64,000 nt of DNA from a virus, in the IMG/VR virus record IMGVR_UViG_3300028176_000002, positions 1 through 64,000 of that record; one strand, given 5' to 3'. The position numbers and the translations under genes are program-made. The notes beneath the pieces were generated by a model. That model ran no database searches and was not told where the DNA came from. It worked only from the letters and a program-made list of their open reading frames with translations. Position 1 is the first letter of the stretch. Each line of letters starts with the position of its first letter. Below, in pieces: positions 1-64,000 of the stretch.

Positions 1-270
1 ACTACAGGTGCAGTTGGAACTACAGGTGCTGTAGGTGCTGACGGTACTACAGGTGCAGTTGGAACTACAGGTGCTGTAGGTGCTGACGGTACTACAGGTG
101 CAGTTGGAACTACAGGTGCTGTAGGCGCTGACGGTACTACAGGTGAAGTCGGAACTACGGGTGCTGTAGGCGCTGACGGAACTACGGGTGCAGTTGGAAC
201 TACGGGTGCAGAAGGTGCAATCGGTACTACAGGTGCTGTCGGTACTACAGGCGCACAGGGTACAACAGGT
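1..270 (+). repeat. Coding tandem repeat, 45-bp unit
   Basis: actacaggtgcagttggaactacaggtgctgtaggtgctgacggt repeated ~3x near-perfectly, then degenerating. Confidence 0.9.
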
Positions 271-333
271 GCGGATTTACTTGCTTCGACTTATGTTGCA
301 GAATACCGTTGTCTAGAAATTGAGTATATTTAA
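1..333 (+). CDS. Collagen-like (Gly-Thr-Thr) fibre protein, 3' part (5' end outside window)
   Basis: Frame 1 is open from base 1: [15 protein letters not shown] repeats (G-X-Y triplets), ending [19 protein letters not shown] and TAA at 331-333. Confidence 0.85.
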
Positions 334-345
334 TATTTATTATTA

Positions 346-386
346 ATAGGCGGGGGAAATTTTATTTCCCCCACCAAAAAACCTAT
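346..386. promoter_or_regulatory. GC-rich hairpin directly upstream of an HNH start codon
   Basis: GGGGGAAAT-TTT-ATTTCCCCC (352-372), followed by ACCAAAAAA; outer ATAGG/CCTAT pairing reaches the ATG. Confidence 0.55.
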
Positions 387-912
387 GAAAAATTATTGTA
401 TAGATTGTAAAAAGGAATTAAGTAGACCAGACGCTAAAAGATGTCGTTCTTGTGTTATGAAAGGAAATAAAATAGCAAGAATAGATGGAAGAAGCACGAT
501 AAAACATTATTGTTCTGATTGCGAAAAAGAAATATTTTATACAAGTACTCGTTGTAAGAAATGTGCAAAGCAAGGTGAACTACATTCATTATTTGGTAAA
601 AAGTTTACCAAAGAATCAAAAAAGAAAATGAGTTTAGTTCGTGGTGGTACTGGAATACCATATGCAAAGAACGATTATCCTAATAAATTTTATGAATTGA
701 GAGATATTATACGTAACAGAGATAATCATAAATGTACAATTTGCAATAAAAAAGGAAATTTTGTTCATCATATAGATTATATTAAAAAGAACTGTAAAGA
801 AGAGAACTTAATAACTCTTTGCAACAACTGTCATTCTAAAACAAATTTTAATCGAAGCTATTGGAAAACATTTTTTAAAAATTTAATTAATAAAATTATA
901 AATAATAATTAA
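385..912 (+). CDS. HNH homing endonuclease with N-terminal CxxC zinc-finger repeats (family A)
   Basis: Two CxxC..CxxC repeats, NUMOD3-like segment, RDNHKCTIC...VHHIDY..N...NLITLCNNCH. Confidence 0.9.
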   Translation: MKNYCIDCKKELSRPDAKRCRSCVMKGNKIARIDGRSTIKHYCSDCEKEIFYTSTRCKKCAKQGELHSLFGKKFTKESKKKMSLVRGGTGIPYAKNDYPNKFYELRDIIRNRDNHKCTICNKKGNFVHHIDYIKKNCKEENLITLCNNCHSKTNFNRSYWKTFFKNLINKIINNN

Positions 913-923
913 AAGGAAATATA

Positions 924-1559
924 ATGTCCAGAACAAGTGGTCCGTTTCCAATGTTTTTTAGAAATATAGTGACGTATATATCCAATGGTGATATATGTGA
1001 TGAGGATATGATAGATATTACTGATTGGACAGATGGTGATAACATTTATGGCGTAAGTACGCAGGTAACTTTCGATAGTAAATCATGTATGAAATTAGAT
1101 AGCGGCAATAATACTGCTGGTTCATCACTAAGAGTTAGAGATATAGGAACTTTTGGAAATAGAACGGTATTTTCAATGAATTTATATCATGAAGCATTAG
1201 GAACTAGACCATTTAATGACGGAGATTCATTTGCATTTTCTTCTAGTAACGGAACAACTCATTTATTAGTATGTTTTGCTACTGACGGTTTATTTGTTTT
1301 TAAGAATGGTTATAATGAAATAGGAACCGATTTAGTTAGTGTAGGAGTTTGGCAGCAATGGACTTTTGATGTTAATTGGATTACGCAAACAGTAGATATT
1401 TATCAGAATAATATATTAAAAGTTTCAGGAGCAGATTGTTCATATACTGGAGAAGCTCCCGCAAATGGCGTTACGAGTTTTACACAAATAGGGCAAACCA
1501 ATATAAATAGAATTTCTTATGTAGATTATTTTAAAGCAGGAAGCGATTTTTCAGTTTAA
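924..1559 (+). CDS. Putative virion protein, LamG/concanavalin-like beta-sandwich
   Basis: Beta-rich, motif GVWQQWTFDVNW...VDIYQN...YVDYF; lies among fibre genes; AAGGA SD. Confidence 0.55.
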   Translation: MSRTSGPFPMFFRNIVTYISNGDICDEDMIDITDWTDGDNIYGVSTQVTFDSKSCMKLDSGNNTAGSSLRVRDIGTFGNRTVFSMNLYHEALGTRPFNDGDSFAFSSSNGTTHLLVCFATDGLFVFKNGYNEIGTDLVSVGVWQQWTFDVNWITQTVDIYQNNILKVSGADCSYTGEAPANGVTSFTQIGQTNINRISYVDYFKAGSDFSV

Positions 1560-1581
1560 TATTAATTAAAAGGAAAATATA

Positions 1582-2766
1582 ATGTCTACCAAAAAAGTAG
1601 TAGTAAAAGACGAAGCATCATGGCAAGAACCAGTAATTAATATTATTACTGATGCTACTCGTGCCGGATTATCTCCAGCAAAAGGAGATAGATATTTACT
1701 TTCTGATGGTGTTAACATAAATAAAGTTTGCTATTGTAGCAACGCAACTGGTCCAGTTTGGGAATATTTAACTGCCATCGAAGGTTGGATAGTTTGGAAT
1801 AATAATGATAATAATTATTATAAATTTGACGGAAGTAATTGGTCAGTAAATATTGGGGCGACAGGTACTACCGGCGCAATAGGTACAACAGGTGCTGTAG
1901 GAACCACAGGTGCTGAAGGTACTCAATATACCTGGAAAGGTGCTTGGGTTTCTCCAGGACCATATGCAATAAATGATTGTGTTCAATATTTAGGAAGTGG
2001 TTATATTTGTAAATTAGCAGCAACAACTGAATTACCTATAGATACAGACCATTTCGATTTATTAGTTGAAAAAGGTATTACAGGTACCACTGGTGCCACA
2101 GGAACTACAGGTATTACGGGTACTACGGGTGCTGTAGGTGCTGACGGTACTACCGGAGAAATTGGTACTACAGGTGCTGTAGGCACAACTGGAGCAGAAG
2201 GTGCTGATGGTACGACAGGTGCTGATGGTATAGATGGAACAACCGGTGCTGAAGGTGTAGACGGTACGACTGGCATCGACGGTACTACGGGTATAGATGG
2301 CACCACAGGTATTACTGGAACTACTGGTGAAGTTGGTACGACAGGTGTGCAAGGTACTACGGGTATAACAGGTACTACAGGTGCAGTTGGAACTACCGGA
2401 GCAATTGGTACTACTGGTGCAAGTGGAACAACATCTTATTCTAGGTCATTTATTATTACTAATCCTACAAGTGATGCAGATAGTGCACTTTGGAGAAGTC
2501 CAGTTGCAATTACTATTACAGCAATTCATGTTTTATGTATAGGCGGTACCTCTATTACCGGTGGTCTTGATGAAGCCGATGCGAATGGTGCAAATCCAGT
2601 CGCAGTAGATGCAGATATAGTAGGAACCGCTGGAACCAATGTTAATGATGATGGAAGTTTAACTAATCCGGGAATAGATGCTGGCGATTATTTATATTGG
2701 CATACTACAAGTGTTTCTGGAACGGTAACAAAGGTAATCGTTACGTTTGACTACACGATAGTTTAA
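1582..2766 (+). CDS. Collagen-like fibre: DUF2793-like N-terminus, GTT collagen, CBM5/12-like domain, GTT collagen, C-terminal domain
   Basis: GDRYLL...WEYL...GWIVW...YKFDGSNW; WKGAW...[16 protein letters not shown]; long G-T-T/G-A-D triplet runs. Confidence 0.85.
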
Positions 2767-2833
2767 GATTTAAAAAGTAAATTATAATATATTTTTAAAA
2801 AACAAATAAAATTACTAATAAAGGAAAATTATA

Positions 2834-4051
2834 ATGGCATCTTTAGAAATGGATTGGATGGAATATGCAAACGACGCAGCAGCACAATTGGCGTATGTGT
2901 CTAGTGATTCAATAGGCTCTGCAACTGGTGGAACTATAACTAAAGATGGTGCTTATACTGTTCATACCTTTTTATTAGGACAGACAGGACAAGCGTTTAC
3001 TCCACTTAAAGCTGGAAATGTTAGTATTCTTGTGGTTGCAGGTGGTGGCGGCAGCGGAACAGGTTATGGAGGAGGCGGCGGCGGAGGAGGTATAATTTAT
3101 AATGCTTCTTTTGCTGTTACTGCACAGGCATATACTGTAACAGTTGGCGGTGGTGGAATAACTAACGGTTCAAATAACAATGGTTCTAATGGTGATAATT
3201 CTGTATTTAGTGACCAAACAGCATTGGGTGGAGGTGGTGGAGGAGCTGTTGGTAACTCAGGAAATGCTGGTGGGTGTGGTGGAGGTGGTGGAGGAGACGG
3301 GGGAGGAACACGATTAGGCGGAGCTGGTTCAGCCCAAGGTTATAAAGGAGGGGATGGAAATCCAACAGCTGCTGGTGGAGGTGGTGGCACAGGAGCCCTA
3401 GGCGGTAATGCTGGTGTTAATGAAAATAAAGGCGGTGCAGGTGGTGCAGGATTTGCTTCTACAATTTATGATGGTTCAACTAAATATTATGCTGGTGGTG
3501 GTTCTGGCAACGGAACTGGTGGTGCAGATGCACCAAATACAGGTGGAACTGCGGTTTCTACAGCAGGTGCAGACGATACTGGTGCAGGTGGAGGTGGTGA
3601 TTTTGGAGCAGGGGGTTCTGGTATTGTCATTATTCGCTATTTGTCATCTCTCCAATCCTCCTCCGAAGCCACAATCAAAACTCAAGGCACAAATTCATTA
3701 AAAGGAATAGCAGCGATAACGGATAGTTTAAATAAGACTTTGACTCGCACAGCCACACTAGGAGATTTATCAGGAGTAAAAAATATTAGTTTTGATATTC
3801 GGTCAAATAGAACTGGAAGTAATATTAAAATCGGTCTTGTAGACGCAGGAGCAACTACTGAAATTACTCCGAATATAATTACAGCAGATACTTTCCAAAA
3901 GGTAAATTGGGATATTTCCAATGTAGCAGATGCTAATAAAAATGCTATAACAGCTATTAGGATTACGATTGTTAATGCTGACCAAGCGAATACATTTTAT
4001 TTGGATAATTTTAAAATAGAACAAGCGATTGACGTTTTCGGAATAACATAA
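2834..4051 (+). CDS. Glycine-rich adhesin-like virion protein with C-terminal carbohydrate-binding-like domain
   Basis: ATGGTIT..YTVHTF...VVAGGGG...GGSGIVIIRY glycine-rich domain; C-terminus ending FYLDNFKI. Confidence 0.75.
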   Translation: MASLEMDWMEYANDAAAQLAYVSSDSIGSATGGTITKDGAYTVHTFLLGQTGQAFTPLKAGNVSILVVAGGGGSGTGYGGGGGGGGIIYNASFAVTAQAYTVTVGGGGITNGSNNNGSNGDNSVFSDQTALGGGGGGAVGNSGNAGGCGGGGGGDGGGTRLGGAGSAQGYKGGDGNPTAAGGGGGTGALGGNAGVNENKGGAGGAGFASTIYDGSTKYYAGGGSGNGTGGADAPNTGGTAVSTAGADDTGAGGGGDFGAGGSGIVIIRYLSSLQSSSEATIKTQGTNSLKGIAAITDSLNKTLTRTATLGDLSGVKNISFDIRSNRTGSNIKIGLVDAGATTEITPNIITADTFQKVNWDISNVADANKNAITAIRITIVNADQANTFYLDNFKIEQAIDVFGIT

Positions 4052-4100
4052 ATTATAATTTAAAAAGAAAAACTTAAATATAATATAGAAAGGTAATAAT

Positions 4101-4820
4101 ATGAATAAGGCGCAAATAATAAAAAAATTAAAAAATTTACCTCAGTATTCGGGTAAATCAGATGAGGAAATGGATGTAATTGCAGAAGAGGAATTGCAGA
4201 AGAAAGAAATAGTTGAAAATACTTTTGCAGCTACTCCCGAAGAAGAAGCATTTGTAAAAGAATTATTAAAGAAATATATGTCTCAGGGAAGTATTGAGAC
4301 AGAATCAGATAAATTAACTTTGCAGCAATTGGTGTGCCAGGAATTAATTGCAGAAAGATTTAAACATTTATTAAAGATTCAATATTCTGCTGCGAACCCG
4401 GCTCAGGATTTAGAGATTGTAGAGCAACTTGATAAAGTAGTTAAAAGAATTACTGAACTAAAAATAGAATTAGGATTATCTCAGAAGGACAGGCAATCGG
4501 CAACATGGTTAGCTGAGTGGGATAAGTTAAAAAGAAAAGCATTAAATTATTACGAAACGCATAAGGGCTGCAATGTAGTAAAGTGTCCTTATTGCTCTAA
4601 AATATTCTATCTATTATTGAAAACTGAAAATTTAACTGCCGAAACATGTGAATGGTTTAGAGGTACTGATTTGTATAATAAAAAATTAATGGAAATGGTA
4701 GCAGAGAATAAGATTACTCGTCAAGAAGCTGCAGATGTGTTGGGCGTGAATATTTTATATGTTGATAAAATCTACGAAAAAATTTATTTGAAAGATAAAT
4801 CTAAAGAAAGCGAGAAATAA
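4101..4820 (+). CDS. Probable terminase small subunit
   Basis: Directly upstream of TerL; helical; CPYC zinc ribbon and HTH-like ITRQEAADVLGV. Confidence 0.55.
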   Translation: MNKAQIIKKLKNLPQYSGKSDEEMDVIAEEELQKKEIVENTFAATPEEEAFVKELLKKYMSQGSIETESDKLTLQQLVCQELIAERFKHLLKIQYSAANPAQDLEIVEQLDKVVKRITELKIELGLSQKDRQSATWLAEWDKLKRKALNYYETHKGCNVVKCPYCSKIFYLLLKTENLTAETCEWFRGTDLYNKKLMEMVAENKITRQEAADVLGVNILYVDKIYEKIYLKDKSKESEK

Positions 4821-4821
4821 G

Positions 4822-6420
4822 TTGATAGAGAAGATTTCGGAAGAAGATTTAATTATCTTCGAACTTTTGAGAAATCCGGTAGCATCTACTGAGATACTTT
4901 TCAGTAATTTAGGAAGTTTATCCGAATTTGATGAAGATAAATTTAGTCAAGTAAGAAAATATCAGTATAATTATTTATCTTATGACCAATTGCTCTTTGA
5001 CAATGGAACTTATACAGAAAAAGAATTCTTTAATTTAAAAAAAGGAATGTCAGAAACTTATATTCTCGGTGGAAGGCTCACAGGAAAATCCCTGATTGGC
5101 TTGATAGTCGATGTCGTATTAGCATTGTTTCATAATACGTTTCATAAAGGTTCAGTATCAAGTGCAGACGCTGAGAAGATTAAAAAAGTTTGTGAACAAG
5201 TATTTGTTCCTCTGGAATTTCATCCAATATTAAAATTACTTAATATTCGAGTAATAAGAAATCCGTATCAAGCGAAAACACCGTCGGGAACAATACTTGA
5301 GTCCGTCAATGAAAATGTAGCTGGAAAAAATCCTGGCGGAAATTATCACGGACGCCACGACGAGAAATCGTGGATTGAGGAGGCGTCGTATCAAACAAAC
5401 CAAATCGCCCATGAGCGTCTTATGGCACAATCGGAAATGGGAATTATAAATCATTATACGGGGATGACAACATTCGCAAAAGAATCCCCGATGGGAAAAA
5501 TATTTTACAATCTTAAGAATGAAAATAAATTAATAAATTTTCCATCGTATGTGAATCATACGTGGGATACCGAAAAAGAAGATGCAGCAATTAGAGAATT
5601 TGGCGGAAAATCGTCTTCGGGTTATCAAGTACAAATCGACGGACAGGTTATAGAAAATGGTGAGTCAGTATTTATAATTGAGAAAATAAGAGACACATAC
5701 ATTAGGGATGCTCAAGGCACACCATTACCTATCAAAACTTTTGAAATAAACACAAATAACTTTTTTAGATTTAAAGATATAGTTATTGTTGACCGACCCA
5801 ACAATGCAGAATCAATTCATATTCATGCCGATATTGGGGAGGGAGGATGTCCCTCGGAAATAATAGTTCTTTCTAAAATAAAAGATGTATATAAATACAT
5901 CTATAATATTACTACTTTTAAGATTGCTCCTGATGAGAATGAAGTAATATTTCGTTATTTAATTGAAACACTAAAAGCGAATGTAGTCGGACTCGATATT
6001 ACCAGTGGTGGCGGAAAAGCATTATTCTGCAATCTCGCAAGAGACTACAATAAGGTAGAAGAACATATTTTTGGAGTTTCTTTCAATGAGAAAATAAGTA
6101 TTGGTTATAAACTCGATGAAAAAGGTAATGCGACATCAGAACATTTAGAAACATATGTAGTAGATTGGTCGATTCAAAGATTGAAACATATTTTTTATAA
6201 TAATAAAATTCGTTGCTTATATGACCTCAAGTTAGATTCTCAAATTTCGGGAGTCGTAGTAATGCAATCTGGTCAGAGAACGGTATACGGAAACAAGACC
6301 CAGAATCACCTTTTCCAGGCGTTTCAAGTAGCTGCGGTTTGCGATTGGAATACTGAATTTAAATTAATTAATCCGATTCAACGGAGAAAGCTCGGTGGAG
6401 GTTCCTTCGGGTCCAAATAA
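4822..6420 (+). CDS. terL: Terminase large subunit
   Basis: Walker A GGRLTGKS, Walker B-like WIEEAS after GRH, nuclease HADIG; precedes portal; TTG start. Confidence 0.85.
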   Translation: MIEKISEEDLIIFELLRNPVASTEILFSNLGSLSEFDEDKFSQVRKYQYNYLSYDQLLFDNGTYTEKEFFNLKKGMSETYILGGRLTGKSLIGLIVDVVLALFHNTFHKGSVSSADAEKIKKVCEQVFVPLEFHPILKLLNIRVIRNPYQAKTPSGTILESVNENVAGKNPGGNYHGRHDEKSWIEEASYQTNQIAHERLMAQSEMGIINHYTGMTTFAKESPMGKIFYNLKNENKLINFPSYVNHTWDTEKEDAAIREFGGKSSSGYQVQIDGQVIENGESVFIIEKIRDTYIRDAQGTPLPIKTFEINTNNFFRFKDIVIVDRPNNAESIHIHADIGEGGCPSEIIVLSKIKDVYKYIYNITTFKIAPDENEVIFRYLIETLKANVVGLDITSGGGKALFCNLARDYNKVEEHIFGVSFNEKISIGYKLDEKGNATSEHLETYVVDWSIQRLKHIFYNNKIRCLYDLKLDSQISGVVVMQSGQRTVYGNKTQNHLFQAFQVAAVCDWNTEFKLINPIQRRKLGGGSFGSK

Positions 6421-6421
6421 T

Positions 6422-7108
6422 ATGAAAACTAAAATTTGTACTAGATGCAAAACATTAAAAAATCTAAATGAATTTCATAGAGACAGTCGCAACAAAAGCG
6501 GAATAACTTCTTGGTGTGATAGATGTCATAAAGAATATCAGAAACAGTATGATGAGAAATACACCAAACTACATCGAAAAGAAATACTAAAGAAGAAACA
6601 ATTATATTCTTCTTCACATAAAACTGAGAAGGCAATATACGACCGTGAATATTATCAAGAACATAAAGAAGAACGGATAGAGAACGTAAAACAATGGAAT
6701 AAACTTCACACAGAAGAAAGAAGGGAATATAAGAAAAAATATTCTGAGATTAATCGTGATAAAATAAACGTTTATCGTAAAAATAAAAGTAAAACAGATA
6801 TAAATTTTAGGATAACAGACAATTTAAGGAGTAGATTACGCCAGGCACTAAGGAATAATTCTAAATCTGATAACACATTCATTCTGTTAGGATGTAGTAT
6901 TGAATTTTTGAAAGATTATTTAGAGCGGAAATTTATTACTGGTATGACCTGGGAAAATTATGGAACGTGGCACATTGACCACATAATTCCGTGTGCTAGT
7001 TTCAATATGAGTAAAGTATTAGAACAGTATAAATGCTTTAATTATAAAAATTTACAGCCCTTATGGGCTATTGATAATTTAATAAAACACGATAAAATTT
7101 TACAATAA
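6422..7108 (+). CDS. HNH homing endonuclease (family B)
   Basis: KICTRC..C..C zinc finger, charged helix, WHIDHIIPCASF...NLQPLWAIDNLIK; start moved to the ATG after the TerL stop. Confidence 0.9.
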   Translation: MKTKICTRCKTLKNLNEFHRDSRNKSGITSWCDRCHKEYQKQYDEKYTKLHRKEILKKKQLYSSSHKTEKAIYDREYYQEHKEERIENVKQWNKLHTEERREYKKKYSEINRDKINVYRKNKSKTDINFRITDNLRSRLRQALRNNSKSDNTFILLGCSIEFLKDYLERKFITGMTWENYGTWHIDHIIPCASFNMSKVLEQYKCFNYKNLQPLWAIDNLIKHDKILQ

Positions 7109-7125
7109 AGAATAGGAGACCAAAA

Positions 7126-8835
7126 ATGTCAGATGCTCTCGGTGGAGGTTTGTTTAATGCGTTCCTCGAATATCTTTTCGCTACAGGAGGAATTTCCATA
7201 CCAAAAACATATCATGAACAGTGCAATTCTGTTAAGAATATGCTCAGTAATGATGTTACAGGAACTATTACTACTGTAACTGATTATGCTATTAATTCCG
7301 CATCAGAAACGGTATACTCTATTGAGTCTTCCAATGAAACGATTGAGAAACTGTTAAATTTATGGTTATCGAAGATAAATTTAATGGTTAATGGTGTCCC
7401 GACGGGTATACATGAGTTAACTAAGGAGTACTACAAGGAGAGGTGGCAAGGTTCTTCTTTATGTCTTCTGAGAGTTAGTTCATGGAAAAACATCACCGTA
7501 GACGGTGCAACTATTTCCGTTCCTACAGTGCTGTGGTTTGTTAATGGCTCGTCAGTTTATGTTAAAAGAGACGAAAAGAATTTTAAATTAGGTTCTGATA
7601 AATTTTTCTTAGATTCAGAATATAAAAATGAAGTTCCTAAAAATAAAGATGAGGAAATTGTAGTTAATAAACCATATGGTCGATGGTTCGATAAATATCC
7701 GACACCGTATCTCGTTCGCAATGGTGTTCTCAAGAATTATTTAGGTATTCAAGCTATTCAGGATAAATCAGACGAAGTTATTACTAAGATTTTACCCTAC
7801 TTATTCATAATCAATAAAGGCACTGAAAAAATGTTTATTGATGGTAAAGTAGATTATAAAGATAGCGATTTAACTACCTTAGTAGATAATTTTAAAACAG
7901 CATTAGAGACATATAAAGCAGAAACAAATGCAACACCAGTAAACGCAATACCTTTTGACCAGAAATATGAACATTTAATTCCCGACCTCAAGAATATTTT
8001 GAGCGAGGAATTATACAGACAAGGATACCGTGCGTTATTGTGTGGTTTAGGATTTATAGATGTATTACAGGGTGTTTCTAGTACCAGAAAAGAATCAGTG
8101 CTTAATCCGAAACCTTTTATTGCCGAAGTAAATGCGGGCGTAGATGGTTTTAAGACTGTTCTTTTAGAAATAATCAACATTATAATCGCTAAAAATAAAG
8201 GAGAACACAAAAAATTATTTAGCGAAAATAATGAATTAAAAATAACTAATTCACCTCTTAAAATTAATGTCGAAACAATTATAGATTCTATTCGGTCTGG
8301 TTTTGTGTATGGAGTTGTGTCTATTAAGACTTATCAAGAAGTTCTAGGCGTTGACCCAGATAAAGAACTCCAGAGATTACAGAAAGAATGGAATGATGGA
8401 TTGCGTGATATTTGTTATCCTCATTTGATTCAAAATACTGAAAAGGACCCAGATGTTAATGTGAAATTACCACCAGTACAACAAAAACCAATAGTTACTC
8501 CGAAACAGGTACAGAAACAGAATGAGAAAACAAAATTTCCTCCAAATATGGTTAAGAAACCAATAAAAAAAGGGGAATTAGTTTTAGATGAGCCTATTGA
8601 CCCGAATTTAGAAACATTAGAAGAAGCACCTTACAATGATTTAGAATCATTGCCGAAGGCAGTAAAGAAGATGCCGAAACATGCACAGCATATATGGCAA
8701 TCAACATTTAATCAGGTTTTAAATGATAATCCAGGGGACGAAGCAACAGCATTTAGAATTGCTTGGTCAGCAGCAAATAAATGGTTAAAAGAAAACAACT
8801 ATAAAAAAGTCGAAGATAAATGGGTTAAGGAATAA
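7126..8835 (+). CDS. Portal protein with C-terminal ChaB-like domain
   Basis: Size and position between TerL and protease; C-terminus PYNDLESLPKAVKKMPKHAQHIWQSTFN...AFRIAWSAA...YKKVEDKW matches the ChaB pattern. Confidence 0.75.
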   Translation: MSDALGGGLFNAFLEYLFATGGISIPKTYHEQCNSVKNMLSNDVTGTITTVTDYAINSASETVYSIESSNETIEKLLNLWLSKINLMVNGVPTGIHELTKEYYKERWQGSSLCLLRVSSWKNITVDGATISVPTVLWFVNGSSVYVKRDEKNFKLGSDKFFLDSEYKNEVPKNKDEEIVVNKPYGRWFDKYPTPYLVRNGVLKNYLGIQAIQDKSDEVITKILPYLFIINKGTEKMFIDGKVDYKDSDLTTLVDNFKTALETYKAETNATPVNAIPFDQKYEHLIPDLKNILSEELYRQGYRALLCGLGFIDVLQGVSSTRKESVLNPKPFIAEVNAGVDGFKTVLLEIINIIIAKNKGEHKKLFSENNELKITNSPLKINVETIIDSIRSGFVYGVVSIKTYQEVLGVDPDKELQRLQKEWNDGLRDICYPHLIQNTEKDPDVNVKLPPVQQKPIVTPKQVQKQNEKTKFPPNMVKKPIKKGELVLDEPIDPNLETLEEAPYNDLESLPKAVKKMPKHAQHIWQSTFNQVLNDNPGDEATAFRIAWSAANKWLKENNYKKVEDKWVKE

Positions 8836-9461
8836 TGAGAAATTGCTCTTGCGGAAAACAAATACATGAAACATCCATAAGATGTAGGTCGTGCGAAGCA
8901 AAGAGAAAGCATGCTGAAGGCATATTGTTTCAAACTAATTTTAAGGGTGGTTTAGAATCAAGAGTTAAACATTGCGTAGACTGTGATAAACAGTTAAATG
9001 ATTCTGCATATTATCGTGGTGATGAACGGTGTCATAAATGTGCAAAACAAGGAAAATTAAACAATTTTTTCGGAAAGAAATTAACAACAAGTCATAAAGA
9101 AAAAATAAGTTTAAATCATGCTGATGTTAAAGGTAAAAACAATCCTATGTTCGGTAAAATATCACATGGAAAAGGTTCTTACTATAAAAATATTTGGATG
9201 CGTAGCACATGGGAAGTTAAGTTTGCTAAGTGGTTGGATAATCATAATATTAAATGGTTATACGAACCTAAAACTTTTGATTTAGGAAAGACAACATATA
9301 CACCCGATTTTTACGTTCCAATATACGCCACTTATATTGAAATCAAAGGATACTGGAGACCTGATGCAAAAAATAAATTTAATTTGTTTAAGAAATTATA
9401 TTCCAGAGAAGAAATTGTAATTTTACAAAAAGAGAAGTTAATAAAATTGGGGGTATTATAA
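8835..9461 (+). CDS. Free-standing PD-(D/E)xK endonuclease with zinc-finger and NUMOD3 repeats
   Basis: RSTWEVKFAKWLD...YEP...YTPDFY...IEIKG; CxxC repeats; KGKNNPMFGK. Confidence 0.85.
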   Translation: MRNCSCGKQIHETSIRCRSCEAKRKHAEGILFQTNFKGGLESRVKHCVDCDKQLNDSAYYRGDERCHKCAKQGKLNNFFGKKLTTSHKEKISLNHADVKGKNNPMFGKISHGKGSYYKNIWMRSTWEVKFAKWLDNHNIKWLYEPKTFDLGKTTYTPDFYVPIYATYIEIKGYWRPDAKNKFNLFKKLYSREEIVILQKEKLIKLGVL

Positions 9462-11350
9462 TGAATAATAAAGAATTAATTTCAAGCGTATTGCTGGAAA
9501 TTGCTAAAAGGTCAGAAACTGTATTTTTAGCAGATGATGAAGTAAATCAGGATTTAATTGATGCAGCAGGAAAAATGGGAATTGTTATTCCTTCTCCTGA
9601 TTTATTGTTAATGAAAACAGTATATGCCGAAATAGACCGTGTAAATTTAAACGGTGTAGTTCTTCCGAGAAAAGCAGTTGAAGAAGGATTACCCACATTA
9701 ATAGCTAAACAATGTAATTGGGAACACGATGGCAGTGGAAGAATATGTGGATTTACTCTTGCGGTTAAAATAAATGGAAATGAGATAGAAACGATTAATG
9801 TAATTTTTAAATCTCTTTTCCCTGATGAAACTGCTGATTTAAAAGCCAAGATAAAATCTAAAGAAGCTGCAGTAAGTTTTGAAATTTGGAATAGAGACCC
9901 AGTTACAGGAAATTCAGTAGTTTCAGTATTGTCTGATGGAAATGTAGAAATCAATCCAATAATTTTTCATGGTACTGGTGTATTATTAGTAAATCCTCCT
10001 GCATGTCCAAAGGCATTAATTTTTAAAATGATTGGTAAATGTGAAGCAATAGATTCTAAAAAAATAGAAGATAAATCTTTTACAGAAGATTTAGTTTATG
10101 CACAATTGGCTGTCGAAGAGCCGAAATGCAATAACTGTAAGACTTGTACTTGCGATACTAAAAAGGAGGTATTAATCGTGGAAGAAATTAAAGCCGAAGT
10201 TAAGACTGAAGAAATCTTGGATGCCGATTATGACGGTGGCGAGATTGATGAAGCAAAGAAATTAACTACTGAACAACGTAATGCATTACCTGATAGTGAT
10301 TTTGCGTTAATACAGACAGATGCAAAAGGAAACAAGATTCGTAGATTTCCTATCAATGATGAGGCACATGTAAGAAATGCTCTTGCGAGATTGCCACAGG
10401 CAAAGGGATTATCACCCGAAGAGAAGGCATCTACATTAGCCAAAATATTGAAGAAAGCCAAGGAGTTAAATATGACAGAATTGCTCAAGAAATATGCTGC
10501 AGTTGAAGAAGTTGTAGAAGCAAGTCGTTTGTGTAAAACATGTTCTGCTCCTATTCATGCAGATAATCAGAGTGGTCTATGTGCTGATTGTGTAGCTGGA
10601 AAATCTCGAATTCCTACATCGCCTGATGTTAAACAAACTCCAGAATACAAAAAATTATCAGACGAAATGGAAAAATTGGATATTCTAATTAAACAAACTA
10701 CAGACCCAGTTGAATTAAAAAAATTACAAGAAGAACGTAAATTATTAGAACAAAAAGAATTAAAATTATTTAAAGCCGAAGAAATTATTCCCGAAATCAA
10801 AGTCGAAGAGACCAAAGTAGAAGCTGAAGTCAAACTAGAAGAGGTTGAGAAGACCACACCCGAAGAGACCAAAGTAGAAGCCGAAGTCAAACCCGAAGTT
10901 GTTGAGGAAGTAGTAAAGGAAGAAGCAAATGTTATTACAAAAACAGAAGAAGAAGTAAAAGTAATTGAAACTTCTCCAACGTTAGATGTAGTAACTACGG
11001 TAAAGAAAACCACTGAAGTTAATGTGGACGAAAGTGGTAAAGTATTAAACACGATAGTAGAAGAAATAAAAACAGTCGAGACATTCTCTTTTGAGCAGGT
11101 AACCGAACAGGTTGCTTCAGCCAAAGTAGAATTGCAAAAGATTGTTGAAGCACAGTTATTAGAAATCGAAAAATTGAAACAAGAACTTGAGGTTGCAAAG
11201 CAACCAAAAGAGATTGTCAAGGCGAGCGAAGAGGATACCACTCCAGCAGACCTTACAGTTGGTGAAGTAAATACCACTGGTGAAGATGCACTTAGCAAAC
11301 GTGCAAAAGAGATTGATTCAATAATTACAGAAAAAAATAAAAAAAGATAA
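9461..11350 (+). CDS. Prohead protease-scaffold fusion with internal DUF6582-like domain
   Basis: NLNG..CNWEHD..ICG..AVSFE protease-like N-terminus; LTTEQRNALPDSDFA..RRFPINDEAHVRNALAR; Glu-rich coiled-coil C-terminus; precedes capsid gene. Confidence 0.75.
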   Translation: MNNKELISSVLLEIAKRSETVFLADDEVNQDLIDAAGKMGIVIPSPDLLLMKTVYAEIDRVNLNGVVLPRKAVEEGLPTLIAKQCNWEHDGSGRICGFTLAVKINGNEIETINVIFKSLFPDETADLKAKIKSKEAAVSFEIWNRDPVTGNSVVSVLSDGNVEINPIIFHGTGVLLVNPPACPKALIFKMIGKCEAIDSKKIEDKSFTEDLVYAQLAVEEPKCNNCKTCTCDTKKEVLIVEEIKAEVKTEEILDADYDGGEIDEAKKLTTEQRNALPDSDFALIQTDAKGNKIRRFPINDEAHVRNALARLPQAKGLSPEEKASTLAKILKKAKELNMTELLKKYAAVEEVVEASRLCKTCSAPIHADNQSGLCADCVAGKSRIPTSPDVKQTPEYKKLSDEMEKLDILIKQTTDPVELKKLQEERKLLEQKELKLFKAEEIIPEIKVEETKVEAEVKLEEVEKTTPEETKVEAEVKPEVVEEVVKEEANVITKTEEEVKVIETSPTLDVVTTVKKTTEVNVDESGKVLNTIVEEIKTVETFSFEQVTEQVASAKVELQKIVEAQLLEIEKLKQELEVAKQPKEIVKASEEDTTPADLTVGEVNTTGEDALSKRAKEIDSIITEKNKKR

Positions 11351-11416
11351 GCAAAAGGCATAAGCCTAGCTTAAAACGTAACACAACGGTGTGATACACA
11401 CCAAAGGAGAGTTAAA

Positions 11417-12352
11417 ATGGCTGAAAGACAAGACCCAATAGAGTTAGCCTATACGCTTTTAAATGAGCCTATAGACCCTAACCTAAGATGTCCGCTCGAG
11501 TTGCAAGAAATTGTAAATTATGTTGAAGCTCCAATGGGAGAGACAATTCATTATTTTGCCTCACCTGCTCAAGATAGAGGAGTAGATGTAATTTATGCTG
11601 CTAATGCTGATGGCGATTTAGCACCTGTAAAAGTTCCTTTAAGGGGTGTTTCTGCTCTTACCTTTGAAGATTTACAGTCTAAATTAGATTATGTTTTGAT
11701 TCATGAGTTGTTAAATTCCAAAGACAGTAGTGCCTTAGCTGCAAGAAAAAATGGCATTATCAGGTCAATGGATAATGAAGAAGTTCGTAGAGCTTTAAAT
11801 CTTTGTTTTGTGGCTTCTCAGGAAGTAAATAAAGTTACAGGTGAGGATTTACTGGATGTAATCATAAAGATGAAACAGAAAGTATCTGATTATGCTACGG
11901 ATTATATTCTCTTAGTCGCTTCTGATGTTATGGACGAGATTGAGAAGTATGACAAAGACAATGTTGCAACCTTCAATTATAAGATGAATATTCTTGAAGA
12001 AATTGCAAAATTAGGTATTAAGAAAATAGTTAAAATTATAGGTAATTCTGGTTTAGCTGGTGCTTCTACTCCTACTTTAGCTGCTGGTAAGGCTATCTTA
12101 GTGGGAAGAGATTCTTCTCTTACTGCTGGTAAACCTATATCAGTAGTTCGGGCAAAGTTTGAAAAAGAAGTAGCTGAGAATAGCGGTGCAGCAGAAGGTG
12201 CTGTTCGTTTAATTCAGGTAGTAAAAACACCTACAGTTATTAATGCTAATGGTAAAAATACTATTGGCTATGGCGTTTTTGGCTACGAAGGAATTATCGA
12301 AGTAAATCTTAACTTCAGAGCAATTAGCTGGAGCGACGACTTGATTGCTTAA
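11417..12352 (+). CDS. Major capsid protein
   Basis: 311 aa, follows scaffold, strong SD AAAGGAGA, codon bias typical of high expression, structured element downstream. Confidence 0.75.
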   Translation: MAERQDPIELAYTLLNEPIDPNLRCPLELQEIVNYVEAPMGETIHYFASPAQDRGVDVIYAANADGDLAPVKVPLRGVSALTFEDLQSKLDYVLIHELLNSKDSSALAARKNGIIRSMDNEEVRRALNLCFVASQEVNKVTGEDLLDVIIKMKQKVSDYATDYILLVASDVMDEIEKYDKDNVATFNYKMNILEEIAKLGIKKIVKIIGNSGLAGASTPTLAAGKAILVGRDSSLTAGKPISVVRAKFEKEVAENSGAAEGAVRLIQVVKTPTVINANGKNTIGYGVFGYEGIIEVNLNFRAISWSDDLIA

Positions 12353-12365
12353 TACTAATTAAGTA

Positions 12366-12413
12366 ATTGATAAAAGAGGGGACGCAACGTCCCCTCCCAT
12401 AAATTTTATCAAT
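12366..12413. terminator. Repeated structured element copy A (hairpin; U-tract on the antisense strand)
   Basis: ATTGATAAAA-GAGGGGACG-CAA-CGTCCCCTC-CCATAAA-TTTTATCAAT: 9-bp inner and 10-bp outer stems. Confidence 0.7.
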
Positions 12414-12428
12414 AGAAAGGACTAAAAA

Positions 12429-12911
12429 GTGATTGAAAGATTAACTAAAAGAAACACAATGGACGTGTTCGAATTTGTTTCGAAAACGAAAGACCGTTTC
12501 GAAGATTTTTATATTACGAAAAATAATCAAAGATATTTTTTAACTGATTTTAAATTAATTAATAAATTATTAGACCATCAAGAAATTTATTCAGTTTATG
12601 ATAAAGGCATTAAAGGATTATTTATAATTTTTCGTGAGCACGGATTCCGCACATATATAAAAATTTTATCTGAAAATAGACATGCGGAATCATCGATTAT
12701 AAAATATATTATGATGAATTTTTCCGAACAAGACCTTTATGTGAAATTAAAAAAGGAAAATTCATTAGCAAAATACATTCGCTATTTCGGTTTTGTGGAA
12801 ACGGGAGACCGTGGGCAAGAAGTTTTATTGTTTAGAAAAGGAATTAAAATTTTACATAAAATGCTTCCGAAGGATTTATTGATGGAAGACGAATCAACCA
12901 GACTTTATTAA
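12429..12911 (+). CDS. Hypothetical protein, possible GNAT-fold acetyltransferase
   Basis: C-terminal LYVKLKKENSLAKYIRYFGFVETG resembles GNAT motif B; GTG start after AAAGGA. Confidence 0.4.
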   Translation: MIERLTKRNTMDVFEFVSKTKDRFEDFYITKNNQRYFLTDFKLINKLLDHQEIYSVYDKGIKGLFIIFREHGFRTYIKILSENRHAESSIIKYIMMNFSEQDLYVKLKKENSLAKYIRYFGFVETGDRGQEVLLFRKGIKILHKMLPKDLLMEDESTRLY

Positions 12912-12923
12912 AGGAGACGCACG

Positions 12924-13520
12924 ATGACAAATATTATTATCAAATTAAGGGATGCAATAGAAGACAATTATAAATATACCACGGATTCGTATGAGTATAT
13001 TACTTCTAAAGTATTTACGCTCTCAGAATCTAATATTGATTCTACATCTTTAGTATGCTATAAAAATGGAACACTATGGGCTGCAGCTAATTACACATAT
13101 GCATCTACTACTGGAAAAGTAACCGTAACTGGTACTTTAACCGCAGGAGATGTGCTTGAATTTGTGTATAACGCATATGCTAAATATAGTGATGCAGAAC
13201 TACGTGGGTACATACGTGCAGCATTAGGTGATTTAGCTATAGAAAAATATAAAACTTTTGTTTCAAAAAGCGATAATACGATTTATCCTACACCAACAGA
13301 AGATGAGGAATATTTAATAGCATTTATTGCTTCAGTAAGAATTAAAGGTTCTATTTCATCTTATAAAACACCTGAAATAACAATTAATTTTAATGATAAG
13401 CAGAGTAATTCAGAAAAAATTCGTCAGGCAGTTAGACAGTTTGCAAAAACATATGGTATATTGGACTACGCTGAGATGGATGAAGAAATTACACCAGAAG
13501 ACATAGACGAGGATTATTAA
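12924..13520 (+). CDS. Putative head-tail adaptor with small beta-domain
   Basis: Position after capsid; KLRDAIED...YSDAELRGYI pattern. Confidence 0.55.
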   Translation: MTNIIIKLRDAIEDNYKYTTDSYEYITSKVFTLSESNIDSTSLVCYKNGTLWAAANYTYASTTGKVTVTGTLTAGDVLEFVYNAYAKYSDAELRGYIRAALGDLAIEKYKTFVSKSDNTIYPTPTEDEEYLIAFIASVRIKGSISSYKTPEITINFNDKQSNSEKIRQAVRQFAKTYGILDYAEMDEEITPEDIDEDY

Positions 13521-13521
13521 A

Positions 13522-13902
13522 ATGGATAAAAGAGTTAATGTATTAAAAATTTTAGAAGATGAGGGAAAATTAACTAAAATACTTATTTATCCAGCTACTG
13601 AAGTAGTTAATGACCCCTATGAAAAAACTACGACTAAAGGATTTTTAAATCCGCTAACCATAAAAGCGTATGTAACAGAAATTTCTTTTAGTTCTCTTAG
13701 ATGGAAATATACTGGACAGGTTCCAGGTGGTAGTGTTCAAATTCTGTGCGATACAAAATATGCCGGATTATTAAAAGTAGCAGATAAAATTAAGATTGGC
13801 GATAATCTTTATTCTTGCTGGAAAGATGATTCTAAAAATTTTATGATTTTAAATAGAGATGACCATTTAGTAGCAATACTCGGATTAAAAAATGGGGTTT
13901 AA
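13522..13902 (+). CDS. Putative head-closure (stopper) protein
   Basis: 126 aa beta-rich protein in neck position. Confidence 0.5.
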   Translation: MDKRVNVLKILEDEGKLTKILIYPATEVVNDPYEKTTTKGFLNPLTIKAYVTEISFSSLRWKYTGQVPGGSVQILCDTKYAGLLKVADKIKIGDNLYSCWKDDSKNFMILNRDDHLVAILGLKNGV

Positions 13903-14416
13903 AATTGAAATTGACTTTAGAAAAGGACACCAACAGTTACGTAATCTGATTCGGTACATTGATGATGATAAATTATTTTTTGAAGCACAAGCAGCGGTAT
14001 ACGATTTAGCTTACAAAACCGCTGATGACATGAAAAATATTATAAATAATGAAAGACATAATCCTAAAAGACCGGATGATGCATTAGTAAACAATATAGC
14101 GGTAGAACCAATAAATACGACTGCAGGTGTCGAGATGGGCATTGGAAATATTACTAGGTTAAATTTACTGGCACCTCATTGGGAATTAATTAATGATGGA
14201 GGAACATACAAAACCGTAGAAACACACGTTGTACCTACTGATTATTTTGGAGACCCAGGAGTCGGATTCGTAACATTTAAAGCTGGAAGTTTACACACTA
14301 TTACCGGAATAGATTATGTAGGAAGGTCAATAAGAAATCTTGATAAAGAACTTCGAGTTGAAATGGAAAAATTAGGGGCAAAATTTGTAAGTGGAGCATC
14401 AAACGCAAGTAAATAG
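13892..14416 (+). CDS. Putative neck/tail-completion protein (HK97 gp10-like)
   Basis: APHWELINDGG motif; neck position. Confidence 0.5.
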   Translation: MGFKIEIDFRKGHQQLRNLIRYIDDDKLFFEAQAAVYDLAYKTADDMKNIINNERHNPKRPDDALVNNIAVEPINTTAGVEMGIGNITRLNLLAPHWELINDGGTYKTVETHVVPTDYFGDPGVGFVTFKAGSLHTITGIDYVGRSIRNLDKELRVEMEKLGAKFVSGASNASK

Positions 14417-14424
14417 GAGATAAC

Positions 14425-14892
14425 ATGGCTTACCGTATATCTAGAAATATTGAGGCATCATTAATCGACATGATTACAGCAAACCTAGCAACAGATGGTT
14501 GGACCGGTATATATGTATTAAAAGGTTTTCCTCAAGACTACAAAGGTAAAGCCCCATTTATAGGTGTAGAGGCATTAGAAATTCGTCCCCAGAAATTAGA
14601 GATTGGTTCAAAAACAAATTTAAAATATTTTACAGTTAAAATTCGCATAGTTGCGAAGAATGATGGACAAAGACTTGATTTATCCGATTGGCTTTTTGAT
14701 GAATTAGAAGATGATGTAAATTATTACGATTATACAATTGCAAGTGGTGTTGTTTCTGTTAAGACATTGTCTGGAAGAATAGTAATAACTAGGTGGAATG
14801 AAAATAGAAAAGAACTACAGAATACCGAAAATTTGGAAGCAGAAGATAAGTATAGACAAGTATTTGTATTTGAATGTATCGTAGCCAATTAA
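14425..14892 (+). CDS. Putative tail terminator protein
   Basis: 155 aa; PFIGV...VKIRIVAKNDGQRLDLSD pattern; precedes tail tube. Confidence 0.55.
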   Translation: MAYRISRNIEASLIDMITANLATDGWTGIYVLKGFPQDYKGKAPFIGVEALEIRPQKLEIGSKTNLKYFTVKIRIVAKNDGQRLDLSDWLFDELEDDVNYYDYTIASGVVSVKTLSGRIVITRWNENRKELQNTENLEAEDKYRQVFVFECIVAN

Positions 14893-14904
14893 GGAGAATT
14901 TAAA

Positions 14905-15126
14905 ATGAATGAACTCTTTACGATGTTAGCTAGTTTTGGTGGTCTATTTTTAGCCGGTGCGAACGTTGCAGTATTTTGCATAGTTAAATTTAATGACCTC
15001 AAACACCAAGAAGAAGCATTAAAAAGAATTGAAGGAAGTTTGGGTGAAATTGATAAAAAACTTGACGTTAATGCTGAAAGAATTTCAAAAATAGAAGGAA
15101 AATGTGCAGCTAATCACGGAGCGTAA
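14905..15126 (+). CDS. Small membrane protein with coiled coil (holin-like)
   Basis: One N-terminal TM helix, then ...ERISKIEG coiled coil. Confidence 0.45.
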   Translation: MNELFTMLASFGGLFLAGANVAVFCIVKFNDLKHQEEALKRIEGSLGEIDKKLDVNAERISKIEGKCAANHGA

Positions 15127-15145
15127 ATTTTAAAAGAAAGGTAAT

Positions 15146-15787
15146 ATGAATTATTTATATAAAGGTGGAATAACATTAAAACAATATTATTGCAAAGTAT
15201 GCAAAAATCCTATAGGTATAGTTTCTGCATTATATAAGCGAGGATTGTGTAGGAAATGCTGTTTTAATAAAGAAACCAAAGAAAAGATGTCGTTTGCGAA
15301 ACTAGGCAAAACCACATGGAATAAAGGATTAACTGGGTTTAAAGGATATTGGTCTGGTAAGAGTAACAAAGATATCATAATTAAGCATCATATTGATGGA
15401 AACAAAAAGAATAATGAGGAAACAAATTTTTTAAAGTTAACGCAGGGAAGACATAGAAGTTTACATTGGAAATGTTATAATTATTTAGTTCTTATAGGTG
15501 AAGTTAATAATTATTTAAAAGAATTTTTCAAGAAATACAAAATAGTCGATGTAAAAGATAATATCGACAGTAAGGTGGTGCATCATTCTGATTGCAATCG
15601 AGAAAATGATATCTTTAGCAATCTGATGTATTTAAAAGATAGAAAGATACACAATAAATTGCACCAAGAATCTTATAAATATTTAGTAAGGATTAACAGG
15701 GTTCATGACTATATCAGTTGGTTTCTTCTTAACGAAGAAGAGAAATTACCAAAGACTGAAACTATTGAAGAGTTAAAAAAGTCATAA
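15146..15787 (+). CDS. Endonuclease with two tandem HNH domains
   Basis: Zinc finger, TWNKGL, then HHIDGNKKNN..N..H..LH and HHSDCNREND..N..H..LH. Confidence 0.85.
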   Translation: MNYLYKGGITLKQYYCKVCKNPIGIVSALYKRGLCRKCCFNKETKEKMSFAKLGKTTWNKGLTGFKGYWSGKSNKDIIIKHHIDGNKKNNEETNFLKLTQGRHRSLHWKCYNYLVLIGEVNNYLKEFFKKYKIVDVKDNIDSKVVHHSDCNRENDIFSNLMYLKDRKIHNKLHQESYKYLVRINRVHDYISWFLLNEEEKLPKTETIEELKKS

Positions 15788-15814
15788 CCTATTTAAAACA
15801 AGGAGGATACAAAG

Positions 15815-17017
15815 ATGCTGCACGCTAAAATGTGTAAACCACGGGCGTTTGCGTGGAATAATGATAGAACGCCAGAACAAATCGACAGATTACAAAATAT
15901 TTCTGGTGATTTAACTCTGAACAGAGAAAAGGTATACGAAATTGGTAGAGTTGGTCGTTTAGGATATAAAAAATCTACGCCATCATTCAAATATTCTGCT
16001 AAACAATTTGAATATGGCTCGATGGATTTCTTTTATGCGTTAGCAAATAAAGAAAATCCAGCATCAGGTGGATTAGACAATTCAGTTGATTTAGATGATT
16101 TAGTTGAGACACAGACAGACATCGCTGCCTTTTTAACTGATGACAATGCTACTTTCAGAGGTTCTATTTGGTTTCCTGGATTAAGAGTTAATGGTTTTTC
16201 CATTAATATAGGGGACCCTGCTGCAACAATTGAAAGAAGTTTTGATTTAGTTGGCGAAGATTACAAGATGATTGACGGAAAATATTTTGCCTATCAGAAA
16301 GCGACTGCTGTTGGAGCATCTACTGCAATAGTGTTAAGTCCTGCTGCTGTAGAAATTGCATCTGGAGATTATATCTTCAGAGTGTTAAGAGTTCGTTCTG
16401 GAGTCGTAAGCGAATTGGCTGAGACTACTGATTGGACTTTTGTTAGCGGTACAAACACATTAACAGTTACAGGTGGAGTAAATGGAGACGTAATTAAAGT
16501 TTATTATGTTTCTGCAACTGCTTATACAACTACTTGGACTGATAATGAAGATGACCCTGATTTGTTATTAGCAGAATATGCTGAAATCAGATTGAAAGTT
16601 GGTACTTCTACAAGAATCTATCGTTTGCAATCTGTTGGTATTGATGTTGCATTTGATAGAGCAGATTATAGAGAAATTGGTAATAATGCTATCGTACAAC
16701 GTGGAGTTAATAAAAAAACGGTTACTGTAGCATTGGATAGATTTTCGGAAACTTTTACACTTGAAGATATTTTGGCTAGTGATAACACTTATCCAGTAAT
16801 TAATCCTGCTGATTTTGCGGAAAATATTCAGATGCAGGTGTTAATTTATGGTGAAAAAGCTCACACTAACTTCAAGATTGGTTATCTAATTACTGGACTT
16901 TCCCCGACTGCAATAGGTACGAAACAGGACGTGGAATCTTATGGTAACAGAACATGTTCATTGGAATCAGATAACTTAAAGATTTCTGACGACGTTACTG
17001 AGTTAGTTTTTGCATAA
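15815..17017 (+). CDS. Major tail (tube) protein with inserted beta-domain
   Basis: 400 aa, SD AAGGAGG, beta-rich, upstream of chaperones and tape measure. Confidence 0.7.
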   Translation: MLHAKMCKPRAFAWNNDRTPEQIDRLQNISGDLTLNREKVYEIGRVGRLGYKKSTPSFKYSAKQFEYGSMDFFYALANKENPASGGLDNSVDLDDLVETQTDIAAFLTDDNATFRGSIWFPGLRVNGFSINIGDPAATIERSFDLVGEDYKMIDGKYFAYQKATAVGASTAIVLSPAAVEIASGDYIFRVLRVRSGVVSELAETTDWTFVSGTNTLTVTGGVNGDVIKVYYVSATAYTTTWTDNEDDPDLLLAEYAEIRLKVGTSTRIYRLQSVGIDVAFDRADYREIGNNAIVQRGVNKKTVTVALDRFSETFTLEDILASDNTYPVINPADFAENIQMQVLIYGEKAHTNFKIGYLITGLSPTAIGTKQDVESYGNRTCSLESDNLKISDDVTELVFA

Positions 17018-17034
17018 TTGATAAAGCCGAAAGG

Positions 17035-17092
17035 TTGATAAAAGAGGAGTCTCAGGTTTTATTCCTGAGCTCCTCCCACAAAATAGTATCAA
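17035..17092. terminator. Repeated structured element copy B
   Basis: TTGATAAAA-GAGGAG(T)CTCAGG-TTTTATT-CCTGAGCTCCTC-CCACAAAA-TAG-TATCAA. Confidence 0.7.
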
Positions 17093-17120
17093 AAGTAAGG
17101 AGCAATCATTAATGTACGGT

Positions 17121-17140
17121 AATTTAGTTATAACTAAATT
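17121..17140. promoter_or_regulatory. Perfect 20-bp palindrome
   Basis: AATTTAGTTA|TAACTAAATT, intergenic. Confidence 0.5.
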
Positions 17141-17158
17141 TAATAACATTATACACGC

Positions 17159-17194
17159 AGGGCAGAGGAGCCATTTCTCTGCCTTTTTGCTTTT
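17159..17194 (+). terminator. Intrinsic terminator after tail tube gene
   Basis: GGCAGAG-9 nt-CTCTGCC followed by TTTTTGCTTTT. Confidence 0.8.
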
Positions 17195-17206
17195 AGGAGT
17201 ATAAAA

Positions 17207-17479
17207 ATGGATAATCGTTTAAAATTAACAGAAGAGACACTTAATCAAATTATTGACCAAGAGGCTCGTAAATTAGTAGGCACATGCCTCAAAAGAATAG
17301 AAATTCCAATAGATATTAAAATTAAAGAAGGTAAAGAAATTATTTTAAACAAAGAAGAATTAGAAAATGTTAAAGCACAATTAAAGAATCTAATATACGA
17401 ATCATTAAGAACAATTCGTGATACAGTAAGGACGGTTGGAAAAGAAGCGATACAACTAACTAACGTAAGGAAGGAGTAA
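17207..17479 (+). CDS. Hypothetical protein
   Basis: ORF with AGGAG SD, in tail module. Confidence 0.6.
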   Translation: MDNRLKLTEETLNQIIDQEARKLVGTCLKRIEIPIDIKIKEGKEIILNKEELENVKAQLKNLIYESLRTIRDTVRTVGKEAIQLTNVRKE

Positions 17480-17484
17480 TTAAT

Positions 17485-18117
17485 ATGGAAAAATCAAGTA
17501 TGGACGCTGCTAGAGAGATGTTAGACAAATTTAATGAAGACAAGGAATTATCTAAAGTCGAATCTATGATAGTCGATAATAAAATTGAATTTGATTACAA
17601 AGAAAAGGTATATAGAGTAAGACTGCTAAAATTAAAAGAAAAAGAGGAATTATATCTTCTAAAATTATCAAAATTCGGACAATTAATTAAGAATACTGAT
17701 ATTTTAATGGAAAAGGATTTGATAAAAATTTATGCTGACAGAGGAATAAATATTTCAGAATTAACAGATAAAATTAGACAAATAGATGCAGAAATTTTAA
17801 GTTTAAAACTTTCGCTAGGAGAAGCAATTGAAAAAAGTGAAGCAGTATCGATACTGAAAAATTATGAAGAAAAAATTCAATTATTGCTCCAAACTAAACA
17901 ATTAGTAATGATACAAAAAATAAATTATTTAAGCACATCATTAGAGTGCCAAATGGAAAATTATGAGGCACAATTTATCACATATTTAACATTAGAAACC
18001 TTAAATGAAGAGAAATGGGAAAGAGTATTCAAAAGTTTCGAAGATTTTCAAAACACAGAAGACGAACAACTAATTAATCTAGCGGGAACCCGCACAATGT
18101 TATTACAATATATTTAA
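17485..18117 (+). CDS. Putative tail assembly chaperone
   Basis: Helical, acidic; between tail tube and tape measure; SD AAGGAG. Confidence 0.5.
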   Translation: MEKSSMDAAREMLDKFNEDKELSKVESMIVDNKIEFDYKEKVYRVRLLKLKEKEELYLLKLSKFGQLIKNTDILMEKDLIKIYADRGINISELTDKIRQIDAEILSLKLSLGEAIEKSEAVSILKNYEEKIQLLLQTKQLVMIQKINYLSTSLECQMENYEAQFITYLTLETLNEEKWERVFKSFEDFQNTEDEQLINLAGTRTMLLQYI

Positions 18118-18118
18118 T

Positions 18119-18466
18119 ATGAACACATATTCTTCACTACGGATTTTAGCTAAACAAAATAAATATCAAAATCTCTTCTTTGCATGCAAGGAATTGAATG
18201 GGGTTACGTTGTTTGAGAACAGTAGAGACCTCAGTCAATTGCAGCAGATATTTATTAATTATTTATACATGTATTCATCTATAAATCAAGCAATTAGCGT
18301 TGATAAAATTTCTCCCCATGTGAATGATAATGAATTATTCGAAGATTCTTATCTATTATGGAGAAATAAAGGAATTAAAAAAGATAATAAATTAGAACAA
18401 AATGATGTACATTTAGTTACATCTAATAAAATAATATTTCCAAAAAAGAATTTAGGAGACAAATAA
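18119..18466 (+). CDS. Putative second tail assembly chaperone
   Basis: Immediately upstream of tape measure. Confidence 0.45.
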   Translation: MNTYSSLRILAKQNKYQNLFFACKELNGVTLFENSRDLSQLQQIFINYLYMYSSINQAISVDKISPHVNDNELFEDSYLLWRNKGIKKDNKLEQNDVHLVTSNKIIFPKKNLGDK

Positions 18467-18467
18467 A

Positions 18468-20615
18468 ATGGCTCAATCTGCGGAATTTTTAGCAAAAATA
18501 AAATTAGTAATGGAAGGAACTGCTGCTGCAAAACAGCAAATAGAGTCAATTAAAAAAGATATATCTAATATACCTGATTTAAAAAATGCTACCAGTGCAG
18601 TTATTAGAAAGGCAATGGCGGGTACTGGTGAAGAAACAGTAAAAGCATCAAAAGGAATGGCAGACTTTGGAAAAGCGATGTCCAGAGCCTTAATTGTTGC
18701 CCCAGTATGGATGGCAATGAGAGCAGCAATTCAACAGGTAACTTATTTTGTTCAGGAAGGTATACAGTATTATCTAGAAACTGAACATTCTATGCACAAT
18801 GTTAATGCAGCGATGCAAGAATTAGGTAGTTCTAGTTCAACAACTATGCCGAGATTAATAGAACAATTTCATATTTTATCATCAGAAACTGGTAAATCAG
18901 AAGGTGCAATAGCCAATGTTTTTGCAGAAATGGTGCGAGTATTAGGCGATAGTAATACTGCTTGGACTGCATCAGAAGCAGCTCAAAGATTATCTATTGC
19001 TACCGGTGGAGATGCTGCAAAAATAGCAGAAACATTAGGAATGTTATATAAGTCAAATGGTGAAACATTAAATCAAGCAGCTACTGAAACTCAAAGATTT
19101 AAAGATTTACAGGTAATGCTCTATGAAGCTCAATCTAAAACTCCTGGCGGAATTGAAAAATTAAATGCAAATCTTTTGGCTGGTATTCCAATAATGGCTA
19201 CTGCAAATATATCTATAGAAGATTTTATTAAATTAAACTCAGCTATGGCTGCTGCGGGTATTACTTCAGGAATGGCATTAAAAACTGGTTTAACAAAAAT
19301 CATAACAAACCTATCAGAAGTATCGAATCAGATGGGATTAAGTTTTTCTAAAAATACCCCCACGATGACAGTTTTTATGTCTGTCATGGAAAAATTGGGT
19401 GCTGCAATGAAAACAGGAGAACAAGGAAGTGTAGGTAAAGTTATTAAAGATGTGTTTGGTGGAGTTAGAGGTGGTCAAATAGCAGCAATGGCTAAAGACA
19501 TAGAAACATTACAAAAAAATATGAATACTCCATTAGTAAATGATAGGTCAATTGCATTATATGCTGAACAGATAAAACAGGTAACTGAAGGTGTAGATTT
19601 TCAAGGACAGTTATTTTTAAATTTAAAGAAACAAGCTGGAGATGCATTTATTACAGGAATTATGGGTGGAAATAATTTTGCAGAAGCATTGAAAAATGCA
19701 AATAAAATTATGGAAGATAGTGCTCTTTATGCTCAGAGTTTAGGAGGTGTTTTAAACGCTACATGGAGAACGTTAGGTGCAATATCAACCGCAGGAGTAA
19801 CCGAAGGAATAAAAGGTGAAGAAGGAAGAGCAACAGCAGCAGAAAAAACATATGAATATGAATCCAAAATTCTGGAAGCATTAAAAGGTCAGATGACAGC
19901 ACAAGAAATGATAATGCTGACTGGAGAAATTGAAATAACAAAAGACGGAAGAACTTTAGAACAAAAAAAGGAATTAATAGAATTATTAAAACTACAGGTC
20001 GGAAAAGAACAAGCAGTAACTAAAGCTAAAGAAGACCAAGTTAAAGTAGATAATGATGCGGTAATGTTAGGAAAAGAACAATCAAAAGAATTAGAATCTT
20101 TATTAATGAAATATGCATCTGCTAAACCGGGAGATAGAAAAGACCTTCGCAGAGAAATAGAATTAACGCAAATGTCATCTGAATCTCAGATAACTGCATT
20201 TAACAATAATTCAGGAAATGATAGAAAATTAATGTTAAGTATGCAATCTAAATTAGAAGAAACTACACGAAATGCAATGGCAGGAACGATTGCAAGAGAA
20301 AATGGAATAAGCGTAGGTACTAGATTTGGTCAAGGTCAGCCAATGAGCATTCAAGACCAGTATCCTGGATGGAATATGGGTGGTTCTCCATGGGCTGCAG
20401 TTGGTAAAATGGGTGCTGGTAGTCAAGTTCCTGGAATGACTACAATTAATTCTAAAGGAGCAGATACGATTAATATTAATTTAGCAGTTGAAGCTGGTAA
20501 GGCTTATGAAGAAACTATAAAAAAATTAAATGAAGAAATAATGAATAAAATATTAACAAATCCTAATTTTCAAAAAGCATTTGGAATAGAAGCAAGAAAA
20601 AATAAAGCCCTTTAA
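18468..20615 (+). CDS. Tail tape measure protein
   Basis: 715 aa Ala/Gly/Met-rich helical protein; TP901-like core pattern (AQRLSIATGGD..., GMALKTGL..., VFGGVRGG). Confidence 0.85.
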   Translation: MAQSAEFLAKIKLVMEGTAAAKQQIESIKKDISNIPDLKNATSAVIRKAMAGTGEETVKASKGMADFGKAMSRALIVAPVWMAMRAAIQQVTYFVQEGIQYYLETEHSMHNVNAAMQELGSSSSTTMPRLIEQFHILSSETGKSEGAIANVFAEMVRVLGDSNTAWTASEAAQRLSIATGGDAAKIAETLGMLYKSNGETLNQAATETQRFKDLQVMLYEAQSKTPGGIEKLNANLLAGIPIMATANISIEDFIKLNSAMAAAGITSGMALKTGLTKIITNLSEVSNQMGLSFSKNTPTMTVFMSVMEKLGAAMKTGEQGSVGKVIKDVFGGVRGGQIAAMAKDIETLQKNMNTPLVNDRSIALYAEQIKQVTEGVDFQGQLFLNLKKQAGDAFITGIMGGNNFAEALKNANKIMEDSALYAQSLGGVLNATWRTLGAISTAGVTEGIKGEEGRATAAEKTYEYESKILEALKGQMTAQEMIMLTGEIEITKDGRTLEQKKELIELLKLQVGKEQAVTKAKEDQVKVDNDAVMLGKEQSKELESLLMKYASAKPGDRKDLRREIELTQMSSESQITAFNNNSGNDRKLMLSMQSKLEETTRNAMAGTIARENGISVGTRFGQGQPMSIQDQYPGWNMGGSPWAAVGKMGAGSQVPGMTTINSKGADTININLAVEAGKAYEETIKKLNEEIMNKILTNPNFQKAFGIEARKNKAL

Positions 20616-20626
20616 GGAGATAAGAT

Positions 20627-21043
20627 ATGCCTAACTATACAGTACAATTAGTTTTAAACAATGGAATTACAGGGTCAGAATATATATTTCCTCATGTATT
20701 TTCTGTTAGCGACCCGATAGAAGGTATGAAAGCTACCGTAATTGAAGGAACCCGGGGAAATGGTTCAATAGTAATTCCAGGGGGTAAAAAGAGTCAGCAA
20801 TTAATAATTAGAGGTAGATTAATCGATAATGATGGTTATGCGGATTTAACAAGTTTAATGGCAACGATGAGAAGTATGGTTACTACAAGCCAGGCTACAT
20901 TGACGATGGAACATTTAGTTGGAGCATCTTATGTTCCAGATTGGAGTTATACAGTAAGAAGAATAGATGAAATTGAGTTTGAAGAATCGTTGAGAACGTG
21001 GGAACAACCCTATTCAGTCCGGTTCCTTGTGGTAGCATATTAA
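20627..21043 (+). CDS. Putative distal tail / tube-initiator protein
   Basis: Directly after tape measure; beta-rich, LIIRGRL pattern. Confidence 0.5.
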   Translation: MPNYTVQLVLNNGITGSEYIFPHVFSVSDPIEGMKATVIEGTRGNGSIVIPGGKKSQQLIIRGRLIDNDGYADLTSLMATMRSMVTTSQATLTMEHLVGASYVPDWSYTVRRIDEIEFEESLRTWEQPYSVRFLVVAY

Positions 21044-21044
21044 T

Positions 21045-21722
21045 ATGAAAGATTATAATTATTCAAAAAATAATCATTGTATTTGTGAGAAACCGATTTC
21101 AGATAATGCTACTTTTTGTAATTCATGTGAAAGAAGAAATCGTTATGTTGATAAAAAGAACACTCCTAACTGGAAAGACGGAAAATATTCAACTGTTAAT
21201 TATTGTATCACCTGCCATAAAAAGATAAGTGCAGAAGCAGTGTGTTGTCGTTCTTGTGCTATGAAAGAACTGTTCAATAATCCGAAGAACCATCCAGGTT
21301 ATAAAAATGGAAAAAGTTTAGAAAAATCTTCGTGTATCGTATGTGGTAAAGAATTAAGTCGTGGCGATGCACAAAGATGCTTAAAATGCCATAATAAATA
21401 CGTCTCAGAATTAATTATAGATACTGGAATTATGAAAGGAAAAAATCATTGGAATTGGCACGGTGGTATAACCAGAGAGGGGTATCCATACAGATTTAAC
21501 GGTATACTGAAAGAATTTATTCGTATTCGAGACAATTACATCTGTCAATTATGTTTTAAACCTGGAAAGTATGTTCACCACATTGACTATAATAAGAAAC
21601 ATTGTTCTAAAGATAATTTAATAAATTTATGTTGTTCATGTAATGTTAAGGTAAATTATAACAGAGATAAATGGATGAAATATTTTAAGAAAATAATTAA
21701 AATCTTAATAAGGAGGAATTAA
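21045..21722 (+). CDS. HNH endonuclease (family A) with three zinc-finger repeats
   Basis: CxxC repeats separated by NTPNWKDG/NHPGYKNG/NHWNWHGG; RDNYICQLC..VHHIDYNK...NLINLCCSCN. Confidence 0.9.
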   Translation: MKDYNYSKNNHCICEKPISDNATFCNSCERRNRYVDKKNTPNWKDGKYSTVNYCITCHKKISAEAVCCRSCAMKELFNNPKNHPGYKNGKSLEKSSCIVCGKELSRGDAQRCLKCHNKYVSELIIDTGIMKGKNHWNWHGGITREGYPYRFNGILKEFIRIRDNYICQLCFKPGKYVHHIDYNKKHCSKDNLINLCCSCNVKVNYNRDKWMKYFKKIIKILIRRN

Positions 21723-22358
21723 ATGGCTACAGTTATGAAATTTTTAGTAAACTATGTTAATCCTGCGGTACTTTACGTAACAACACCCGCAAATTACAGG
21801 GAATTAGATTTAGCAAACGATTCTCTTGTTTGGACAAAAGGAGATTTGGTTGTAAAAGATTTAATGAATCATCAACCTATTGCAGCAGAACTAAATGCTG
21901 CTGCTGAAATAATTGACCCTGCACTGGCAGTAACTGTTTCTAAATGTTTATTAAGTACTTTAGTACAGTTTGGTGGTGCATACAATACGCATTTAGTAAA
22001 AGGAATGGGAACTCTTACAGACCGATATGTTTTTTGTTTTAGTTTTGACGGTGCAACAGCTACAGAGCCTCAACTCGAGGCATGGGATGATTCAACACAT
22101 CTTACTTACGCAAAGAACGTTTTAGGTGTAAGTAATGCATTAAATTCTTTTATTAAAGCTGCATGCACTACAGTAATAGTTCCAGGAACATATTCAGAAG
22201 TAGCTGGGGGAAGTAATGTTATTTTATTAAATGCTTCTCTTGGAGCATTAACAGTTGCAAAAGACCTATATGCAAATATTAAAATAGTAATACCTGCTAA
22301 TTATGCAATACCTGCTGCTGAAAGTTTTGTACTTACGACACGTTATACATATTTCTAA
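21723..22358 (+). CDS. Putative virion structural protein
   Basis: Ala/Val/Thr-rich beta protein in tail module, SD AGGAGG. Confidence 0.55.
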   Translation: MATVMKFLVNYVNPAVLYVTTPANYRELDLANDSLVWTKGDLVVKDLMNHQPIAAELNAAAEIIDPALAVTVSKCLLSTLVQFGGAYNTHLVKGMGTLTDRYVFCFSFDGATATEPQLEAWDDSTHLTYAKNVLGVSNALNSFIKAACTTVIVPGTYSEVAGGSNVILLNASLGALTVAKDLYANIKIVIPANYAIPAAESFVLTTRYTYF

Positions 22359-22372
22359 GAAAGGAGTAATAG

Positions 22373-22750
22373 ATGGATAAGCACTTATTTCATGTTGTAT
22401 TTGAAGATAATTCAGGATTCACTGGTGGAGATTATCAAAATACAAAATGGTTGGAAATTGATAAATCAAAAAAAATAAGGACAATATTCTATTTACTTCC
22501 GACAGGAGATTATTTAGGTTTAGGTGGTTTTAAAAAAGTTTATCAGTACATTGAAGTTTTAACGGATTTAAATGGTGCAGAAAGCGGTAAGAAGAAAATT
22601 GATTTCATTTGTTTAATAGTGGAAAAAGAAGATAATTATATTCAATATAAAATAAATCATCAGGACACTGGGGTAGAAATTAATATTTTAAAAAAAGATT
22701 CAGATTATGTCAAAAAATTAAATACTATTGGTTGGAAAAATGGAGCATAA
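22373..22750 (+). CDS. Hypothetical protein
   Basis: ORF with AAGGAG SD. Confidence 0.6.
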   Translation: MDKHLFHVVFEDNSGFTGGDYQNTKWLEIDKSKKIRTIFYLLPTGDYLGLGGFKKVYQYIEVLTDLNGAESGKKKIDFICLIVEKEDNYIQYKINHQDTGVEINILKKDSDYVKKLNTIGWKNGA

Positions 22751-22751
22751 T

Positions 22752-22889
22752 ATGATTAAGAGATACGATTTTACAGACAAAACAATTCATTTAATTAGAA
22801 AACTTCTCGAGGAACATTTACCGAAGGAAGGGACTTTAGATGAAATGGTACAAAAAAGAAATCAATTGTTAGAAAAATTTATCAAATAA
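22752..22889 (+). CDS. Small hypothetical protein (45 aa)
   Basis: MIKRYDFTDK...FIK fills the gap exactly; GGAG upstream. Confidence 0.5.
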   Translation: MIKRYDFTDKTIHLIRKLLEEHLPKEGTLDEMVQKRNQLLEKFIK

Positions 22890-22890
22890 T

Positions 22891-23508
22891 ATGAAAAATC
22901 ACCTTCCAGAATGTCCATGCACAATGTGTAAGATATTAAACGGTGAAGCATTTGGCAAAAATGCTATTAATTATAAACACGGGAAAACTCACAATAACAA
23001 GTGTATTGACTGTGGAACACATATATCTTTTTCTTCGAAAAGATGTAGACCATGCGGTCAGAAGCATCGGTATGAAGACGTTGAAAAACTAATTACTTAT
23101 TGTGTTGATTGCGGAAAAAAGATAGATAATTATAGTAAGAGATGTCAAGTATGCTATTGGAAAAATCTACTACCAACACTAATAAGCGGTCAAAACAATC
23201 ATAACTGGATAAAAGACAGAAGTTTAATTGCGTATTCAGCAGAATTTAATTATGAATTAAAAGAATCAATTCGTAAACGTGATAATTATACTTGTCAAAA
23301 TCCAGAATGTAATATGACAGAAGAAGAACATAAAGAGATTTTCGGACAAGCACTTCATGTTCATCATATCGATTATAACAAGAAGAATTGCAAAGAGGAA
23401 AATTTATTAACACTATGTCTAAGATGTAACGTGAGAGCCAATTATAAACGGAGTTATTGGCAAAGATATTACGAATTAAAAATAAGTAAAATGGAGGTAA
23501 CACTATGA
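22891..23508 (+). CDS. HNH endonuclease (family A)
   Basis: CxxC repeats; RDNYTCQ...LHVHHIDYNKKNC...NLLTLCLRCN. Confidence 0.9.
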   Translation: MKNHLPECPCTMCKILNGEAFGKNAINYKHGKTHNNKCIDCGTHISFSSKRCRPCGQKHRYEDVEKLITYCVDCGKKIDNYSKRCQVCYWKNLLPTLISGQNNHNWIKDRSLIAYSAEFNYELKESIRKRDNYTCQNPECNMTEEEHKEIFGQALHVHHIDYNKKNCKEENLLTLCLRCNVRANYKRSYWQRYYELKISKMEVTL

Positions 23509-23993
23509 GTGCAACATTTCAGTTTTCAGAGAGTAATGGAGTTGGAGAAACAGAAACAGTTCCGATAACAAATCTTAATTTCGGAAGTGAAGATTCCGTA
23601 AATATAAACACTACGAGTCATCCTGTTATAAGAGGAACAAATTCATTTGAAAAGTATATACGAGCAAAATTTACAAGTACATATACTGAGATTAGTAACA
23701 TGAAATTTTGGAAATCCGCAGGAACTTTACTTACGGACGAAGTAATAAAAGCAGCAACTAATCAAGCGTTTGTAACTCCGTCTGCAACAGCTAATGCTGA
23801 TTCAGCAGTACCTACTACGGAAGGAACAGCCTTAACTGTTCAATCTGCAGAAGGTGATGCAACTATAGTTTATGGTGCTTCTGGTGTTAGTGGATACACC
23901 AAATACATTAGATTGCAGACAAGTAGTACGGTATCTACACCTACAGGTGCAGCTAATCAGAAAACATTCACGTTTCAGTACGACGAAGTTTAA
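23505..23993 (+). CDS. Putative virion structural protein
   Basis: Ser/Thr-rich beta protein, NSFEKYIR...YIRLQ...FTFQYDE; SD GGAGGT. Confidence 0.6.
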   Translation: MSATFQFSESNGVGETETVPITNLNFGSEDSVNINTTSHPVIRGTNSFEKYIRAKFTSTYTEISNMKFWKSAGTLLTDEVIKAATNQAFVTPSATANADSAVPTTEGTALTVQSAEGDATIVYGASGVSGYTKYIRLQTSSTVSTPTGAANQKTFTFQYDEV

Positions 23994-24006
23994 GAAAGGA
24001 AATTAA

Positions 24007-24459
24007 ATGGATAATTCAATATCTATAAATTTAAATAGCGGAAACAATCCAATGGATTCGCTAACATTTTACTGGATGGCAGAATTTAAGGATGGTGTTA
24101 TATTTCAATTCGAAGACGGTAAAGAACATAAATTTCAAGAAGTAAAAGACCGTATGAATGAATTAGAATTTTTTCATCTGTATCATAAAAATAGTATGAG
24201 TAATATAAATTTTATAGTAGATTTAAAAAGAGGATTAATTAAAACTTTAGATTCACAAGAACCAGAAATCATAGAGCCAAAAGAAAATATTAGATTAATT
24301 TATTTTAGAAGACACCAGGTAGAATTAAACCAGTCAGGTAGAGAAATAAATCACATAATAAATTACCATTTAGGATTTCAATACAACGATAAATTAGGAA
24401 ACAATAGACAAATCGTCTTAAAAATAGATAATAGTGGCAACTGGATAATAGGAGAATAA
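24007..24459 (+). CDS. Hypothetical protein
   Basis: ORF with AAGGA SD; RLIYFRRH motif. Confidence 0.6.
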   Translation: MDNSISINLNSGNNPMDSLTFYWMAEFKDGVIFQFEDGKEHKFQEVKDRMNELEFFHLYHKNSMSNINFIVDLKRGLIKTLDSQEPEIIEPKENIRLIYFRRHQVELNQSGREINHIINYHLGFQYNDKLGNNRQIVLKIDNSGNWIIGE

Positions 24460-24460
24460 T

Positions 24461-27400
24461 ATGTCTGTAAGTTTAGGAAATGCTACATCAAATGCTAGTT
24501 ATATAGCTCGTCCTGTTACTCGGAAGATACTTAAATCTTCTAATGGGACACTATTATATTTTTATATCGATAAGCAATATATACGATATAAAACTTCTTC
24601 AGATGACGGTGTAACTTGGGATGTAGCATGGACAGCAGCATATACTCAACCAGAAGGCAGAGAAATTGGAGATTTAGATGTTGCAATAGATGGAAGCGAT
24701 AATATTTACTGTTCATGGAACTACTCAGGATGGGACCTGTATCCATATTTTTTAAAATTATCATATTCTGCAGGAGTTTGGACACCGGGTTCAGCAGTAG
24801 TTGTTTATTCAGAATCACACCATGAAACTAATATAGTTGTCCGTGCTAATGGCGATTTATGGATAGTTGGTTTTGACGGTGGTCAATATGTAAGAAGTTA
24901 TTATTCTACTGATGGAGGAGCAAACTGGAATAAAGTTACTAATTTTAATTTAGGTACAAACTGTACCGACTGTAGTGCTATAGCAGTTGGAGACGATGTA
25001 TGGTGCTTTATAAGAAAAGCATACAACAATACTCTTGTTGTTACTAAATATACTACTTCCTGGAGTGCAACAGAAACTGTAACTTCTGACTGCGTTGCAC
25101 CAACCACAGTAGCTTCAGGTAGTGCTGCAGGAACTGCTGCGATTTCTAGTTCAGAAGTATATGTTGCAGCAAATACATCTACCGGCATAAAGGCGTATAA
25201 ATATACAGGAACATGGGATGCCGGAACTGAAATATCTGCTACTGCAGAAGATGAAAATCCCGCAGTTTCAATCGTAGCAGGTAAACCAGTAGTAGTGTGG
25301 ACCCACTGGGATGGAACAAGATTTCAAATAGCATATAGAACATGGAATGGTGCATCATGGGATACCAAAGTAGATGTAACATCAAACGCAGTAGTTCATA
25401 ATACACCACATGCAATAGAAACTGCGGTTGATACATTATATTATGGGTGGTGGGAAGGTGCATCAGCCGGCGAAATTTTATTTGATAAAGTAGATTTAAG
25501 TCTTTCAATTAAACAGGAAATATATTCCGATGTTTCTTTTAAATCTCCATCAACTGAAATATTATCAGATATTTATTTTGTTTCACATACAGAAGATTTA
25601 TTATCTGATGTAAAATTTCAGGGAACTGAGTTATCAACTATTTTATCTGATGCCAAATTCTCCGCAGAAGTTTTATATAATGTCAACAATAAGGTTGGTT
25701 TTGTTTCCGGGATTTTATATGATATTTCTAATAAATTCAGTTTTGTAAATAGTTTATTGTCTGATATAAATAATTTTATCAATACTGCAATAAGAGTTAT
25801 TTCTGATACAAATAATGATTTTAGAATGCGTGGTTTAGGAATTTTTAGTATCAACAATGATATTAGATTTTTAAAATCATATCAAATTCCCGGAGCAGTA
25901 GGATTTCAATCATTAGGAAAAACGTATATACATGTTTATTTTAATAATGTAGAACAAACAGACGTAAATGTTGATAGTATAGAGATTCATAAAATATTAA
26001 ATGGTGCTCATACTGCTTCTTTAGATTTAGCCCGTGCGTATGATGTGAATGTTCCAGTATTAGAAACTGTTGTAACTATTTATTATGATTCTAATTTACT
26101 ATACAAAGGGTATATTACTGAAATTAATCCGACAGAAGCTCCAGAAAATATAAATATAATATGTAACGATAAATACTGGTATCAGAATAGAACTACTAAA
26201 TATTTTTTCGTAGGTCATGAACCAATAGAAAATGTCGCACCTAACATAGTAGAAACTTATTATCCCACACCTAAAACCGCACTTGCAACAGAAGTTGGAT
26301 TAAATGTAGATTTTGGTAATTTTGTTCCACAGACTATCGGATGTTTTGGTACGCCCGAATCTGATGCAATAAGTTCTTTAATTGATGCATCTGGTAATTT
26401 TGGATGGTATTATGATGTAGATGATACTAAGAAGATTTGGAGAGCGGGTCAAGGCACGGTAATCGATATAAATAGACAGGTATTAGGTAGTAATATAAAA
26501 TTATATGACTTATTAAATCATCAATTCAAAAAAGATGCATCTAATGTTATTAATAAATTTAGGGTTCAGATGGGAAATAGGACCTATGTAGGCAGTAGAG
26601 AATATTCTTCTTATACCTTTAGAAATTATGCTAAATTCGTTAATCCCGCATGGGATACTTCAATTCCATTAATTTCATCAAATGATGATGTTTCGACATG
26701 GGTAAATCACTCTGCAGAAGACGCAAGTTTATATACTGACGTTTTAAAAAAATATACTTTACCTTATTTAGACCCTAAATTAGAACAATACGCAGATAAC
26801 CGTCCTTCATATGTAGAAATATATAGTCGTGGCGGAACATTTGGATTTGTCGGTCCACTCAATTTACAATATGAAAAAACTCTTTATGAAGGATTTACTA
26901 TTGATTTTGAAAATAGGACTATTACATTTAATGACCCAATGTTTTTGTATCAACCTGATGCTAACGGAGAACCGATTAATATTAGTCAACCAATAATTAA
27001 AGTATTTCTTTGGAAAAAAGTATTAAGTTCTCATACAGATGACCCGGTAAATAATCCTTTAGTATTTTATACACCGAAGATGGGTTCATATCCGGTTACA
27101 ATCACAAAAGAATTAAATTTATCTGATTTAAGTATCTCAGATGGTGCAACATGGAAATATTATGATGGTGTAACTCATCAGATACCACAGTATGATGATA
27201 CTGCGTTTGCTACAGATATTGCTAAATGGAATCTTAGTAAAACACAGGAAGAAAGAATAAATGGTAATATTGAAGTAACATTAGATACATTATGTTATTA
27301 TGGAATTGATTTAACTAAGAGAATAAATATAAATGGCATCACTACTGCACCTATGAATATTTTATCAATAGATATTAAACTAAATGATTTTAAAGTATCT

Positions 27401-27463
27401 GTAAACTTAGATAACAGTCAACCATATCAGCGGACGATATCAATGTCCTATAGAGGGGAATAA
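24461..27463 (+). CDS. Large tail-tip protein: BNR/Asp-box beta-propeller, repeat stalk, hub-like C-terminus
   Basis: Asp-boxes SSDDGVTW and YSTDGGANW; ~14-aa xLSDxxF/NNxxxF repeats; LLYKGYITEI hub-like segment. Confidence 0.7.
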   Translation: MSVSLGNATSNASYIARPVTRKILKSSNGTLLYFYIDKQYIRYKTSSDDGVTWDVAWTAAYTQPEGREIGDLDVAIDGSDNIYCSWNYSGWDLYPYFLKLSYSAGVWTPGSAVVVYSESHHETNIVVRANGDLWIVGFDGGQYVRSYYSTDGGANWNKVTNFNLGTNCTDCSAIAVGDDVWCFIRKAYNNTLVVTKYTTSWSATETVTSDCVAPTTVASGSAAGTAAISSSEVYVAANTSTGIKAYKYTGTWDAGTEISATAEDENPAVSIVAGKPVVVWTHWDGTRFQIAYRTWNGASWDTKVDVTSNAVVHNTPHAIETAVDTLYYGWWEGASAGEILFDKVDLSLSIKQEIYSDVSFKSPSTEILSDIYFVSHTEDLLSDVKFQGTELSTILSDAKFSAEVLYNVNNKVGFVSGILYDISNKFSFVNSLLSDINNFINTAIRVISDTNNDFRMRGLGIFSINNDIRFLKSYQIPGAVGFQSLGKTYIHVYFNNVEQTDVNVDSIEIHKILNGAHTASLDLARAYDVNVPVLETVVTIYYDSNLLYKGYITEINPTEAPENINIICNDKYWYQNRTTKYFFVGHEPIENVAPNIVETYYPTPKTALATEVGLNVDFGNFVPQTIGCFGTPESDAISSLIDASGNFGWYYDVDDTKKIWRAGQGTVIDINRQVLGSNIKLYDLLNHQFKKDASNVINKFRVQMGNRTYVGSREYSSYTFRNYAKFVNPAWDTSIPLISSNDDVSTWVNHSAEDASLYTDVLKKYTLPYLDPKLEQYADNRPSYVEIYSRGGTFGFVGPLNLQYEKTLYEGFTIDFENRTITFNDPMFLYQPDANGEPINISQPIIKVFLWKKVLSSHTDDPVNNPLVFYTPKMGSYPVTITKELNLSDLSISDGATWKYYDGVTHQIPQYDDTAFATDIAKWNLSKTQEERINGNIEVTLDTLCYYGIDLTKRININGITTAPMNILSIDIKLNDFKVSVNLDNSQPYQRTISMSYRGE

Positions 27464-27464
27464 A

Positions 27465-28193
27465 ATGACACTAAATGAACGCATCGAACAATTAGAAAAT
27501 ATGGTTCTTCAATTATCAGTAAAAGTTAAAGATTTAACTCAGAATACCGAAGATAAAACTACATTACCTCAATCAGTTGTAGGTGGTATTCGAGATAGAA
27601 GCACTATTAGACCTATAGACCAAACATCTGGTCTTAATCAGAACTTAGGTGGCGCAGTTATTTGGAATAGTCCCGAGATTAATGTTACTCCCGGCACTCC
27701 TCCGGTTGACCCGGAAACAATCCACGGGTCAAAAGGATATAATAAACATTCTCATTCACGGTATTCCGGTGGAGCATTAATAAAAGGAATATTAGAAATC
27801 GTGGAGTATGACGATGATTGGTCTTCAATAAATCCGCATTCTCAGGGATACTGGAATCCTGTTCCAAAGATAAAAATGATGGCACCTACAGTTGGTTTAG
27901 CAGTTCCGATGATAGGTGCTTTAGATTTAGTATTCAACGCTGATAAAAAAACGTGGGGCTGTCCAGCATACGAGATTGATGTAAAGAAATGTTTTTTTGT
28001 AGAAAGAGTAAGCGTAATTGACGACAGCAATCCTACGTTAGGTGAAATAAAGAAAGATTCTAAAGGTAAGGAAATGAAATCTCCTCTTTATAGCACTGAT
28101 GTAACAAAAACATCTGTTGCATGGGATGAAAATGGTCAATGTTGGAGATTTTATGCAGTATATGCACCTGTACCAGTGGTTCCTACACCGTAA
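27465..28193 (+). CDS. Putative tail-tip protein
   Basis: N-terminal coiled coil; HSHS motif; follows large tail protein. Confidence 0.5.
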   Translation: MTLNERIEQLENMVLQLSVKVKDLTQNTEDKTTLPQSVVGGIRDRSTIRPIDQTSGLNQNLGGAVIWNSPEINVTPGTPPVDPETIHGSKGYNKHSHSRYSGGALIKGILEIVEYDDDWSSINPHSQGYWNPVPKIKMMAPTVGLAVPMIGALDLVFNADKKTWGCPAYEIDVKKCFFVERVSVIDDSNPTLGEIKKDSKGKEMKSPLYSTDVTKTSVAWDENGQCWRFYAVYAPVPVVPTP

Positions 28194-28204
28194 GGAGTAA
28201 TTAA

Positions 28205-29683
28205 ATGGCTGGTATAAATAAATGTCCATATTGTTATAGAAAATTGAATCCGAATACATGGAAGAACGACCCCATATTAAATCCTAACGGTTCGGATTAT
28301 GATTGGACGGATTCTACTCATTTATTTAAAGTTATCGAAGAAAAAGATAAATTATATAAAGGTTATCAGCAGATTCGAGCAGAAGATATAATTGAATTAC
28401 AGACCGCATTAATTGCATTAGAAACTGCAATTTTATCCCCTGCAAATTACACCATTTTCTCTCCAGTCGTAGTTAATGGAAAATTCCAAATTACAGGTAA
28501 ACAATTAAAAGAAATGAGAGATTCAGTAGAGGGATTATTATTTTCTCAAGGTTTAACAAAAATAGAATATTTTAATTATGACGAAGAAGGAGAACATATA
28601 ATTCATCCTTTAGGGGATAAACAGGAATGGACAGACCCTATAACATTAGTAACTGATTTAGAAAAATTTCAGGTAAGATACATACATATTGAAGAGTTAA
28701 GGCATTTTATTACTTCAATATGGGAAGATTTTACTAAGGTAGGTATTGATTCTGCTAGTGCTGTTGCAGCATCAAGCACAGATATTCATACTTTTACGTT
28801 ACAGAAAAAACAATTATGGGTTGGAACTGCTTCTTCAGGTCATGAATTATATGACCATTATCAATCTAATGGCAGTGCTAACATAGCTATAGGAAATACT
28901 ACTATTGGTAATGCTGCTGGTGCTGCTATTCAAAATCCAGAGCATGTAGGAGTAAGTGTTTATTCCTCTGCGGTTGCCTCTAGCGGTGGAGTAGCTGCAC
29001 AAATACCACAGATAATGATAGGTGGAGTAGGTACTTTAGATATGAGTTATCCTATAACTAAAACAATATACAATCCTACTACTAAAACTAATGATTTGTA
29101 TCATTTATTTGTTAAAGCAGATTGTAGCGTATCTATGAGTGCTAGTGGAGATTATTCTAAAGGAACTGCTGGAGATGTATTTTTGGCTTATGGCAGTAAA
29201 TCTAATCCTCCAATCGAAGTAACTCAATGGAACGCTGCTCCTAAAAATGAACCAAATACATCAGCAGTAGCTCAGGCTTACGTATTATTAAATATACCTG
29301 TAAGATTTGATATGGGGAGTGGAGTATATATATCTTTATCACAAGATGTTTATCATAATTGCAGTACACCTGCAGGATATCCAGTATTATTAAATAATTT
29401 TGACATAGATTTAGCAGTTGCTATGAATAACATTTTTGGAATTATGACTGGTTATGTTAGCGGATTTGGAGTTGGTGCATATGTGAGTGGTAGTGCAAAT
29501 AATTGGGACCAAAAGACTGCGGATGCTCATTGGGTAGATGACCCTTTGATTCCTGACCCTGATGCAGTGATTTGGTATGGACCTTTTAACCCTACAGGGG
29601 GATATACCTCGGCAAGTGCTTCTTTTACTATAGACAATATTAATTTTTATTTTAAATTTATATCGGCAACACCAGTTCCTTAA
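28205..29683 (+). CDS. Putative tail fibre / receptor-binding protein
   Basis: Three QIxxxxIxELRxxI-type repeats, then Ser/Ala/Gly-rich beta C-terminus; last late gene. Confidence 0.6.
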   Translation: MAGINKCPYCYRKLNPNTWKNDPILNPNGSDYDWTDSTHLFKVIEEKDKLYKGYQQIRAEDIIELQTALIALETAILSPANYTIFSPVVVNGKFQITGKQLKEMRDSVEGLLFSQGLTKIEYFNYDEEGEHIIHPLGDKQEWTDPITLVTDLEKFQVRYIHIEELRHFITSIWEDFTKVGIDSASAVAASSTDIHTFTLQKKQLWVGTASSGHELYDHYQSNGSANIAIGNTTIGNAAGAAIQNPEHVGVSVYSSAVASSGGVAAQIPQIMIGGVGTLDMSYPITKTIYNPTTKTNDLYHLFVKADCSVSMSASGDYSKGTAGDVFLAYGSKSNPPIEVTQWNAAPKNEPNTSAVAQAYVLLNIPVRFDMGSGVYISLSQDVYHNCSTPAGYPVLLNNFDIDLAVAMNNIFGIMTGYVSGFGVGAYVSGSANNWDQKTADAHWVDDPLIPDPDAVIWYGPFNPTGGYTSASASFTIDNINFYFKFISATPVP

Positions 29684-30368
29684 TTTTTAAACGAAGATTA
29701 TCTTGGTCGGCAATTTCGGGGGACAATAACTCGTAGAATCTCTGGTAAGATATTTTTTCAAAACAATCTATATTGCTTTCAGGGGACACATTATAAATCT
29801 TTAATGTGTCCTTTTTTATTAATTTATTAAAATCGTTGTTCGGATTATGATTTTCATAATAACCTACATAACCTATTCCCCTATGATTAATATTATTATA
29901 ATAATGGGTCGGCACCTCTGTCTTTGGATTATAATTTGGGTCCCTCTCAGGCAGTCCCTTTCTTCGAGTCCAGTCGAAGCCTAATAGGTAGACCGTTCCG
30001 GTCTCCATTAGCTTCTCCGCTAACTTCAAAGCGAAAACTCCTGTTAAGTTTTCCTTTTCAGATTTATTTAACAAAATCGTATTATTTAATTTAAATTCCT
30101 CCACTCCATTATGATTTATGCCAATTATTAGAGGCAACTGCCGAAGTTTATCATAACAATCCGGGTTAGGTAGTTTACCGGTATCGTCTGGCTTAGGATG
30201 GTAGAAATCCCGGTCATTGAAGCACAAAAACGTGCCTGGAAACGTCTTAAAGGCGTAGTTGGTCAATATAGTGAACTTAGTGGCACACAGTGGCTGTAGT
30301 AGCGAAATTTGTGGCTTAATTGATGCTCCGCCACCTATAATGATGCATTCATTAGGCATATTACTCAT
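29658..30368 (-). CDS. Maf/DUF115-like (sialyltransferase-like fold) transferase
   Basis: CIIIGGGASI...TN.AF...CFND...TGVFAL..A...VYLLGFD...HYY...IYNVSP. Confidence 0.7.
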   Translation of the reverse strand: MSNMPNECIIIGGGASIKPQISLLQPLCATKFTILTNYAFKTFPGTFLCFNDRDFYHPKPDDTGKLPNPDCYDKLRQLPLIIGINHNGVEEFKLNNTILLNKSEKENLTGVFALKLAEKLMETGTVYLLGFDWTRRKGLPERDPNYNPKTEVPTHYYNNINHRGIGYVGYYENHNPNNDFNKLIKKDTLKIYNVSPESNIDCFEKISYQRFYELLSPEIADQDNLRLKIKELVLPI

Positions 30369-30612
30369 TCTTTACTCCCGGTTGTTGACACCACTTGCAT
30401 CCGTTCTTAAATAAGAATTCTTTATTAGGTATTTCACGTTCACAAAAAGGACATAATAATTTAGGTTCATGATAATAGCAGTCTGCACATGCAGACCAGA
30501 TAGTGCAGCAATCAGTATCTTCATTTTTACAGAGATTATGATTCCTGCATCTATTTAATCTCATTTTTTTATTAATTTCTTCCATCATGTTATCGTAATT
30601 GGATTTAGGCAT
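30361..30612 (-). CDS. Cys-rich small protein
   Basis: Multiple CxxC motifs, translationally coupled. Confidence 0.6.
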   Translation of the reverse strand: MPKSNYDNMMEEINKKMRLNRCRNHNLCKNEDTDCCTIWSACADCYYHEPKLLCPFCEREIPNKEFLFKNGCKWCQQPGVKNE

Positions 30613-31472
30613 TATACTCCTAACTTTTTTAAAATAGCATTAAATACTTCATCTACTGTAATAGCAGACATGCATGGATGTGGTTCTGTAGGACACGGAT
30701 TTTGTGTTGTTTTAGATAAATTATTATAAATTTTATTGCAGGGTGAACATTTTAAAGGTTTCCAGATATTAATATTATGCCCGTAACCGAATACGCCCGG
30801 ATGAGTAGAACCCCATAATATAACTGAAGGCGTATAGGGCAATAATGCAGTTGCATGATTAGAAAAACTATCTATACCTAAATGTAATGTTGCTTTTTTA
30901 ATTAATTGAATACATTCCGTAACACTTAATTTATTCCGCATATCAATAGTTCCGTTTAATTTCATATCACTTTTTCCTATTTGAACTATGGCGTAATCTG
31001 TCCGCCCGAGTGAACAAAATCGGTCTATTACTCCCTGCCAATTTTGAATATCCCAATCTTTATAAGGAGACCATCCAGAATTACAATGTATAGTTATTAC
31101 TTTCCTTTCAGAATTCATTAATACATTAAATTCTTTATTTTCCGTCGGAAGAAATTCAGGATAAAATCCATAATTATAAAAGTGGTCATCTAATCCTAAT
31201 TCTTTACCAAAATACCACGTTAAATGTTTAACTAAAGGTTTAGATGTATAACCGTATAGATTTTGTGCTCCAGGGGTCTTAATATCGAAATCAGCACTAC
31301 TTTTTACTTCATCTACCGCAGGACAAATAATAGGTAAATCTTTCCAACTTGGGTCGCAATAATAGATAATCTTATCATTAGGATTAAGTTTTTTATACTT
31401 ATCAATTGCCATAAGGGTCATGATTATATCACCCAGGGCTCCAGGACGATTTAAATGCAATGTTTTACTCAC
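30612..31472 (-). CDS. GT9 (heptosyltransferase-like) glycosyltransferase
   Basis: RPGALGDIIM...YKDW...LGIDSFSNHATA...ILWGSTHP...CSPC...CM..ITVDEV; GTG start at 31472 after AGGAGG. Confidence 0.85.
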   Translation of the reverse strand: MSKTLHLNRPGALGDIIMTLMAIDKYKKLNPNDKIIYYCDPSWKDLPIICPAVDEVKSSADFDIKTPGAQNLYGYTSKPLVKHLTWYFGKELGLDDHFYNYGFYPEFLPTENKEFNVLMNSERKVITIHCNSGWSPYKDWDIQNWQGVIDRFCSLGRTDYAIVQIGKSDMKLNGTIDMRNKLSVTECIQLIKKATLHLGIDSFSNHATALLPYTPSVILWGSTHPGVFGYGHNINIWKPLKCSPCNKIYNNLSKTTQNPCPTEPHPCMSAITVDEVFNAILKKLGV

Positions 31473-32151
31473 GTTCAATTGCCTCCTGACAAAAGGTAAG
31501 TACGAAATATATTGTTGATTTAATTTCCTTAAAGTTCGTAGTCGAAGAAAAAAGTCTGAATTCAAGCGTCTCGTAATCAGTTTTAGGTAAATGCGAAATG
31601 TTCAATGACCTGTATTTTTCGTCAAGTGAAGAATAACCACTAAAAGAATAACCATTATGATTACGATATTGATGTATTACTTTTTCGGTCAATTTATAAT
31701 CTTTTTTAGGTAAAAATTTACATGTTTCTGAAAGTCTCTCTTTAGATACATTAAATCTTTTGGCAATATACTTTTGACGATGAACCCATTCACGAATAAT
31801 GTTTAATACCGCTTTATCTGATAAATTTTTAACATTAATATGTAGGTGTAACCCGCACGATGGTAATGCTTTAGCCTTATATACTCGGCATAATGCTAAT
31901 ATTTCTTTTATTTGCATCAAAGAGTCTTCATTATAGAATAGATGGTTTGATTTCTCAGGCGAAAGTTCAATACCATTTTTTAATGAACCATCTGACTTAA
32001 TTTCCCATCCTTTAAGAGTTTTCCCCCGGTCAATTAACTTATCCGCATCAGTCTTAGCCGGAAGTTCGAACTCAAATTCTGGGGAATAACGGATTCTAGT
32101 AATATCCGTAAGTTTTATTTCTTCTTTTTTAACTCGTTTTATTTTCTTCAT
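31465..32151 (-). CDS. Putative amidoligase (COOH-NH2 ligase family)
   Basis: EFEF...W.IKSDGSL..GIELSP...SCGLHLHI...KYRSLN...TLEFRLF. Confidence 0.85.
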   Translation of the reverse strand: MKKIKRVKKEEIKLTDITRIRYSPEFEFELPAKTDADKLIDRGKTLKGWEIKSDGSLKNGIELSPEKSNHLFYNEDSLMQIKEILALCRVYKAKALPSCGLHLHINVKNLSDKAVLNIIREWVHRQKYIAKRFNVSKERLSETCKFLPKKDYKLTEKVIHQYRNHNGYSFSGYSSLDEKYRSLNISHLPKTDYETLEFRLFSSTTNFKEIKSTIYFVLTFCQEAIERE

Positions 32152-32285
32152 TTATCCTCCACCAAGCAAAACGTCGTTTATCTTTATCAGATTTATTAAT
32201 AAATGGTATAAATCTAATGCAGATAATATAACCTTCTGATTTAAAATACCAATATAATTTCTTCTCATACCAAACAGTAAACATT

Positions 32286-32444
32286 TTACTCCTTATCAGG
32301 AACTTTTTTAATCTCCCAATGGTGTTTCTGATATGAAACATCTTCGCATATTATTAATACATCGTCTGTTCCTAATTCTTTTGATACAAATCCCTGTTTA
32401 ATTATTCCGGCATCTTTAAAATAAACCATCTGACCCATTCTCAT
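32286..32444 (-). CDS. Small hypothetical protein (52 aa)
   Basis: MRMGQMVYFKD...KVPDKE; AAAGGT SD; fills gap. Confidence 0.5.
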   Translation of the reverse strand: MRMGQMVYFKDAGIIKQGFVSKELGTDDVLIICEDVSYQKHHWEIKKVPDKE

Positions 32445-32456
32445 GAGTACCTTTCT

Positions 32457-33206
32457 CTATTTATCATAGATTATCCATCCGTTAATATTTAATTTTTTTC
32501 TAAGTAATTTTAAATAATCACCTAATCTTTTTCTATATTCTTTATATTCATCCCCACCAGCAGCATTATTCTTTTTAAATTTAATAGAATTAGTCCAAAA
32601 TACTTTAACATTACGTTTCTGTAATTCTAAAAACGCTAATTCATGTTCTCCTAGTTTAAATTCCACATCCCATAAGTCTGTGATGCTATTAGTTTTAGCT
32701 AAAAATATGTTCATACATATATCTACTTTTTGGAAAGATAAGTTATTAGAAATCATATAATCCTCAGATTTCTTAAAATGAATTCCTTTATTATCAACAT
32801 ACATATAAAAATTCCATGGAGCTTTGGCATTCTCTAATTCAAATCCAACTACACCATAATTAGATTCAGAATTTAAGAAATCTATAATAGGTTCAAAATT
32901 ATATTTTTCAGTAAACTGAATTGAATCAGAAGAAACTAAACAATAATCATATCCCAATTCTTTAGCCTTATTAACCAAGAAATTTCTAGCATAACTAAGT
33001 CCGCAATCAAAAGGAAGATAATATACTTCACAGGGAATCTGGGATTTAAAATAATCATATGTTATAATCTTTTCATCCGTTTGATATCCCTGGTCTGCAA
33101 TTAAAACTATACACTCTTCTGTATAATTATCTACAATAGATTGTACCGTTTTGTACAATGCGTAATCTCTTAAAAATGTGGTTATAAGTATTGCTACTTT
33201 ATTCAC
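32457..33206 (-). CDS. GT-A glycosyltransferase, B4GALNT/GT12-like
   Basis: ITTFLRD...IADQG...LPFDCGLSYARNFLV...DICMNIFLAKT...WD..FKLGEH. Confidence 0.8.
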   Translation of the reverse strand: MNKVAILITTFLRDYALYKTVQSIVDNYTEECIVLIADQGYQTDEKIITYDYFKSQIPCEVYYLPFDCGLSYARNFLVNKAKELGYDYCLVSSDSIQFTEKYNFEPIIDFLNSESNYGVVGFELENAKAPWNFYMYVDNKGIHFKKSEDYMISNNLSFQKVDICMNIFLAKTNSITDLWDVEFKLGEHELAFLELQKRNVKVFWTNSIKFKKNNAAGGDEYKEYRKRLGDYLKLLRKKLNINGWIIYDK

Positions 33207-33371
33207 TAATCCTCCAAGTTTACTTCAATAATCGAGGCATTCCAGTAACTGTTTCCCATTAATGGGGTATTTGTTCTTTTGCAACATGTTTCTGCCTTCT
33301 TTTTTGAGAGAAATGCTTTTGCAATATGGTGAAAATTTTCTCCTGAATTATATACCACTAAATACACTATT

Positions 33372-35312
33372 TTACCCATTTTTTAATTCCTCCCAGGTCT
33401 GTTTAAATGTTTTTTCTAAATAAGCAACTACAGGTATAGGAACATTAATATTTAAATCATAAAGTTTAGCGGGTTTAATGATACGTTTTGGCTCTACTTT
33501 AATATTAAGCAATTCTTTGCAGTATTCAAATGTTTTTAGAATCAATTCTTTTTCATTTAGAGTAGAAACACCTATATACAGTTTATCGGAAACTATGTCT
33601 TTTTTGGTAACTGCTTCTAAGCAAGAGTAATTCAATAACCAGAAAACAATAGAATTTTTATTTAGATAATTAATAATCTTAATAATAATTTCCTTCTGCT
33701 CTATATTTATTTTATTAACTTTATTGTATTCTACTGTTTCGAGTTTTTGAATTTTAATTTCAGGGGGTTTTGGTGTATTAGAATCTAAAGGTAAATAAGT
33801 AACTGGAGTTATAGTGTTTGCTGTTTTTTCTAATTGATATAATGAACTCTTATTAAACGTATAAAAATCAGCGACATTCCAATATACTTTTAGATAATCT
33901 AACTCTTTTTTTCTTGTCCTTAATGCATTATAAGTAGGATTTTTATTATCATGAACGTGTTTAATTTCTGTTTCAGGACAGAACCCAACAGTATAATTAG
34001 TTTTTGTTTTAACTAACAAATATACATGCGTATGTTCTATTGTTTTAACATTGTCATCAAAAATATTTGGTACTTCTCTTTTCCACATGGTAAAATCAGA
34101 TACTATATTTGCTCTAAGAAATTTAGTTCCTTTGCTAGTAAATTCCCATTTAGCTAGATTTTTTTCGATTAAATAGTCTAGGGGGAAGTAACAAATTTTA
34201 TTATCTGCTCTATTTAAAAAATATGAATAAGAACCTGTAGTAGCGTATCCTTCTAAGTTTCCACCCACTATACCCAAAGCTGGGTTTTCTTCCAGTATTT
34301 CTCTAAGTTTATATAAGTTAGTCTTATAAGTAGCCTGGAAATCATCTTCCATATATACTAGATACTTTTCTTTACATAATTCTTTTAAAATTCTTCTAGT
34401 TTTACTAATTCCGCTATCATACGGTATATATTTAATTGTATGACCGAGTTTAGTTAATTTAGCATATAATTTATCCTTTTTTTCGGAATGTTCCCCCTGG
34501 TCAACAATATACATTTTAAATTCCTGTAGATGCAATAGTATGGAGTCTATTAATCTAAAAAGAGATTCATCTCTTAAAAATGTAGAGATTCCGAGTCCAA
34601 TATCTTTATTTCTACTACTTTTAATTAAATTTATACCTAGATATTTAATTTTCCAATCAATATCTGACATTTCTTTTCCAGTTACCTTTTCCAGACCGTC
34701 ATCTACGTTTTCTCTAACATAGAAAATATCAGGATAAAATACAAAATTAAATTTTGCTTGTTTAACTCGAATCCAAAATTCCCAGTCTTCATATGGTATA
34801 TTTTTATATCCCTTAACTTTTGACCATACGGATTTTTTTAATAGACTGGAACCTGTTAAACGGTTATAATTAACCAAATCTTCTAATGTAAAAGTTTCAT
34901 GACCCCAATCAAATGTTTTATTATGAAGGTTAGATTTTAAATTTTTTAGTGTAATTTTATAATTAATTACGTCTGCTTCTGGATGTTTCGCTATATGTTT
35001 TTTTAAACTTTCCAGTGGATTTTTTGTATAGTAATCATCGTCATCTAGGAACGTAATCCATTCAGATGTACAGTTCTTTATTCCTGTATTCCGTGCTTCT
35101 CCAAGACCTCTATTCGAGCCATGCTCAATATATTTTATTTTTGGATAACAAGAAAGTATATTTTTAATATAATCAGTATGTTCTTTATCAGAACCATCAT
35201 TGACGAGTATTACTTCATCAAATTCTACGAAATATACAGAATCTAAGGCTCGTTTTAACCATGCAGTTCTATTATAGGTAGGTATAATTAAACTAATCGT
35301 AGGGTTATACAT
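33372..35312 (-). CDS. Multidomain glycosyltransferase: GT2, B4GALNT-like GT, degenerate LicD-like C-terminus
   Basis: IIPTYNR..VNDGS..ARNTG..FLDDDD..EDWEFW; STFLRD..VDQG..PYDSGIS..MEDDF..EH; FWLL...VP..YLEKTF; start at MYNPT after GAGGG. Confidence 0.85.
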   Translation of the reverse strand: MYNPTISLIIPTYNRTAWLKRALDSVYFVEFDEVILVNDGSDKEHTDYIKNILSCYPKIKYIEHGSNRGLGEARNTGIKNCTSEWITFLDDDDYYTKNPLESLKKHIAKHPEADVINYKITLKNLKSNLHNKTFDWGHETFTLEDLVNYNRLTGSSLLKKSVWSKVKGYKNIPYEDWEFWIRVKQAKFNFVFYPDIFYVRENVDDGLEKVTGKEMSDIDWKIKYLGINLIKSSRNKDIGLGISTFLRDESLFRLIDSILLHLQEFKMYIVDQGEHSEKKDKLYAKLTKLGHTIKYIPYDSGISKTRRILKELCKEKYLVYMEDDFQATYKTNLYKLREILEENPALGIVGGNLEGYATTGSYSYFLNRADNKICYFPLDYLIEKNLAKWEFTSKGTKFLRANIVSDFTMWKREVPNIFDDNVKTIEHTHVYLLVKTKTNYTVGFCPETEIKHVHDNKNPTYNALRTRKKELDYLKVYWNVADFYTFNKSSLYQLEKTANTITPVTYLPLDSNTPKPPEIKIQKLETVEYNKVNKINIEQKEIIIKIINYLNKNSIVFWLLNYSCLEAVTKKDIVSDKLYIGVSTLNEKELILKTFEYCKELLNIKVEPKRIIKPAKLYDLNINVPIPVVAYLEKTFKQTWEELKNG

Positions 35313-37212
35313 TTTCCCTCCGATTTTCTTTATAATTAATAATAGCACTCTCTCCGAGTGTATACCCTTTTTCAATACCGTATTTTTCGTATATAAAATT
35401 ATAATACATTCTTTTTCTCATTTCACGGTATTTTTCATCATCTACTGGATGCTGGTGTTCAATTAAAACATCTGGAATAAACGCTATTTTAACATTGCTA
35501 TTTAATTTTATATTTAAGAAAAAATCCATGTGTTCAGAATGTATTTTATGTTTGATATCCCAGGGATTATTTTTTAAGACTTCAGTTTTAGCTAAAAAGA
35601 AGTTATAAATGATGTCGCATATACCATATTTTATTTGATTTATCTGGTGAGGTTCTATAGTTTTATTATCTACTAATTTATTCCACTCTATCGAAAGTAA
35701 AATTTTATCTAGTATGAACAAAAATTTCTCATAAGATTTTACTTGACCTTCTTGCCACAATCTTCCGCCCACTATTCCAATATCTTTATTAGCTGAAAAA
35801 ACCTCCATCATATTATATATATTCGTGTTACGTGTTAGAATAAAATCATCTTCTAATAATAAAGTATACTGCGTTTTTACCTGCTTAACTAACTCATTTC
35901 GGGCATAACTTAGTCCACAGTCTTCTGGTAGTTGTAAAACAGTAACGTTTTCATGTGTTATATTTATAGGTTCTTTATTTTGACTTCCTATAATTAGAGG
36001 AATATCTGGGTATAAATTACAGAAGGATTTAACTAACCTATCTAATGACTTTTCTCTATTTAAAGTAGTAACTACTGCAGTAATTGCAGAATAAGTGTTA
36101 TCTGTATTAGAAAACTGTGTAAATTCCCAACCTGGATTAGGTATTCTCCAACTTTCGCCATATAAATAGGCTAAATATTTTTCTGACTCATTTGGCACTC
36201 TAAATTTAGTTCCTAAGAAATCGATATATTTTAGAGGAACTATTAAATCTAGCGGAACTTTCATTCTCCATTCTTCATTCCAGTGTTTATGTATTCTATT
36301 GGGTTTATAAGAATAACAGTATGAATATTTTTCATCTGAAGTATGAAAAAATAAATCTACGTGTGGATGATTAGTATTTCCTTTATATACCGCCAATTCC
36401 TTATCCCACTGATATTTATATTTAAAATCTGACTTATCCAAAATTTCCTTTACCTTCCATCTATCGTTTATATCCAAACTTATATCAATATCGTTTGGGT
36501 CGTGTGCTATAAAATCTTTATCTCTCACTGCACCTAATAGAGTACCTGTTTGTAACCAGAATTGAATACCATTAAAATCTAGAAGAGATTTTAAATCTAA
36601 TAGCAATTCTTTTTGTGTGAATATTTTGTTGGTAGGGACACTTCTAACTCCATTAAAATATTGGTATAACTGTTTGTTTGGTACTGCGGGTTTATACGAT
36701 AATGGAGTTATCCATTTTTTCCCATATAGCACTTCTAGCATTTTCTCTGGATTCTTAGGTATATTAAATATTTCTCCCTTTAATTCTATTTGTTTAAAGG
36801 GCAGTATATCTTCTTTATTTAATTCCCCATTAATATGATAAAAAGTATAGAATTTATCATCTTCTCCAATCCAACCGTGCCATCCGTCAAACCAATTCTT
36901 TTCAACAAAATAATGGTTTTGTCCTAAAAAATGTAAATCTCCGCATAACCGTTTTTCGTTATGAAATTTATTATCAATATCAATTATCTGTTTTTTTACT
37001 TCTTCTTTAATATTTACAGTATGAAAAATAATAATATCAAAATCATTGTCAGATAAGATTAAATCTCTTTCTCGCATAGCACCAAGAAGAGTACCGCCAT
37101 ATAAGAGAATATCATACCCCATTTTCTTAAAATCGGTTTCTAATGTTTTAAGTTTTTTAATTGCTGAATCTTTATCTTCTTCGGTCCAATCTCTAAAAAA
37201 TGGGTAACTCAT
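35305..37212 (-). CDS. LicD-LicD-GT fusion (two fukutin/LicD domains plus B4GALNT-like GT)
   Basis: GGTLLGAMRE..DNDFDI; GTLLGAVRD..DPNDIDI; two F.xP....L..LYG..W..P ends; LPEDCGLSYARN..LLEDDF..YNFFLAKT..EHMDFF. Confidence 0.9.
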   Translation of the reverse strand: MSYPFFRDWTEEDKDSAIKKLKTLETDFKKMGYDILLYGGTLLGAMRERDLILSDNDFDIIIFHTVNIKEEVKKQIIDIDNKFHNEKRLCGDLHFLGQNHYFVEKNWFDGWHGWIGEDDKFYTFYHINGELNKEDILPFKQIELKGEIFNIPKNPEKMLEVLYGKKWITPLSYKPAVPNKQLYQYFNGVRSVPTNKIFTQKELLLDLKSLLDFNGIQFWLQTGTLLGAVRDKDFIAHDPNDIDISLDINDRWKVKEILDKSDFKYKYQWDKELAVYKGNTNHPHVDLFFHTSDEKYSYCYSYKPNRIHKHWNEEWRMKVPLDLIVPLKYIDFLGTKFRVPNESEKYLAYLYGESWRIPNPGWEFTQFSNTDNTYSAITAVVTTLNREKSLDRLVKSFCNLYPDIPLIIGSQNKEPINITHENVTVLQLPEDCGLSYARNELVKQVKTQYTLLLEDDFILTRNTNIYNMMEVFSANKDIGIVGGRLWQEGQVKSYEKFLFILDKILLSIEWNKLVDNKTIEPHQINQIKYGICDIIYNFFLAKTEVLKNNPWDIKHKIHSEHMDFFLNIKLNSNVKIAFIPDVLIEHQHPVDDEKYREMRKRMYYNFIYEKYGIEKGYTLGESAIINYKENRRENV

Positions 37213-37715
37213 TAATTACTCCTCTTTGCTTGCGATTTAATAATACGCACCGCACTGTTAATAATCTTTTCTTTAATTTTAGAAGATGATAATCGCTTAG
37301 TATAAGGGATAAAAGCAATCTTATTATTATCTCTAAGCCAATTTATGCCGGGATTATCTTTTCGATTCTTCCAATCATCTCCTACAACGAATAAATCCGC
37401 TTTCAATTGGATAAATTGTTCAATATCTACTAATTTAGTTTGCTTAACAACCTTATCCACTATCTTTAATTCTTTAATAATAGCAGTCCTATCTTTATAG
37501 CAGATTATAGGACGCATGCCTTTATGCTGTAAAATGAGGGAATCTGTAGAAACCCCTACAATCAGATAGGTTCCCATTGCCTTAGCTTGTTTAAGGACAT
37601 TGATATGCCCAAAATGAAGTAAATCGAATGAGCCGGCAGTGAATATTACTTTAATTTTTGATGACATTTTACGCATAGTGTAATTCCCCAGATAATGTTC
37701 CACATTAATTTGCAA
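37212..37715 (-). CDS. Glycerol-3-phosphate (polyol-phosphate) cytidylyltransferase, TagD-like (true start probably 37676 or 37667)
   Basis: GSFDLLHFGH (HxGH), LIVGVSTD, GDDW, RLSSSKIK. Confidence 0.9.
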   Translation of the reverse strand: MQINVEHYLGNYTMRKMSSKIKVIFTAGSFDLLHFGHINVLKQAKAMGTYLIVGVSTDSLILQHKGMRPIICYKDRTAIIKELKIVDKVVKQTKLVDIEQFIQLKADLFVVGDDWKNRKDNPGINWLRDNNKIAFIPYTKRLSSSKIKEKIINSAVRIIKSQAKRSN

Positions 37716-38287
37716 CTTCTAATGTCAATAATGGATTTTAATTGATACATTTCTATTATACAAACAACTGGTATTTTATGATGAGCATTTATATTGCCTT
37801 TTGCACCACATACTTGGCAAGTATAATCATCTCGTTTAAACACCCTATTTCTCCAATTCTTATATTTTAACGAAGCGTAAACCAACAAATTTAAAGTTGT
37901 TCTTCCACCTTTCCAATTCGGATTTTTATTTCCACTTATGTCATTATTTTTATAATATAATTTTTTATTACAGCTTTTACAACGTAAACTAATCCCTTTA
38001 CCTAATTTCTTTTCACAATCAAGACAAAATTCTACTTTGCAATATTTTCCATGTTTAAAACTTGGAGCAGATGTACCATTTTTACCAAACATAGGATTAT
38101 TTACTCCAGCCATTTCTTTGCTCCGTTTTTCTTTTTGCTTTTTACTAAACCTGAATCCAAACATAGGATTTCCTGTTCCCGCCAACGTCTTATAATAACA
38201 TTCACGACATAATTTATTACTGTTATAATGAGCAGTTTTAGATAGTTTTTTATCGCATCGAAGACAGTAGACTGATTTAATCATCAA
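37646..38287 (-). CDS. HNH endonuclease with zinc-finger and NUMOD3 repeats
   Basis: GNPMFG x2, NPNWKGG, WRNRVFKRDDYTCQVC..AHHK...GITLCVKCH. Confidence 0.9.
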   Translation of the reverse strand: MMIKSVYCLRCDKKLSKTAHYNSNKLCRECYYKTLAGTGNPMFGFRFSKKQKEKRSKEMAGVNNPMFGKNGTSAPSFKHGKYCKVEFCLDCEKKLGKGISLRCKSCNKKLYYKNNDISGNKNPNWKGGRTTLNLLVYASLKYKNWRNRVFKRDDYTCQVCGAKGNINAHHKIPVVCIIEMYQLKSIIDIRSCKLMWNIIWGITLCVKCHQKLK

Positions 38288-38771
38288 AAAGCACCAAACC
38301 TATTCTGTAGAAGTAGTCTTTTACTGGAAACTTTAAATTTAATTTGGTTATTTTTTTAACCGCAGCGACTACATCTAGTCCTGTTCCCTCCAATGGAATG
38401 ATTGCCTTATCAGGAAATCGACATGGAAACGAACATACATCGCAATTCTTGCAGGAGCCAGCACCAAAACATACTCCAAAATGCCCATCTGATAATAGTT
38501 TTGCTCTAATTGCGAATAATTTGTCCTGTATTTCTTTACTAGATGAAACTCCCAATTCTTTCCAATTTTCAGGATTTTCTATCAAAAATTTCTTAAATAC
38601 CAGTGCCCCATGCTCAAATTTAGGTAGAATCTTTTTATAATAGCTTACTGATTCAATAAAAGGGGGACACTGTGCCTTGAACCCGTACCTTTTACAGCTT
38701 TTACAGTATTCTCTTACTTTATCACTAAAAAATTCTTCCAATATCTTCGGGTCAAACATTATCTGTTTCAT
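38277..38771 (-). CDS. DUF2284 metal-binding protein
   Basis: VREYC..CKRYG...CPP...GAGSCKNCDVC..PCRFP....LEGTGLDV. Confidence 0.85.
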   Translation of the reverse strand: MKQIMFDPKILEEFFSDKVREYCKSCKRYGFKAQCPPFIESVSYYKKILPKFEHGALVFKKFLIENPENWKELGVSSSKEIQDKLFAIRAKLLSDGHFGVCFGAGSCKNCDVCSFPCRFPDKAIIPLEGTGLDVVAAVKKITKLNLKFPVKDYFYRIGLVLFDD

Positions 38772-39379
38772 AACTTCCCTCCTATAATAATTTCGGGTAC
38801 TGAACATTCTTTCGGTAACTTAATTAACATTTTAATTATCTTTGCAATTTCTTTCGTTGAAACTGTTTTAAAATTACCCGGGCAAACAATTGTACTGTAA
38901 ATTCTCGGGTTATATTCAGCATTGATACATTGCGTAAGTCCTCTAAGAGCAAATTTAGACATAGTATAAATAGATTTATTTGGTGCTCCTGTAATAGACC
39001 TAGTAGAACCAATGTTAAGTATTAATCCTTCTTTCATTAATTTAATTGCTTCTTGGGTCATATAAAATGTTCCTTTAATATTTAAATCAATTAATCTCTC
39101 AATTTCAAATGGCGGATACGCTGTTAATGGACGAAATTCTCCTAGCATACCTGCATTGTTTATTAGAACATCAATCCTTCCCCATTTTTCAAAAGTTTTG
39201 TACATCAATATCCCAGCATCACCTTGATTGGTTATGTCTCCTTTAACAACCAGACGGTTTTTAGATTCGATATTATAAGAACTCCGGCTTATAGTTGCAA
39301 TGTTATACTCGGATAAAGATTGCATAATATCTTTTCCTAATCCCCTACTCGTTCCTGAAATAACGATTACTTTTTTCAT
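38768..39379 (-). CDS. Short-chain dehydrogenase/reductase
   Basis: SGTSRGLG, DVLINNAG, S..YTMSK (YxxxK). Confidence 0.9.
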   Translation of the reverse strand: MKKVIVISGTSRGLGKDIMQSLSEYNIATISRSSYNIESKNRLVVKGDITNQGDAGILMYKTFEKWGRIDVLINNAGMLGEFRPLTAYPPFEIERLIDLNIKGTFYMTQEAIKLMKEGLILNIGSTRSITGAPNKSIYTMSKFALRGLTQCINAEYNPRIYSTIVCPGNFKTVSTKEIAKIIKMLIKLPKECSVPEIIIGGKL

Positions 39380-40065
39380 TAAAATTCCTTCTGTTTATTA
39401 TTTAGATATTTATCTTTTTTTATTAAGTTATCTTTCGCCCACAAGGGCTGTAAATTCGTGTAATTAAAACATTTACGCTGTTCGTCGGGTTTACTTAAAT
39501 CGAACGATGCACATGGTTTTATGTGGTCGCAATGTATTTCCCCATTTAATACTTTATCCCATTTCATTCCTTGTGTAAATTTAGATTGATAATATTTAAT
39601 GAAAAACGATATGGAACACCCTAGCAAATCTATAGTAGACATTGATTTGTTTTTTCCTCTTAAAACATTGCCAACCCGATTTCTTAAACAACAAGCAATT
39701 TTAAAGTTAATATCTGTTTTTAATCTATTTTTTACATATTCTCTTGCAACCTCTGCTATTCTTTTTTTGTTATTTTTCCTATATTTAGTCATATAAACTT
39801 GATTTTCTTTTGCATTATTCTTTTTCCATTCTTTTGAAAGTTCATTTAATTTTTCTTTATGAGTTTCATAGTATTCTTTTGTTATTTTTGTAATGTGTGT
39901 GTGATTCAGTTTTAAGTATTTTTTCCTATCTTTTTTATGCAGTTTTTGATATAATTTACTTCTACTTAAATTTGCCTGTTTAGCACATATATAAGAACAG
40001 TATTTTTGATTGTTGGATTTTCTTTTGTAAATGCATTTACAAACTATACAAGTTTTATTGTTCAT
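39379..40065 (-). CDS. HNH endonuclease (family B)
   Basis: IHCDHIKPCASFDL...CFNYTNLQPLWAKDNLIK; paralog of 6422-7108. Confidence 0.9.
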   Translation of the reverse strand: MNNKTCIVCKCIYKRKSNNQKYCSYICAKQANLSRSKLYQKLHKKDRKKYLKLNHTHITKITKEYYETHKEKLNELSKEWKKNNAKENQVYMTKYRKNNKKRIAEVAREYVKNRLKTDINFKIACCLRNRVGNVLRGKNKSMSTIDLLGCSISFFIKYYQSKFTQGMKWDKVLNGEIHCDHIKPCASFDLSKPDEQRKCFNYTNLQPLWAKDNLIKKDKYLNNKQKEF

Positions 40066-40242
40066 TATAAATTTTTTGCTCTCGGTTTTGGCACTAATAT
40101 AAAATTACTATCTTCGTTTGCATACACAGAACCTTTTCTAGTTAATTTATTAAGTTCTTTTATTAAATTAGGAAGATATTTAATCTTCTTCCAATCATAT
40201 GTAAGCATGATTAGAAATGCTGCCCACAATAATATCGTCCAA

Positions 40243-40794
40243 CTAATTCTTTTTCTCATATGCCTTCCCACTTTTTTGCCATACGCTATAGGCTTGGTTA
40301 ATGTCATTAATATCCACTGGTTGAAATTCCCAGCAATCCACTGATAAATCTACAATTACTGATTTCTTACCTAATCTTTTAAATACCCCCTCATTTCCAT
40401 GAGTATGTCCGCAGAAATTAAATTTAAAATCATCTCTTGCATGTCTCGGATTGTGAGTCATATGAATCTTATGACCCCCAAAATTCACATTAATAGATTC
40501 AATAATTGTTTTAGTGCCATTATTTGAATCATGATTTCCATCAATAAAAATAATATTTCTACATTTTATCTGATTTCTATAATAATCAAAGGCATTCTGA
40601 GGTGCATCTTTTGCCTCAGTGGATTTCTTCATGCAAAAATCTCCCAGAAAAAATAATACATCATTCTCATCAATCAATTCATTACAGTTTCTAATAATAG
40701 TTTCATCCATCTCTAAAGTGGTTTTAAATGGGCGTTTGCAGTATTCAATTATTTTTCCATGCCCGAGATGAAAATCCGATGCGAACCAGTTCAC
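40243..40794 (-). CDS. Calcineurin-like metallophosphoesterase
   Basis: SDFHLGH, LGDF, GNHD, GHTH. Confidence 0.9.
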   Translation of the reverse strand: MNWFASDFHLGHGKIIEYCKRPFKTTLEMDETIIRNCNELIDENDVLFFLGDFCMKKSTEAKDAPQNAFDYYRNQIKCRNIIFIDGNHDSNNGTKTIIESINVNFGGHKIHMTHNPRHARDDFKFNFCGHTHGNEGVFKRLGKKSVIVDLSVDCWEFQPVDINDINQAYSVWQKSGKAYEKKN

Positions 40795-41273
40795 CTTTTT
40801 CTCCTTTTTATTATTTGTCCTACTTTAATCATTTCGCTATATGTTAAATATTTGCTCTTTATTGAATTACATATAGAACAACATAGTGCTATATTATCAA
40901 TGCAATAACCTCTAAGACTATCTTTTCTGTCTATTGTTAAACGATGGAAAACACCTTTTATATCTTTTATTGCTTCCGCTTCTGATTTACCGCAGTAAAC
41001 ACATAACTTTTCTTGTTTCTCATACCACATTATAAAATCTTCTTTATTCAAATTAAATTCAACTGCTCTCTGTTTTGCATGTGCTTTTAATGCTTTATAT
41101 ATTCCCGCAGAGGAATACCAATATTTTTTTGCGGAAAGTTTTTGTTTAGGGTGTTGCCAATTTTTCCTGCAGCACGAATTACACCAATAATGCAAACCAA
41201 ATTTATCGTTCCCCCGATTAAACTGGTTAAATTTTTTATTTGATTTACATTTACTGCATATTTTACTTCGCAT
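40791..41273 (-). CDS. HNH-like endonuclease (family C)
   Basis: CVYCG...IDRKDSLRGY..DNIALCCSICNSIK. Confidence 0.85.
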   Translation of the reverse strand: MRSKICSKCKSNKKFNQFNRGNDKFGLHYWCNSCCRKNWQHPKQKLSAKKYWYSSAGIYKALKAHAKQRAVEFNLNKEDFIMWYEKQEKLCVYCGKSEAEAIKDIKGVFHRLTIDRKDSLRGYCIDNIALCCSICNSIKSKYLTYSEMIKVGQIIKRRKR

Positions 41274-41282
41274 TATTTCTCC

Positions 41283-41855
41283 TTATATTATTTTATCAAC
41301 AATACCGTATTGTAAAGCTTCATCCGCAAACAACCACAGTTCTCCATTCCGAATCTGATTCATTTGTTTAGCAATTAAGTGTGTTTTATTCTTTAATATT
41401 GCATCCATTCGCTTTTCCAGCTTAATTAAGAATGTAGTTCTATCTTTAATATGGGTTAAATAATCACCAACCATATCGCTAGAACAATGTTGCATCCAAA
41501 CCGCATTTCTAGTGATATAGCGTTTGTTTCCTACAACGCTAATCATCGCTGCCATTGAGCATGCTTCTCCTGTTATAATCGTATTCACAGGAGCTTTTAT
41601 AGCATGAATTGTGTCGATAATTGCTAAACCATAGCAAACCATCCCTCCGGGACTATTTATTTCTAGGGTGATTGGCTTTCTTTCATCCAAATAGTTCATT
41701 GCTCTTAATTTTGAGCAAACCATATCAGAAGAAAGATTATTAATTTCATCATACAAAAGGATGTACCTATTTTTGTTTAGAATCTTATAATAAAATTCTT
41801 CAGAATATTTATCATCCTTTTTGTCGCATTCTTCGTGCTCATCTTTTTTATACAT
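41283..41855 (-). CDS. clpP: ClpP-type protease subunit
   Basis: ITLEINSPGG.V..GLAIIDT...GEACSMAA...WMQH; start at MYKK after AAGGAGG. Confidence 0.9.
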   Translation of the reverse strand: MYKKDEHEECDKKDDKYSEEFYYKILNKNRYILLYDEINNLSSDMVCSKLRAMNYLDERKPITLEINSPGGMVCYGLAIIDTIHAIKAPVNTIITGEACSMAAMISVVGNKRYITRNAVWMQHCSSDMVGDYLTHIKDRTTFLIKLEKRMDAILKNKTHLIAKQMNQIRNGELWLFADEALQYGIVDKII

Positions 41856-43539
41856 CACTGCCTCCTTCGTAGTCAAGCCTTTTCCATTCATTTAATTTAG
41901 ACCATTTCTGGGGTTTGGGTATTATATTTTTCCAATCTATATACATTGCATCAAGTATTTTTTCACTGTTATTAGGAACCATGAAAGCACTATTATAAAA
42001 ATTCTTTTTAATTAAAGGGGATATATCTTCTTTATTTCCTATTTTTCTATAAGGAATAATATGATATTCCTCATTTTCAATCCATGAGGTCCAAACATCA
42101 ACAACAGTTTTATTACTGGGAGAAGATACACGCAGTTGTCCGCCATTATTATGGCATTTAACAAGTAATCCCACATGTCTTAAATCCCATGCAATTCTTT
42201 CCACTTCTTTTTTTACGTCTTCTACATTGGTGTATTTACTTAAATATGCAAAATCTATATCACTATCTCCTGGGATAAAACTATTATCTCTTATCGTACC
42301 TAATAATGTTCCATAAATCATATACAATTGTAAATTTAGTTTATTTTTAAAATAATCTTCAATATCTTTCATATCTTTTAAGTTCTGAGATTTTAACTTA
42401 TTATTTCTATCTGCAAAAGTGGTTACACTGTGGTCTTTTTCTCCAGGAAATTTAGTAGTTAAATATTCTTTATTAAATAATTTTTGTTCGTCATGTTGAA
42501 CATTTTTTCTATTAATAGTTCTAACATCTTCTGGAATATCCTTTAGACTATCTAGTAGTATACACGCATTTCTAGATTCTTCATATTTTCCAATCCAATA
42601 AGAAGATATACTCAATTCAAATAATAAACAATAATCATATGTTGGTAAATTAACAAAAAGCATATCATGTGGTTTAGGTATTTCTAATCCTTTTTTAGTA
42701 AATAAATAAGCTTGCTGATATTCCCCATTATTCCTGCATATATATGCTAACTTATATAAAGGTTCTGCTCTGGAAGGTCTATATTCCCATGATTTTAAAT
42801 AAGCTAATTTAGCATTATCATTATCTTTTAATAATTCATAACAATATCCAATTTGATATAGAGAATAAAATACCTCTTGGTCCCAACCTTTCATTTCAAC
42901 TCTTTTATTAAATGTTTCAATTGCTTTTTCGTATTGTCCTACATCACGATATGTATTTGCCAAATAGAAATAATACCGAGCATTATTAGGTTCATCTTTT
43001 ACACCCTGCAGTAATAAGGTTAAATCATTCATTCCTTTGGGTCTAGCCGGTCCGTGGCGGTCATGATTGATGCTCAATGAAGTAATTCTCTCTCTCGTTT
43101 TAATATCCTCAGCATACCAATACTCATGCACACAGCCAACACTTTTCCACGCCAAACGATTATTAAATAACAGGTGATTAGAAAATTCACTTCCTGCCCA
43201 ATGGATAATTGTTTCGTATTGGTCTGCTACCAATTTATTTTTATCAAATCCATTTAATTCTACTAGGAAATCTGCATCTAACATCAATGAGTAATCTGCT
43301 TTATCTTTAGTTAATACAGCCACCTCACTACGATTATATCCAAAATTAACCCACGGACGATGTACGTATTCTCCCGGAATACTTTTTAATACTTCTTTGG
43401 CAATAATTTCAGTATCATCAGTAGAGCCGGTATCGCAGATAACCCAATAATCTATAATGGGCTTGACAGCTTCTAATGTTGCTCGAATATTTAGAGCCTC
43501 ATTTTTCACCATCATTCCTAAACATAATGTTTTACTCAT
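41848..43539 (-). CDS. GT2-TPR-LicD fusion protein
   Basis: LGMMVKNE..CDTGSTD..LDAD..VHE; TPRs (RYYFYLANTYRD, RAEPLY); IYGTLLGTIRD..PGDSDIDF. Confidence 0.9.
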   Translation of the reverse strand: MSKTLCLGMMVKNEALNIRATLEAVKPIIDYWVICDTGSTDDTEIIAKEVLKSIPGEYVHRPWVNFGYNRSEVAVLTKDKADYSLMLDADFLVELNGFDKNKLVADQYETIIHWAGSEFSNHLLFNNRLAWKSVGCVHEYWYAEDIKTRERITSLSINHDRHGPARPKGMNDLTLLLQGVKDEPNNARYYFYLANTYRDVGQYEKAIETFNKRVEMKGWDQEVFYSLYQIGYCYELLKDNDNAKLAYLKSWEYRPSRAEPLYKLAYICRNNGEYQQAYLFTKKGLEIPKPHDMLFVNLPTYDYCLLFELSISSYWIGKYEESRNACILLDSLKDIPEDVRTINRKNVQHDEQKLFNKEYLTTKFPGEKDHSVTTFADRNNKLKSQNLKDMKDIEDYFKNKLNLQLYMIYGTLLGTIRDNSFIPGDSDIDFAYLSKYTNVEDVKKEVERIAWDLRHVGLLVKCHNNGGQLRVSSPSNKTVVDVWTSWIENEEYHIIPYRKIGNKEDISPLIKKNFYNSAFMVPNNSEKILDAMYIDWKNIIPKPQKWSKLNEWKRLDYEGGSDV

Positions 43540-43680
43540 TCTTCTACCTCACATTCATAAATTTCAGTACCATCATCTTTTAATTCTTTTAATTTCCACG
43601 GTAAAGAATTAAGCATTGAATCTAAATCTTTTCCATTCATTCCCATTTTATTAAATTTATTATAAAGTGCCAAAAAGAAA

Positions 43681-44118
43681 TTATCCACGATTGACCTCTG
43701 TTTTTGTAGACTTACTATAAATGATTGTATTATCGGGAACATTTTTTGTGATTACCGTTCCTGCTCCAACAAGAACATTCTTCCCAATCTTCACGGGTAA
43801 GATAGTAGAATTAGAACCTATTGATGAATTATTTCCTACATAGGTCTTTTCCATAACCCAATCTTTATTATTGACCCGAGGATTTTTATCATTTGTAAAA
43901 ACGACAGAGTGTCCAATAAATACATCATTACCTAATATTACTCCTCCACAAATAAAAGAATGAGATTGTATTCTGCAATTTTTACCTATAATAACTCCTC
44001 TGGTAATTTCTACAAAAGGACCTATAAAACTTCCCGAACCGATTTCGCATTCATAGAGATTAACTAATTCTGGGTGAGGTATTTTTACGTTTTTTCCTAA
44101 TTTAACATTCTTTATCAT
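43681..44118 (-). CDS. Hexapeptide-repeat sugar acyltransferase
   Basis: IGKNCRIQSHSFIC..GNDVFIGHSVVFTND..IGSNSTILPV.IG.N.LVGAG. Confidence 0.9.
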   Translation of the reverse strand: MIKNVKLGKNVKIPHPELVNLYECEIGSGSFIGPFVEITRGVIIGKNCRIQSHSFICGGVILGNDVFIGHSVVFTNDKNPRVNNKDWVMEKTYVGNNSSIGSNSTILPVKIGKNVLVGAGTVITKNVPDNTIIYSKSTKTEVNRG

Positions 44119-44336
44119 AATAAATCTCTCTTTCGCAGACCTAAATTTTTTAACATTTCTTCATCAGCATCCCATCTTAAATGTTCATCTCGGTCTTGCG
44201 GATTAAGTTTATAAAATAGAGTATTGCATCTTAAACATTTATATCCTTTTTTTAATTTCGAAGTTTTAATACCATAGCAGTAAGGGCATGATGTTTTATA
44301 CATTATTTTTCTCATTTTAACCTCCTGATGGTCCAT
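44115..44336 (-). CDS. Small zinc-ribbon protein
   Basis: CPYC...YKCLRC. Confidence 0.5.
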   Translation of the reverse strand: MDHQEVKMRKIMYKTSCPYCYGIKTSKLKKGYKCLRCNTLFYKLNPQDRDEHLRWDADEEMLKNLGLRKRDLL

Positions 44337-44477
44337 CGTATGTTATTGGTCTATTTCCATTTTCCTCTGGATTTACTTTATATTTATCATCTCGACACTC
44401 ATAACATCTTTTACCGTATATGATTTTAATTCCACAATGAATGCATACTCGCTTATTTTTTATCTTTATTATTTTAA

Positions 44478-45656
44478 TCATTTAATCTCCAATCTTTTAA
44501 TAAGTGGAAGGCATAAAAAACTTGTCAAAGCCGATGCAATAATAAGCCAATGTAATCCTATCTTGGGGAAAAGAAAGGCTCCTGTCAATGAACTGGCAGT
44601 TCCCGCAGCAAGGTTGTTTATACCACATAATAGAGCAAATGTAGTGGCTTCTAGACCCTTTATGGATGATTTAGCCATCCAATCCATTATAATAAGGTGA
44701 ATTATCATACCTATTAAACTATAAAGGATTAAATATATTACAGCAGTATATGGTTTATAATATAAATAAGACAACGTAGTACACGCACCCAAAAACACAG
44801 AATAATATAACCATTTTTTAGTATTAATCTTCTGGCATATTTTCCAATAAATCATGGCACCAATTATTGAAACAACAGAAGAAATACTTCCTAAAATTCC
44901 TATCCATGCAAAACTCCATTTAAAAATATCTCGCTCCACGTAAGATAATGGTGTGCCAAAAGAGGGAGAAAATTTATATAAGAATAAGAACAGACAAGCC
45001 CAGAGAAACGATTTATGTCTAAAAATTTCTTTATACGGTTTTATAGTGTCTATTAACTTGATTCTAATCCTTTTTACTTTTTCTTCTTTGTAAAAATAAA
45101 GAGGAATAAACATTATTAAATAGAACGGTATAATCCACAAAAATCCTGTTTTATAGTTGTAGTGTTCAGCTAAATAACCACCTAAAAATCCGGTTATAAT
45201 TGTTGAGGCGGTAATAAACATCCACTGGATGCTCTGAATCTTTCCGGTAATATCATATTTTTTTCCTTCTACGCACATTGTTCCATCCACCCCAGTATCT
45301 CTTATAGCTGAATCTGCAGAATTAATAAACATTAATGTAATCAAGAAAACTGCAGGAGCAGACCATAGTCCCAAAAATAAAACAGTTATAAGGTCTAAAA
45401 CAAGCGAAAGAGTAATCCAAGTTTTTCGGGATAAGAATTGGTCTATACAGTATCCCCATATAATCTTCGGTATCCACGCCAGTCCTATGATAGAATTAAT
45501 ATACATCAATTTCTCAGGAGAATACATTAATACTTCTTTGAAATATTTAAAAATGGATAACGATGGCAGCCCTGAGAAGCCCTGTAAAAAATAACAGGAA
45601 GCCGACATGGTAAATATCCAAAATAACTGTTTAGAATCTGTTTTTAATGTTTTCAT
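44478..45656 (-). CDS. BT1-family (folate/biopterin) MFS transporter
   Basis: ~12 TM segments; AWIPKIIWGYCID, D..VDG.MC, QSIQW, EATTFALL..INNL. Confidence 0.8.
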   Translation of the reverse strand: MKTLKTDSKQLFWIFTMSASCYFLQGFSGLPSLSIFKYFKEVLMYSPEKLMYINSIIGLAWIPKIIWGYCIDQFLSRKTWITLSLVLDLITVLFLGLWSAPAVFLITLMFINSADSAIRDTGVDGTMCVEGKKYDITGKIQSIQWMFITASTIITGFLGGYLAEHYNYKTGFLWIIPFYLIMFIPLYFYKEEKVKRIRIKLIDTIKPYKEIFRHKSFLWACLFLFLYKFSPSFGTPLSYVERDIFKWSFAWIGILGSISSVVSIIGAMIYWKICQKINTKKWLYYSVFLGACTTLSYLYYKPYTAVIYLILYSLIGMIIHLIIMDWMAKSSIKGLEATTFALLCGINNLAAGTASSLTGAFLFPKIGLHWLIIASALTSFLCLPLIKRLEIK

Positions 45657-45873
45657 AGATTGATTTAATGAGATTATAAAACTTTTCAGTTGACATGTTC
45701 CGTTTAGCGTAGTTACAATGTTTACAACACGGTACTACATTATCTAATATATAACCTTTAGCATTGTCTATTCGGTCTAAACCGTTATAGGTGTAATCAA
45801 AGTAATCAGATTTTTTAACGTCTTCTAGTGTTGTCGCTTTTGAATATAAATCTTCTATAATCGGATTGCTCAT
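45631..45873 (-). CDS. Short HNH-like endonuclease (family C), probably truncated
   Basis: NGLDRIDNAKGY..DNVVPCCKHCNYAK but lacks the upstream CxYC. Confidence 0.7.
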   Translation of the reverse strand: MSNPIIEDLYSKATTLEDVKKSDYFDYTYNGLDRIDNAKGYILDNVVPCCKHCNYAKRNMSTEKFYNLIKSIYENIKNRF

Positions 45874-45994
45874 AAATTCCTTAATAATAAATTACACCAA
45901 TCATAATTAAAATAAACAATATATACACTACAGCAGCACTTAATATACCTATTCCTAAAATTAAAGCAATCATCCCTTCCTCCTATCCTTTGTT

Positions 45995-46133
45995 TGGTTG
46001 TGGGGCTTGGCAGGATTTGAACCTGCAAAACTTGTTTTATTTCCTTTACGGTTAATACGGCTCTACGCTTTTAAGGACTTTATCAAGTTAACACCGTAAT
46101 CGTTCGGCGTATTCGATACGCTCCTGCCCCACA
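45995..46133 (-). ncRNA. tRNA-like RNA with oversized variable region
   Basis: Intergenic; TGTGGGGC...GCCCCACA-ACCA closing stem; T-arm GCAGG-TTCAAAT-CCTGC; D-like hairpin GCGTAT-CGA-ATACGC; loop ATTACGG. Confidence 0.65.
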
Positions 46134-46134
46134 T

Positions 46135-46293
46135 CTATTTATCCTTAATTTCTACTAAAAAATAGTGCCATACATAGTAATAATCTTTATAATTAGATAT
46201 TTCCGCATTCATCAACCCATTCTTTATAGTTGATAAATAAATTGCTCCTTCGGGTATTTGTTCTCCTGTTGCATACTTAAATATCTTCTTCAT
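46135..46293 (-). CDS. Small hypothetical protein (52 aa)
   Basis: MKKIFKYATGEQIPEGAIYLST...VWHYF; SD GGGGGAG. Confidence 0.6.
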   Translation of the reverse strand: MKKIFKYATGEQIPEGAIYLSTIKNGLMNAEISNYKDYYYVWHYFLVEIKDK

Positions 46294-46450
46294 TCTTTCT
46301 CCCCCTCTTCTTGGTGGTGAGTTGGTTCTTATCTTTTTTACATTTTCCGCATTTTAATTTAATCGTATAAGTCATACAATAACAATGAGGACACAATGAA
46401 ACATTCCCTAATTCCATTAACCCCACTAAACTATTACGCTTCTTGGTCAT
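46277..46450 (-). CDS. Small zinc-finger protein (57 aa)
   Basis: MTKKRN...CPHC..MT...CGKC; ATGA overlap with upstream ORF. Confidence 0.55.
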   Translation of the reverse strand: MTKKRNSLVGLMELGNVSLCPHCYCMTYTIKLKCGKCKKDKNQLTTKKRGRKNEEDI

Positions 46451-46581
46451 TTGATTTCCTTCCAGATTAACCCCTTACCACAATAAGGACAGTAACGATA
46501 ATTTGTATCAGTAATATGCAAAGACTCTTTTTCTCGTTTATCGCAATTATGAATAGATATCTTACGCTTCTTGGTCGTCAT
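46447..46581 (-). CDS. Small zinc-ribbon protein (44 aa)
   Basis: MTTKKRK..HNC...YCPYCGK; ATGA overlap with aminopeptidase stop. Confidence 0.55.
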   Translation of the reverse strand: MTTKKRKISIHNCDKREKESLHITDTNYRYCPYCGKGLIWKEIK

Positions 46582-47480
46582 TTGAGCCTCCTTATAAAAT
46601 TAATTAACGATTTGATAGGAACGCCATTCGCACGACCATCGGCACCGAAGGCACTACTGGCGATATCTAAATGGATGAAATTTTGAGGATACTTAACAAA
46701 CTGACGGATAAAAAGCCCTCCCTGGCTTGTTCCCCCTTTAAATTCCTTAATATAATTTTTTATTGGTTCTTTTTTATAATAATCTTGCATATAATCGAAC
46801 CACGGTAATGCCCAAGCCAGCTCACCAGCCTCGTGAGATGCTTCTGCGTACTTCTTTAATAAATCTTCACTATCTGACATAACTGCTGTAGCTCGGTCTC
46901 CAATAGCATATTCACATGAACCCGTTAATGTCGCAATAGTGATAATTATATCACTCTCAGTGATAGGGAGGGTCGATATTGCCTCGGCGAGCACAAGTCT
47001 GCCCTCAGCATCAGTATCTGTAACACGAACACTATGATTACCTATCGGAATAATGTCTCCAGGAGTTATACGACTATTTTGGACGAAATTGGTCGTAACG
47101 GGGCAATACGCTATGACATTACCTTTAAGATAATTGGCAACATTCATTGCAATTATCATTCCGGCTTTATCATTAGTCATATCGGTCATATGACCTGCTG
47201 GTTTAACATCTAGTCCACCACTGTCAAATAGAATTCCCTTGCCAATAATATAAATATTCTTAGTTTTTGGAGTTGGGAGTTTATAGTTCGACGTAATTAT
47301 CCGGGCATAAAAATTATCCCCAGACATTAGTTTAATAGGCAGATTTTTAGCGGTGTCAATTGTAACAGGATTTAACTCATGACTGTGAAGTACAGCAAAG
47401 CAGTTTTCTAGGTTGAATCTATTGTAGGGTAGGTCGATTAGCTTGCGAGTGGTGCTAATCACCTTGTTTAAATTATCCAT
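46578..47480 (-). CDS. M17 leucyl aminopeptidase (catalytic domain only)
   Basis: GKGILFDSGGLDVK..MTND.AG, DTDAEGRL, ATLTG, HLDIA. Confidence 0.9.
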   Translation of the reverse strand: MDNLNKVISTTRKLIDLPYNRFNLENCFAVLHSHELNPVTIDTAKNLPIKLMSGDNFYARIITSNYKLPTPKTKNIYIIGKGILFDSGGLDVKPAGHMTDMTNDKAGMIIAMNVANYLKGNVIAYCPVTTNFVQNSRITPGDIIPIGNHSVRVTDTDAEGRLVLAEAISTLPITESDIIITIATLTGSCEYAIGDRATAVMSDSEDLLKKYAEASHEAGELAWALPWFDYMQDYYKKEPIKNYIKEFKGGTSQGGLFIRQFVKYPQNFIHLDIASSAFGADGRANGVPIKSLINFIRRLK

Positions 47481-47521
47481 CTCTCCTCCTTATCTTTAAC
47501 CGAAATTTAACCTTCATACTA

Positions 47522-47547
47522 AAGTATACCATATTTTCTCCGCAATT
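47522..47547 (-). promoter_or_regulatory. Repeated promoter-like motif copy 1
   Basis: Minus strand AATTGCGGAG-AAAA-TATGGTATACTT (extended -10 TGnTATACT). Confidence 0.7.
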
Positions 47548-47569
47548 TTCATTAAAATCATAATTATTT

Positions 47570-47857
47570 TTAATCTTCATCATATACAAAATCGCATGCC
47601 CGGCATGCAGTTTCCCAAGATACGTCATCTTCGTGAAGTTGCCATGAAGCTGTAGTAACTACCCCACCGCAAATACACCTCTCCGGGTGTCTCTTTTCTC
47701 CATAATTACGGTAATACCATACCTTTAGGACATCTGCTAGATTAAGTCCGAATCTAGTTCTGTAGGGCAATCTCTCTAAAAAATGAAGTAAGATTATCAT
47801 TATCATAGTTTTCTCCAGTTCATAATAAGCCACGGAATACATAGATAATTTAACCAC
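47570..47857 (-). CDS. Hypothetical zinc-binding protein (start uncertain)
   Basis: CICG...CRACD. Confidence 0.5.
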   Translation of the reverse strand: MVKLSMYSVAYYELEKTMIMIILLHFLERLPYRTRFGLNLADVLKVWYYRNYGEKRHPERCICGGVVTTASWQLHEDDVSWETACRACDFVYDED

Positions 47858-48378
47858 ATAACTATTTTAAAACTTATTTTAACCATCTTTGCAAATATTA
47901 ATGTTCCTTTTTCTTTCCCCCAGATTTTCATACATAAAGGGAAGAATGCGATATACCCACCATCCAAACAAGGTATAATTGGTATTAGATTCATTATACC
48001 TAATGATACACTTATTGTTCCAAAGTAAAATAAATTTTGATTTAACGTTTTTAATCCAATCAACCCGACAATTAACCCTGAAATTATATTCACAGCACAT
48101 CCTGCTGCTGAAATAAATAATTTTTTAATGTATCTTAAATTAGTAAAAGCTGTAGAATTGTTACTTTCAGTTAATTCATCTTCCAATTCACAAAATCCTC
48201 CTAATGGAAGTAACCGAAATTGATAATTAGTTTTTCCTATTTTTTTCTGAAACAGTATTTTACCAAAACCTACTGCATACGTAGGAACTCCACATCTACA
48301 TAACTTTGCAGCGATTAAGTGTCCAAATTCATGTACAATCACACAAATATATAAAGATGTTAGAAATTGAATAATCAT
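47803..48378 (-). CDS. M50 (site-2) intramembrane metalloprotease, no PDZ
   Basis: HEFGH, VGFG, LPLGGF, NLIPIIPCLDGG. Confidence 0.9.
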   Translation of the reverse strand: MIIQFLTSLYICVIVHEFGHLIAAKLCRCGVPTYAVGFGKILFQKKIGKTNYQFRLLPLGGFCELEDELTESNNSTAFTNLRYIKKLFISAAGCAVNIISGLIVGLIGLKTLNQNLFYFGTISVSLGIMNLIPIIPCLDGGYIAFFPLCMKIWGKEKGTLIFAKMVKISFKIVMWLNYLCIPWLIMNWRKL

Positions 48379-48920
48379 TCTTCGTTCTCCATAATATAAG
48401 TAAAAAATGCATACCAGTAATCACGATTATGTAACGTTTCCCTATGACAATTTCTACATAAGGATATTAAATTCTTAGGTTCATTATTAGATTTATCATA
48501 ATCAATATGATGGACTGATAATTTTTCTTTGTATTGACGTTTATGGCATACTTGGCATTTATGATTATCTCTGCTTCTTATCGTTTCTCTGACGTAATAA
48601 AATTCTTTTGGATGCAAGCAATCGGAATAAGGAATTCCTGTTCCTCCCTGCACTAAACTCATATGTTTTCTAAAAATTTCAGAACGTAATTTTCCCTTAT
48701 TAAATTTACCCACTATCTGTCTATAATGATTCCAACATAATTTAGATTTATAATTCGTAAGTTGTTTACTGCATACGGTACATCTGGGTTTTCCCTTTTT
48801 AAAAGTAGCACTGTTTTCGGGGATTGCAATCCATTTACGGTAACATTTTCTACTACAAAATTTTACTTTTGAAGCCGGTGTCTTAAATTTTTTGTTGCAT
48901 TGTTTACAATATTTAATCAC
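48375..48920 (-). CDS. HNH endonuclease (family A)
   Basis: MSLVQGGTGIPY...RDNHKCQVC..VHHIDY..N..NLISLCRNCH; close paralog of 385-912. Confidence 0.9.
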   Translation of the reverse strand: MIKYCKQCNKKFKTPASKVKFCSRKCYRKWIAIPENSATFKKGKPRCTVCSKQLTNYKSKLCWNHYRQIVGKFNKGKLRSEIFRKHMSLVQGGTGIPYSDCLHPKEFYYVRETIRSRDNHKCQVCHKRQYKEKLSVHHIDYDKSNNEPKNLISLCRNCHRETLHNRDYWYAFFTYIMENEE

Positions 48921-49543
48921 TATTTACTTCTCCATTTTCTATCGAAAATAGTTATTCCGTTGAGGTGGTCTATTTCGTGTGCTACACAAAAGGCTTCCAA
49001 ATCTTGTATAGATGCTACTTGGGGTTTTAAATCTTCATTTAAATACTCAATTGTTATGTAAATGTTTCTTTTTGTATCTACGGTTATTCCTGGGAAGGAG
49101 CAACATCCTTCTCTGTTTACTCGAATAGGATTGGATACTTCTATGATTTGAGGATTAATTAAAACCTTTTCGTGATACTCAATTAAATTCTTCTCTTTAT
49201 TTATTGATGGAATGCTAATAAAACACACACATTTCTTAATACCGATTTGAGGAGCAGATAAACCAATCGCATTCGGTTGCCATTTTAGTGTATCTTTTAA
49301 TGCTTGAATGATTCCTTTTACATCATCTTCAATTGTTATTTTCTCACATGGCAGTTTTAAGATACTTCTTTCTGTAACTAAGGGAAGATTCTTTTTTACA
49401 ATAACCGGTGCATCTTCCTTGATATAATCTTTAGGATTGTCTATCATCTTTTTTAGTGCTTCTCGTTCACTACGAGTAAGATAACCTTTTTCCATTTTTA
49501 TTTTATTATCAGAAATATATTTTTCGTATTCTAATTTATTCAT
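48920..49543 (-). CDS. def: Peptide deformylase with N-terminal extension
   Basis: IGLSAPQIG, EGCCS, HEIDHLNG; start at MNKLEY after GGAGGG. Confidence 0.9.
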   Translation of the reverse strand: MNKLEYEKYISDNKIKMEKGYLTRSEREALKKMIDNPKDYIKEDAPVIVKKNLPLVTERSILKLPCEKITIEDDVKGIIQALKDTLKWQPNAIGLSAPQIGIKKCVCFISIPSINKEKNLIEYHEKVLINPQIIEVSNPIRVNREGCCSFPGITVDTKRNIYITIEYLNEDLKPQVASIQDLEAFCVAHEIDHLNGITIFDRKWRSK

Positions 49544-49983
49544 TATAATGCCCTCCCGATAATCAGTAATATTGTTCCTATAATTATTCCCCAAACATAC
49601 GAAACTGGTAAAAACCAAATCCAGCGTTTATGCCAAAATATCCTTCCAGGTTTAAAATTTTTAAATCCGTATAAATTATTTTCTAGAAACCAAAACCAAT
49701 CTTCCGCAATCCAATACCAACTAAAAAATCCCATTATTAATAATTCGTGTTTTAGCGTTATAGGAATAAATAAATAAGGACTATGAAATATGACTATATA
49801 CATAATCAACATCCAAAAATGGTATCCCGTAATTTCTTTACCTAAAATTAACTGTGTAAATTTATTGTCTACTCTCCAGCATGGTAATTTTAATGCCCAC
49901 CCTGCCTTCTTTCCCTCAATCATGAGTTCAAGTTTTGCATGCAAGGCTGCTAGAAATAATAGGTATATTACTATTTTAATCAT
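49543..49983 (-). CDS. Trp-rich membrane protein
   Basis: About 4 TM segments; EG..GWA.KLP, TGYH, EDWFWF. Confidence 0.7.
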   Translation of the reverse strand: MIKIVIYLLFLAALHAKLELMIEGKKAGWALKLPCWRVDNKFTQLILGKEITGYHFWMLIMYIVIFHSPYLFIPITLKHELLIMGFFSWYWIAEDWFWFLENNLYGFKNFKPGRIFWHKRWIWFLPVSYVWGIIIGTILLIIGRAL

Positions 49984-51440
49984 TTAATTTTACTTTCCCC
50001 GTTTTGTCTTATAATGTCAATCTTATTTACATCTTCAATCTCAGGTAGATTCTGGTAGATTATAAAATATTGAAATGGTAATGTCTTACAAATCTCTATA
50101 AATTTAAGAAAATTAACCGCATCCATGTTACCTAAACCTTCATCTGCGATTATAATACCTTCATTTTCGCCTTTGTGGAGTAATATAGCCAGTTTAAAGA
50201 CACTACTTAAAAAACATTTCTGACCGGAAGAAAGTTGTTCGTATTTTAATTCATTCTCACCGTTCTTAATTTTAATAAAATCTTTCTCTGCGTTAAATTC
50301 TACTTGCATGTTTACTTCTTTTAATAAGTTATTGATAATTACCGCCAATTGTTTAAGCCATTGATTAATAAAATATCCTGCAAATGAGTCTAATAACTTT
50401 ACTGATTCACTATACATTAATACGTCTTTAGCAGTATACTTGTAATCCTTAAATTTAAACGCTTCTTTTAATTTTAGTAAACATTCTCTTGCCTTCTGTT
50501 CTTCGCCCTGCAGTTTACTTAGTGTTTCACTATAATACTCCAGTGCATTTAGTTCATTGTCTAACTGCAATTTTAATTCGGCAATCTCTTTATTCCAAAT
50601 AGCAATTTCATTATTTATTGCTAATTCTTGACTAGGCGTAATTTGTTTAGTTATCTGAGTACATTTTGTCTTCAAAATAGGGCAAATCCCACTCTTCTGG
50701 GCTTCTTGCATCTCGTATCTTCGATTATTAATTAAACGTTCTCGGGTCTGTATTTCTGATTTTAATTTATTGGCGATACCATTTTGAAGTTCCCCGTCTT
50801 TCTCAAACTCGCTATAGTTTTTCTTTATATCATCTAATCCCGCATTAAGAATCTGTACTCTACGTTCTGACAAATAAAATTTATAATATCTTTTATCTAC
50901 ATTATACGTTTCTCTTTCTGATTTTTTAAGTAATAGATTCTTTCTTATTCCGGTAAATAAGTCATCTACAAAGTTCATTAACTCTTTTCTAAGAGAAGTA
51001 ATTCCTAAATCTAATAAGTTAATCCCTTTTGAATCAATCATTCTAAATTTTTTAAAGAAATCGTAATTTCCGAATTGTTCATCTATAAACTGTTGTTTGA
51101 TGGTAACCGTATTTCCTTCTACAATACTTCCATTAAGAAAAATAGTTAAATCGCTAGGTATACTCCTAGTGATTACAAACGTGTCGTAACCTTTTTTGAT
51201 TACAATTGTAACCTCGGTCTCTTTAGTGCCAATTCTAACTAAATCTTTTAAATTAATCCCTGAAACATCACCATAAAGGCAGAAAGTAATAGCGTTCTTT
51301 ACTAATGTAGTCTTTCCAGAACCATTAGAAGATGACTGAGTATCATCTAAATTAACACCAGAAATAACATTAATCTTATTCAATGTTACTTCCGTAAATT
51401 TAAATAACTCGAAATTTTTAAGACTTAGTTTTTCTAACAT
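49980..51440 (-). CDS. SbcC/Rad50-like ATPase
   Basis: NGSGKTT, zinc-hook-like CPILKTKC, LSSGQ, IIADE. Confidence 0.9.
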   Translation of the reverse strand: MLEKLSLKNFELFKFTEVTLNKINVISGVNLDDTQSSSNGSGKTTLVKNAITFCLYGDVSGINLKDLVRIGTKETEVTIVIKKGYDTFVITRSIPSDLTIFLNGSIVEGNTVTIKQQFIDEQFGNYDFFKKFRMIDSKGINLLDLGITSLRKELMNFVDDLFTGIRKNLLLKKSERETYNVDKRYYKFYLSERRVQILNAGLDDIKKNYSEFEKDGELQNGIANKLKSEIQTRERLINNRRYEMQEAQKSGICPILKTKCTQITKQITPSQELAINNEIAIWNKEIAELKLQLDNELNALEYYSETLSKLQGEEQKARECLLKLKEAFKFKDYKYTAKDVLMYSESVKLLDSFAGYFINQWLKQLAVIINNLLKEVNMQVEFNAEKDFIKIKNGENELKYEQLSSGQKCFLSSVFKLAILLHKGENEGIIIADEGLGNMDAVNFLKFIEICKTLPFQYFIIYQNLPEIEDVNKIDIIRQNGESKIK

Positions 51441-51613
51441 AATTTACTCGCTCTTTTACTCCTAAATAAATCTGTTCCCATTCATCTACAGTCATCCACC
51501 CATCATGGATGCACCCGGCTATTGCAGTAACTACATCAAAAACTTTGCAGTGTTCTATTTTAACCTCTTTTGGGTCGTCTTTCTTATATTTACTTTTTCC
51601 CTTTCGTGGCAAT

Positions 51614-51883
51614 TTAAAAATCCTCCTCTTGATGAATTTTCTTTAGTTCTTTTGCAGAAAATTTAGAATCTTTCTTTTTATTAGGAACGACTCTAGTCTT
51701 AGGATTTATTGCCCAGACTTTTCGTTCATCTGCATGAACATCACACGGTTGTTTACACTCAGTGCATGAATAATAATACGTTCCTTCAAAGTCTTTTCCT
51801 TTTCCAAAATCAGTTCCTTCTTCAATCTTTACAATTGCATTACAGCAATTTGATTTTAATGTAGATTTATTTTTCTTACTCAT
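51614..51883 (-). CDS. Small zinc-binding protein
   Basis: SNCCNA...YYSCTECKQPC. Confidence 0.55.
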   Translation of the reverse strand: MSKKNKSTLKSNCCNAIVKIEEGTDFGKGKDFEGTYYYSCTECKQPCDVHADERKVWAINPKTRVVPNKKKDSKFSAKELKKIHQEEDF

Positions 51884-52815
51884 CGTATTTCCTCCAATAA
51901 TATTTTCTTAATATCTTCAGGTACTTTATTTTCTTCTAAATATTTAATTAAAGATTCCCTTATGCTCATTTCATTTTTAGCAGTAATAAGCGTAGTATCT
52001 GAAATGATAAAATCCTTCTTCTCCACAAACAAACTAAACTTCTCTTTATATGTTGATAAACTGTTAATAACCTTCGAATATGAGTCAAAATCCTTAAAAA
52101 TGACACGAACCTTGGTTTTTGGGACAATTTTGTCCAGTATTGACTTAAATTCCTCTTCAGATTTAGCCAAAGAAGCGTATAGTGGCACTTTCTCCCCTTT
52201 GGGGTCTAAATATACATCTTTCATTGGATAGACTGATTTTAAGCCTAAAAGATGGTTAGTTTCATCCGTTCCTTTGTAATTTTCAATAAGAAGCACGACC
52301 TTTGCTTTGTCTTGACTTTCAGCAAAATCAATGTATCTACAAGCCCCTAAATGCATAATATTTTTACCAATTGCCTGTAAAGAATGTTGATGACCTAAAA
52401 GAACATATTTATATTTTTTATAATCTTCTGCGGTCTTTGTGGCTCCATAACTTATGCTGCTTTCTGTTAATGTAAAATGCCCGCAATACATATATTCTTC
52501 ATCAATATGTTCCTTTACTACTTTTACACTGGAGTGTAAGATTCCAAAATGGTTCATTATGGATTCTTCTGGTGTTGTAGACTCATGACTGTTTGCAGCT
52601 AAACAAATTAAAGGTCCATTTAATTTAGTTATAAATTTAGAAAATAAATCTAAGCATTCAGATTCAGGTTTCAATACGTCAAACGTATCTCCTAAATTAT
52701 AAACAGCATCTATTTTATACTTATTCGAAAGCATAATAATTTCATCAAGAACCAACGCACATTCCATTAGTTCAGATTTTTTAATATGCAAATCGGTAAA
52801 TATTAATAAATTCAT
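51880..52815 (-). CDS. SbcD/Mre11-like nuclease
   Basis: TDLH, LGDTFD, ANSHE, LGHQH; upstream of SbcC. Confidence 0.85.
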   Translation of the reverse strand: MNLLIFTDLHIKKSELMECALVLDEIIMLSNKYKIDAVYNLGDTFDVLKPESECLDLFSKFITKLNGPLICLAANSHESTTPEESIMNHFGILHSSVKVVKEHIDEEYMYCGHFTLTESSISYGATKTAEDYKKYKYVLLGHQHSLQAIGKNIMHLGACRYIDFAESQDKAKVVLLIENYKGTDETNHLLGLKSVYPMKDVYLDPKGEKVPLYASLAKSEEEFKSILDKIVPKTKVRVIFKDFDSYSKVINSLSTYKEKFSLFVEKKDFIISDTTLITAKNEMSIRESLIKYLEENKVPEDIKKILLEEIR

Positions 52816-52951
52816 TTCTTTCCTTTTGCTAAATATTTTTTAATTGCTTTCTTTATAATTTTATAACCTAGTTTATGTAATTCTATTAAGTCTTGCCAGC
52901 TTGTTCTGGAAATAAACCAATAACCTTTCTTATTTTTCTTTATCTCGTACA

Positions 52952-53269
52952 TTAATTCCTCCCTTTTTTCTTTTTATCTTCCGGTTTAGGTAATGCCTTC
53001 TTTTCATAAGGCGGAAGATTAAATAATTCATAACATTCCTCCGTAAGACCAGCCATGCCTTCTAAACGATGAAAAAATATTCTATCAAATAAATGTTTAC
53101 AAGTCGGACATATTTCTTTTTGTTCTGATTGAACCTTCCCAACATAATTCATTACGTCTTCTTTGGAATCCAAAGACTCTTTCATTGCTTCTGGACTAGC
53201 AGTATAAAGTATCCATGATTGACCATCTTTCATAGGATTGGCACATAAATCACAGTAATGTATTTCCAT
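52952..53269 (-). CDS. Hypothetical zinc-binding protein
   Basis: YCDLC...EICPTC; GAGGA SD. Confidence 0.6.
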   Translation of the reverse strand: MEIHYCDLCANPMKDGQSWILYTASPEAMKESLDSKEDVMNYVGKVQSEQKEICPTCKHLFDRIFFHRLEGMAGLTEECYELFNLPPYEKKALPKPEDKKKKGRN

Positions 53270-53284
53270 AAATATTCCTCCTAG

Positions 53285-53653
53285 TTAAAGACGTTTACGT
53301 AATTTATTAGGTAGTATCGAATTTACTAAATAAATAAAAACTGATGGTCTTTTAAAATTTAAACAACCACGCATCTTATACGGATAAAATCTGTAAGTAG
53401 TAATCCATAAATCTAACATACAGATAATCGCTAATATTGCAGAAACAATAATAAACCAATCTAAAATAATCACACCATAATAAAATTTTACAATATCATT
53501 AACAATCGCAAAATTAATAAATTTTCGAGATTGAGATTTAGCGTTTTTAGTGTGTCTAATTTTATTAGCCTGTAAAGTATACTTAATAGCATCAAAAATG
53601 CTAGTAACTACGAGTACACTTCCAACTATGTCTTTTAATAACCAATTACTCAT
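53285..53653 (-). CDS. PQ-loop/SemiSWEET-like three-TM membrane protein
   Basis: 3 TM; LQANKIRHTKNAKSQS resembles the PQ-loop signature with Pro replaced. Confidence 0.55.
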   Translation of the reverse strand: MSNWLLKDIVGSVLVVTSIFDAIKYTLQANKIRHTKNAKSQSRKFINFAIVNDIVKFYYGVIILDWFIIVSAILAIICMLDLWITTYRFYPYKMRGCLNFKRPSVFIYLVNSILPNKLRKRL

Positions 53654-53672
53654 TATTATTCCTTTCTAATAC

Positions 53673-53698
53673 AAGTATACCATAAATACTCCGCAATT
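53673..53698 (-). promoter_or_regulatory. Repeated promoter-like motif copy 2
   Basis: Minus strand AATTGCGGAG-TATT-TATGGTATACTT; 23/26 identical to copy 1. Confidence 0.7.
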
Positions 53699-53735
53699 CT
53701 TTGGGAGAAGGCGGTTTCCCAACCTTCTCTTTTTC
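53697..53735. terminator. Repeated structured element copy C
   Basis: Minus strand GAAAAA-GAGAAGG-TTGG-GAAA-CCG-CCTTCTC-CCAAAG; U-tract lies on the + strand. Confidence 0.65.
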
Positions 53736-53930
53736 TTATTTCTTCTTCAACTCGTTCTTCTTAGACTTTAATTCTTTCTTATCTTCTTCAGTCAACAATT
53801 GATTACTTCTCATTGTGCTGAGGAATTTCATTGCGACTTTAATTACTTGTATCAATTTTCGGGCATCTGTCAATGCACCATCTGCCTCGATTTTATCAAT
53901 GTCGCTCAGAACTGCTTCAATTGTTATCAT
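53736..53930 (-). CDS. Small protein, likely highly expressed
   Basis: SD AAAGGAG; uses TTC/AAC/AAG codons; followed by structured element. Confidence 0.65.
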   Translation of the reverse strand: MITIEAVLSDIDKIEADGALTDARKLIQVIKVAMKFLSTMRSNQLLTEEDKKELKSKKNELKKK

Positions 53931-54069
53931 CTTTACTCCTTTCCTTTAGCATTATTTTTATTACTTTTTGATTAAAGGATAAACGAAAACTCCTACTAAT
54001 CCGCCTAACGCAATACCAACTATCGCTCCCACAATTAATCCGGTTACAAACATTATGACCTCCTTTCAA

Positions 54070-54264
54070 TTAAAATAGCCAACTCTTGTCAATAAGATTA
54101 TAAAATGTGTTTAATAAATTATGCATATCTTTTAATTCTGTCTGTAAATTAATTAAAATAGTTAATACTTTATAAAATACTCCTACCATTAAGAATGTTA
54201 ATATAACCATTGCAACTCTTTGAACTATTCCTACTATGTTATACGCTTTTTCTAATCCGCTCAC
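54070..54264 (-). CDS. Small membrane protein
   Basis: One TM helix; coupled to ligase stop. Confidence 0.5.
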   Translation of the reverse strand: MSGLEKAYNIVGIVQRVAMVILTFLMVGVFYKVLTILINLQTELKDMHNLLNTFYNLIDKSWLF

Positions 54265-55160
54265 TTATCATCCCTCATTCTTATATATACCGGGTGCCGG
54301 GGCAAATCTTTTGCCCCTACGAGCATTCCTTTATATTCAATCATTCTACCTAAATATTTCTTTTGATTTTTCCATACTTCTTCTTTTTCTTCATCAGTCA
54401 TCGCAATAGTAACTTTCAGTTCTTTTCCTTCATACATAACTATAAATGCTGCAGCTTTTTCAATTAAGATTCTATCATCTTTCTTTTTGCTAGTTACTGA
54501 CCTGCCAAGTTCATTAATCTTCTTTTCTGCACCTTCTCTGACCTCTGTGGCTTGAATAATTCCTATAATCTTTGCGTCGAATGTCATAAATGGTTTCATC
54601 TTATAAATTAAACCTTCTTTAATAGTTCCTCTCCCGCATTTATATTTTCCGTTAGGGTCTCTTAAAATTAATCCATCGCATCCCCAACCAATTGCGTTAT
54701 CATATATTAAATTTATTTCTTCTGGTTTAAATATGCTCCACTGTTTCACCAATTCCATGTAATAGAAAGAAAACGGTAATGTTTCCAAAATATTAATTCT
54801 AGTTTTAAATGACAAATCGTATTGTTCAAGAGGAATCGCATCAAAACAATAAAATTTTAAATCCTCCGGCAAATCTTTATCTAACTGTCTGGTAATTCCA
54901 GATAGTTCGTTAAATGTTAAAGATTTAGCTATTAATTCTCCATCTAAAATTACACACTCTTTTTGGGCAGACTTTGCTATTTCTTCAAATCTATCCCATA
55001 ATTTTATATTAGGGAATTGTTTTAATGCCCGGGAATACATTTTCCCATCTTTAAAAATACATCTTATTCCGTCAAATTTATATGAAACTAATAACGGATA
55101 TTTTAATGTATTTATATCTATTTTTTCATTAGGTGCTAACATCGGTTTAAATGTTTTCAT
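54261..55160 (-). CDS. ATP-dependent DNA ligase
   Basis: KPMLA, YKFDGIR, LDGEL, FDAI, DGLILR, YKMKP, C-terminal OB fold (PRHPVY..R.DK). Confidence 0.95.
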   Translation of the reverse strand: MKTFKPMLAPNEKIDINTLKYPLLVSYKFDGIRCIFKDGKMYSRALKQFPNIKLWDRFEEIAKSAQKECVILDGELIAKSLTFNELSGITRQLDKDLPEDLKFYCFDAIPLEQYDLSFKTRINILETLPFSFYYMELVKQWSIFKPEEINLIYDNAIGWGCDGLILRDPNGKYKCGRGTIKEGLIYKMKPFMTFDAKIIGIIQATEVREGAEKKINELGRSVTSKKKDDRILIEKAAAFIVMYEGKELKVTIAMTDEEKEEVWKNQKKYLGRMIEYKGMLVGAKDLPRHPVYIRMRDDK

Positions 55161-55359
55161 GTTTTCCTTATACTTACCAGTTCATTCATTTCTATTATGA
55201 TATGATTAACTACAATATATCCGTTACCTATTTCATCAATAATCGCATCATGATTGCACTGTTCTCCATCTGGTTTACGGTATTCTACCCAAACGTCATC
55301 TCCAACCTTTAGGTTTCTTATTCTATTAGCAATTCTTCTATTTCTTTTCTTACGTTTCT

Positions 55360-55935
55360 TCATAGTTTTAATCCCGCAAAGCAAAGTAAAAGTGCATCCG
55401 CAATGTTATCATCCTTAATCGGTTCTTCTACTACATTTCCAATCCATTTCATAATTTCCTGTTTCTTTTCCTTACCTTTACTCTTTTTTGGTAAATGAGA
55501 TTCAAATCCTACTAAATTTCTAGCGGTTATAGGGAAGATAATTTTTATTTCTCCAAACTTATCACATAATTTAGCATAAATAATTCCCTGTAATGCTCTT
55601 AAAAATCCAAATGTTACTACATTAATTTTTAAAAATGAATTCTCTAATATAAGTAGAGATTTATTTTTATCAAACTTTGGTAAACTAGGAATTAATTCTT
55701 TATCAATCAACTTAACAAATTCAGCCAAGTGCTCCTGATACTTTTCTGCTTTTGATTCTGAATCTTTAGATAATTTAGGCAGTTCTAAAAGATAAGTTTT
55801 AACTAATAATTTACCATTAGTAATGTCTATCATCGCAATGCCTGACTTAGTAGCAGTATCAACTGCTAGACAGAAGACATTACTCTTTAATTTAAAACCT
55901 AAATTGCGTTCAAGTTTCTTCAGTGATTTAATCAT
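55360..55935 (-). CDS. RuvC-like Holliday junction resolvase
   Basis: LAVDTATKSGIA, ILEN, DDNIADA; start at MIKSL. Confidence 0.75.
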   Translation of the reverse strand: MIKSLKKLERNLGFKLKSNVFCLAVDTATKSGIAMIDITNGKLLVKTYLLELPKLSKDSESKAEKYQEHLAEFVKLIDKELIPSLPKFDKNKSLLILENSFLKINVVTFGFLRALQGIIYAKLCDKFGEIKIIFPITARNLVGFESHLPKKSKGKEKKQEIMKWIGNVVEEPIKDDNIADALLLCFAGLKL

Positions 55936-58147
55936 GTGGTAATTTCCATCCCATTGCTTCGTAAATTGCTGTTGCTTTTTTCCAAATATTCCTATCCGCA
56001 ATAAGATTCCAATCCGGTTTATTATCTCCAATTCCAATAAAATCATCAAATGCCATAATTTCTTTATACTTCTTTACTTCTGTAGTTTTCATCTTAGTTA
56101 ATTCTTGTGAAGACTCTGCTAATTCTTTTTTAGTCTTCTTAACTGATTTAGTTACAGTTCTAGTTTCAAATTTTTCAGGAATAATGTAAGTATAATAATA
56201 ATCCTGACCTATGCTTACTTGCCATTCGGGATGCTCTATCAGTGCATATCGCAAGGCTCTAATATGAATGGTTTCTACTTTATATGCTTCCGGTGATTTA
56301 CTTAATTTACATGGAAACGCTACATCTATCAAAGGTAATTTCTTCATTCTGATTTCTTCTGATAACATCCATGCATCAATTTCTTCCTTCGGTTTCTCAT
56401 TTAATACATTAGTTAATAATTCCTCTTGGAATTTTTCCATAAATTTGCTACTATCACTCCTCAAAACTTCAACTCCCTTGATAGTTAATTTATCCTTTCC
56501 TATCATATGACCTATGTAATGCTTCTTAGTGAGAATAAATAACTTATCGAACGTTCCTTCGTATTTAAATTTTAACGTTCCAGAATCCTTTCCAAAATGA
56601 TTTAAAAATTCAGGAATAATTTGTTCATTAATCATTGACTGGATTACTTCATAATCTTCATCTGTCTTTACGAAAATTGAATCAGTATCACTTGCTACAG
56701 TTTCATAACCGAATGTTTTTAGTCTTAATTTTGTATAACGAATTAAAAATCTTGCTAAATAAGTTATGGTAGATGCAATATCTTTATTATACATCCGACT
56801 GCTCTTAAATAATAAAGTTCCGTAAACGGTATTATTTACTCCTTTAATCGCAGCATCCTTTTGCTTCATCAAATCTTTAGCATCTCCGGTTAAAGTTTCT
56901 ACTAATTTCTGAATCTCTTCACGGGAATTAACCATCTTTCTGCAAACCGTTGGCACAATTGCGTTTGTATTCTGCCAAATATTAACCTTATTTATTGTTA
57001 CTGTTTGCGTGTTTGGTTCTTTTTTAACATTTACTGGGTCTAAATTAAAAGTGATAATAAGATTAGGATAAGTACCTCCAACGTCAAATAAATGAACCCC
57101 TTTGTGCAATCCTGACTTAGCATAAACATAACCACCTATAATTTCGTCTTCTTCCGTACGTCTAAATTTTTCATCTTCATCTGGTTTTGACGGAAGTATA
57201 ACACCTTTTTCTTTTGCTGTTTGTAAAATAACTCCATCTACTATTACTGAGTTCATGCATAAATCATCCCACATAACTTTACCTATACGTCTAAGTTCGT
57301 CAAAGTAATTAATAAGGTGAAACTTATTCTCTAATTCAACTAACATCTTAACGTCGTTAAGATTTTTCTCTTTAATCTTTTCGTCTACAATATGAAATGC
57401 AAATTTTTCCGGTTTATATTCTTTTTTAAATTCAGTACAATACACATACTCTAATTTATACTTCTTAAATTTATAAACTTTCTTTACCATTTCATAATAG
57501 TCTAGGATACTTATTCCTGCAGGAAAGCCATTACGTTTAACCATTTTTCCAATAGGACTAAGTTTCTCTTCTAATTTATTCGTAATATCACACACTAAAT
57601 TAGCATACCTAACCGTCATATAAGGATAATCAAATCCCTTACTATTGTACCCAATTAATAAATCAGGAGAAATACTTTTAATATAATTGATGAATGCATC
57701 AATTAAAAGAAACTCGGATTTATAATCAAGTGTCCAGAATTGTTTATAGGTTTGTGTATAATTATCGTAGGTTGTTATGCAGGTAATTGGGTCCGGAGCA
57801 TAAAGCGGGTCGGGCATGTTCTTAGATTGAGTTTCAATATCCCAAAATACAAATCTAAGTTCTGGTTTATCCATTGAAACTTTATCCAACAGATATCTCT
57901 TGCAAAAATTAATATCTGCTTCTTGACTTAGATTAGTTTTCTTCTTGGATATTTGATAAGGGTCTCTTACGGTTATTTTTTCAAGTTTTTCACCAAAGTA
58001 ACCTCTGAAAAGACCTGTTTTGGAAGGTTCGTAATAATAGGGGAATAGTGATTCGTCTTTCATAGTCTGCAGTTCTCTAGCAGGTCTATGAAAAATATAA
58101 ATAGTTTTATTATCGTTATAAATATTTGTAATCTTTAATTTAAGCAT
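55928..58147 (-). CDS. Family B DNA polymerase
   Basis: Exo WDIET, GYNSKGFD; motif A DVGGTYP; motif B K...NTVYG; motif C DTDS; KKHY, KGVE.RSD. Confidence 0.95.
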   Translation of the reverse strand: MLKLKITNIYNDNKTIYIFHRPARELQTMKDESLFPYYYEPSKTGLFRGYFGEKLEKITVRDPYQISKKKTNLSQEADINFCKRYLLDKVSMDKPELRFVFWDIETQSKNMPDPLYAPDPITCITTYDNYTQTYKQFWTLDYKSEFLLIDAFINYIKSISPDLLIGYNSKGFDYPYMTVRYANLVCDITNKLEEKLSPIGKMVKRNGFPAGISILDYYEMVKKVYKFKKYKLEYVYCTEFKKEYKPEKFAFHIVDEKIKEKNLNDVKMLVELENKFHLINYFDELRRIGKVMWDDLCMNSVIVDGVILQTAKEKGVILPSKPDEDEKFRRTEEDEIIGGYVYAKSGLHKGVHLFDVGGTYPNLIITFNLDPVNVKKEPNTQTVTINKVNIWQNTNAIVPTVCRKMVNSREEIQKLVETLTGDAKDLMKQKDAAIKGVNNTVYGTLLFKSSRMYNKDIASTITYLARFLIRYTKLRLKTFGYETVASDTDSIFVKTDEDYEVIQSMINEQIIPEFLNHFGKDSGTLKFKYEGTFDKLFILTKKHYIGHMIGKDKLTIKGVEVLRSDSSKFMEKFQEELLTNVLNEKPKEEIDAWMLSEEIRMKKLPLIDVAFPCKLSKSPEAYKVETIHIRALRYALIEHPEWQVSIGQDYYYTYIIPEKFETRTVTKSVKKTKKELAESSQELTKMKTTEVKKYKEIMAFDDFIGIGDNKPDWNLIADRNIWKKATAIYEAMGWKLPHD

Positions 58148-58169
58148 TATACCTCGTTTCTAAAAATCG

Positions 58170-58535
58170 TTATCTATCCTCAATCTTTAATAAATGAAAC
58201 GGAATCCATTGTGCTTCATATCCATTATCCCTCAACAAAGTAGTCATTGCTTGACCACCTACGGGATTCATACTATGAACATAAATTACCGCATGCTTCT
58301 GTAATTCATTTAAAACTAAATACTTCACGAATTCATAACCGGTTCTTTCTTCTTTTACTGCCTGTAAATTATTATACTCTAAATCATGGTCTAAAAACAT
58401 TATATCTATTTCATTATAAGTAACTGTTTGCTGTGCATCATCCAAATCTTTTGTAATATATAAATCATGATTCTTATATATACGCTTAAAAAATTCTATT
58501 CTGTTTGGATTATCTTCTAAAATAAGAATATGCAT
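58170..58535 (-). CDS. Cyclic-phosphate-processing receiver (cREC)-like protein
   Basis: ILEDN.NR...FLDHDL...TGYEF...VHSMNPVG. Confidence 0.75.
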   Translation of the reverse strand: MHILILEDNPNRIEFFKRIYKNHDLYITKDLDDAQQTVTYNEIDIMFLDHDLEYNNLQAVKEERTGYEFVKYLVLNELQKHAVIYVHSMNPVGGQAMTTLLRDNGYEAQWIPFHLLKIEDR

Positions 58536-58536
58536 T

Positions 58537-59580
58537 TTATTCCTTTATTCCACTCGCAAAATAAAATGGTACGTGAACTTCGTCTCCTTCGGTACATCCG
58601 TGTATCTGGGATTTATTAACGTGAATTACCGCATCAAATCCAATTTTAACGTCTATCATTTTTTCTTTACCGTTTTTATCTTTTTCTCCGGTAGGTCTCT
58701 TTTCGGTTACAGCATCCGCTCCTTGACCACGCCTAATACGTAAAATTAATCGTGAATTGTGCATAAGTGCATGCCCACCGCTTAATGTTTCTACTTTGAT
58801 AAACGAACCAAGGTCTAGCCGAGCTTGCCCAATTAACAATAATGCACATTTTGCATCCGCAATATGTGGTGTTGCCATACGGAAGAACTGTGAAAGTTTA
58901 CGAGCAAGTAAAGCCATAGTATCGTCTTGCACTGAACGTTCCTTATCTGCTTTACCCTCATACTGTTCACCATGCGGGCTTAAGCCTTGCACAGAATCTA
59001 ATACAATCACATCTACGACTTTTTCCTTACATAGTTTAATAACTGCGTCTAGCACAGCCTCAGCAGTCGGACAAATTAAATAAACTAGACTTTCAGTATC
59101 TACACCAAAGGACTTCGCCCAAATTACGTCGTATGACCTTTCAACGTCAAGGTATGCTGCGATTTTTCCTTCCGCCTGTGCGGTTGCGATTAATTTCAAA
59201 GCAAGTGTTGTTTTTCCACAACCTTTTGACCCCCAGATGCATGTCGTATTCCCTCTTTCTATTCCACCTCCGGTCAATTTATCTAAACATTTATATCCGA
59301 AAGACTGACGTTCCCTAACGGAAATTGTATTAGCATAATCAACTTTAGCACCTTCAATATTTTTATTAATTTCTCGCATGACTCCTTTTAATTTTTCTCT
59401 ACGCTCAATTTGTTCTTTAGATAATTTGATTACATGCTCTTCACCAAGAGCATCTTCTAAATCAATTCTCTCTATCTTTCCTTCCTTCGCTTCTTGTAAT
59501 CCTTTTTCCACTTTCTTTTTAGATTCTTCTGAAAGAGGAACTAATTTATTTTTAGATTTACTGCCCTTTGGTCTTCCCAT
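58537..59580 (-). CDS. recA: RecA/UvsX-like recombinase
   Basis: LD.LTGGG, GSKGCGKTT, YLDVE, VLDSV, MALLARKLSQ, GQ.R, SGGHAL. Confidence 0.9.
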   Translation of the reverse strand: MGRPKGSKSKNKLVPLSEESKKKVEKGLQEAKEGKIERIDLEDALGEEHVIKLSKEQIERREKLKGVMREINKNIEGAKVDYANTISVRERQSFGYKCLDKLTGGGIERGNTTCIWGSKGCGKTTLALKLIATAQAEGKIAAYLDVERSYDVIWAKSFGVDTESLVYLICPTAEAVLDAVIKLCKEKVVDVIVLDSVQGLSPHGEQYEGKADKERSVQDDTMALLARKLSQFFRMATPHIADAKCALLLIGQARLDLGSFIKVETLSGGHALMHNSRLILRIRRGQGADAVTEKRPTGEKDKNGKEKMIDVKIGFDAVIHVNKSQIHGCTEGDEVHVPFYFASGIKE

Positions 59581-59907
59581 GATTATTCTCCTTTTATTTT
59601 ATAATAAATCAGTTTTCCAACAGATATTAAAACAAGCACTATAGAAATTAAAATCAATATCCCGCTTATAATTAAATTCATTTCTTCTTTCCTTTCCATG
59701 TATAATAACTGCAAGTATAAACTGTTCCTATGTTTTTACATTTCTTTTTACAGTCAACGCATAATCCCAGGAATATTTTTATTTTCTTATTCGAGGTCAT
59801 TTAATCTTTTAACTTCTTTTTCTAATTCTTCAATTGTATGCAAAGCATCACATAAGGGACAAATTCTTCCCTCATACGCAATATCGCAATCAGAACAATA
59901 ATCCATT

Positions 59908-60189
59908 TTAGTTGCCTCCTTTAACATCGGTTTCCCATAAATAATCAAATAATTTATATGATTTACCATCTGAACTAGAATGATAAATTTGATTAGATAA
60001 CTGAACGTGTTTACCTAAACTTTCTAAAGGAATAGTCATTTTCTTTTTATTATAAGTAATAATTAATCCTTCTTTATTAAGAATACATTCATCTATAATT
60101 GTACTCTTAACAGCGACATAACCTTTATACATCTTTTTAATTGTAATTTTTTTCATCTTAATCCCATAGATAATTAAAATATTTTTCAA
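59908..60189 (-). CDS. Hypothetical protein
   Basis: ORF in coupled chain; start uncertain. Confidence 0.5.
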   Translation of the reverse strand: MKNILIIYGIKMKKITIKKMYKGYVAVKSTIIDECILNKEGLIITYNKKKMTIPLESLGKHVQLSNQIYHSSSDGKSYKLFDYLWETDVKGGN

Positions 60190-60550
60190 ATAACACTATA
60201 CCCTTATGAAACTTATCTTTTAAAATCAAATATTCTTTACTCTTCGGATTTAAATTATCCATCATTTTTAGATTTGCTTCAAATCCTTTTATGATGATAG
60301 TCAATTCTTTATTTGTAGGTTCGAGACCTTGATGATATGTCTTAATTTGTTTTAATCCACCAACAATTACAGTAGCCAAATAATTATCAAAATCCCATGT
60401 GTCGTTGTCGGCATATCCTCTATAACCTCTCTGAAAAAACCAATAAATTCTTCTTGGTAACATATCTAAATATCTTACAGGTCTATAGTATAGCTGATAT
60501 TTAAGTTCGTCTAATATGGTTCTCTTAGTTAATTTATCAAACTTATTCAT
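60158..60550 (-). CDS. Hypothetical phage protein
   Basis: FQRGYRGY...W.FD.YLA...G..LF.KYFNYLWD pattern common in phages. Confidence 0.65.
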   Translation of the reverse strand: MNKFDKLTKRTILDELKYQLYYRPVRYLDMLPRRIYWFFQRGYRGYADNDTWDFDNYLATVIVGGLKQIKTYHQGLEPTNKELTIIIKGFEANLKMMDNLNPKSKEYLILKDKFHKGIVLFEKYFNYLWD

Positions 60551-60551
60551 C

Positions 60552-60785
60552 TTATCCTCTCTTTTTAGTACCTTTAATAATCTTTAAAAATTGCTCATTA
60601 ATTTCATCAGTTTCAATCTTATTATAAATGCTTCTATAAATATCATTCGTCATTTGTTCTGCTAAAACAATTTTCTGATGAATTGTAGAATTCTTTTTAA
60701 ATAACTTCTCTAACGTATCAAAAGATTTCTTCATGGATTGATAGACTTCATTTAAAATCTTAATCTGTAAAGTAAGGTCATCCAT
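60552..60785 (-). CDS. Hypothetical coiled-coil protein
   Basis: ORF in coupled chain. Confidence 0.55.
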   Translation of the reverse strand: MDDLTLQIKILNEVYQSMKKSFDTLEKLFKKNSTIHQKIVLAEQMTNDIYRSIYNKIETDEINEQFLKIIKGTKKRG

Positions 60786-60935
60786 TATAAACCTATCTCC
60801 AATCTTGCATCTATTTCTGCAGTTAAATTATAAGGGCATGCATCACATGCATAAGGTTCAAAACAAACTGTTTCACCTTCATTAGTACATACACCGTTCA
60901 TAATGTATGGAATATTATTATCCCAAACTATCATC

Positions 60936-61235
60936 TTATATCTCCTTCCTAAGTAAAGGTAAAAATCTCTGTCTTCCGTGTCCGTAATTCTGAATTGATA
61001 ATTTAAGCCAATCCTCTAATAACGAAATATATTCTGTATCGCCTCGAATAATTAAAATATTAATACATCCCATTATCTTTAATTCTTGTAAAACTTCTTC
61101 CTGAATACCATATCCGTGTTCTTTTACCATATAGTGTTCAGGTCTGACCTTTTTAATGAAAGTATAATCAACAGGATTATATTCTCCTGCGAGTATAGTT
61201 GTATTTTTTCTTGGGTCATGACAATGAATAAACAT
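60936..61235 (-). CDS. Hypothetical phage protein
   Basis: AAGGAG SD; FIKKV..EH...GYGI...YGHGRQRFL. Confidence 0.65.
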   Translation of the reverse strand: MFIHCHDPRKNTTILAGEYNPVDYTFIKKVRPEHYMVKEHGYGIQEEVLQELKIMGCINILIIRGDTEYISLLEDWLKLSIQNYGHGRQRFLPLLRKEI

Positions 61236-61549
61236 TATTTCTCCTTAATTAACCGAAAAAATTCATCGCAATCTAAAGTTACTAATCTCCTACCATTTAC
61301 GTTTTCATGCACCATGAAGCAATATTTTGTTGTGTTAATCGGTAAATTATTATTGAGATGCAACCATACAGATTCTTTGATTGTGAAATCTTTCGTATTT
61401 CTTTTTTTGCACTCAACATAACTAAATGAACTCATAATATCTTTCTGTTTACAATTCGTATAGAGCCTAGCATTAGGGTCTATTTCTTTAACCTTTAGTA
61501 ATACGTATTCCTCAAGTTTATCGCCTATTTCCCGAGTCGTTTTACTCAT
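61235..61549 (-). CDS. Hjc-like PD-(D/E)xK nuclease / resolvase
   Basis: IGDKLE...KDI...VECKKR. Confidence 0.65.
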   Translation of the reverse strand: MSKTTREIGDKLEEYVLLKVKEIDPNARLYTNCKQKDIMSSFSYVECKKRNTKDFTIKESVWLHLNNNLPINTTKYCFMVHENVNGRRLVTLDCDEFFRLIKEK

Positions 61550-62061
61550 ATTTTATAATATACCTTTGATTAATAATATCGTCAATAATCTCAATTTTAT
61601 TTTTTACGTGCATTCCCAATAAAGAATAAAAACCCCACTTTAAACACTCCATCGTGGTTTTATGCATTTCAACGATATCGGAATATGTAAAAATTTTAGT
61701 TTTCATCTTAGATTAAAAATGGTTCCGAATCTGGAACTTCATTTAATGGATTCTTTTTCAATTGTGCATCTAACATAAGTGAAGCAATTACTTCCAAACA
61801 GTCATCACACATGCAGCCTTCCCATTTTAAACTTTTAGCTTTTACTAATACTTGTTCTTTTTCTTCCTTTGTCAATCTTTTCATTTCAGACATTTTAGAC
61901 TCCTAATAATAACTTTAGTAATGAAAATTTATAATTATCACAATCTGAAACTTTATCTAATTCTATAATCTTAATTAAAACTTTTTTCCTGCAATCTAAA
62001 CCAGAAACATCTGATTCATCACCGCAGTAGCAATATGTGCAGTATCTGCATGTTTTAAACA

Positions 62062-63921
62062 TTATACACCGCTTTCAGTTGTTAGTTCTTTAGTTTCGAA
62101 ATTATATTTACATGGTATTGTTGAATTCCTATAGTTGCCCTTGGGGTCCCTCAATTTGTCGACCTGCCAATGACCACTACTACCATCTTCAGCGTCCATA
62201 AAATATCTAGCAGCTAAGGCTGGCATCTGAACTACCATTGATGGAGCGTACCAGTCAAAAGAAGCAGGTTTTAACTGCATAAAGATAACCAGAATTCCTC
62301 CTTTACGTGCCATTTCTTCCGTAAAGAATTTAAATATAGTATCTGTATTCTCTTTTTCTGACACTAATAACCAGTCTAGGATAGTAAATGCATTAGGTTC
62401 AATTTCAATCGACAATGGATTTCCGTGATATGCCTGATAGAAATCATTTTCTTTTAATCCTAATTTACTTGCGGTTTTTTGATACCTACTTCCAGATTCG
62501 GAATAAATGTAGTAAGGCTTTATTCCTTGTTTAACTAATTGATGAATAAAATTCATACTGGTAGTAGTCTTTCCGGTTCCTGGAGTAGCACCTAATAATA
62601 TAATATCTCCCTCTTCAAAATCTTGCAAATATTCAAAGTAAGGCATCTTATATTTTAATGCTGTTCCGATTTTACCCCAGCTATCCGTCCATTCTACTCT
62701 TTCTCTAACTTTATATCTACCTCTTGATAATCGAATCGCTTTTCCATCTTTAACAAATTTTGATAAATATTTATCTACTATTGCTCTAGATAATTTTAAA
62801 TTATCCATGATATCTTTCGCATTGACATCATTTTGTAACATTTTTAAGTATTCATATATCGCTTGTTCTTGAGTTGTATCTTCGGCAGTTTTATATTTAT
62901 CTAATGAACCAATCATAGCCTGAATTGCTTGCTGAGGCATAGGGTTTTGTAATAAATTACGGTTCATTAAACTTAAAATAAACTCAGTCTGGTCTGCATT
63001 GAATTTATTTATTAAAATACCGCCTAATTTAGTAAATGTATCATTGCAACATCCATCTAAACCATTATTCACTAATTCAATTACACCGTCGGAAGAAGAT
63101 GATATTTTAGTAGGTTCTTCTACCTTTCTACCTACTTCTACCTTCAATAATTCCAATAACTTAGCTTTTAATTCTGCAGGAATAATTTTGATTTCTGCGT
63201 CGATAGTTTTCCAATTATAATTTAAATTTTCTATCTTAGACGGTTGAATCAGTACCTGCCCACCGTCATTTCGGGTATCAATTTTTAAACCTGCAATATT
63301 TACTGTCTGAGGAATATCTTTATCATACTTAAATACATAATGTGTTCCATGTGGAGAATTCTGCATTAATGTTTCTGCAGCAACTAATTCTGCTAGTAAT
63401 ATGTTTCTAGCTTCATTCTGGTCTTGATTAAAATCAACATCAATTACAGTTATTCCACTAACTTCACCGGTTCTAAGACCTAAGTTATAACCATTATTCA
63501 ACCATTTTATCCAATCCATTTTATCTAAATGAGTAACATTTGTCCAATCTTTCTCAATTGGATGCTTTCCGTTTTTAGCTATCGGGACTAAAGACCAAGC
63601 ATTTTTCTTATATACATCTAATTCAGAATAAATATCTACTGCAAAAGAATTAATTAAATACTCTGTAATCTGAGCATCTGTATAATTCTTTTTATCCTCC
63701 TCTAGTATTCGGACTGCATCAAAAAAAGTTCCTCTCCAACCACATTGCATGCAGGTAATTTTTTGAGTACCTGAAATAGTTGTAGCTGTAGGACTTTTTC
63801 CAATGTATTTGTGTCCTGCTAGATTTGGACATGTAAATAGATTTTGTCCATTCTTACTTGTCTTCTCAAAAGTTTTTAATTTACTTTTAAGATAGTCGAA
63901 TAACTTATCGTTAACATTCAT
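62062..63921 (-). CDS. Primase-helicase: zinc finger, prim-pol, wHTH and RecA-fold NTPase
   Basis: CP..H..C..C; NLGLRTG...VIDVD...GTHYVF...IDTRNDGG.V..PS; GATPGTGKTT. Confidence 0.9.
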   Translation of the reverse strand: MNVNDKLFDYLKSKLKTFEKTSKNGQNLFTCPNLAGHKYIGKSPTATTISGTQKITCMQCGWRGTFFDAVRILEEDKKNYTDAQITEYLINSFAVDIYSELDVYKKNAWSLVPIAKNGKHPIEKDWTNVTHLDKMDWIKWLNNGYNLGLRTGEVSGITVIDVDFNQDQNEARNILLAELVAAETLMQNSPHGTHYVFKYDKDIPQTVNIAGLKIDTRNDGGQVLIQPSKIENLNYNWKTIDAEIKIIPAELKAKLLELLKVEVGRKVEEPTKISSSSDGVIELVNNGLDGCCNDTFTKLGGILINKFNADQTEFILSLMNRNLLQNPMPQQAIQAMIGSLDKYKTAEDTTQEQAIYEYLKMLQNDVNAKDIMDNLKLSRAIVDKYLSKFVKDGKAIRLSRGRYKVRERVEWTDSWGKIGTALKYKMPYFEYLQDFEEGDIILLGATPGTGKTTTSMNFIHQLVKQGIKPYYIYSESGSRYQKTASKLGLKENDFYQAYHGNPLSIEIEPNAFTILDWLLVSEKENTDTIFKFFTEEMARKGGILVIFMQLKPASFDWYAPSMVVQMPALAARYFMDAEDGSSGHWQVDKLRDPKGNYRNSTIPCKYNFETKELTTESGV

Positions 63922-64000
63922 ATCTGTCTCCTTTTGAAATATTATCTAGAGCCCACATGGGTTGTAAATTCAGGTAATGAAAACATTTAGATTGCTCTTC
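63911..64000 (-). CDS. HNH endonuclease (family B), 3' end only
   Basis: EEQSKCFHYLNLQPMWALDNISKGDRYEC-stop, same C-terminus as 6422 and 39379. Confidence 0.85.
   Translation of the reverse strand, partial: EEQSKCFHYLNLQPMWALDNISKGDRYEC

Follow-up and report, generated by a model that had tools for sequence, protein, structure and literature searches.

A block of about 14.5 kb (29658-44118) most likely encodes soluble enzymes that build sugar chains bearing phosphate-linked sugar alcohols, and it is one variant of a hypervariable, swappable glycan island found throughout a phage family. The block lies in the window analysed, a 64,000-nucleotide stretch of an IMG/VR virus record (G000; 96,496 bp) that represents the complete genome, with an 85-bp direct terminal repeat, of an uncultured phage whose terminase had no relative among deposited phage genomes in our search. 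A sequence-only reading had proposed a fukutin/FKRP-like glycan-phosphodiester pathway that decorates the phage's own virion. Every enzyme domain it listed was found by Pfam, PDB-profile or Foldseek and fold comparison, all on the minus strand (Table 1), one degenerate LicD domain being a tentative assignment. Of its interpretation, the chemistry (a CDP-alcohol donor and LicD transfer) was supported by gene co-occurrence and donor-enzyme replacement, whereas for the virion target the proposed co-occurrence with fibre genes failed.

Table 1. Features of the glycan-gene block and its flank
Coordinates	Strand	Feature	Basis
29658..30368	-	mini-Maf (Maf/sialyltransferase-like), 236 aa	fold match to Maf
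30612..31565	-	GT9-like (heptosyltransferase-family) GT	PF01075 1.3e-7, 31.6 bits vs cut-off 22
31465..32151	-	Amidoligase_2	PF12224 2e-17
32457..33206	-	stand-alone B4GALNT1-like GT-A domain	blastp to two fused paralogues 1e-20, 4e-15
33372..35375	-	three-part protein: GT2 ~35303-34656; B4GALNT1-like GT ~34613-33741; LicD-like remnant ~33713-33375	
35305..37212	-	LicD-LicD-B4GALNT1-like GT fusion: LicD ~37212-36643; LicD ~36630-36118; GT ~36093-35308	
37212..37715	-	TagD-family cytidylyltransferase	HFGH motif; PF01467 5e-17, 62.7 bits vs cut-off 21
37646..38287	-	HNH homing-endonuclease-like passenger	PHROG 8446 1e-13
38277..38807	-	DUF2284 Cys-rich metal-binding protein	PF10050 1e-24
38768..39379	-	SDR, candidate keto-sugar-phosphate reductase yielding alditol phosphate	PF00106 4.5e-34
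39379..40065	-	HNH-like endonuclease of multi-copy family, passenger	C-terminal HNH-type motif in translation
40243..40794	-	calcineurin-like metallophosphoesterase	PF00149 / PF12850 1e-5
40791..41273	-	HNH endonuclease-like passenger	PF01844 0.0087, weak
41283..41891	-	ClpP-family protease, not a glycan enzyme	PF00574 1.5e-36
41848..43539	-	GT2-TPR-LicD fusion: GT2 ~43539-43030; TPR ~43032-42640; LicD ~42372-41851	Pfam GT2/TPR/LicD
43681..44118	-	hexapeptide-repeat acyltransferase, NeuD/PglD-like	PF00132 7e-22
44478..45656	-	MFS transporter, folate/biopterin (BT1) family	PF03092 9e-17, PF07690 1e-16; TM segments

Three LicD domains (PF04991) are intact, two in the LicD-LicD-GT protein and one in the GT2-TPR-LicD protein. 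Their Pfam matches reach 67.9 bits (three stretches, two N-terminal motifs) and 34.2 bits, respectively, against a cut-off of 22.6. Alignment showed that the GTLLGAxR motif, the D-x-D-x-D triad and a downstream Asp are kept in all three; in domain 2 of the LicD-LicD-GT protein, D238, D241, D243 and D286 are invariant across 21 homologues. This protein matched FKRP by sequence (6kaj, 4e-4), and its AF2 model (pLDDT 90) matched both B4GALNT1 (9h6k, 3e-20) and FKRP (6kal, 3e-9) in Foldseek. The FKRP_N family (PF22921) scored below its cut-off (21.1 vs 27) and fell on the GT domain, and no N-terminal membrane anchor and stem of the fukutin/FKRP type was found ahead of the LicD fold, the tandem LicD domains coming first and GT-A after. 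The LicD-LicD-GT architecture occurs almost only on phage-size contigs, and the single full-length match among 185,579 species genomes was a phage-like contig. LicD+GT2 homologues of this protein number about 33. In BFVD, the model also matches giant-virus proteins whose domains are arranged as LicD-GT or IspD-LicD-like, a viral precedent.

The GT2-TPR-LicD protein matches PHROG 13126 (1.5e-29). More than 3,300 relatives share its GT2-TPR core, some with LicD, GT9 or GT4 fused to it, and GT2-TPR-GT9 fusions are present in metagenomes. The three-part protein, whose true start is likely the ATG at 35312, was said to end in a degenerate LicD domain. In alignment, this C-terminal remnant of about 110 aa keeps the flanking motifs and lacks the acidic triad and the core strands (hhalign P 0.0017, probability 15%). 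The large GT proteins of three relatives (G002, G003 and G004) end in the same module.

As the sequence-only reading stated, a TagD-like enzyme lies directly upstream of the LicD-LicD-GT gene, its stop abutting the start at 37212. It matched TagD (1coz, 2.7e-23) and ethanolamine-phosphate cytidylyltransferase (ECT; 3elb, 2.4e-24), the best single-domain score, 85.8 bits, being that of TagD. Scores of 92.2 bits for TIGR01518 (TagD; cut-off 165.4) and 92.7 bits for rfaE_dom_II (cut-off 181.5) fall below equivalog level. The matches to TagD, ECT and RfaE domain II are equally good and all sub-equivalog, and they therefore do not fix the head group. TagD is marked by an HxGH motif and an RTxGISTT-type C-terminal motif; the phage enzyme has HFGH at the first and TKRLSSS at the second. 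The SDR is weakly homologous to the reductase half of IspD-SDR fusions and to the SDR neighbouring IspD in loci L110 and L008, its similarity to Bcs1-like fusions (about 25%) being no better than generic SDR similarity.

The donor was also approached by comparative genomics. Among 80 viral LicD loci, 55 have a TagD-like or IspD-type cytidylyltransferase no more than 10 kb from LicD (47 TagD-like, 9 IspD-SDR). The trio of SDR, DUF2284 and cytidylyltransferase recurs in G001, G010, L009 and L030, and in G001 and G010 the cytidylyltransferase-LicD-GT core is a contiguous, uninterrupted run. In two sister phages, G003 and G004, this slot is taken by an IspD-SDR fusion (424 and 430 aa), and in L110 IspD and SDR are encoded separately ahead of LicD-LicD-GT; no such Bcs1-type fusion is present in G000, where the SDR and the TagD-type enzyme are separate. 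Because cytidylyltransferase and LicD co-occur and the donor enzyme is non-orthologously replaced by IspD-SDR, following the Bcs1/TarIJ logic for CDP-ribitol, a CDP-alcohol donor and LicD transfer are the predicted chemistry, and the polyol-phosphate reading is supported by this comparison. The IspD-SDR context of the sister phages would point to ribitol-5-phosphate transfer from CDP-ribitol by the phage LicD domains.

The block also holds three B4GALNT1-like GT domains, two GT2 domains and one GT9-like domain. B4GALNT1 is the best solved relative of the GT12-like fold domains, both by sequence and by fold; 9h6j matched residues 374-588 of the LicD-LicD-GT protein (6e-12) and residues 261-380 of the three-part protein (2.3e-4), and all three are paralogous to one another (blastp 1e-15 to 1e-20). 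At the DxD position, the two fused copies have EDD (E/D-D-D), and the stand-alone domain and its orthologues have (A/S)-D-S; homologues of the stand-alone gene occur in 28 of 80 LicD loci. The GT2 domains match PF00535 at 7.9e-37 (three-part protein) and 4.9e-6. The GT9-like enzyme has four C-terminal Cys residues and no homologue in G001-G004, G000 being its sole carrier among the relatives compared. The acyltransferase matched TIGR03570 at 2.7e-17, below cut-off.

In every member of the phage family, the island is bordered by the last tail genes on one side and by the replication genes on the other, and its content varies. LicD occurs in 9 of 14 relatives and is absent from three of the six complete ones; it is thus accessory and dispensable for the family. 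In the same slot, the LicD-negative complete genomes carry sulfotransferases, a KdsA-type synthase with a KpsC/S-like transferase, UDP-GlcNAc 2-epimerase, PseB-like, GT4 and GT29-like genes, that is, sulfotransferase, Kdo or nonulosonate-type genes. The only core gene of the island is mini-Maf, which is present in 13 of 14 relatives (all six complete ones) and always lies next to the last tail genes. Because LicD is accessory, other glycan genes occupy the same slot and mini-Maf alone is core, we regard the block as one variant of the island.

The Maf-like transferase of the sequence-only reading was borne out by fold, without a sequence-family match. No Pfam family matched mini-Maf, and PF01973 was absent from the genome at E values up to 10. 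Its AF2 model (pLDDT 88.5) matched Maf (5mu5) in Foldseek at 4e-4 and aligned with it over 204 residues (Z 14.8, rmsd 4.0), well above the next fold neighbours, CstI/II (Z about 9) and MptE HPPK (Z 8.9).

Several genes went unmentioned in the sequence-only reading, namely the three HNH genes, ClpP, the metallophosphoesterase and DUF2284 in the block and the MFS transporter beyond it. Paralogues of the HNH-like gene at 39379-40065 (at 6395, 63911, 66872, 74765, 76353 and 89732) match the same gene of relatives. The metallophosphoesterase, a possible accessory phosphatase, has homologues near the island in G001-G004 and beside mini-Maf in G011. The amidoligase is conserved in G001-G004 at other genome positions and therefore probably stands outside the pathway. 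The BT1-family transporter, 360 bp beyond the block, has homologues in G001-G004 and is not of a known glycan flippase type.

The transferases have no TM anchor, as had been noted: no 19-residue hydrophobic window reaches 1.6. Likewise, no flippase is encoded. A profile search of the complete genome detected none of the lipid-carrier and wall-teichoic markers PF00953, PF02397, PF04464, PF01943 (Wzx) and PF04138 (GtrA), and no Wzx, GtrA, WecA-type or WbaP-type gene was found in the whole genome. Because all enzymes are soluble and neither a lipid-carrier priming enzyme nor a flippase is encoded, assembly would take place in the cytoplasm. The description of the line as self-contained was overstated; G000 has no nucleotide-sugar synthesis genes, and host donors are therefore needed.

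Decoration of the virion was not borne out by gene distribution. The expected co-occurrence of the LicD cluster with Thr-rich fibre genes failed: Gly-Thr-Thr collagen repeats are confined to G000 and its closest relative, G013, with none in eight LicD-positive relatives, so fibres do not co-vary with LicD. Nor do the structural proteins of G000 and G001-G004, capsid and tube included, carry Ser/Thr-rich C-terminal tails in the C-termini listed, and G000 encodes no nonulosonate synthase. Two indirect leads may nevertheless suggest a protein acceptor. Mini-Maf has the fold of Maf, a flagellin O-glycosyltransferase that modifies Ser/Thr in the cytoplasm (PMC4065374), and the GT2-TPR part of the GT2-TPR-LicD protein resembles SunS (7msp, 1.4e-5) and GmaR (3.3e-5), a peptide S-glycosyltransferase and a flagellin glycosyltransferase, respectively (PMC9638930).

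For the donor, the order of steps and the acceptor, we infer the following scheme. The SDR would reduce a keto-sugar phosphate of the host, in the simplest case ribulose-5-P to ribitol-5-P, and the TagD-family enzyme would make the CDP-alditol, either CDP-ribitol or, straight from glycerol-3-P, CDP-glycerol, with DUF2284 as a putative helper. The three LicD domains, predicted to be catalytically intact from their motifs, would transfer alditol-phosphate onto sugar hydroxyls; five GT-A domains, the GT9-like enzyme and mini-Maf would add sugars from host nucleotide sugars, and the NeuD-like enzyme would acylate one of them. The LicD-LicD-GT, GT2-TPR-LicD and GT2-GT-dead LicD fusions suggest alternating sugar and alditol-phosphate additions, which would yield a chain resembling teichoic acid or the dystroglycan core. 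Assembly would be cytoplasmic and carrier-independent, the family-wide mini-Maf starting the glycan and variable modules extending it, on an acceptor that is most likely a protein and probably a virion component. As a whole explanation, a local glycan-decoration island with a cytoplasmic alditol-phosphate pathway and a protein acceptor is tentative, and we give it slightly less than an even chance. It is weakened by the absence from mini-Maf of both the PF01973 match and the domains that flank the catalytic one in full-length Maf, and by the fact that peripheral enzymes that decorate lipid-linked host glycans look soluble too.

The same chemistry could instead be directed at the host, with the enzymes acting at the cytoplasmic membrane face on lipid-linked precursors (O-antigen, capsule or teichoic-type). 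Host exporters would then take the altered glycan to the surface, resulting in a superinfection block, less progeny sticking to debris or altered predation. Bacterial LicD and prophage TarP act in this way. In G000, only one clear promoter lies upstream of the block, a sigma-70-like extended -10 site at 47543 of a type that precedes replication genes, and LicD is accessory in the family. Three further features favour a host target and count against our scheme: the KpsC/S-like Kdo transferase, a capsule-type enzyme, which accompanies the KdsA-type synthase in one relative (G008); a small multi-pass membrane protein that often adjoins mini-Maf, as a 177-aa protein does in G001, G011 and G012; and a tyrosine recombinase encoded in the G000 genome. 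A role of this kind was proposed for phage licD by Benler et al. (PMC8008677), and in marine phages TagD has been interpreted as an auxiliary gene aimed at the host (PMC11515562, PMC6918029). However, seven or more transferase domains are far above known phage serotype-conversion sets, GtrA, Wzx and a priming enzyme are all missing, two of the enzymes have protein glycosyltransferases as their best structural or sequence neighbours, and TagD-like genes are also known from phages whose Gram-negative hosts lack teichoic acids (PMC6918029). We consider a host target rather unlikely.

A head group other than alditol phosphate, such as phosphocholine, phosphoethanolamine or a phosphonate (2-aminoethylphosphonate), is improbable. 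ECT is the top PDB match of the cytidylyltransferase by E-value, further matches are CCT and a PEP-mutase fusion (5x3d) through its cytidylyltransferase domain, LicD was originally described as transferring phosphocholine, and the adjoining MFS transporter could bring in a precursor. Against this, G000 has no choline kinase, no kinase or PEP mutase is found among the annotated genes, TagD gives the best single-domain score, and an SDR accompanies the cytidylyltransferase and is fused to IspD in sister phages, as in CDP-ribitol synthase.

It is also quite doubtful, if anything more so, that the genes form no single pathway and that the block, placed where two transcription units meet, has gathered up unrelated accessory genes and homing endonucleases, its transferases serving several separate purposes. 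The interleaved HNH, ClpP, metallophosphoesterase and amidoligase genes, the relocation of the amidoligase and the variable slot content are in keeping with this, as is the presence of LicD within 8 kb in only 15 of 33 mini-Maf loci. Yet the cytidylyltransferase-LicD-GT core is unbroken in two relatives, block genes overlap or abut, and fusions (LicD with GT; GT2-TPR with LicD or GT9) tie the activities physically. Modification of phage DNA, in which a hypermodified base would bear a sugar or a phospho-alcohol, is extremely improbable: an amidoligase, of a family seen in thymidine hypermodification clusters, lies in the block and homing endonucleases are abundant, but the complete genome has no thymidylate-synthase-like hydroxymethylase, no family of DNA glycosyltransferases was detected, nucleic acids are not known to serve as LicD acceptors, and the amidoligase is unlinked to the island in relatives.

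Returning to the cytoplasmic alditol-phosphate pathway, we compared it with known systems. Freeman et al., in 2023, reportedly described virion glycosylation of the mycobacteriophages Che8, Corndog and Myrna. Mycobacteriophage and giant-virus glycan clusters likewise have soluble virus-encoded GTs by structural genes, in sets that vary by clade; in contrast to the mycobacteriophages, the capsid and tube of G000 have no Ser/Thr-rich acceptor tails. Alditol-phosphate chemistry is not known from either system. With Maf flagellin glycosyltransferases, soluble cytoplasmic enzymes as well, mini-Maf shares the catalytic-domain fold, but it corresponds to the central domain only (236 aa vs about 630 aa), and G000 encodes neither flagellin nor a nonulosonate pathway. 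TagF-like capsule polymerases with TPR (Cps1B/Cps7D type) combine GT, TPR and polyol-phosphate transferase in one polypeptide that makes sugar/alditol-phosphate repeats. The GT2-TPR-LicD protein has this order, with a phosphotransferase of LicD fold rather than TagF/GT-B and no export system encoded.

The lic pathway of Streptococcus pneumoniae and H. influenzae (LicD1/LicD2) shares PF04991 and cytoplasmic phospho-alcohol transfer from a CDP donor to a glycan; the phage differs in having LicD fused to GTs and in lacking LicA kinase, a LicB-type transporter and a LicC-type (NTP_transferase) enzyme. Bcs1/Acs1 of Haemophilus influenzae (IspD-SDR) and TarI/TarJ have their likeness in the fusion of G003/G004 and the split form of L110, whereas in G000 the SDR, a candidate counterpart of the Bcs1 reductase, stands beside a TagD-family enzyme and DUF2284. 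'Flandersviridae' gut phages carry a licD + ispD insertion (Benler et al. 2021, PMC8008677), which similarly pairs phage LicD with a cytidylyltransferase and is confined to part of a syntenic family. There, however, two genes lie in the replication module and ispD was read as an isoprenoid enzyme; G000 has three LicD domains fused to GTs in a 14-kb island. Finally, the phage proteins differ from fukutin/FKRP in lacking the type II membrane anchor, stem domain and secretory-pathway setting and in the LicD-LicD-GT order, and from ISPD in a TagD-type rather than IspD-type cytidylyltransferase. As in the mammalian system that places ribitol-phosphate on alpha-dystroglycan, the LicD fold matches FKRP with its acidic triad kept, a cytidylyltransferase is predicted to make the CDP-alcohol donor, and, among solved structures, human B4GALNT1 is the best relative of the attached GT-A domain.

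Four syntenic relatives (G001–G004; 25–80% protein identity) carry glycan genes at the same junction as the genome studied here, G000. Fourteen members of this phage family, six of them at least 90% complete, were collected via the capsid protein. Thirteen of the 14, among them all six of these more complete members, carry the gene for mini-Maf, a small Maf/sialyltransferase-like transferase; the one without it is a 50% fragment. Over the whole family, mini-Maf is found on more than 100 contigs. LicD was found in nine of the 14 members and in three of the six complete genomes. In the LicD-negative complete genomes, other glycan genes occupy the same slot: a KdsA-type synthase, a KpsC/S-like transferase, a sulfotransferase and GT2s in G008 (locus L241); a UDP-sugar dehydrogenase, GT4, three sulfotransferases and an epimerase in G011 (L242); and GT2, UDP-GlcNAc 2-epimerase, PseB-like, RmlD-like and GT29-like genes in G012 (L243). 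The G002 slot holds RmlD-like, GT4, PIG-L and WbqC genes alongside LicD. Because mini-Maf forms a constant core and LicD is absent or replaced in some relatives, the block of LicD, glycosyltransferase (GT) and cytidylyltransferase genes is one allele of a hypervariable glycan island, with mini-Maf as its sole core gene.

The sulfotransferases of the LicD-negative slots, up to three, are cytoplasmic; the GT29-like protein has a sialyltransferase motif, and an NAD synthase is encoded there too. Among 185,579 species genomes, full-length LicD-LicD-GT had a single match, on L110 (JAEOSD010000017.1, 27.5 kb, 25% G+C). Binning had placed this contig in a Yap Trench MAG of Promethearchaeota (Asgard). 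L110 shares SbcCD, IspD, SDR, LicD-LicD-GT, GT and mini-Maf genes with the G000 family, and is probably a mis-binned phage contig, or else a hint about the host.

G000 is a complete IMG/VR virus record (96,496 bp, 85-bp direct terminal repeat, about 32% G+C), and the window is its first 64 kb. The plus strand up to 29,683 encodes structural proteins (collagen-like fibres, a Gly-rich domain protein, portal, capsid, a tape-measure-like protein and large tail proteins). From 29,658 upward, all genes in the window lie on the minus strand, where the block is followed by genes for proteases, a transporter and replication proteins (PolB, RecA-like, primase-polymerase, ligase and SbcCD-like). Against 50,697 deposited phage genomes, no DNA-level relative of the block was found by megablast and no match to the putative terminase by tblastn; the window contains no tRNAs. 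Interleaved in the block are three HNH endonuclease genes and genes for ClpP, a metallophosphoesterase and DUF2284, all missing from the gene list of the sequence-only reading, as is the MFS transporter of the BT1 family next to the block.

Coordinates of features in G000 and its relatives
Feature	Location (strand)	Remarks
Glycan block	window 29658-44118 (-)	
Mini-Maf	window 29658-30368 (-)	236 aa
Stand-alone B4GALNT1-like GT	window 32457-33206 (-)	
GT2 + B4GALNT1-like protein	window 33372-35375	
LicD-LicD-GT	window 35305-37212	
Cytidylyltransferase	window 37212-37715	abuts LicD-LicD-GT gene
DUF2284	window 38277-38807	
SDR	window 38768-39379	
GT2-TPR-LicD	window 41848-43539	
BT1-family transporter	window 44478-45656 (-)	just past block
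Promoter-like motif	window 47523-47543 (-), 53674-53694 (-); G000 75338-75394, 79846-79913	G000 sites intergenic
HNH-type genes, window	385-912, 6395-7108, 21045-21722, 22891-23508, 37646-38287, 39379-40065, 40791-41273, 48375-48920	
HNH-type genes, rest of G000	63911, 66872, 74765, 76353, 89732	
Protein-processing genes	window 41283-41891, 46578-47480, 47803-48378, 48920-49618; G000 68923-69777, 70010-70762	
Tyrosine recombinase	G000 77565-78386 (-)	Phage_integrase family, 7e-22
Multi-pass membrane protein	G000 94723-95256 (+) (L109:10723-11256); G001 50933-51469; L242:8906-9427; L243:11031-11537	
Collagen-like genes	window 1-333 with G000 96319-96489; window 1582-2766; G000 95682-95960; G000 80478-81662	

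Several features of this setting are worth recording. The MFS transporter next to the block, of the BT1 (folate/biopterin) family, is an odd gene for a phage and is kept in relatives at 43–56% identity. HNH-type homing-endonuclease-like genes form at least two multi-copy families, with 12 or more copies across the structural, glycan and replication modules, and in relatives inteins split the LicD-GT gene (a 767-aa form with LAGLIDADG) and an 853-aa island gene. The load of protein-processing genes is also unusual for a phage, comprising ClpP, peptide deformylase, a trypsin-like protease, M50 (a membrane protease), M14 (a carboxypeptidase) and an M17 aminopeptidase consisting of the catalytic domain without the N-terminal domain. 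Scans of the block for sigma-70 promoters and terminators gave no excess over shuffled expectation. A promoter-like motif of the extended -10 type, GCGGAG-N4-TATG(G/T)TATACT, has two exact matches in the window versus 0.01 expected, and precedes the M17 peptidase gene, a 122-aa gene and two more genes beyond the window.

All domains listed in the sequence-only reading are present in the block. LicD-LicD-GT matched PF04991 (67.9 bits), FKRP (6kaj, 4e-4) and human B4GALNT1 (9h6j, 6e-12), and the fold of its AF2 model (pLDDT 90) matched B4GALNT1 (3e-20) and FKRP (3e-9). A further LicD domain ends the GT2-TPR-LicD fusion; GTLLGAxR, the D-x-D-x-D triad and the downstream Asp are retained in all three LicD domains. 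A second B4GALNT1-like domain (9h6j, 2.3e-4) is joined to a GT2, and a third paralogue stands alone. The fused paralogues have an E/D-D-D metal-binding motif, and the stand-alone GT and all its closest orthologues have (A/S)-D-S, a conserved deviation that may mark changed or lost activity. As for the degenerate LicD domain suggested at the end of the GT2 + B4GALNT1-like protein, two domain ends align but the acidic triad and core are missing (hhalign P 0.0017); judged from the alignment, a C-terminal LicD remnant is plausible but weak. This module of ~110 residues also ends large GT proteins of three relatives. No transferase of the block has a hydrophobic segment, in line with the earlier remark that no membrane anchor was obvious.

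About 33 homologues share the full LicD-LicD-GT architecture, and all of them lie on phage-size contigs; in deposited phage genomes, tblastn hits were confined to the GT domain and came from Salinibacter phages. In BFVD, the LicD-LicD-GT model was matched by proteins of giant viruses whose annotation is LicD-GT or IspD-containing. Literature searches gave nothing relevant on LicD with giant viruses or on fukutin with bacteriophage.

The cytidylyltransferase had been described as TagD-like. It does match TagD (1coz, 2.7e-23), but ECT (2.4e-24) and RfaE domain II match about equally, all below equivalog cut-offs. Using a profile of the LicD-GT family, we retrieved 80 IMG/VR loci and counted neighbours within 10 kb: a TagD-like gene was near LicD in 47, an IspD-SDR fusion in nine, and either kind in 55. 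The order SDR-DUF2284-TagD-like-LicD-GT recurs as an unbroken run in G001 and G010, and in G003 and G004 an IspD-SDR fusion (424 and 430 aa) adjoins LicD. Bcs1, a bifunctional CDP-ribitol synthase, has this same fusion architecture, and L110 carries the split form. The SDR of G000 showed generic similarity alone (about 25%) to the fusion proteins. Choline kinase is absent from G000, which weakens phosphocholine as the head group. Since the reductase is kept, the cytidylyltransferase type is swapped and choline kinase is lacking, the likeliest head group is an alditol phosphate, most simply ribitol-5-phosphate; CDP-glycerol from the TagD-type enzyme is a possible donor. The family context supports the polyol-phosphate chemistry put forward earlier, if not the identity of the donor, and a soluble CDP-alditol/LicD/GT line with an inferred donor is well supported by it. 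We found nothing relevant in the literature on phage-encoded CDP-ribitol.

The Maf-like assignment was supported by modelled structure: a confident model of mini-Maf (pLDDT 88.5) aligned with Maf (5mu5) at Z 14.8 over 204 residues, clearly above the sialyltransferases CstI/II (Z about 9). It took a fold search to find this relationship: mini-Maf had no Pfam match, its profile matched no PDB sequence, and ESM Atlas gave a PF01973 lead at 13% and nothing more. Maf enzymes are cytoplasmic Ser/Thr O-glycosyltransferases of flagellin, their sole known role (PMC4065374). The GT2-TPR portion of GT2-TPR-LicD has matches to SunS, which glycosylates a peptide, and to GmaR, which acts on flagellin (PMC9638930). 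Both likenesses were counted for a protein acceptor, as was the absence from the G000 genome of a priming enzyme, a TagF-type polymerase and a flippase; the initial reading, too, had seen no flippase. We tentatively consider the acceptor to be a protein or virion component, at a little short of an even chance. For the GT9-like protein, the only PDB matches were LPS heptosyltransferases (E 0.1); its four C-terminal Cys prompted the idea of a link to autotransporter heptosyltransferases.

The Gly-Thr-Thr fibres had been proposed as acceptor. The collagen repeats were confirmed in two ORFs, one of them crossing the terminal repeat, but they are restricted to G000 and G013, its nearest relative. 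Eight LicD-positive relatives all lack them, and this distribution gives no support to a fibre acceptor. No Ser/Thr-rich tails were found on capsid or tube proteins, and the last Ser of these proteins was rejected as acceptor because their C-termini show no such pattern. Three of the collagen-like genes have proline-free Gly-Thr-Thr/Gly-Ala-Val repeats; the fourth, on the minus strand among early genes, has conventional charged triplets.

Alternatively, the island enzymes would modify host glycoconjugates, which we judge rather unlikely. LicD and TarP are precedents for host-envelope modification, a role proposed for licD by Benler et al. (PMC8008677), and the KpsC/S-like enzyme of G008 is of capsule type. 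The frequent adjacency of a 177-aa multi-pass membrane protein to mini-Maf, the tyrosine recombinase of G000, and a sigma-70-like promoter at 47543 with the same motif as before replication genes also favour a host target. Acting on the host envelope, the island would amount to a surface-remodelling kit of a size unusual in phages. Other or mixed targets take up the rest of our estimate; modification of phage DNA is unlikely because the genome encodes no hydroxymethylase.

The membrane protein (170–180 aa) lies beside mini-Maf in three relatives and within 8–10 kb of LicD or mini-Maf in 7–8 further loci; the G000 copy is at the head of the late region, not beside mini-Maf. The 177-aa protein had no family match and ESM Atlas gave nothing; its position is relevant to the question of whether the island enzymes act at the membrane. 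The tyrosine recombinase gene adjoins a RuvB-like gene and may serve lysogeny or dimer resolution.

Giant viruses and a few mycobacteriophages are known to glycosylate their particles with enzymes that they encode themselves. To our knowledge, alditol-phosphate (teichoic-acid-like) chemistry has been shown on no phage particle, and phage TagD and LicD genes are currently taken as host-directed auxiliary genes or left unexplained. Benler et al. (2021) described a licD+ispD insertion in some 'Flandersviridae' phages, interpreting licD as a modifier of teichoic acids and assigning ispD to isoprenoid metabolism (PMC8008677), and TagD has been listed as a marine-phage auxiliary gene of unclear or cryoprotective function (PMC11515562, PMC6918029). 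What is new here is virus-encoded glycan machinery of notable size, with FKRP-like and B4GALNT1-like fusions, in a family-wide, Maf-anchored variable island. TagD and LicD become one variant of this island in a ~90-kb phage family, which offers a concrete, testable model for their commonness in viromes. As minimal FKRP/fukutin relatives, the compact soluble fusions LicD-LicD-GT and GT2-TPR-LicD would lend themselves to in vitro assays.

In its most specific form, which we hold as doubtful, the virion model is that a virion protein would bear an O-linked glycan started by mini-Maf and finished strain-specifically by the swappable island, with ribitol- or glycerol-phosphate here and sulfate, Kdo or nonulosonate in relatives. 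If true, virus particles would have in this island a 'serotype locus', and its LicD/cytidylyltransferase chemistry would be the one known from bacterial teichoic acids and from the ribitol-phosphate core of dystroglycan. In organization, the island resembles the variable glycan loci of O-antigen or capsule, or the clade-specific glycan clusters of giant viruses.
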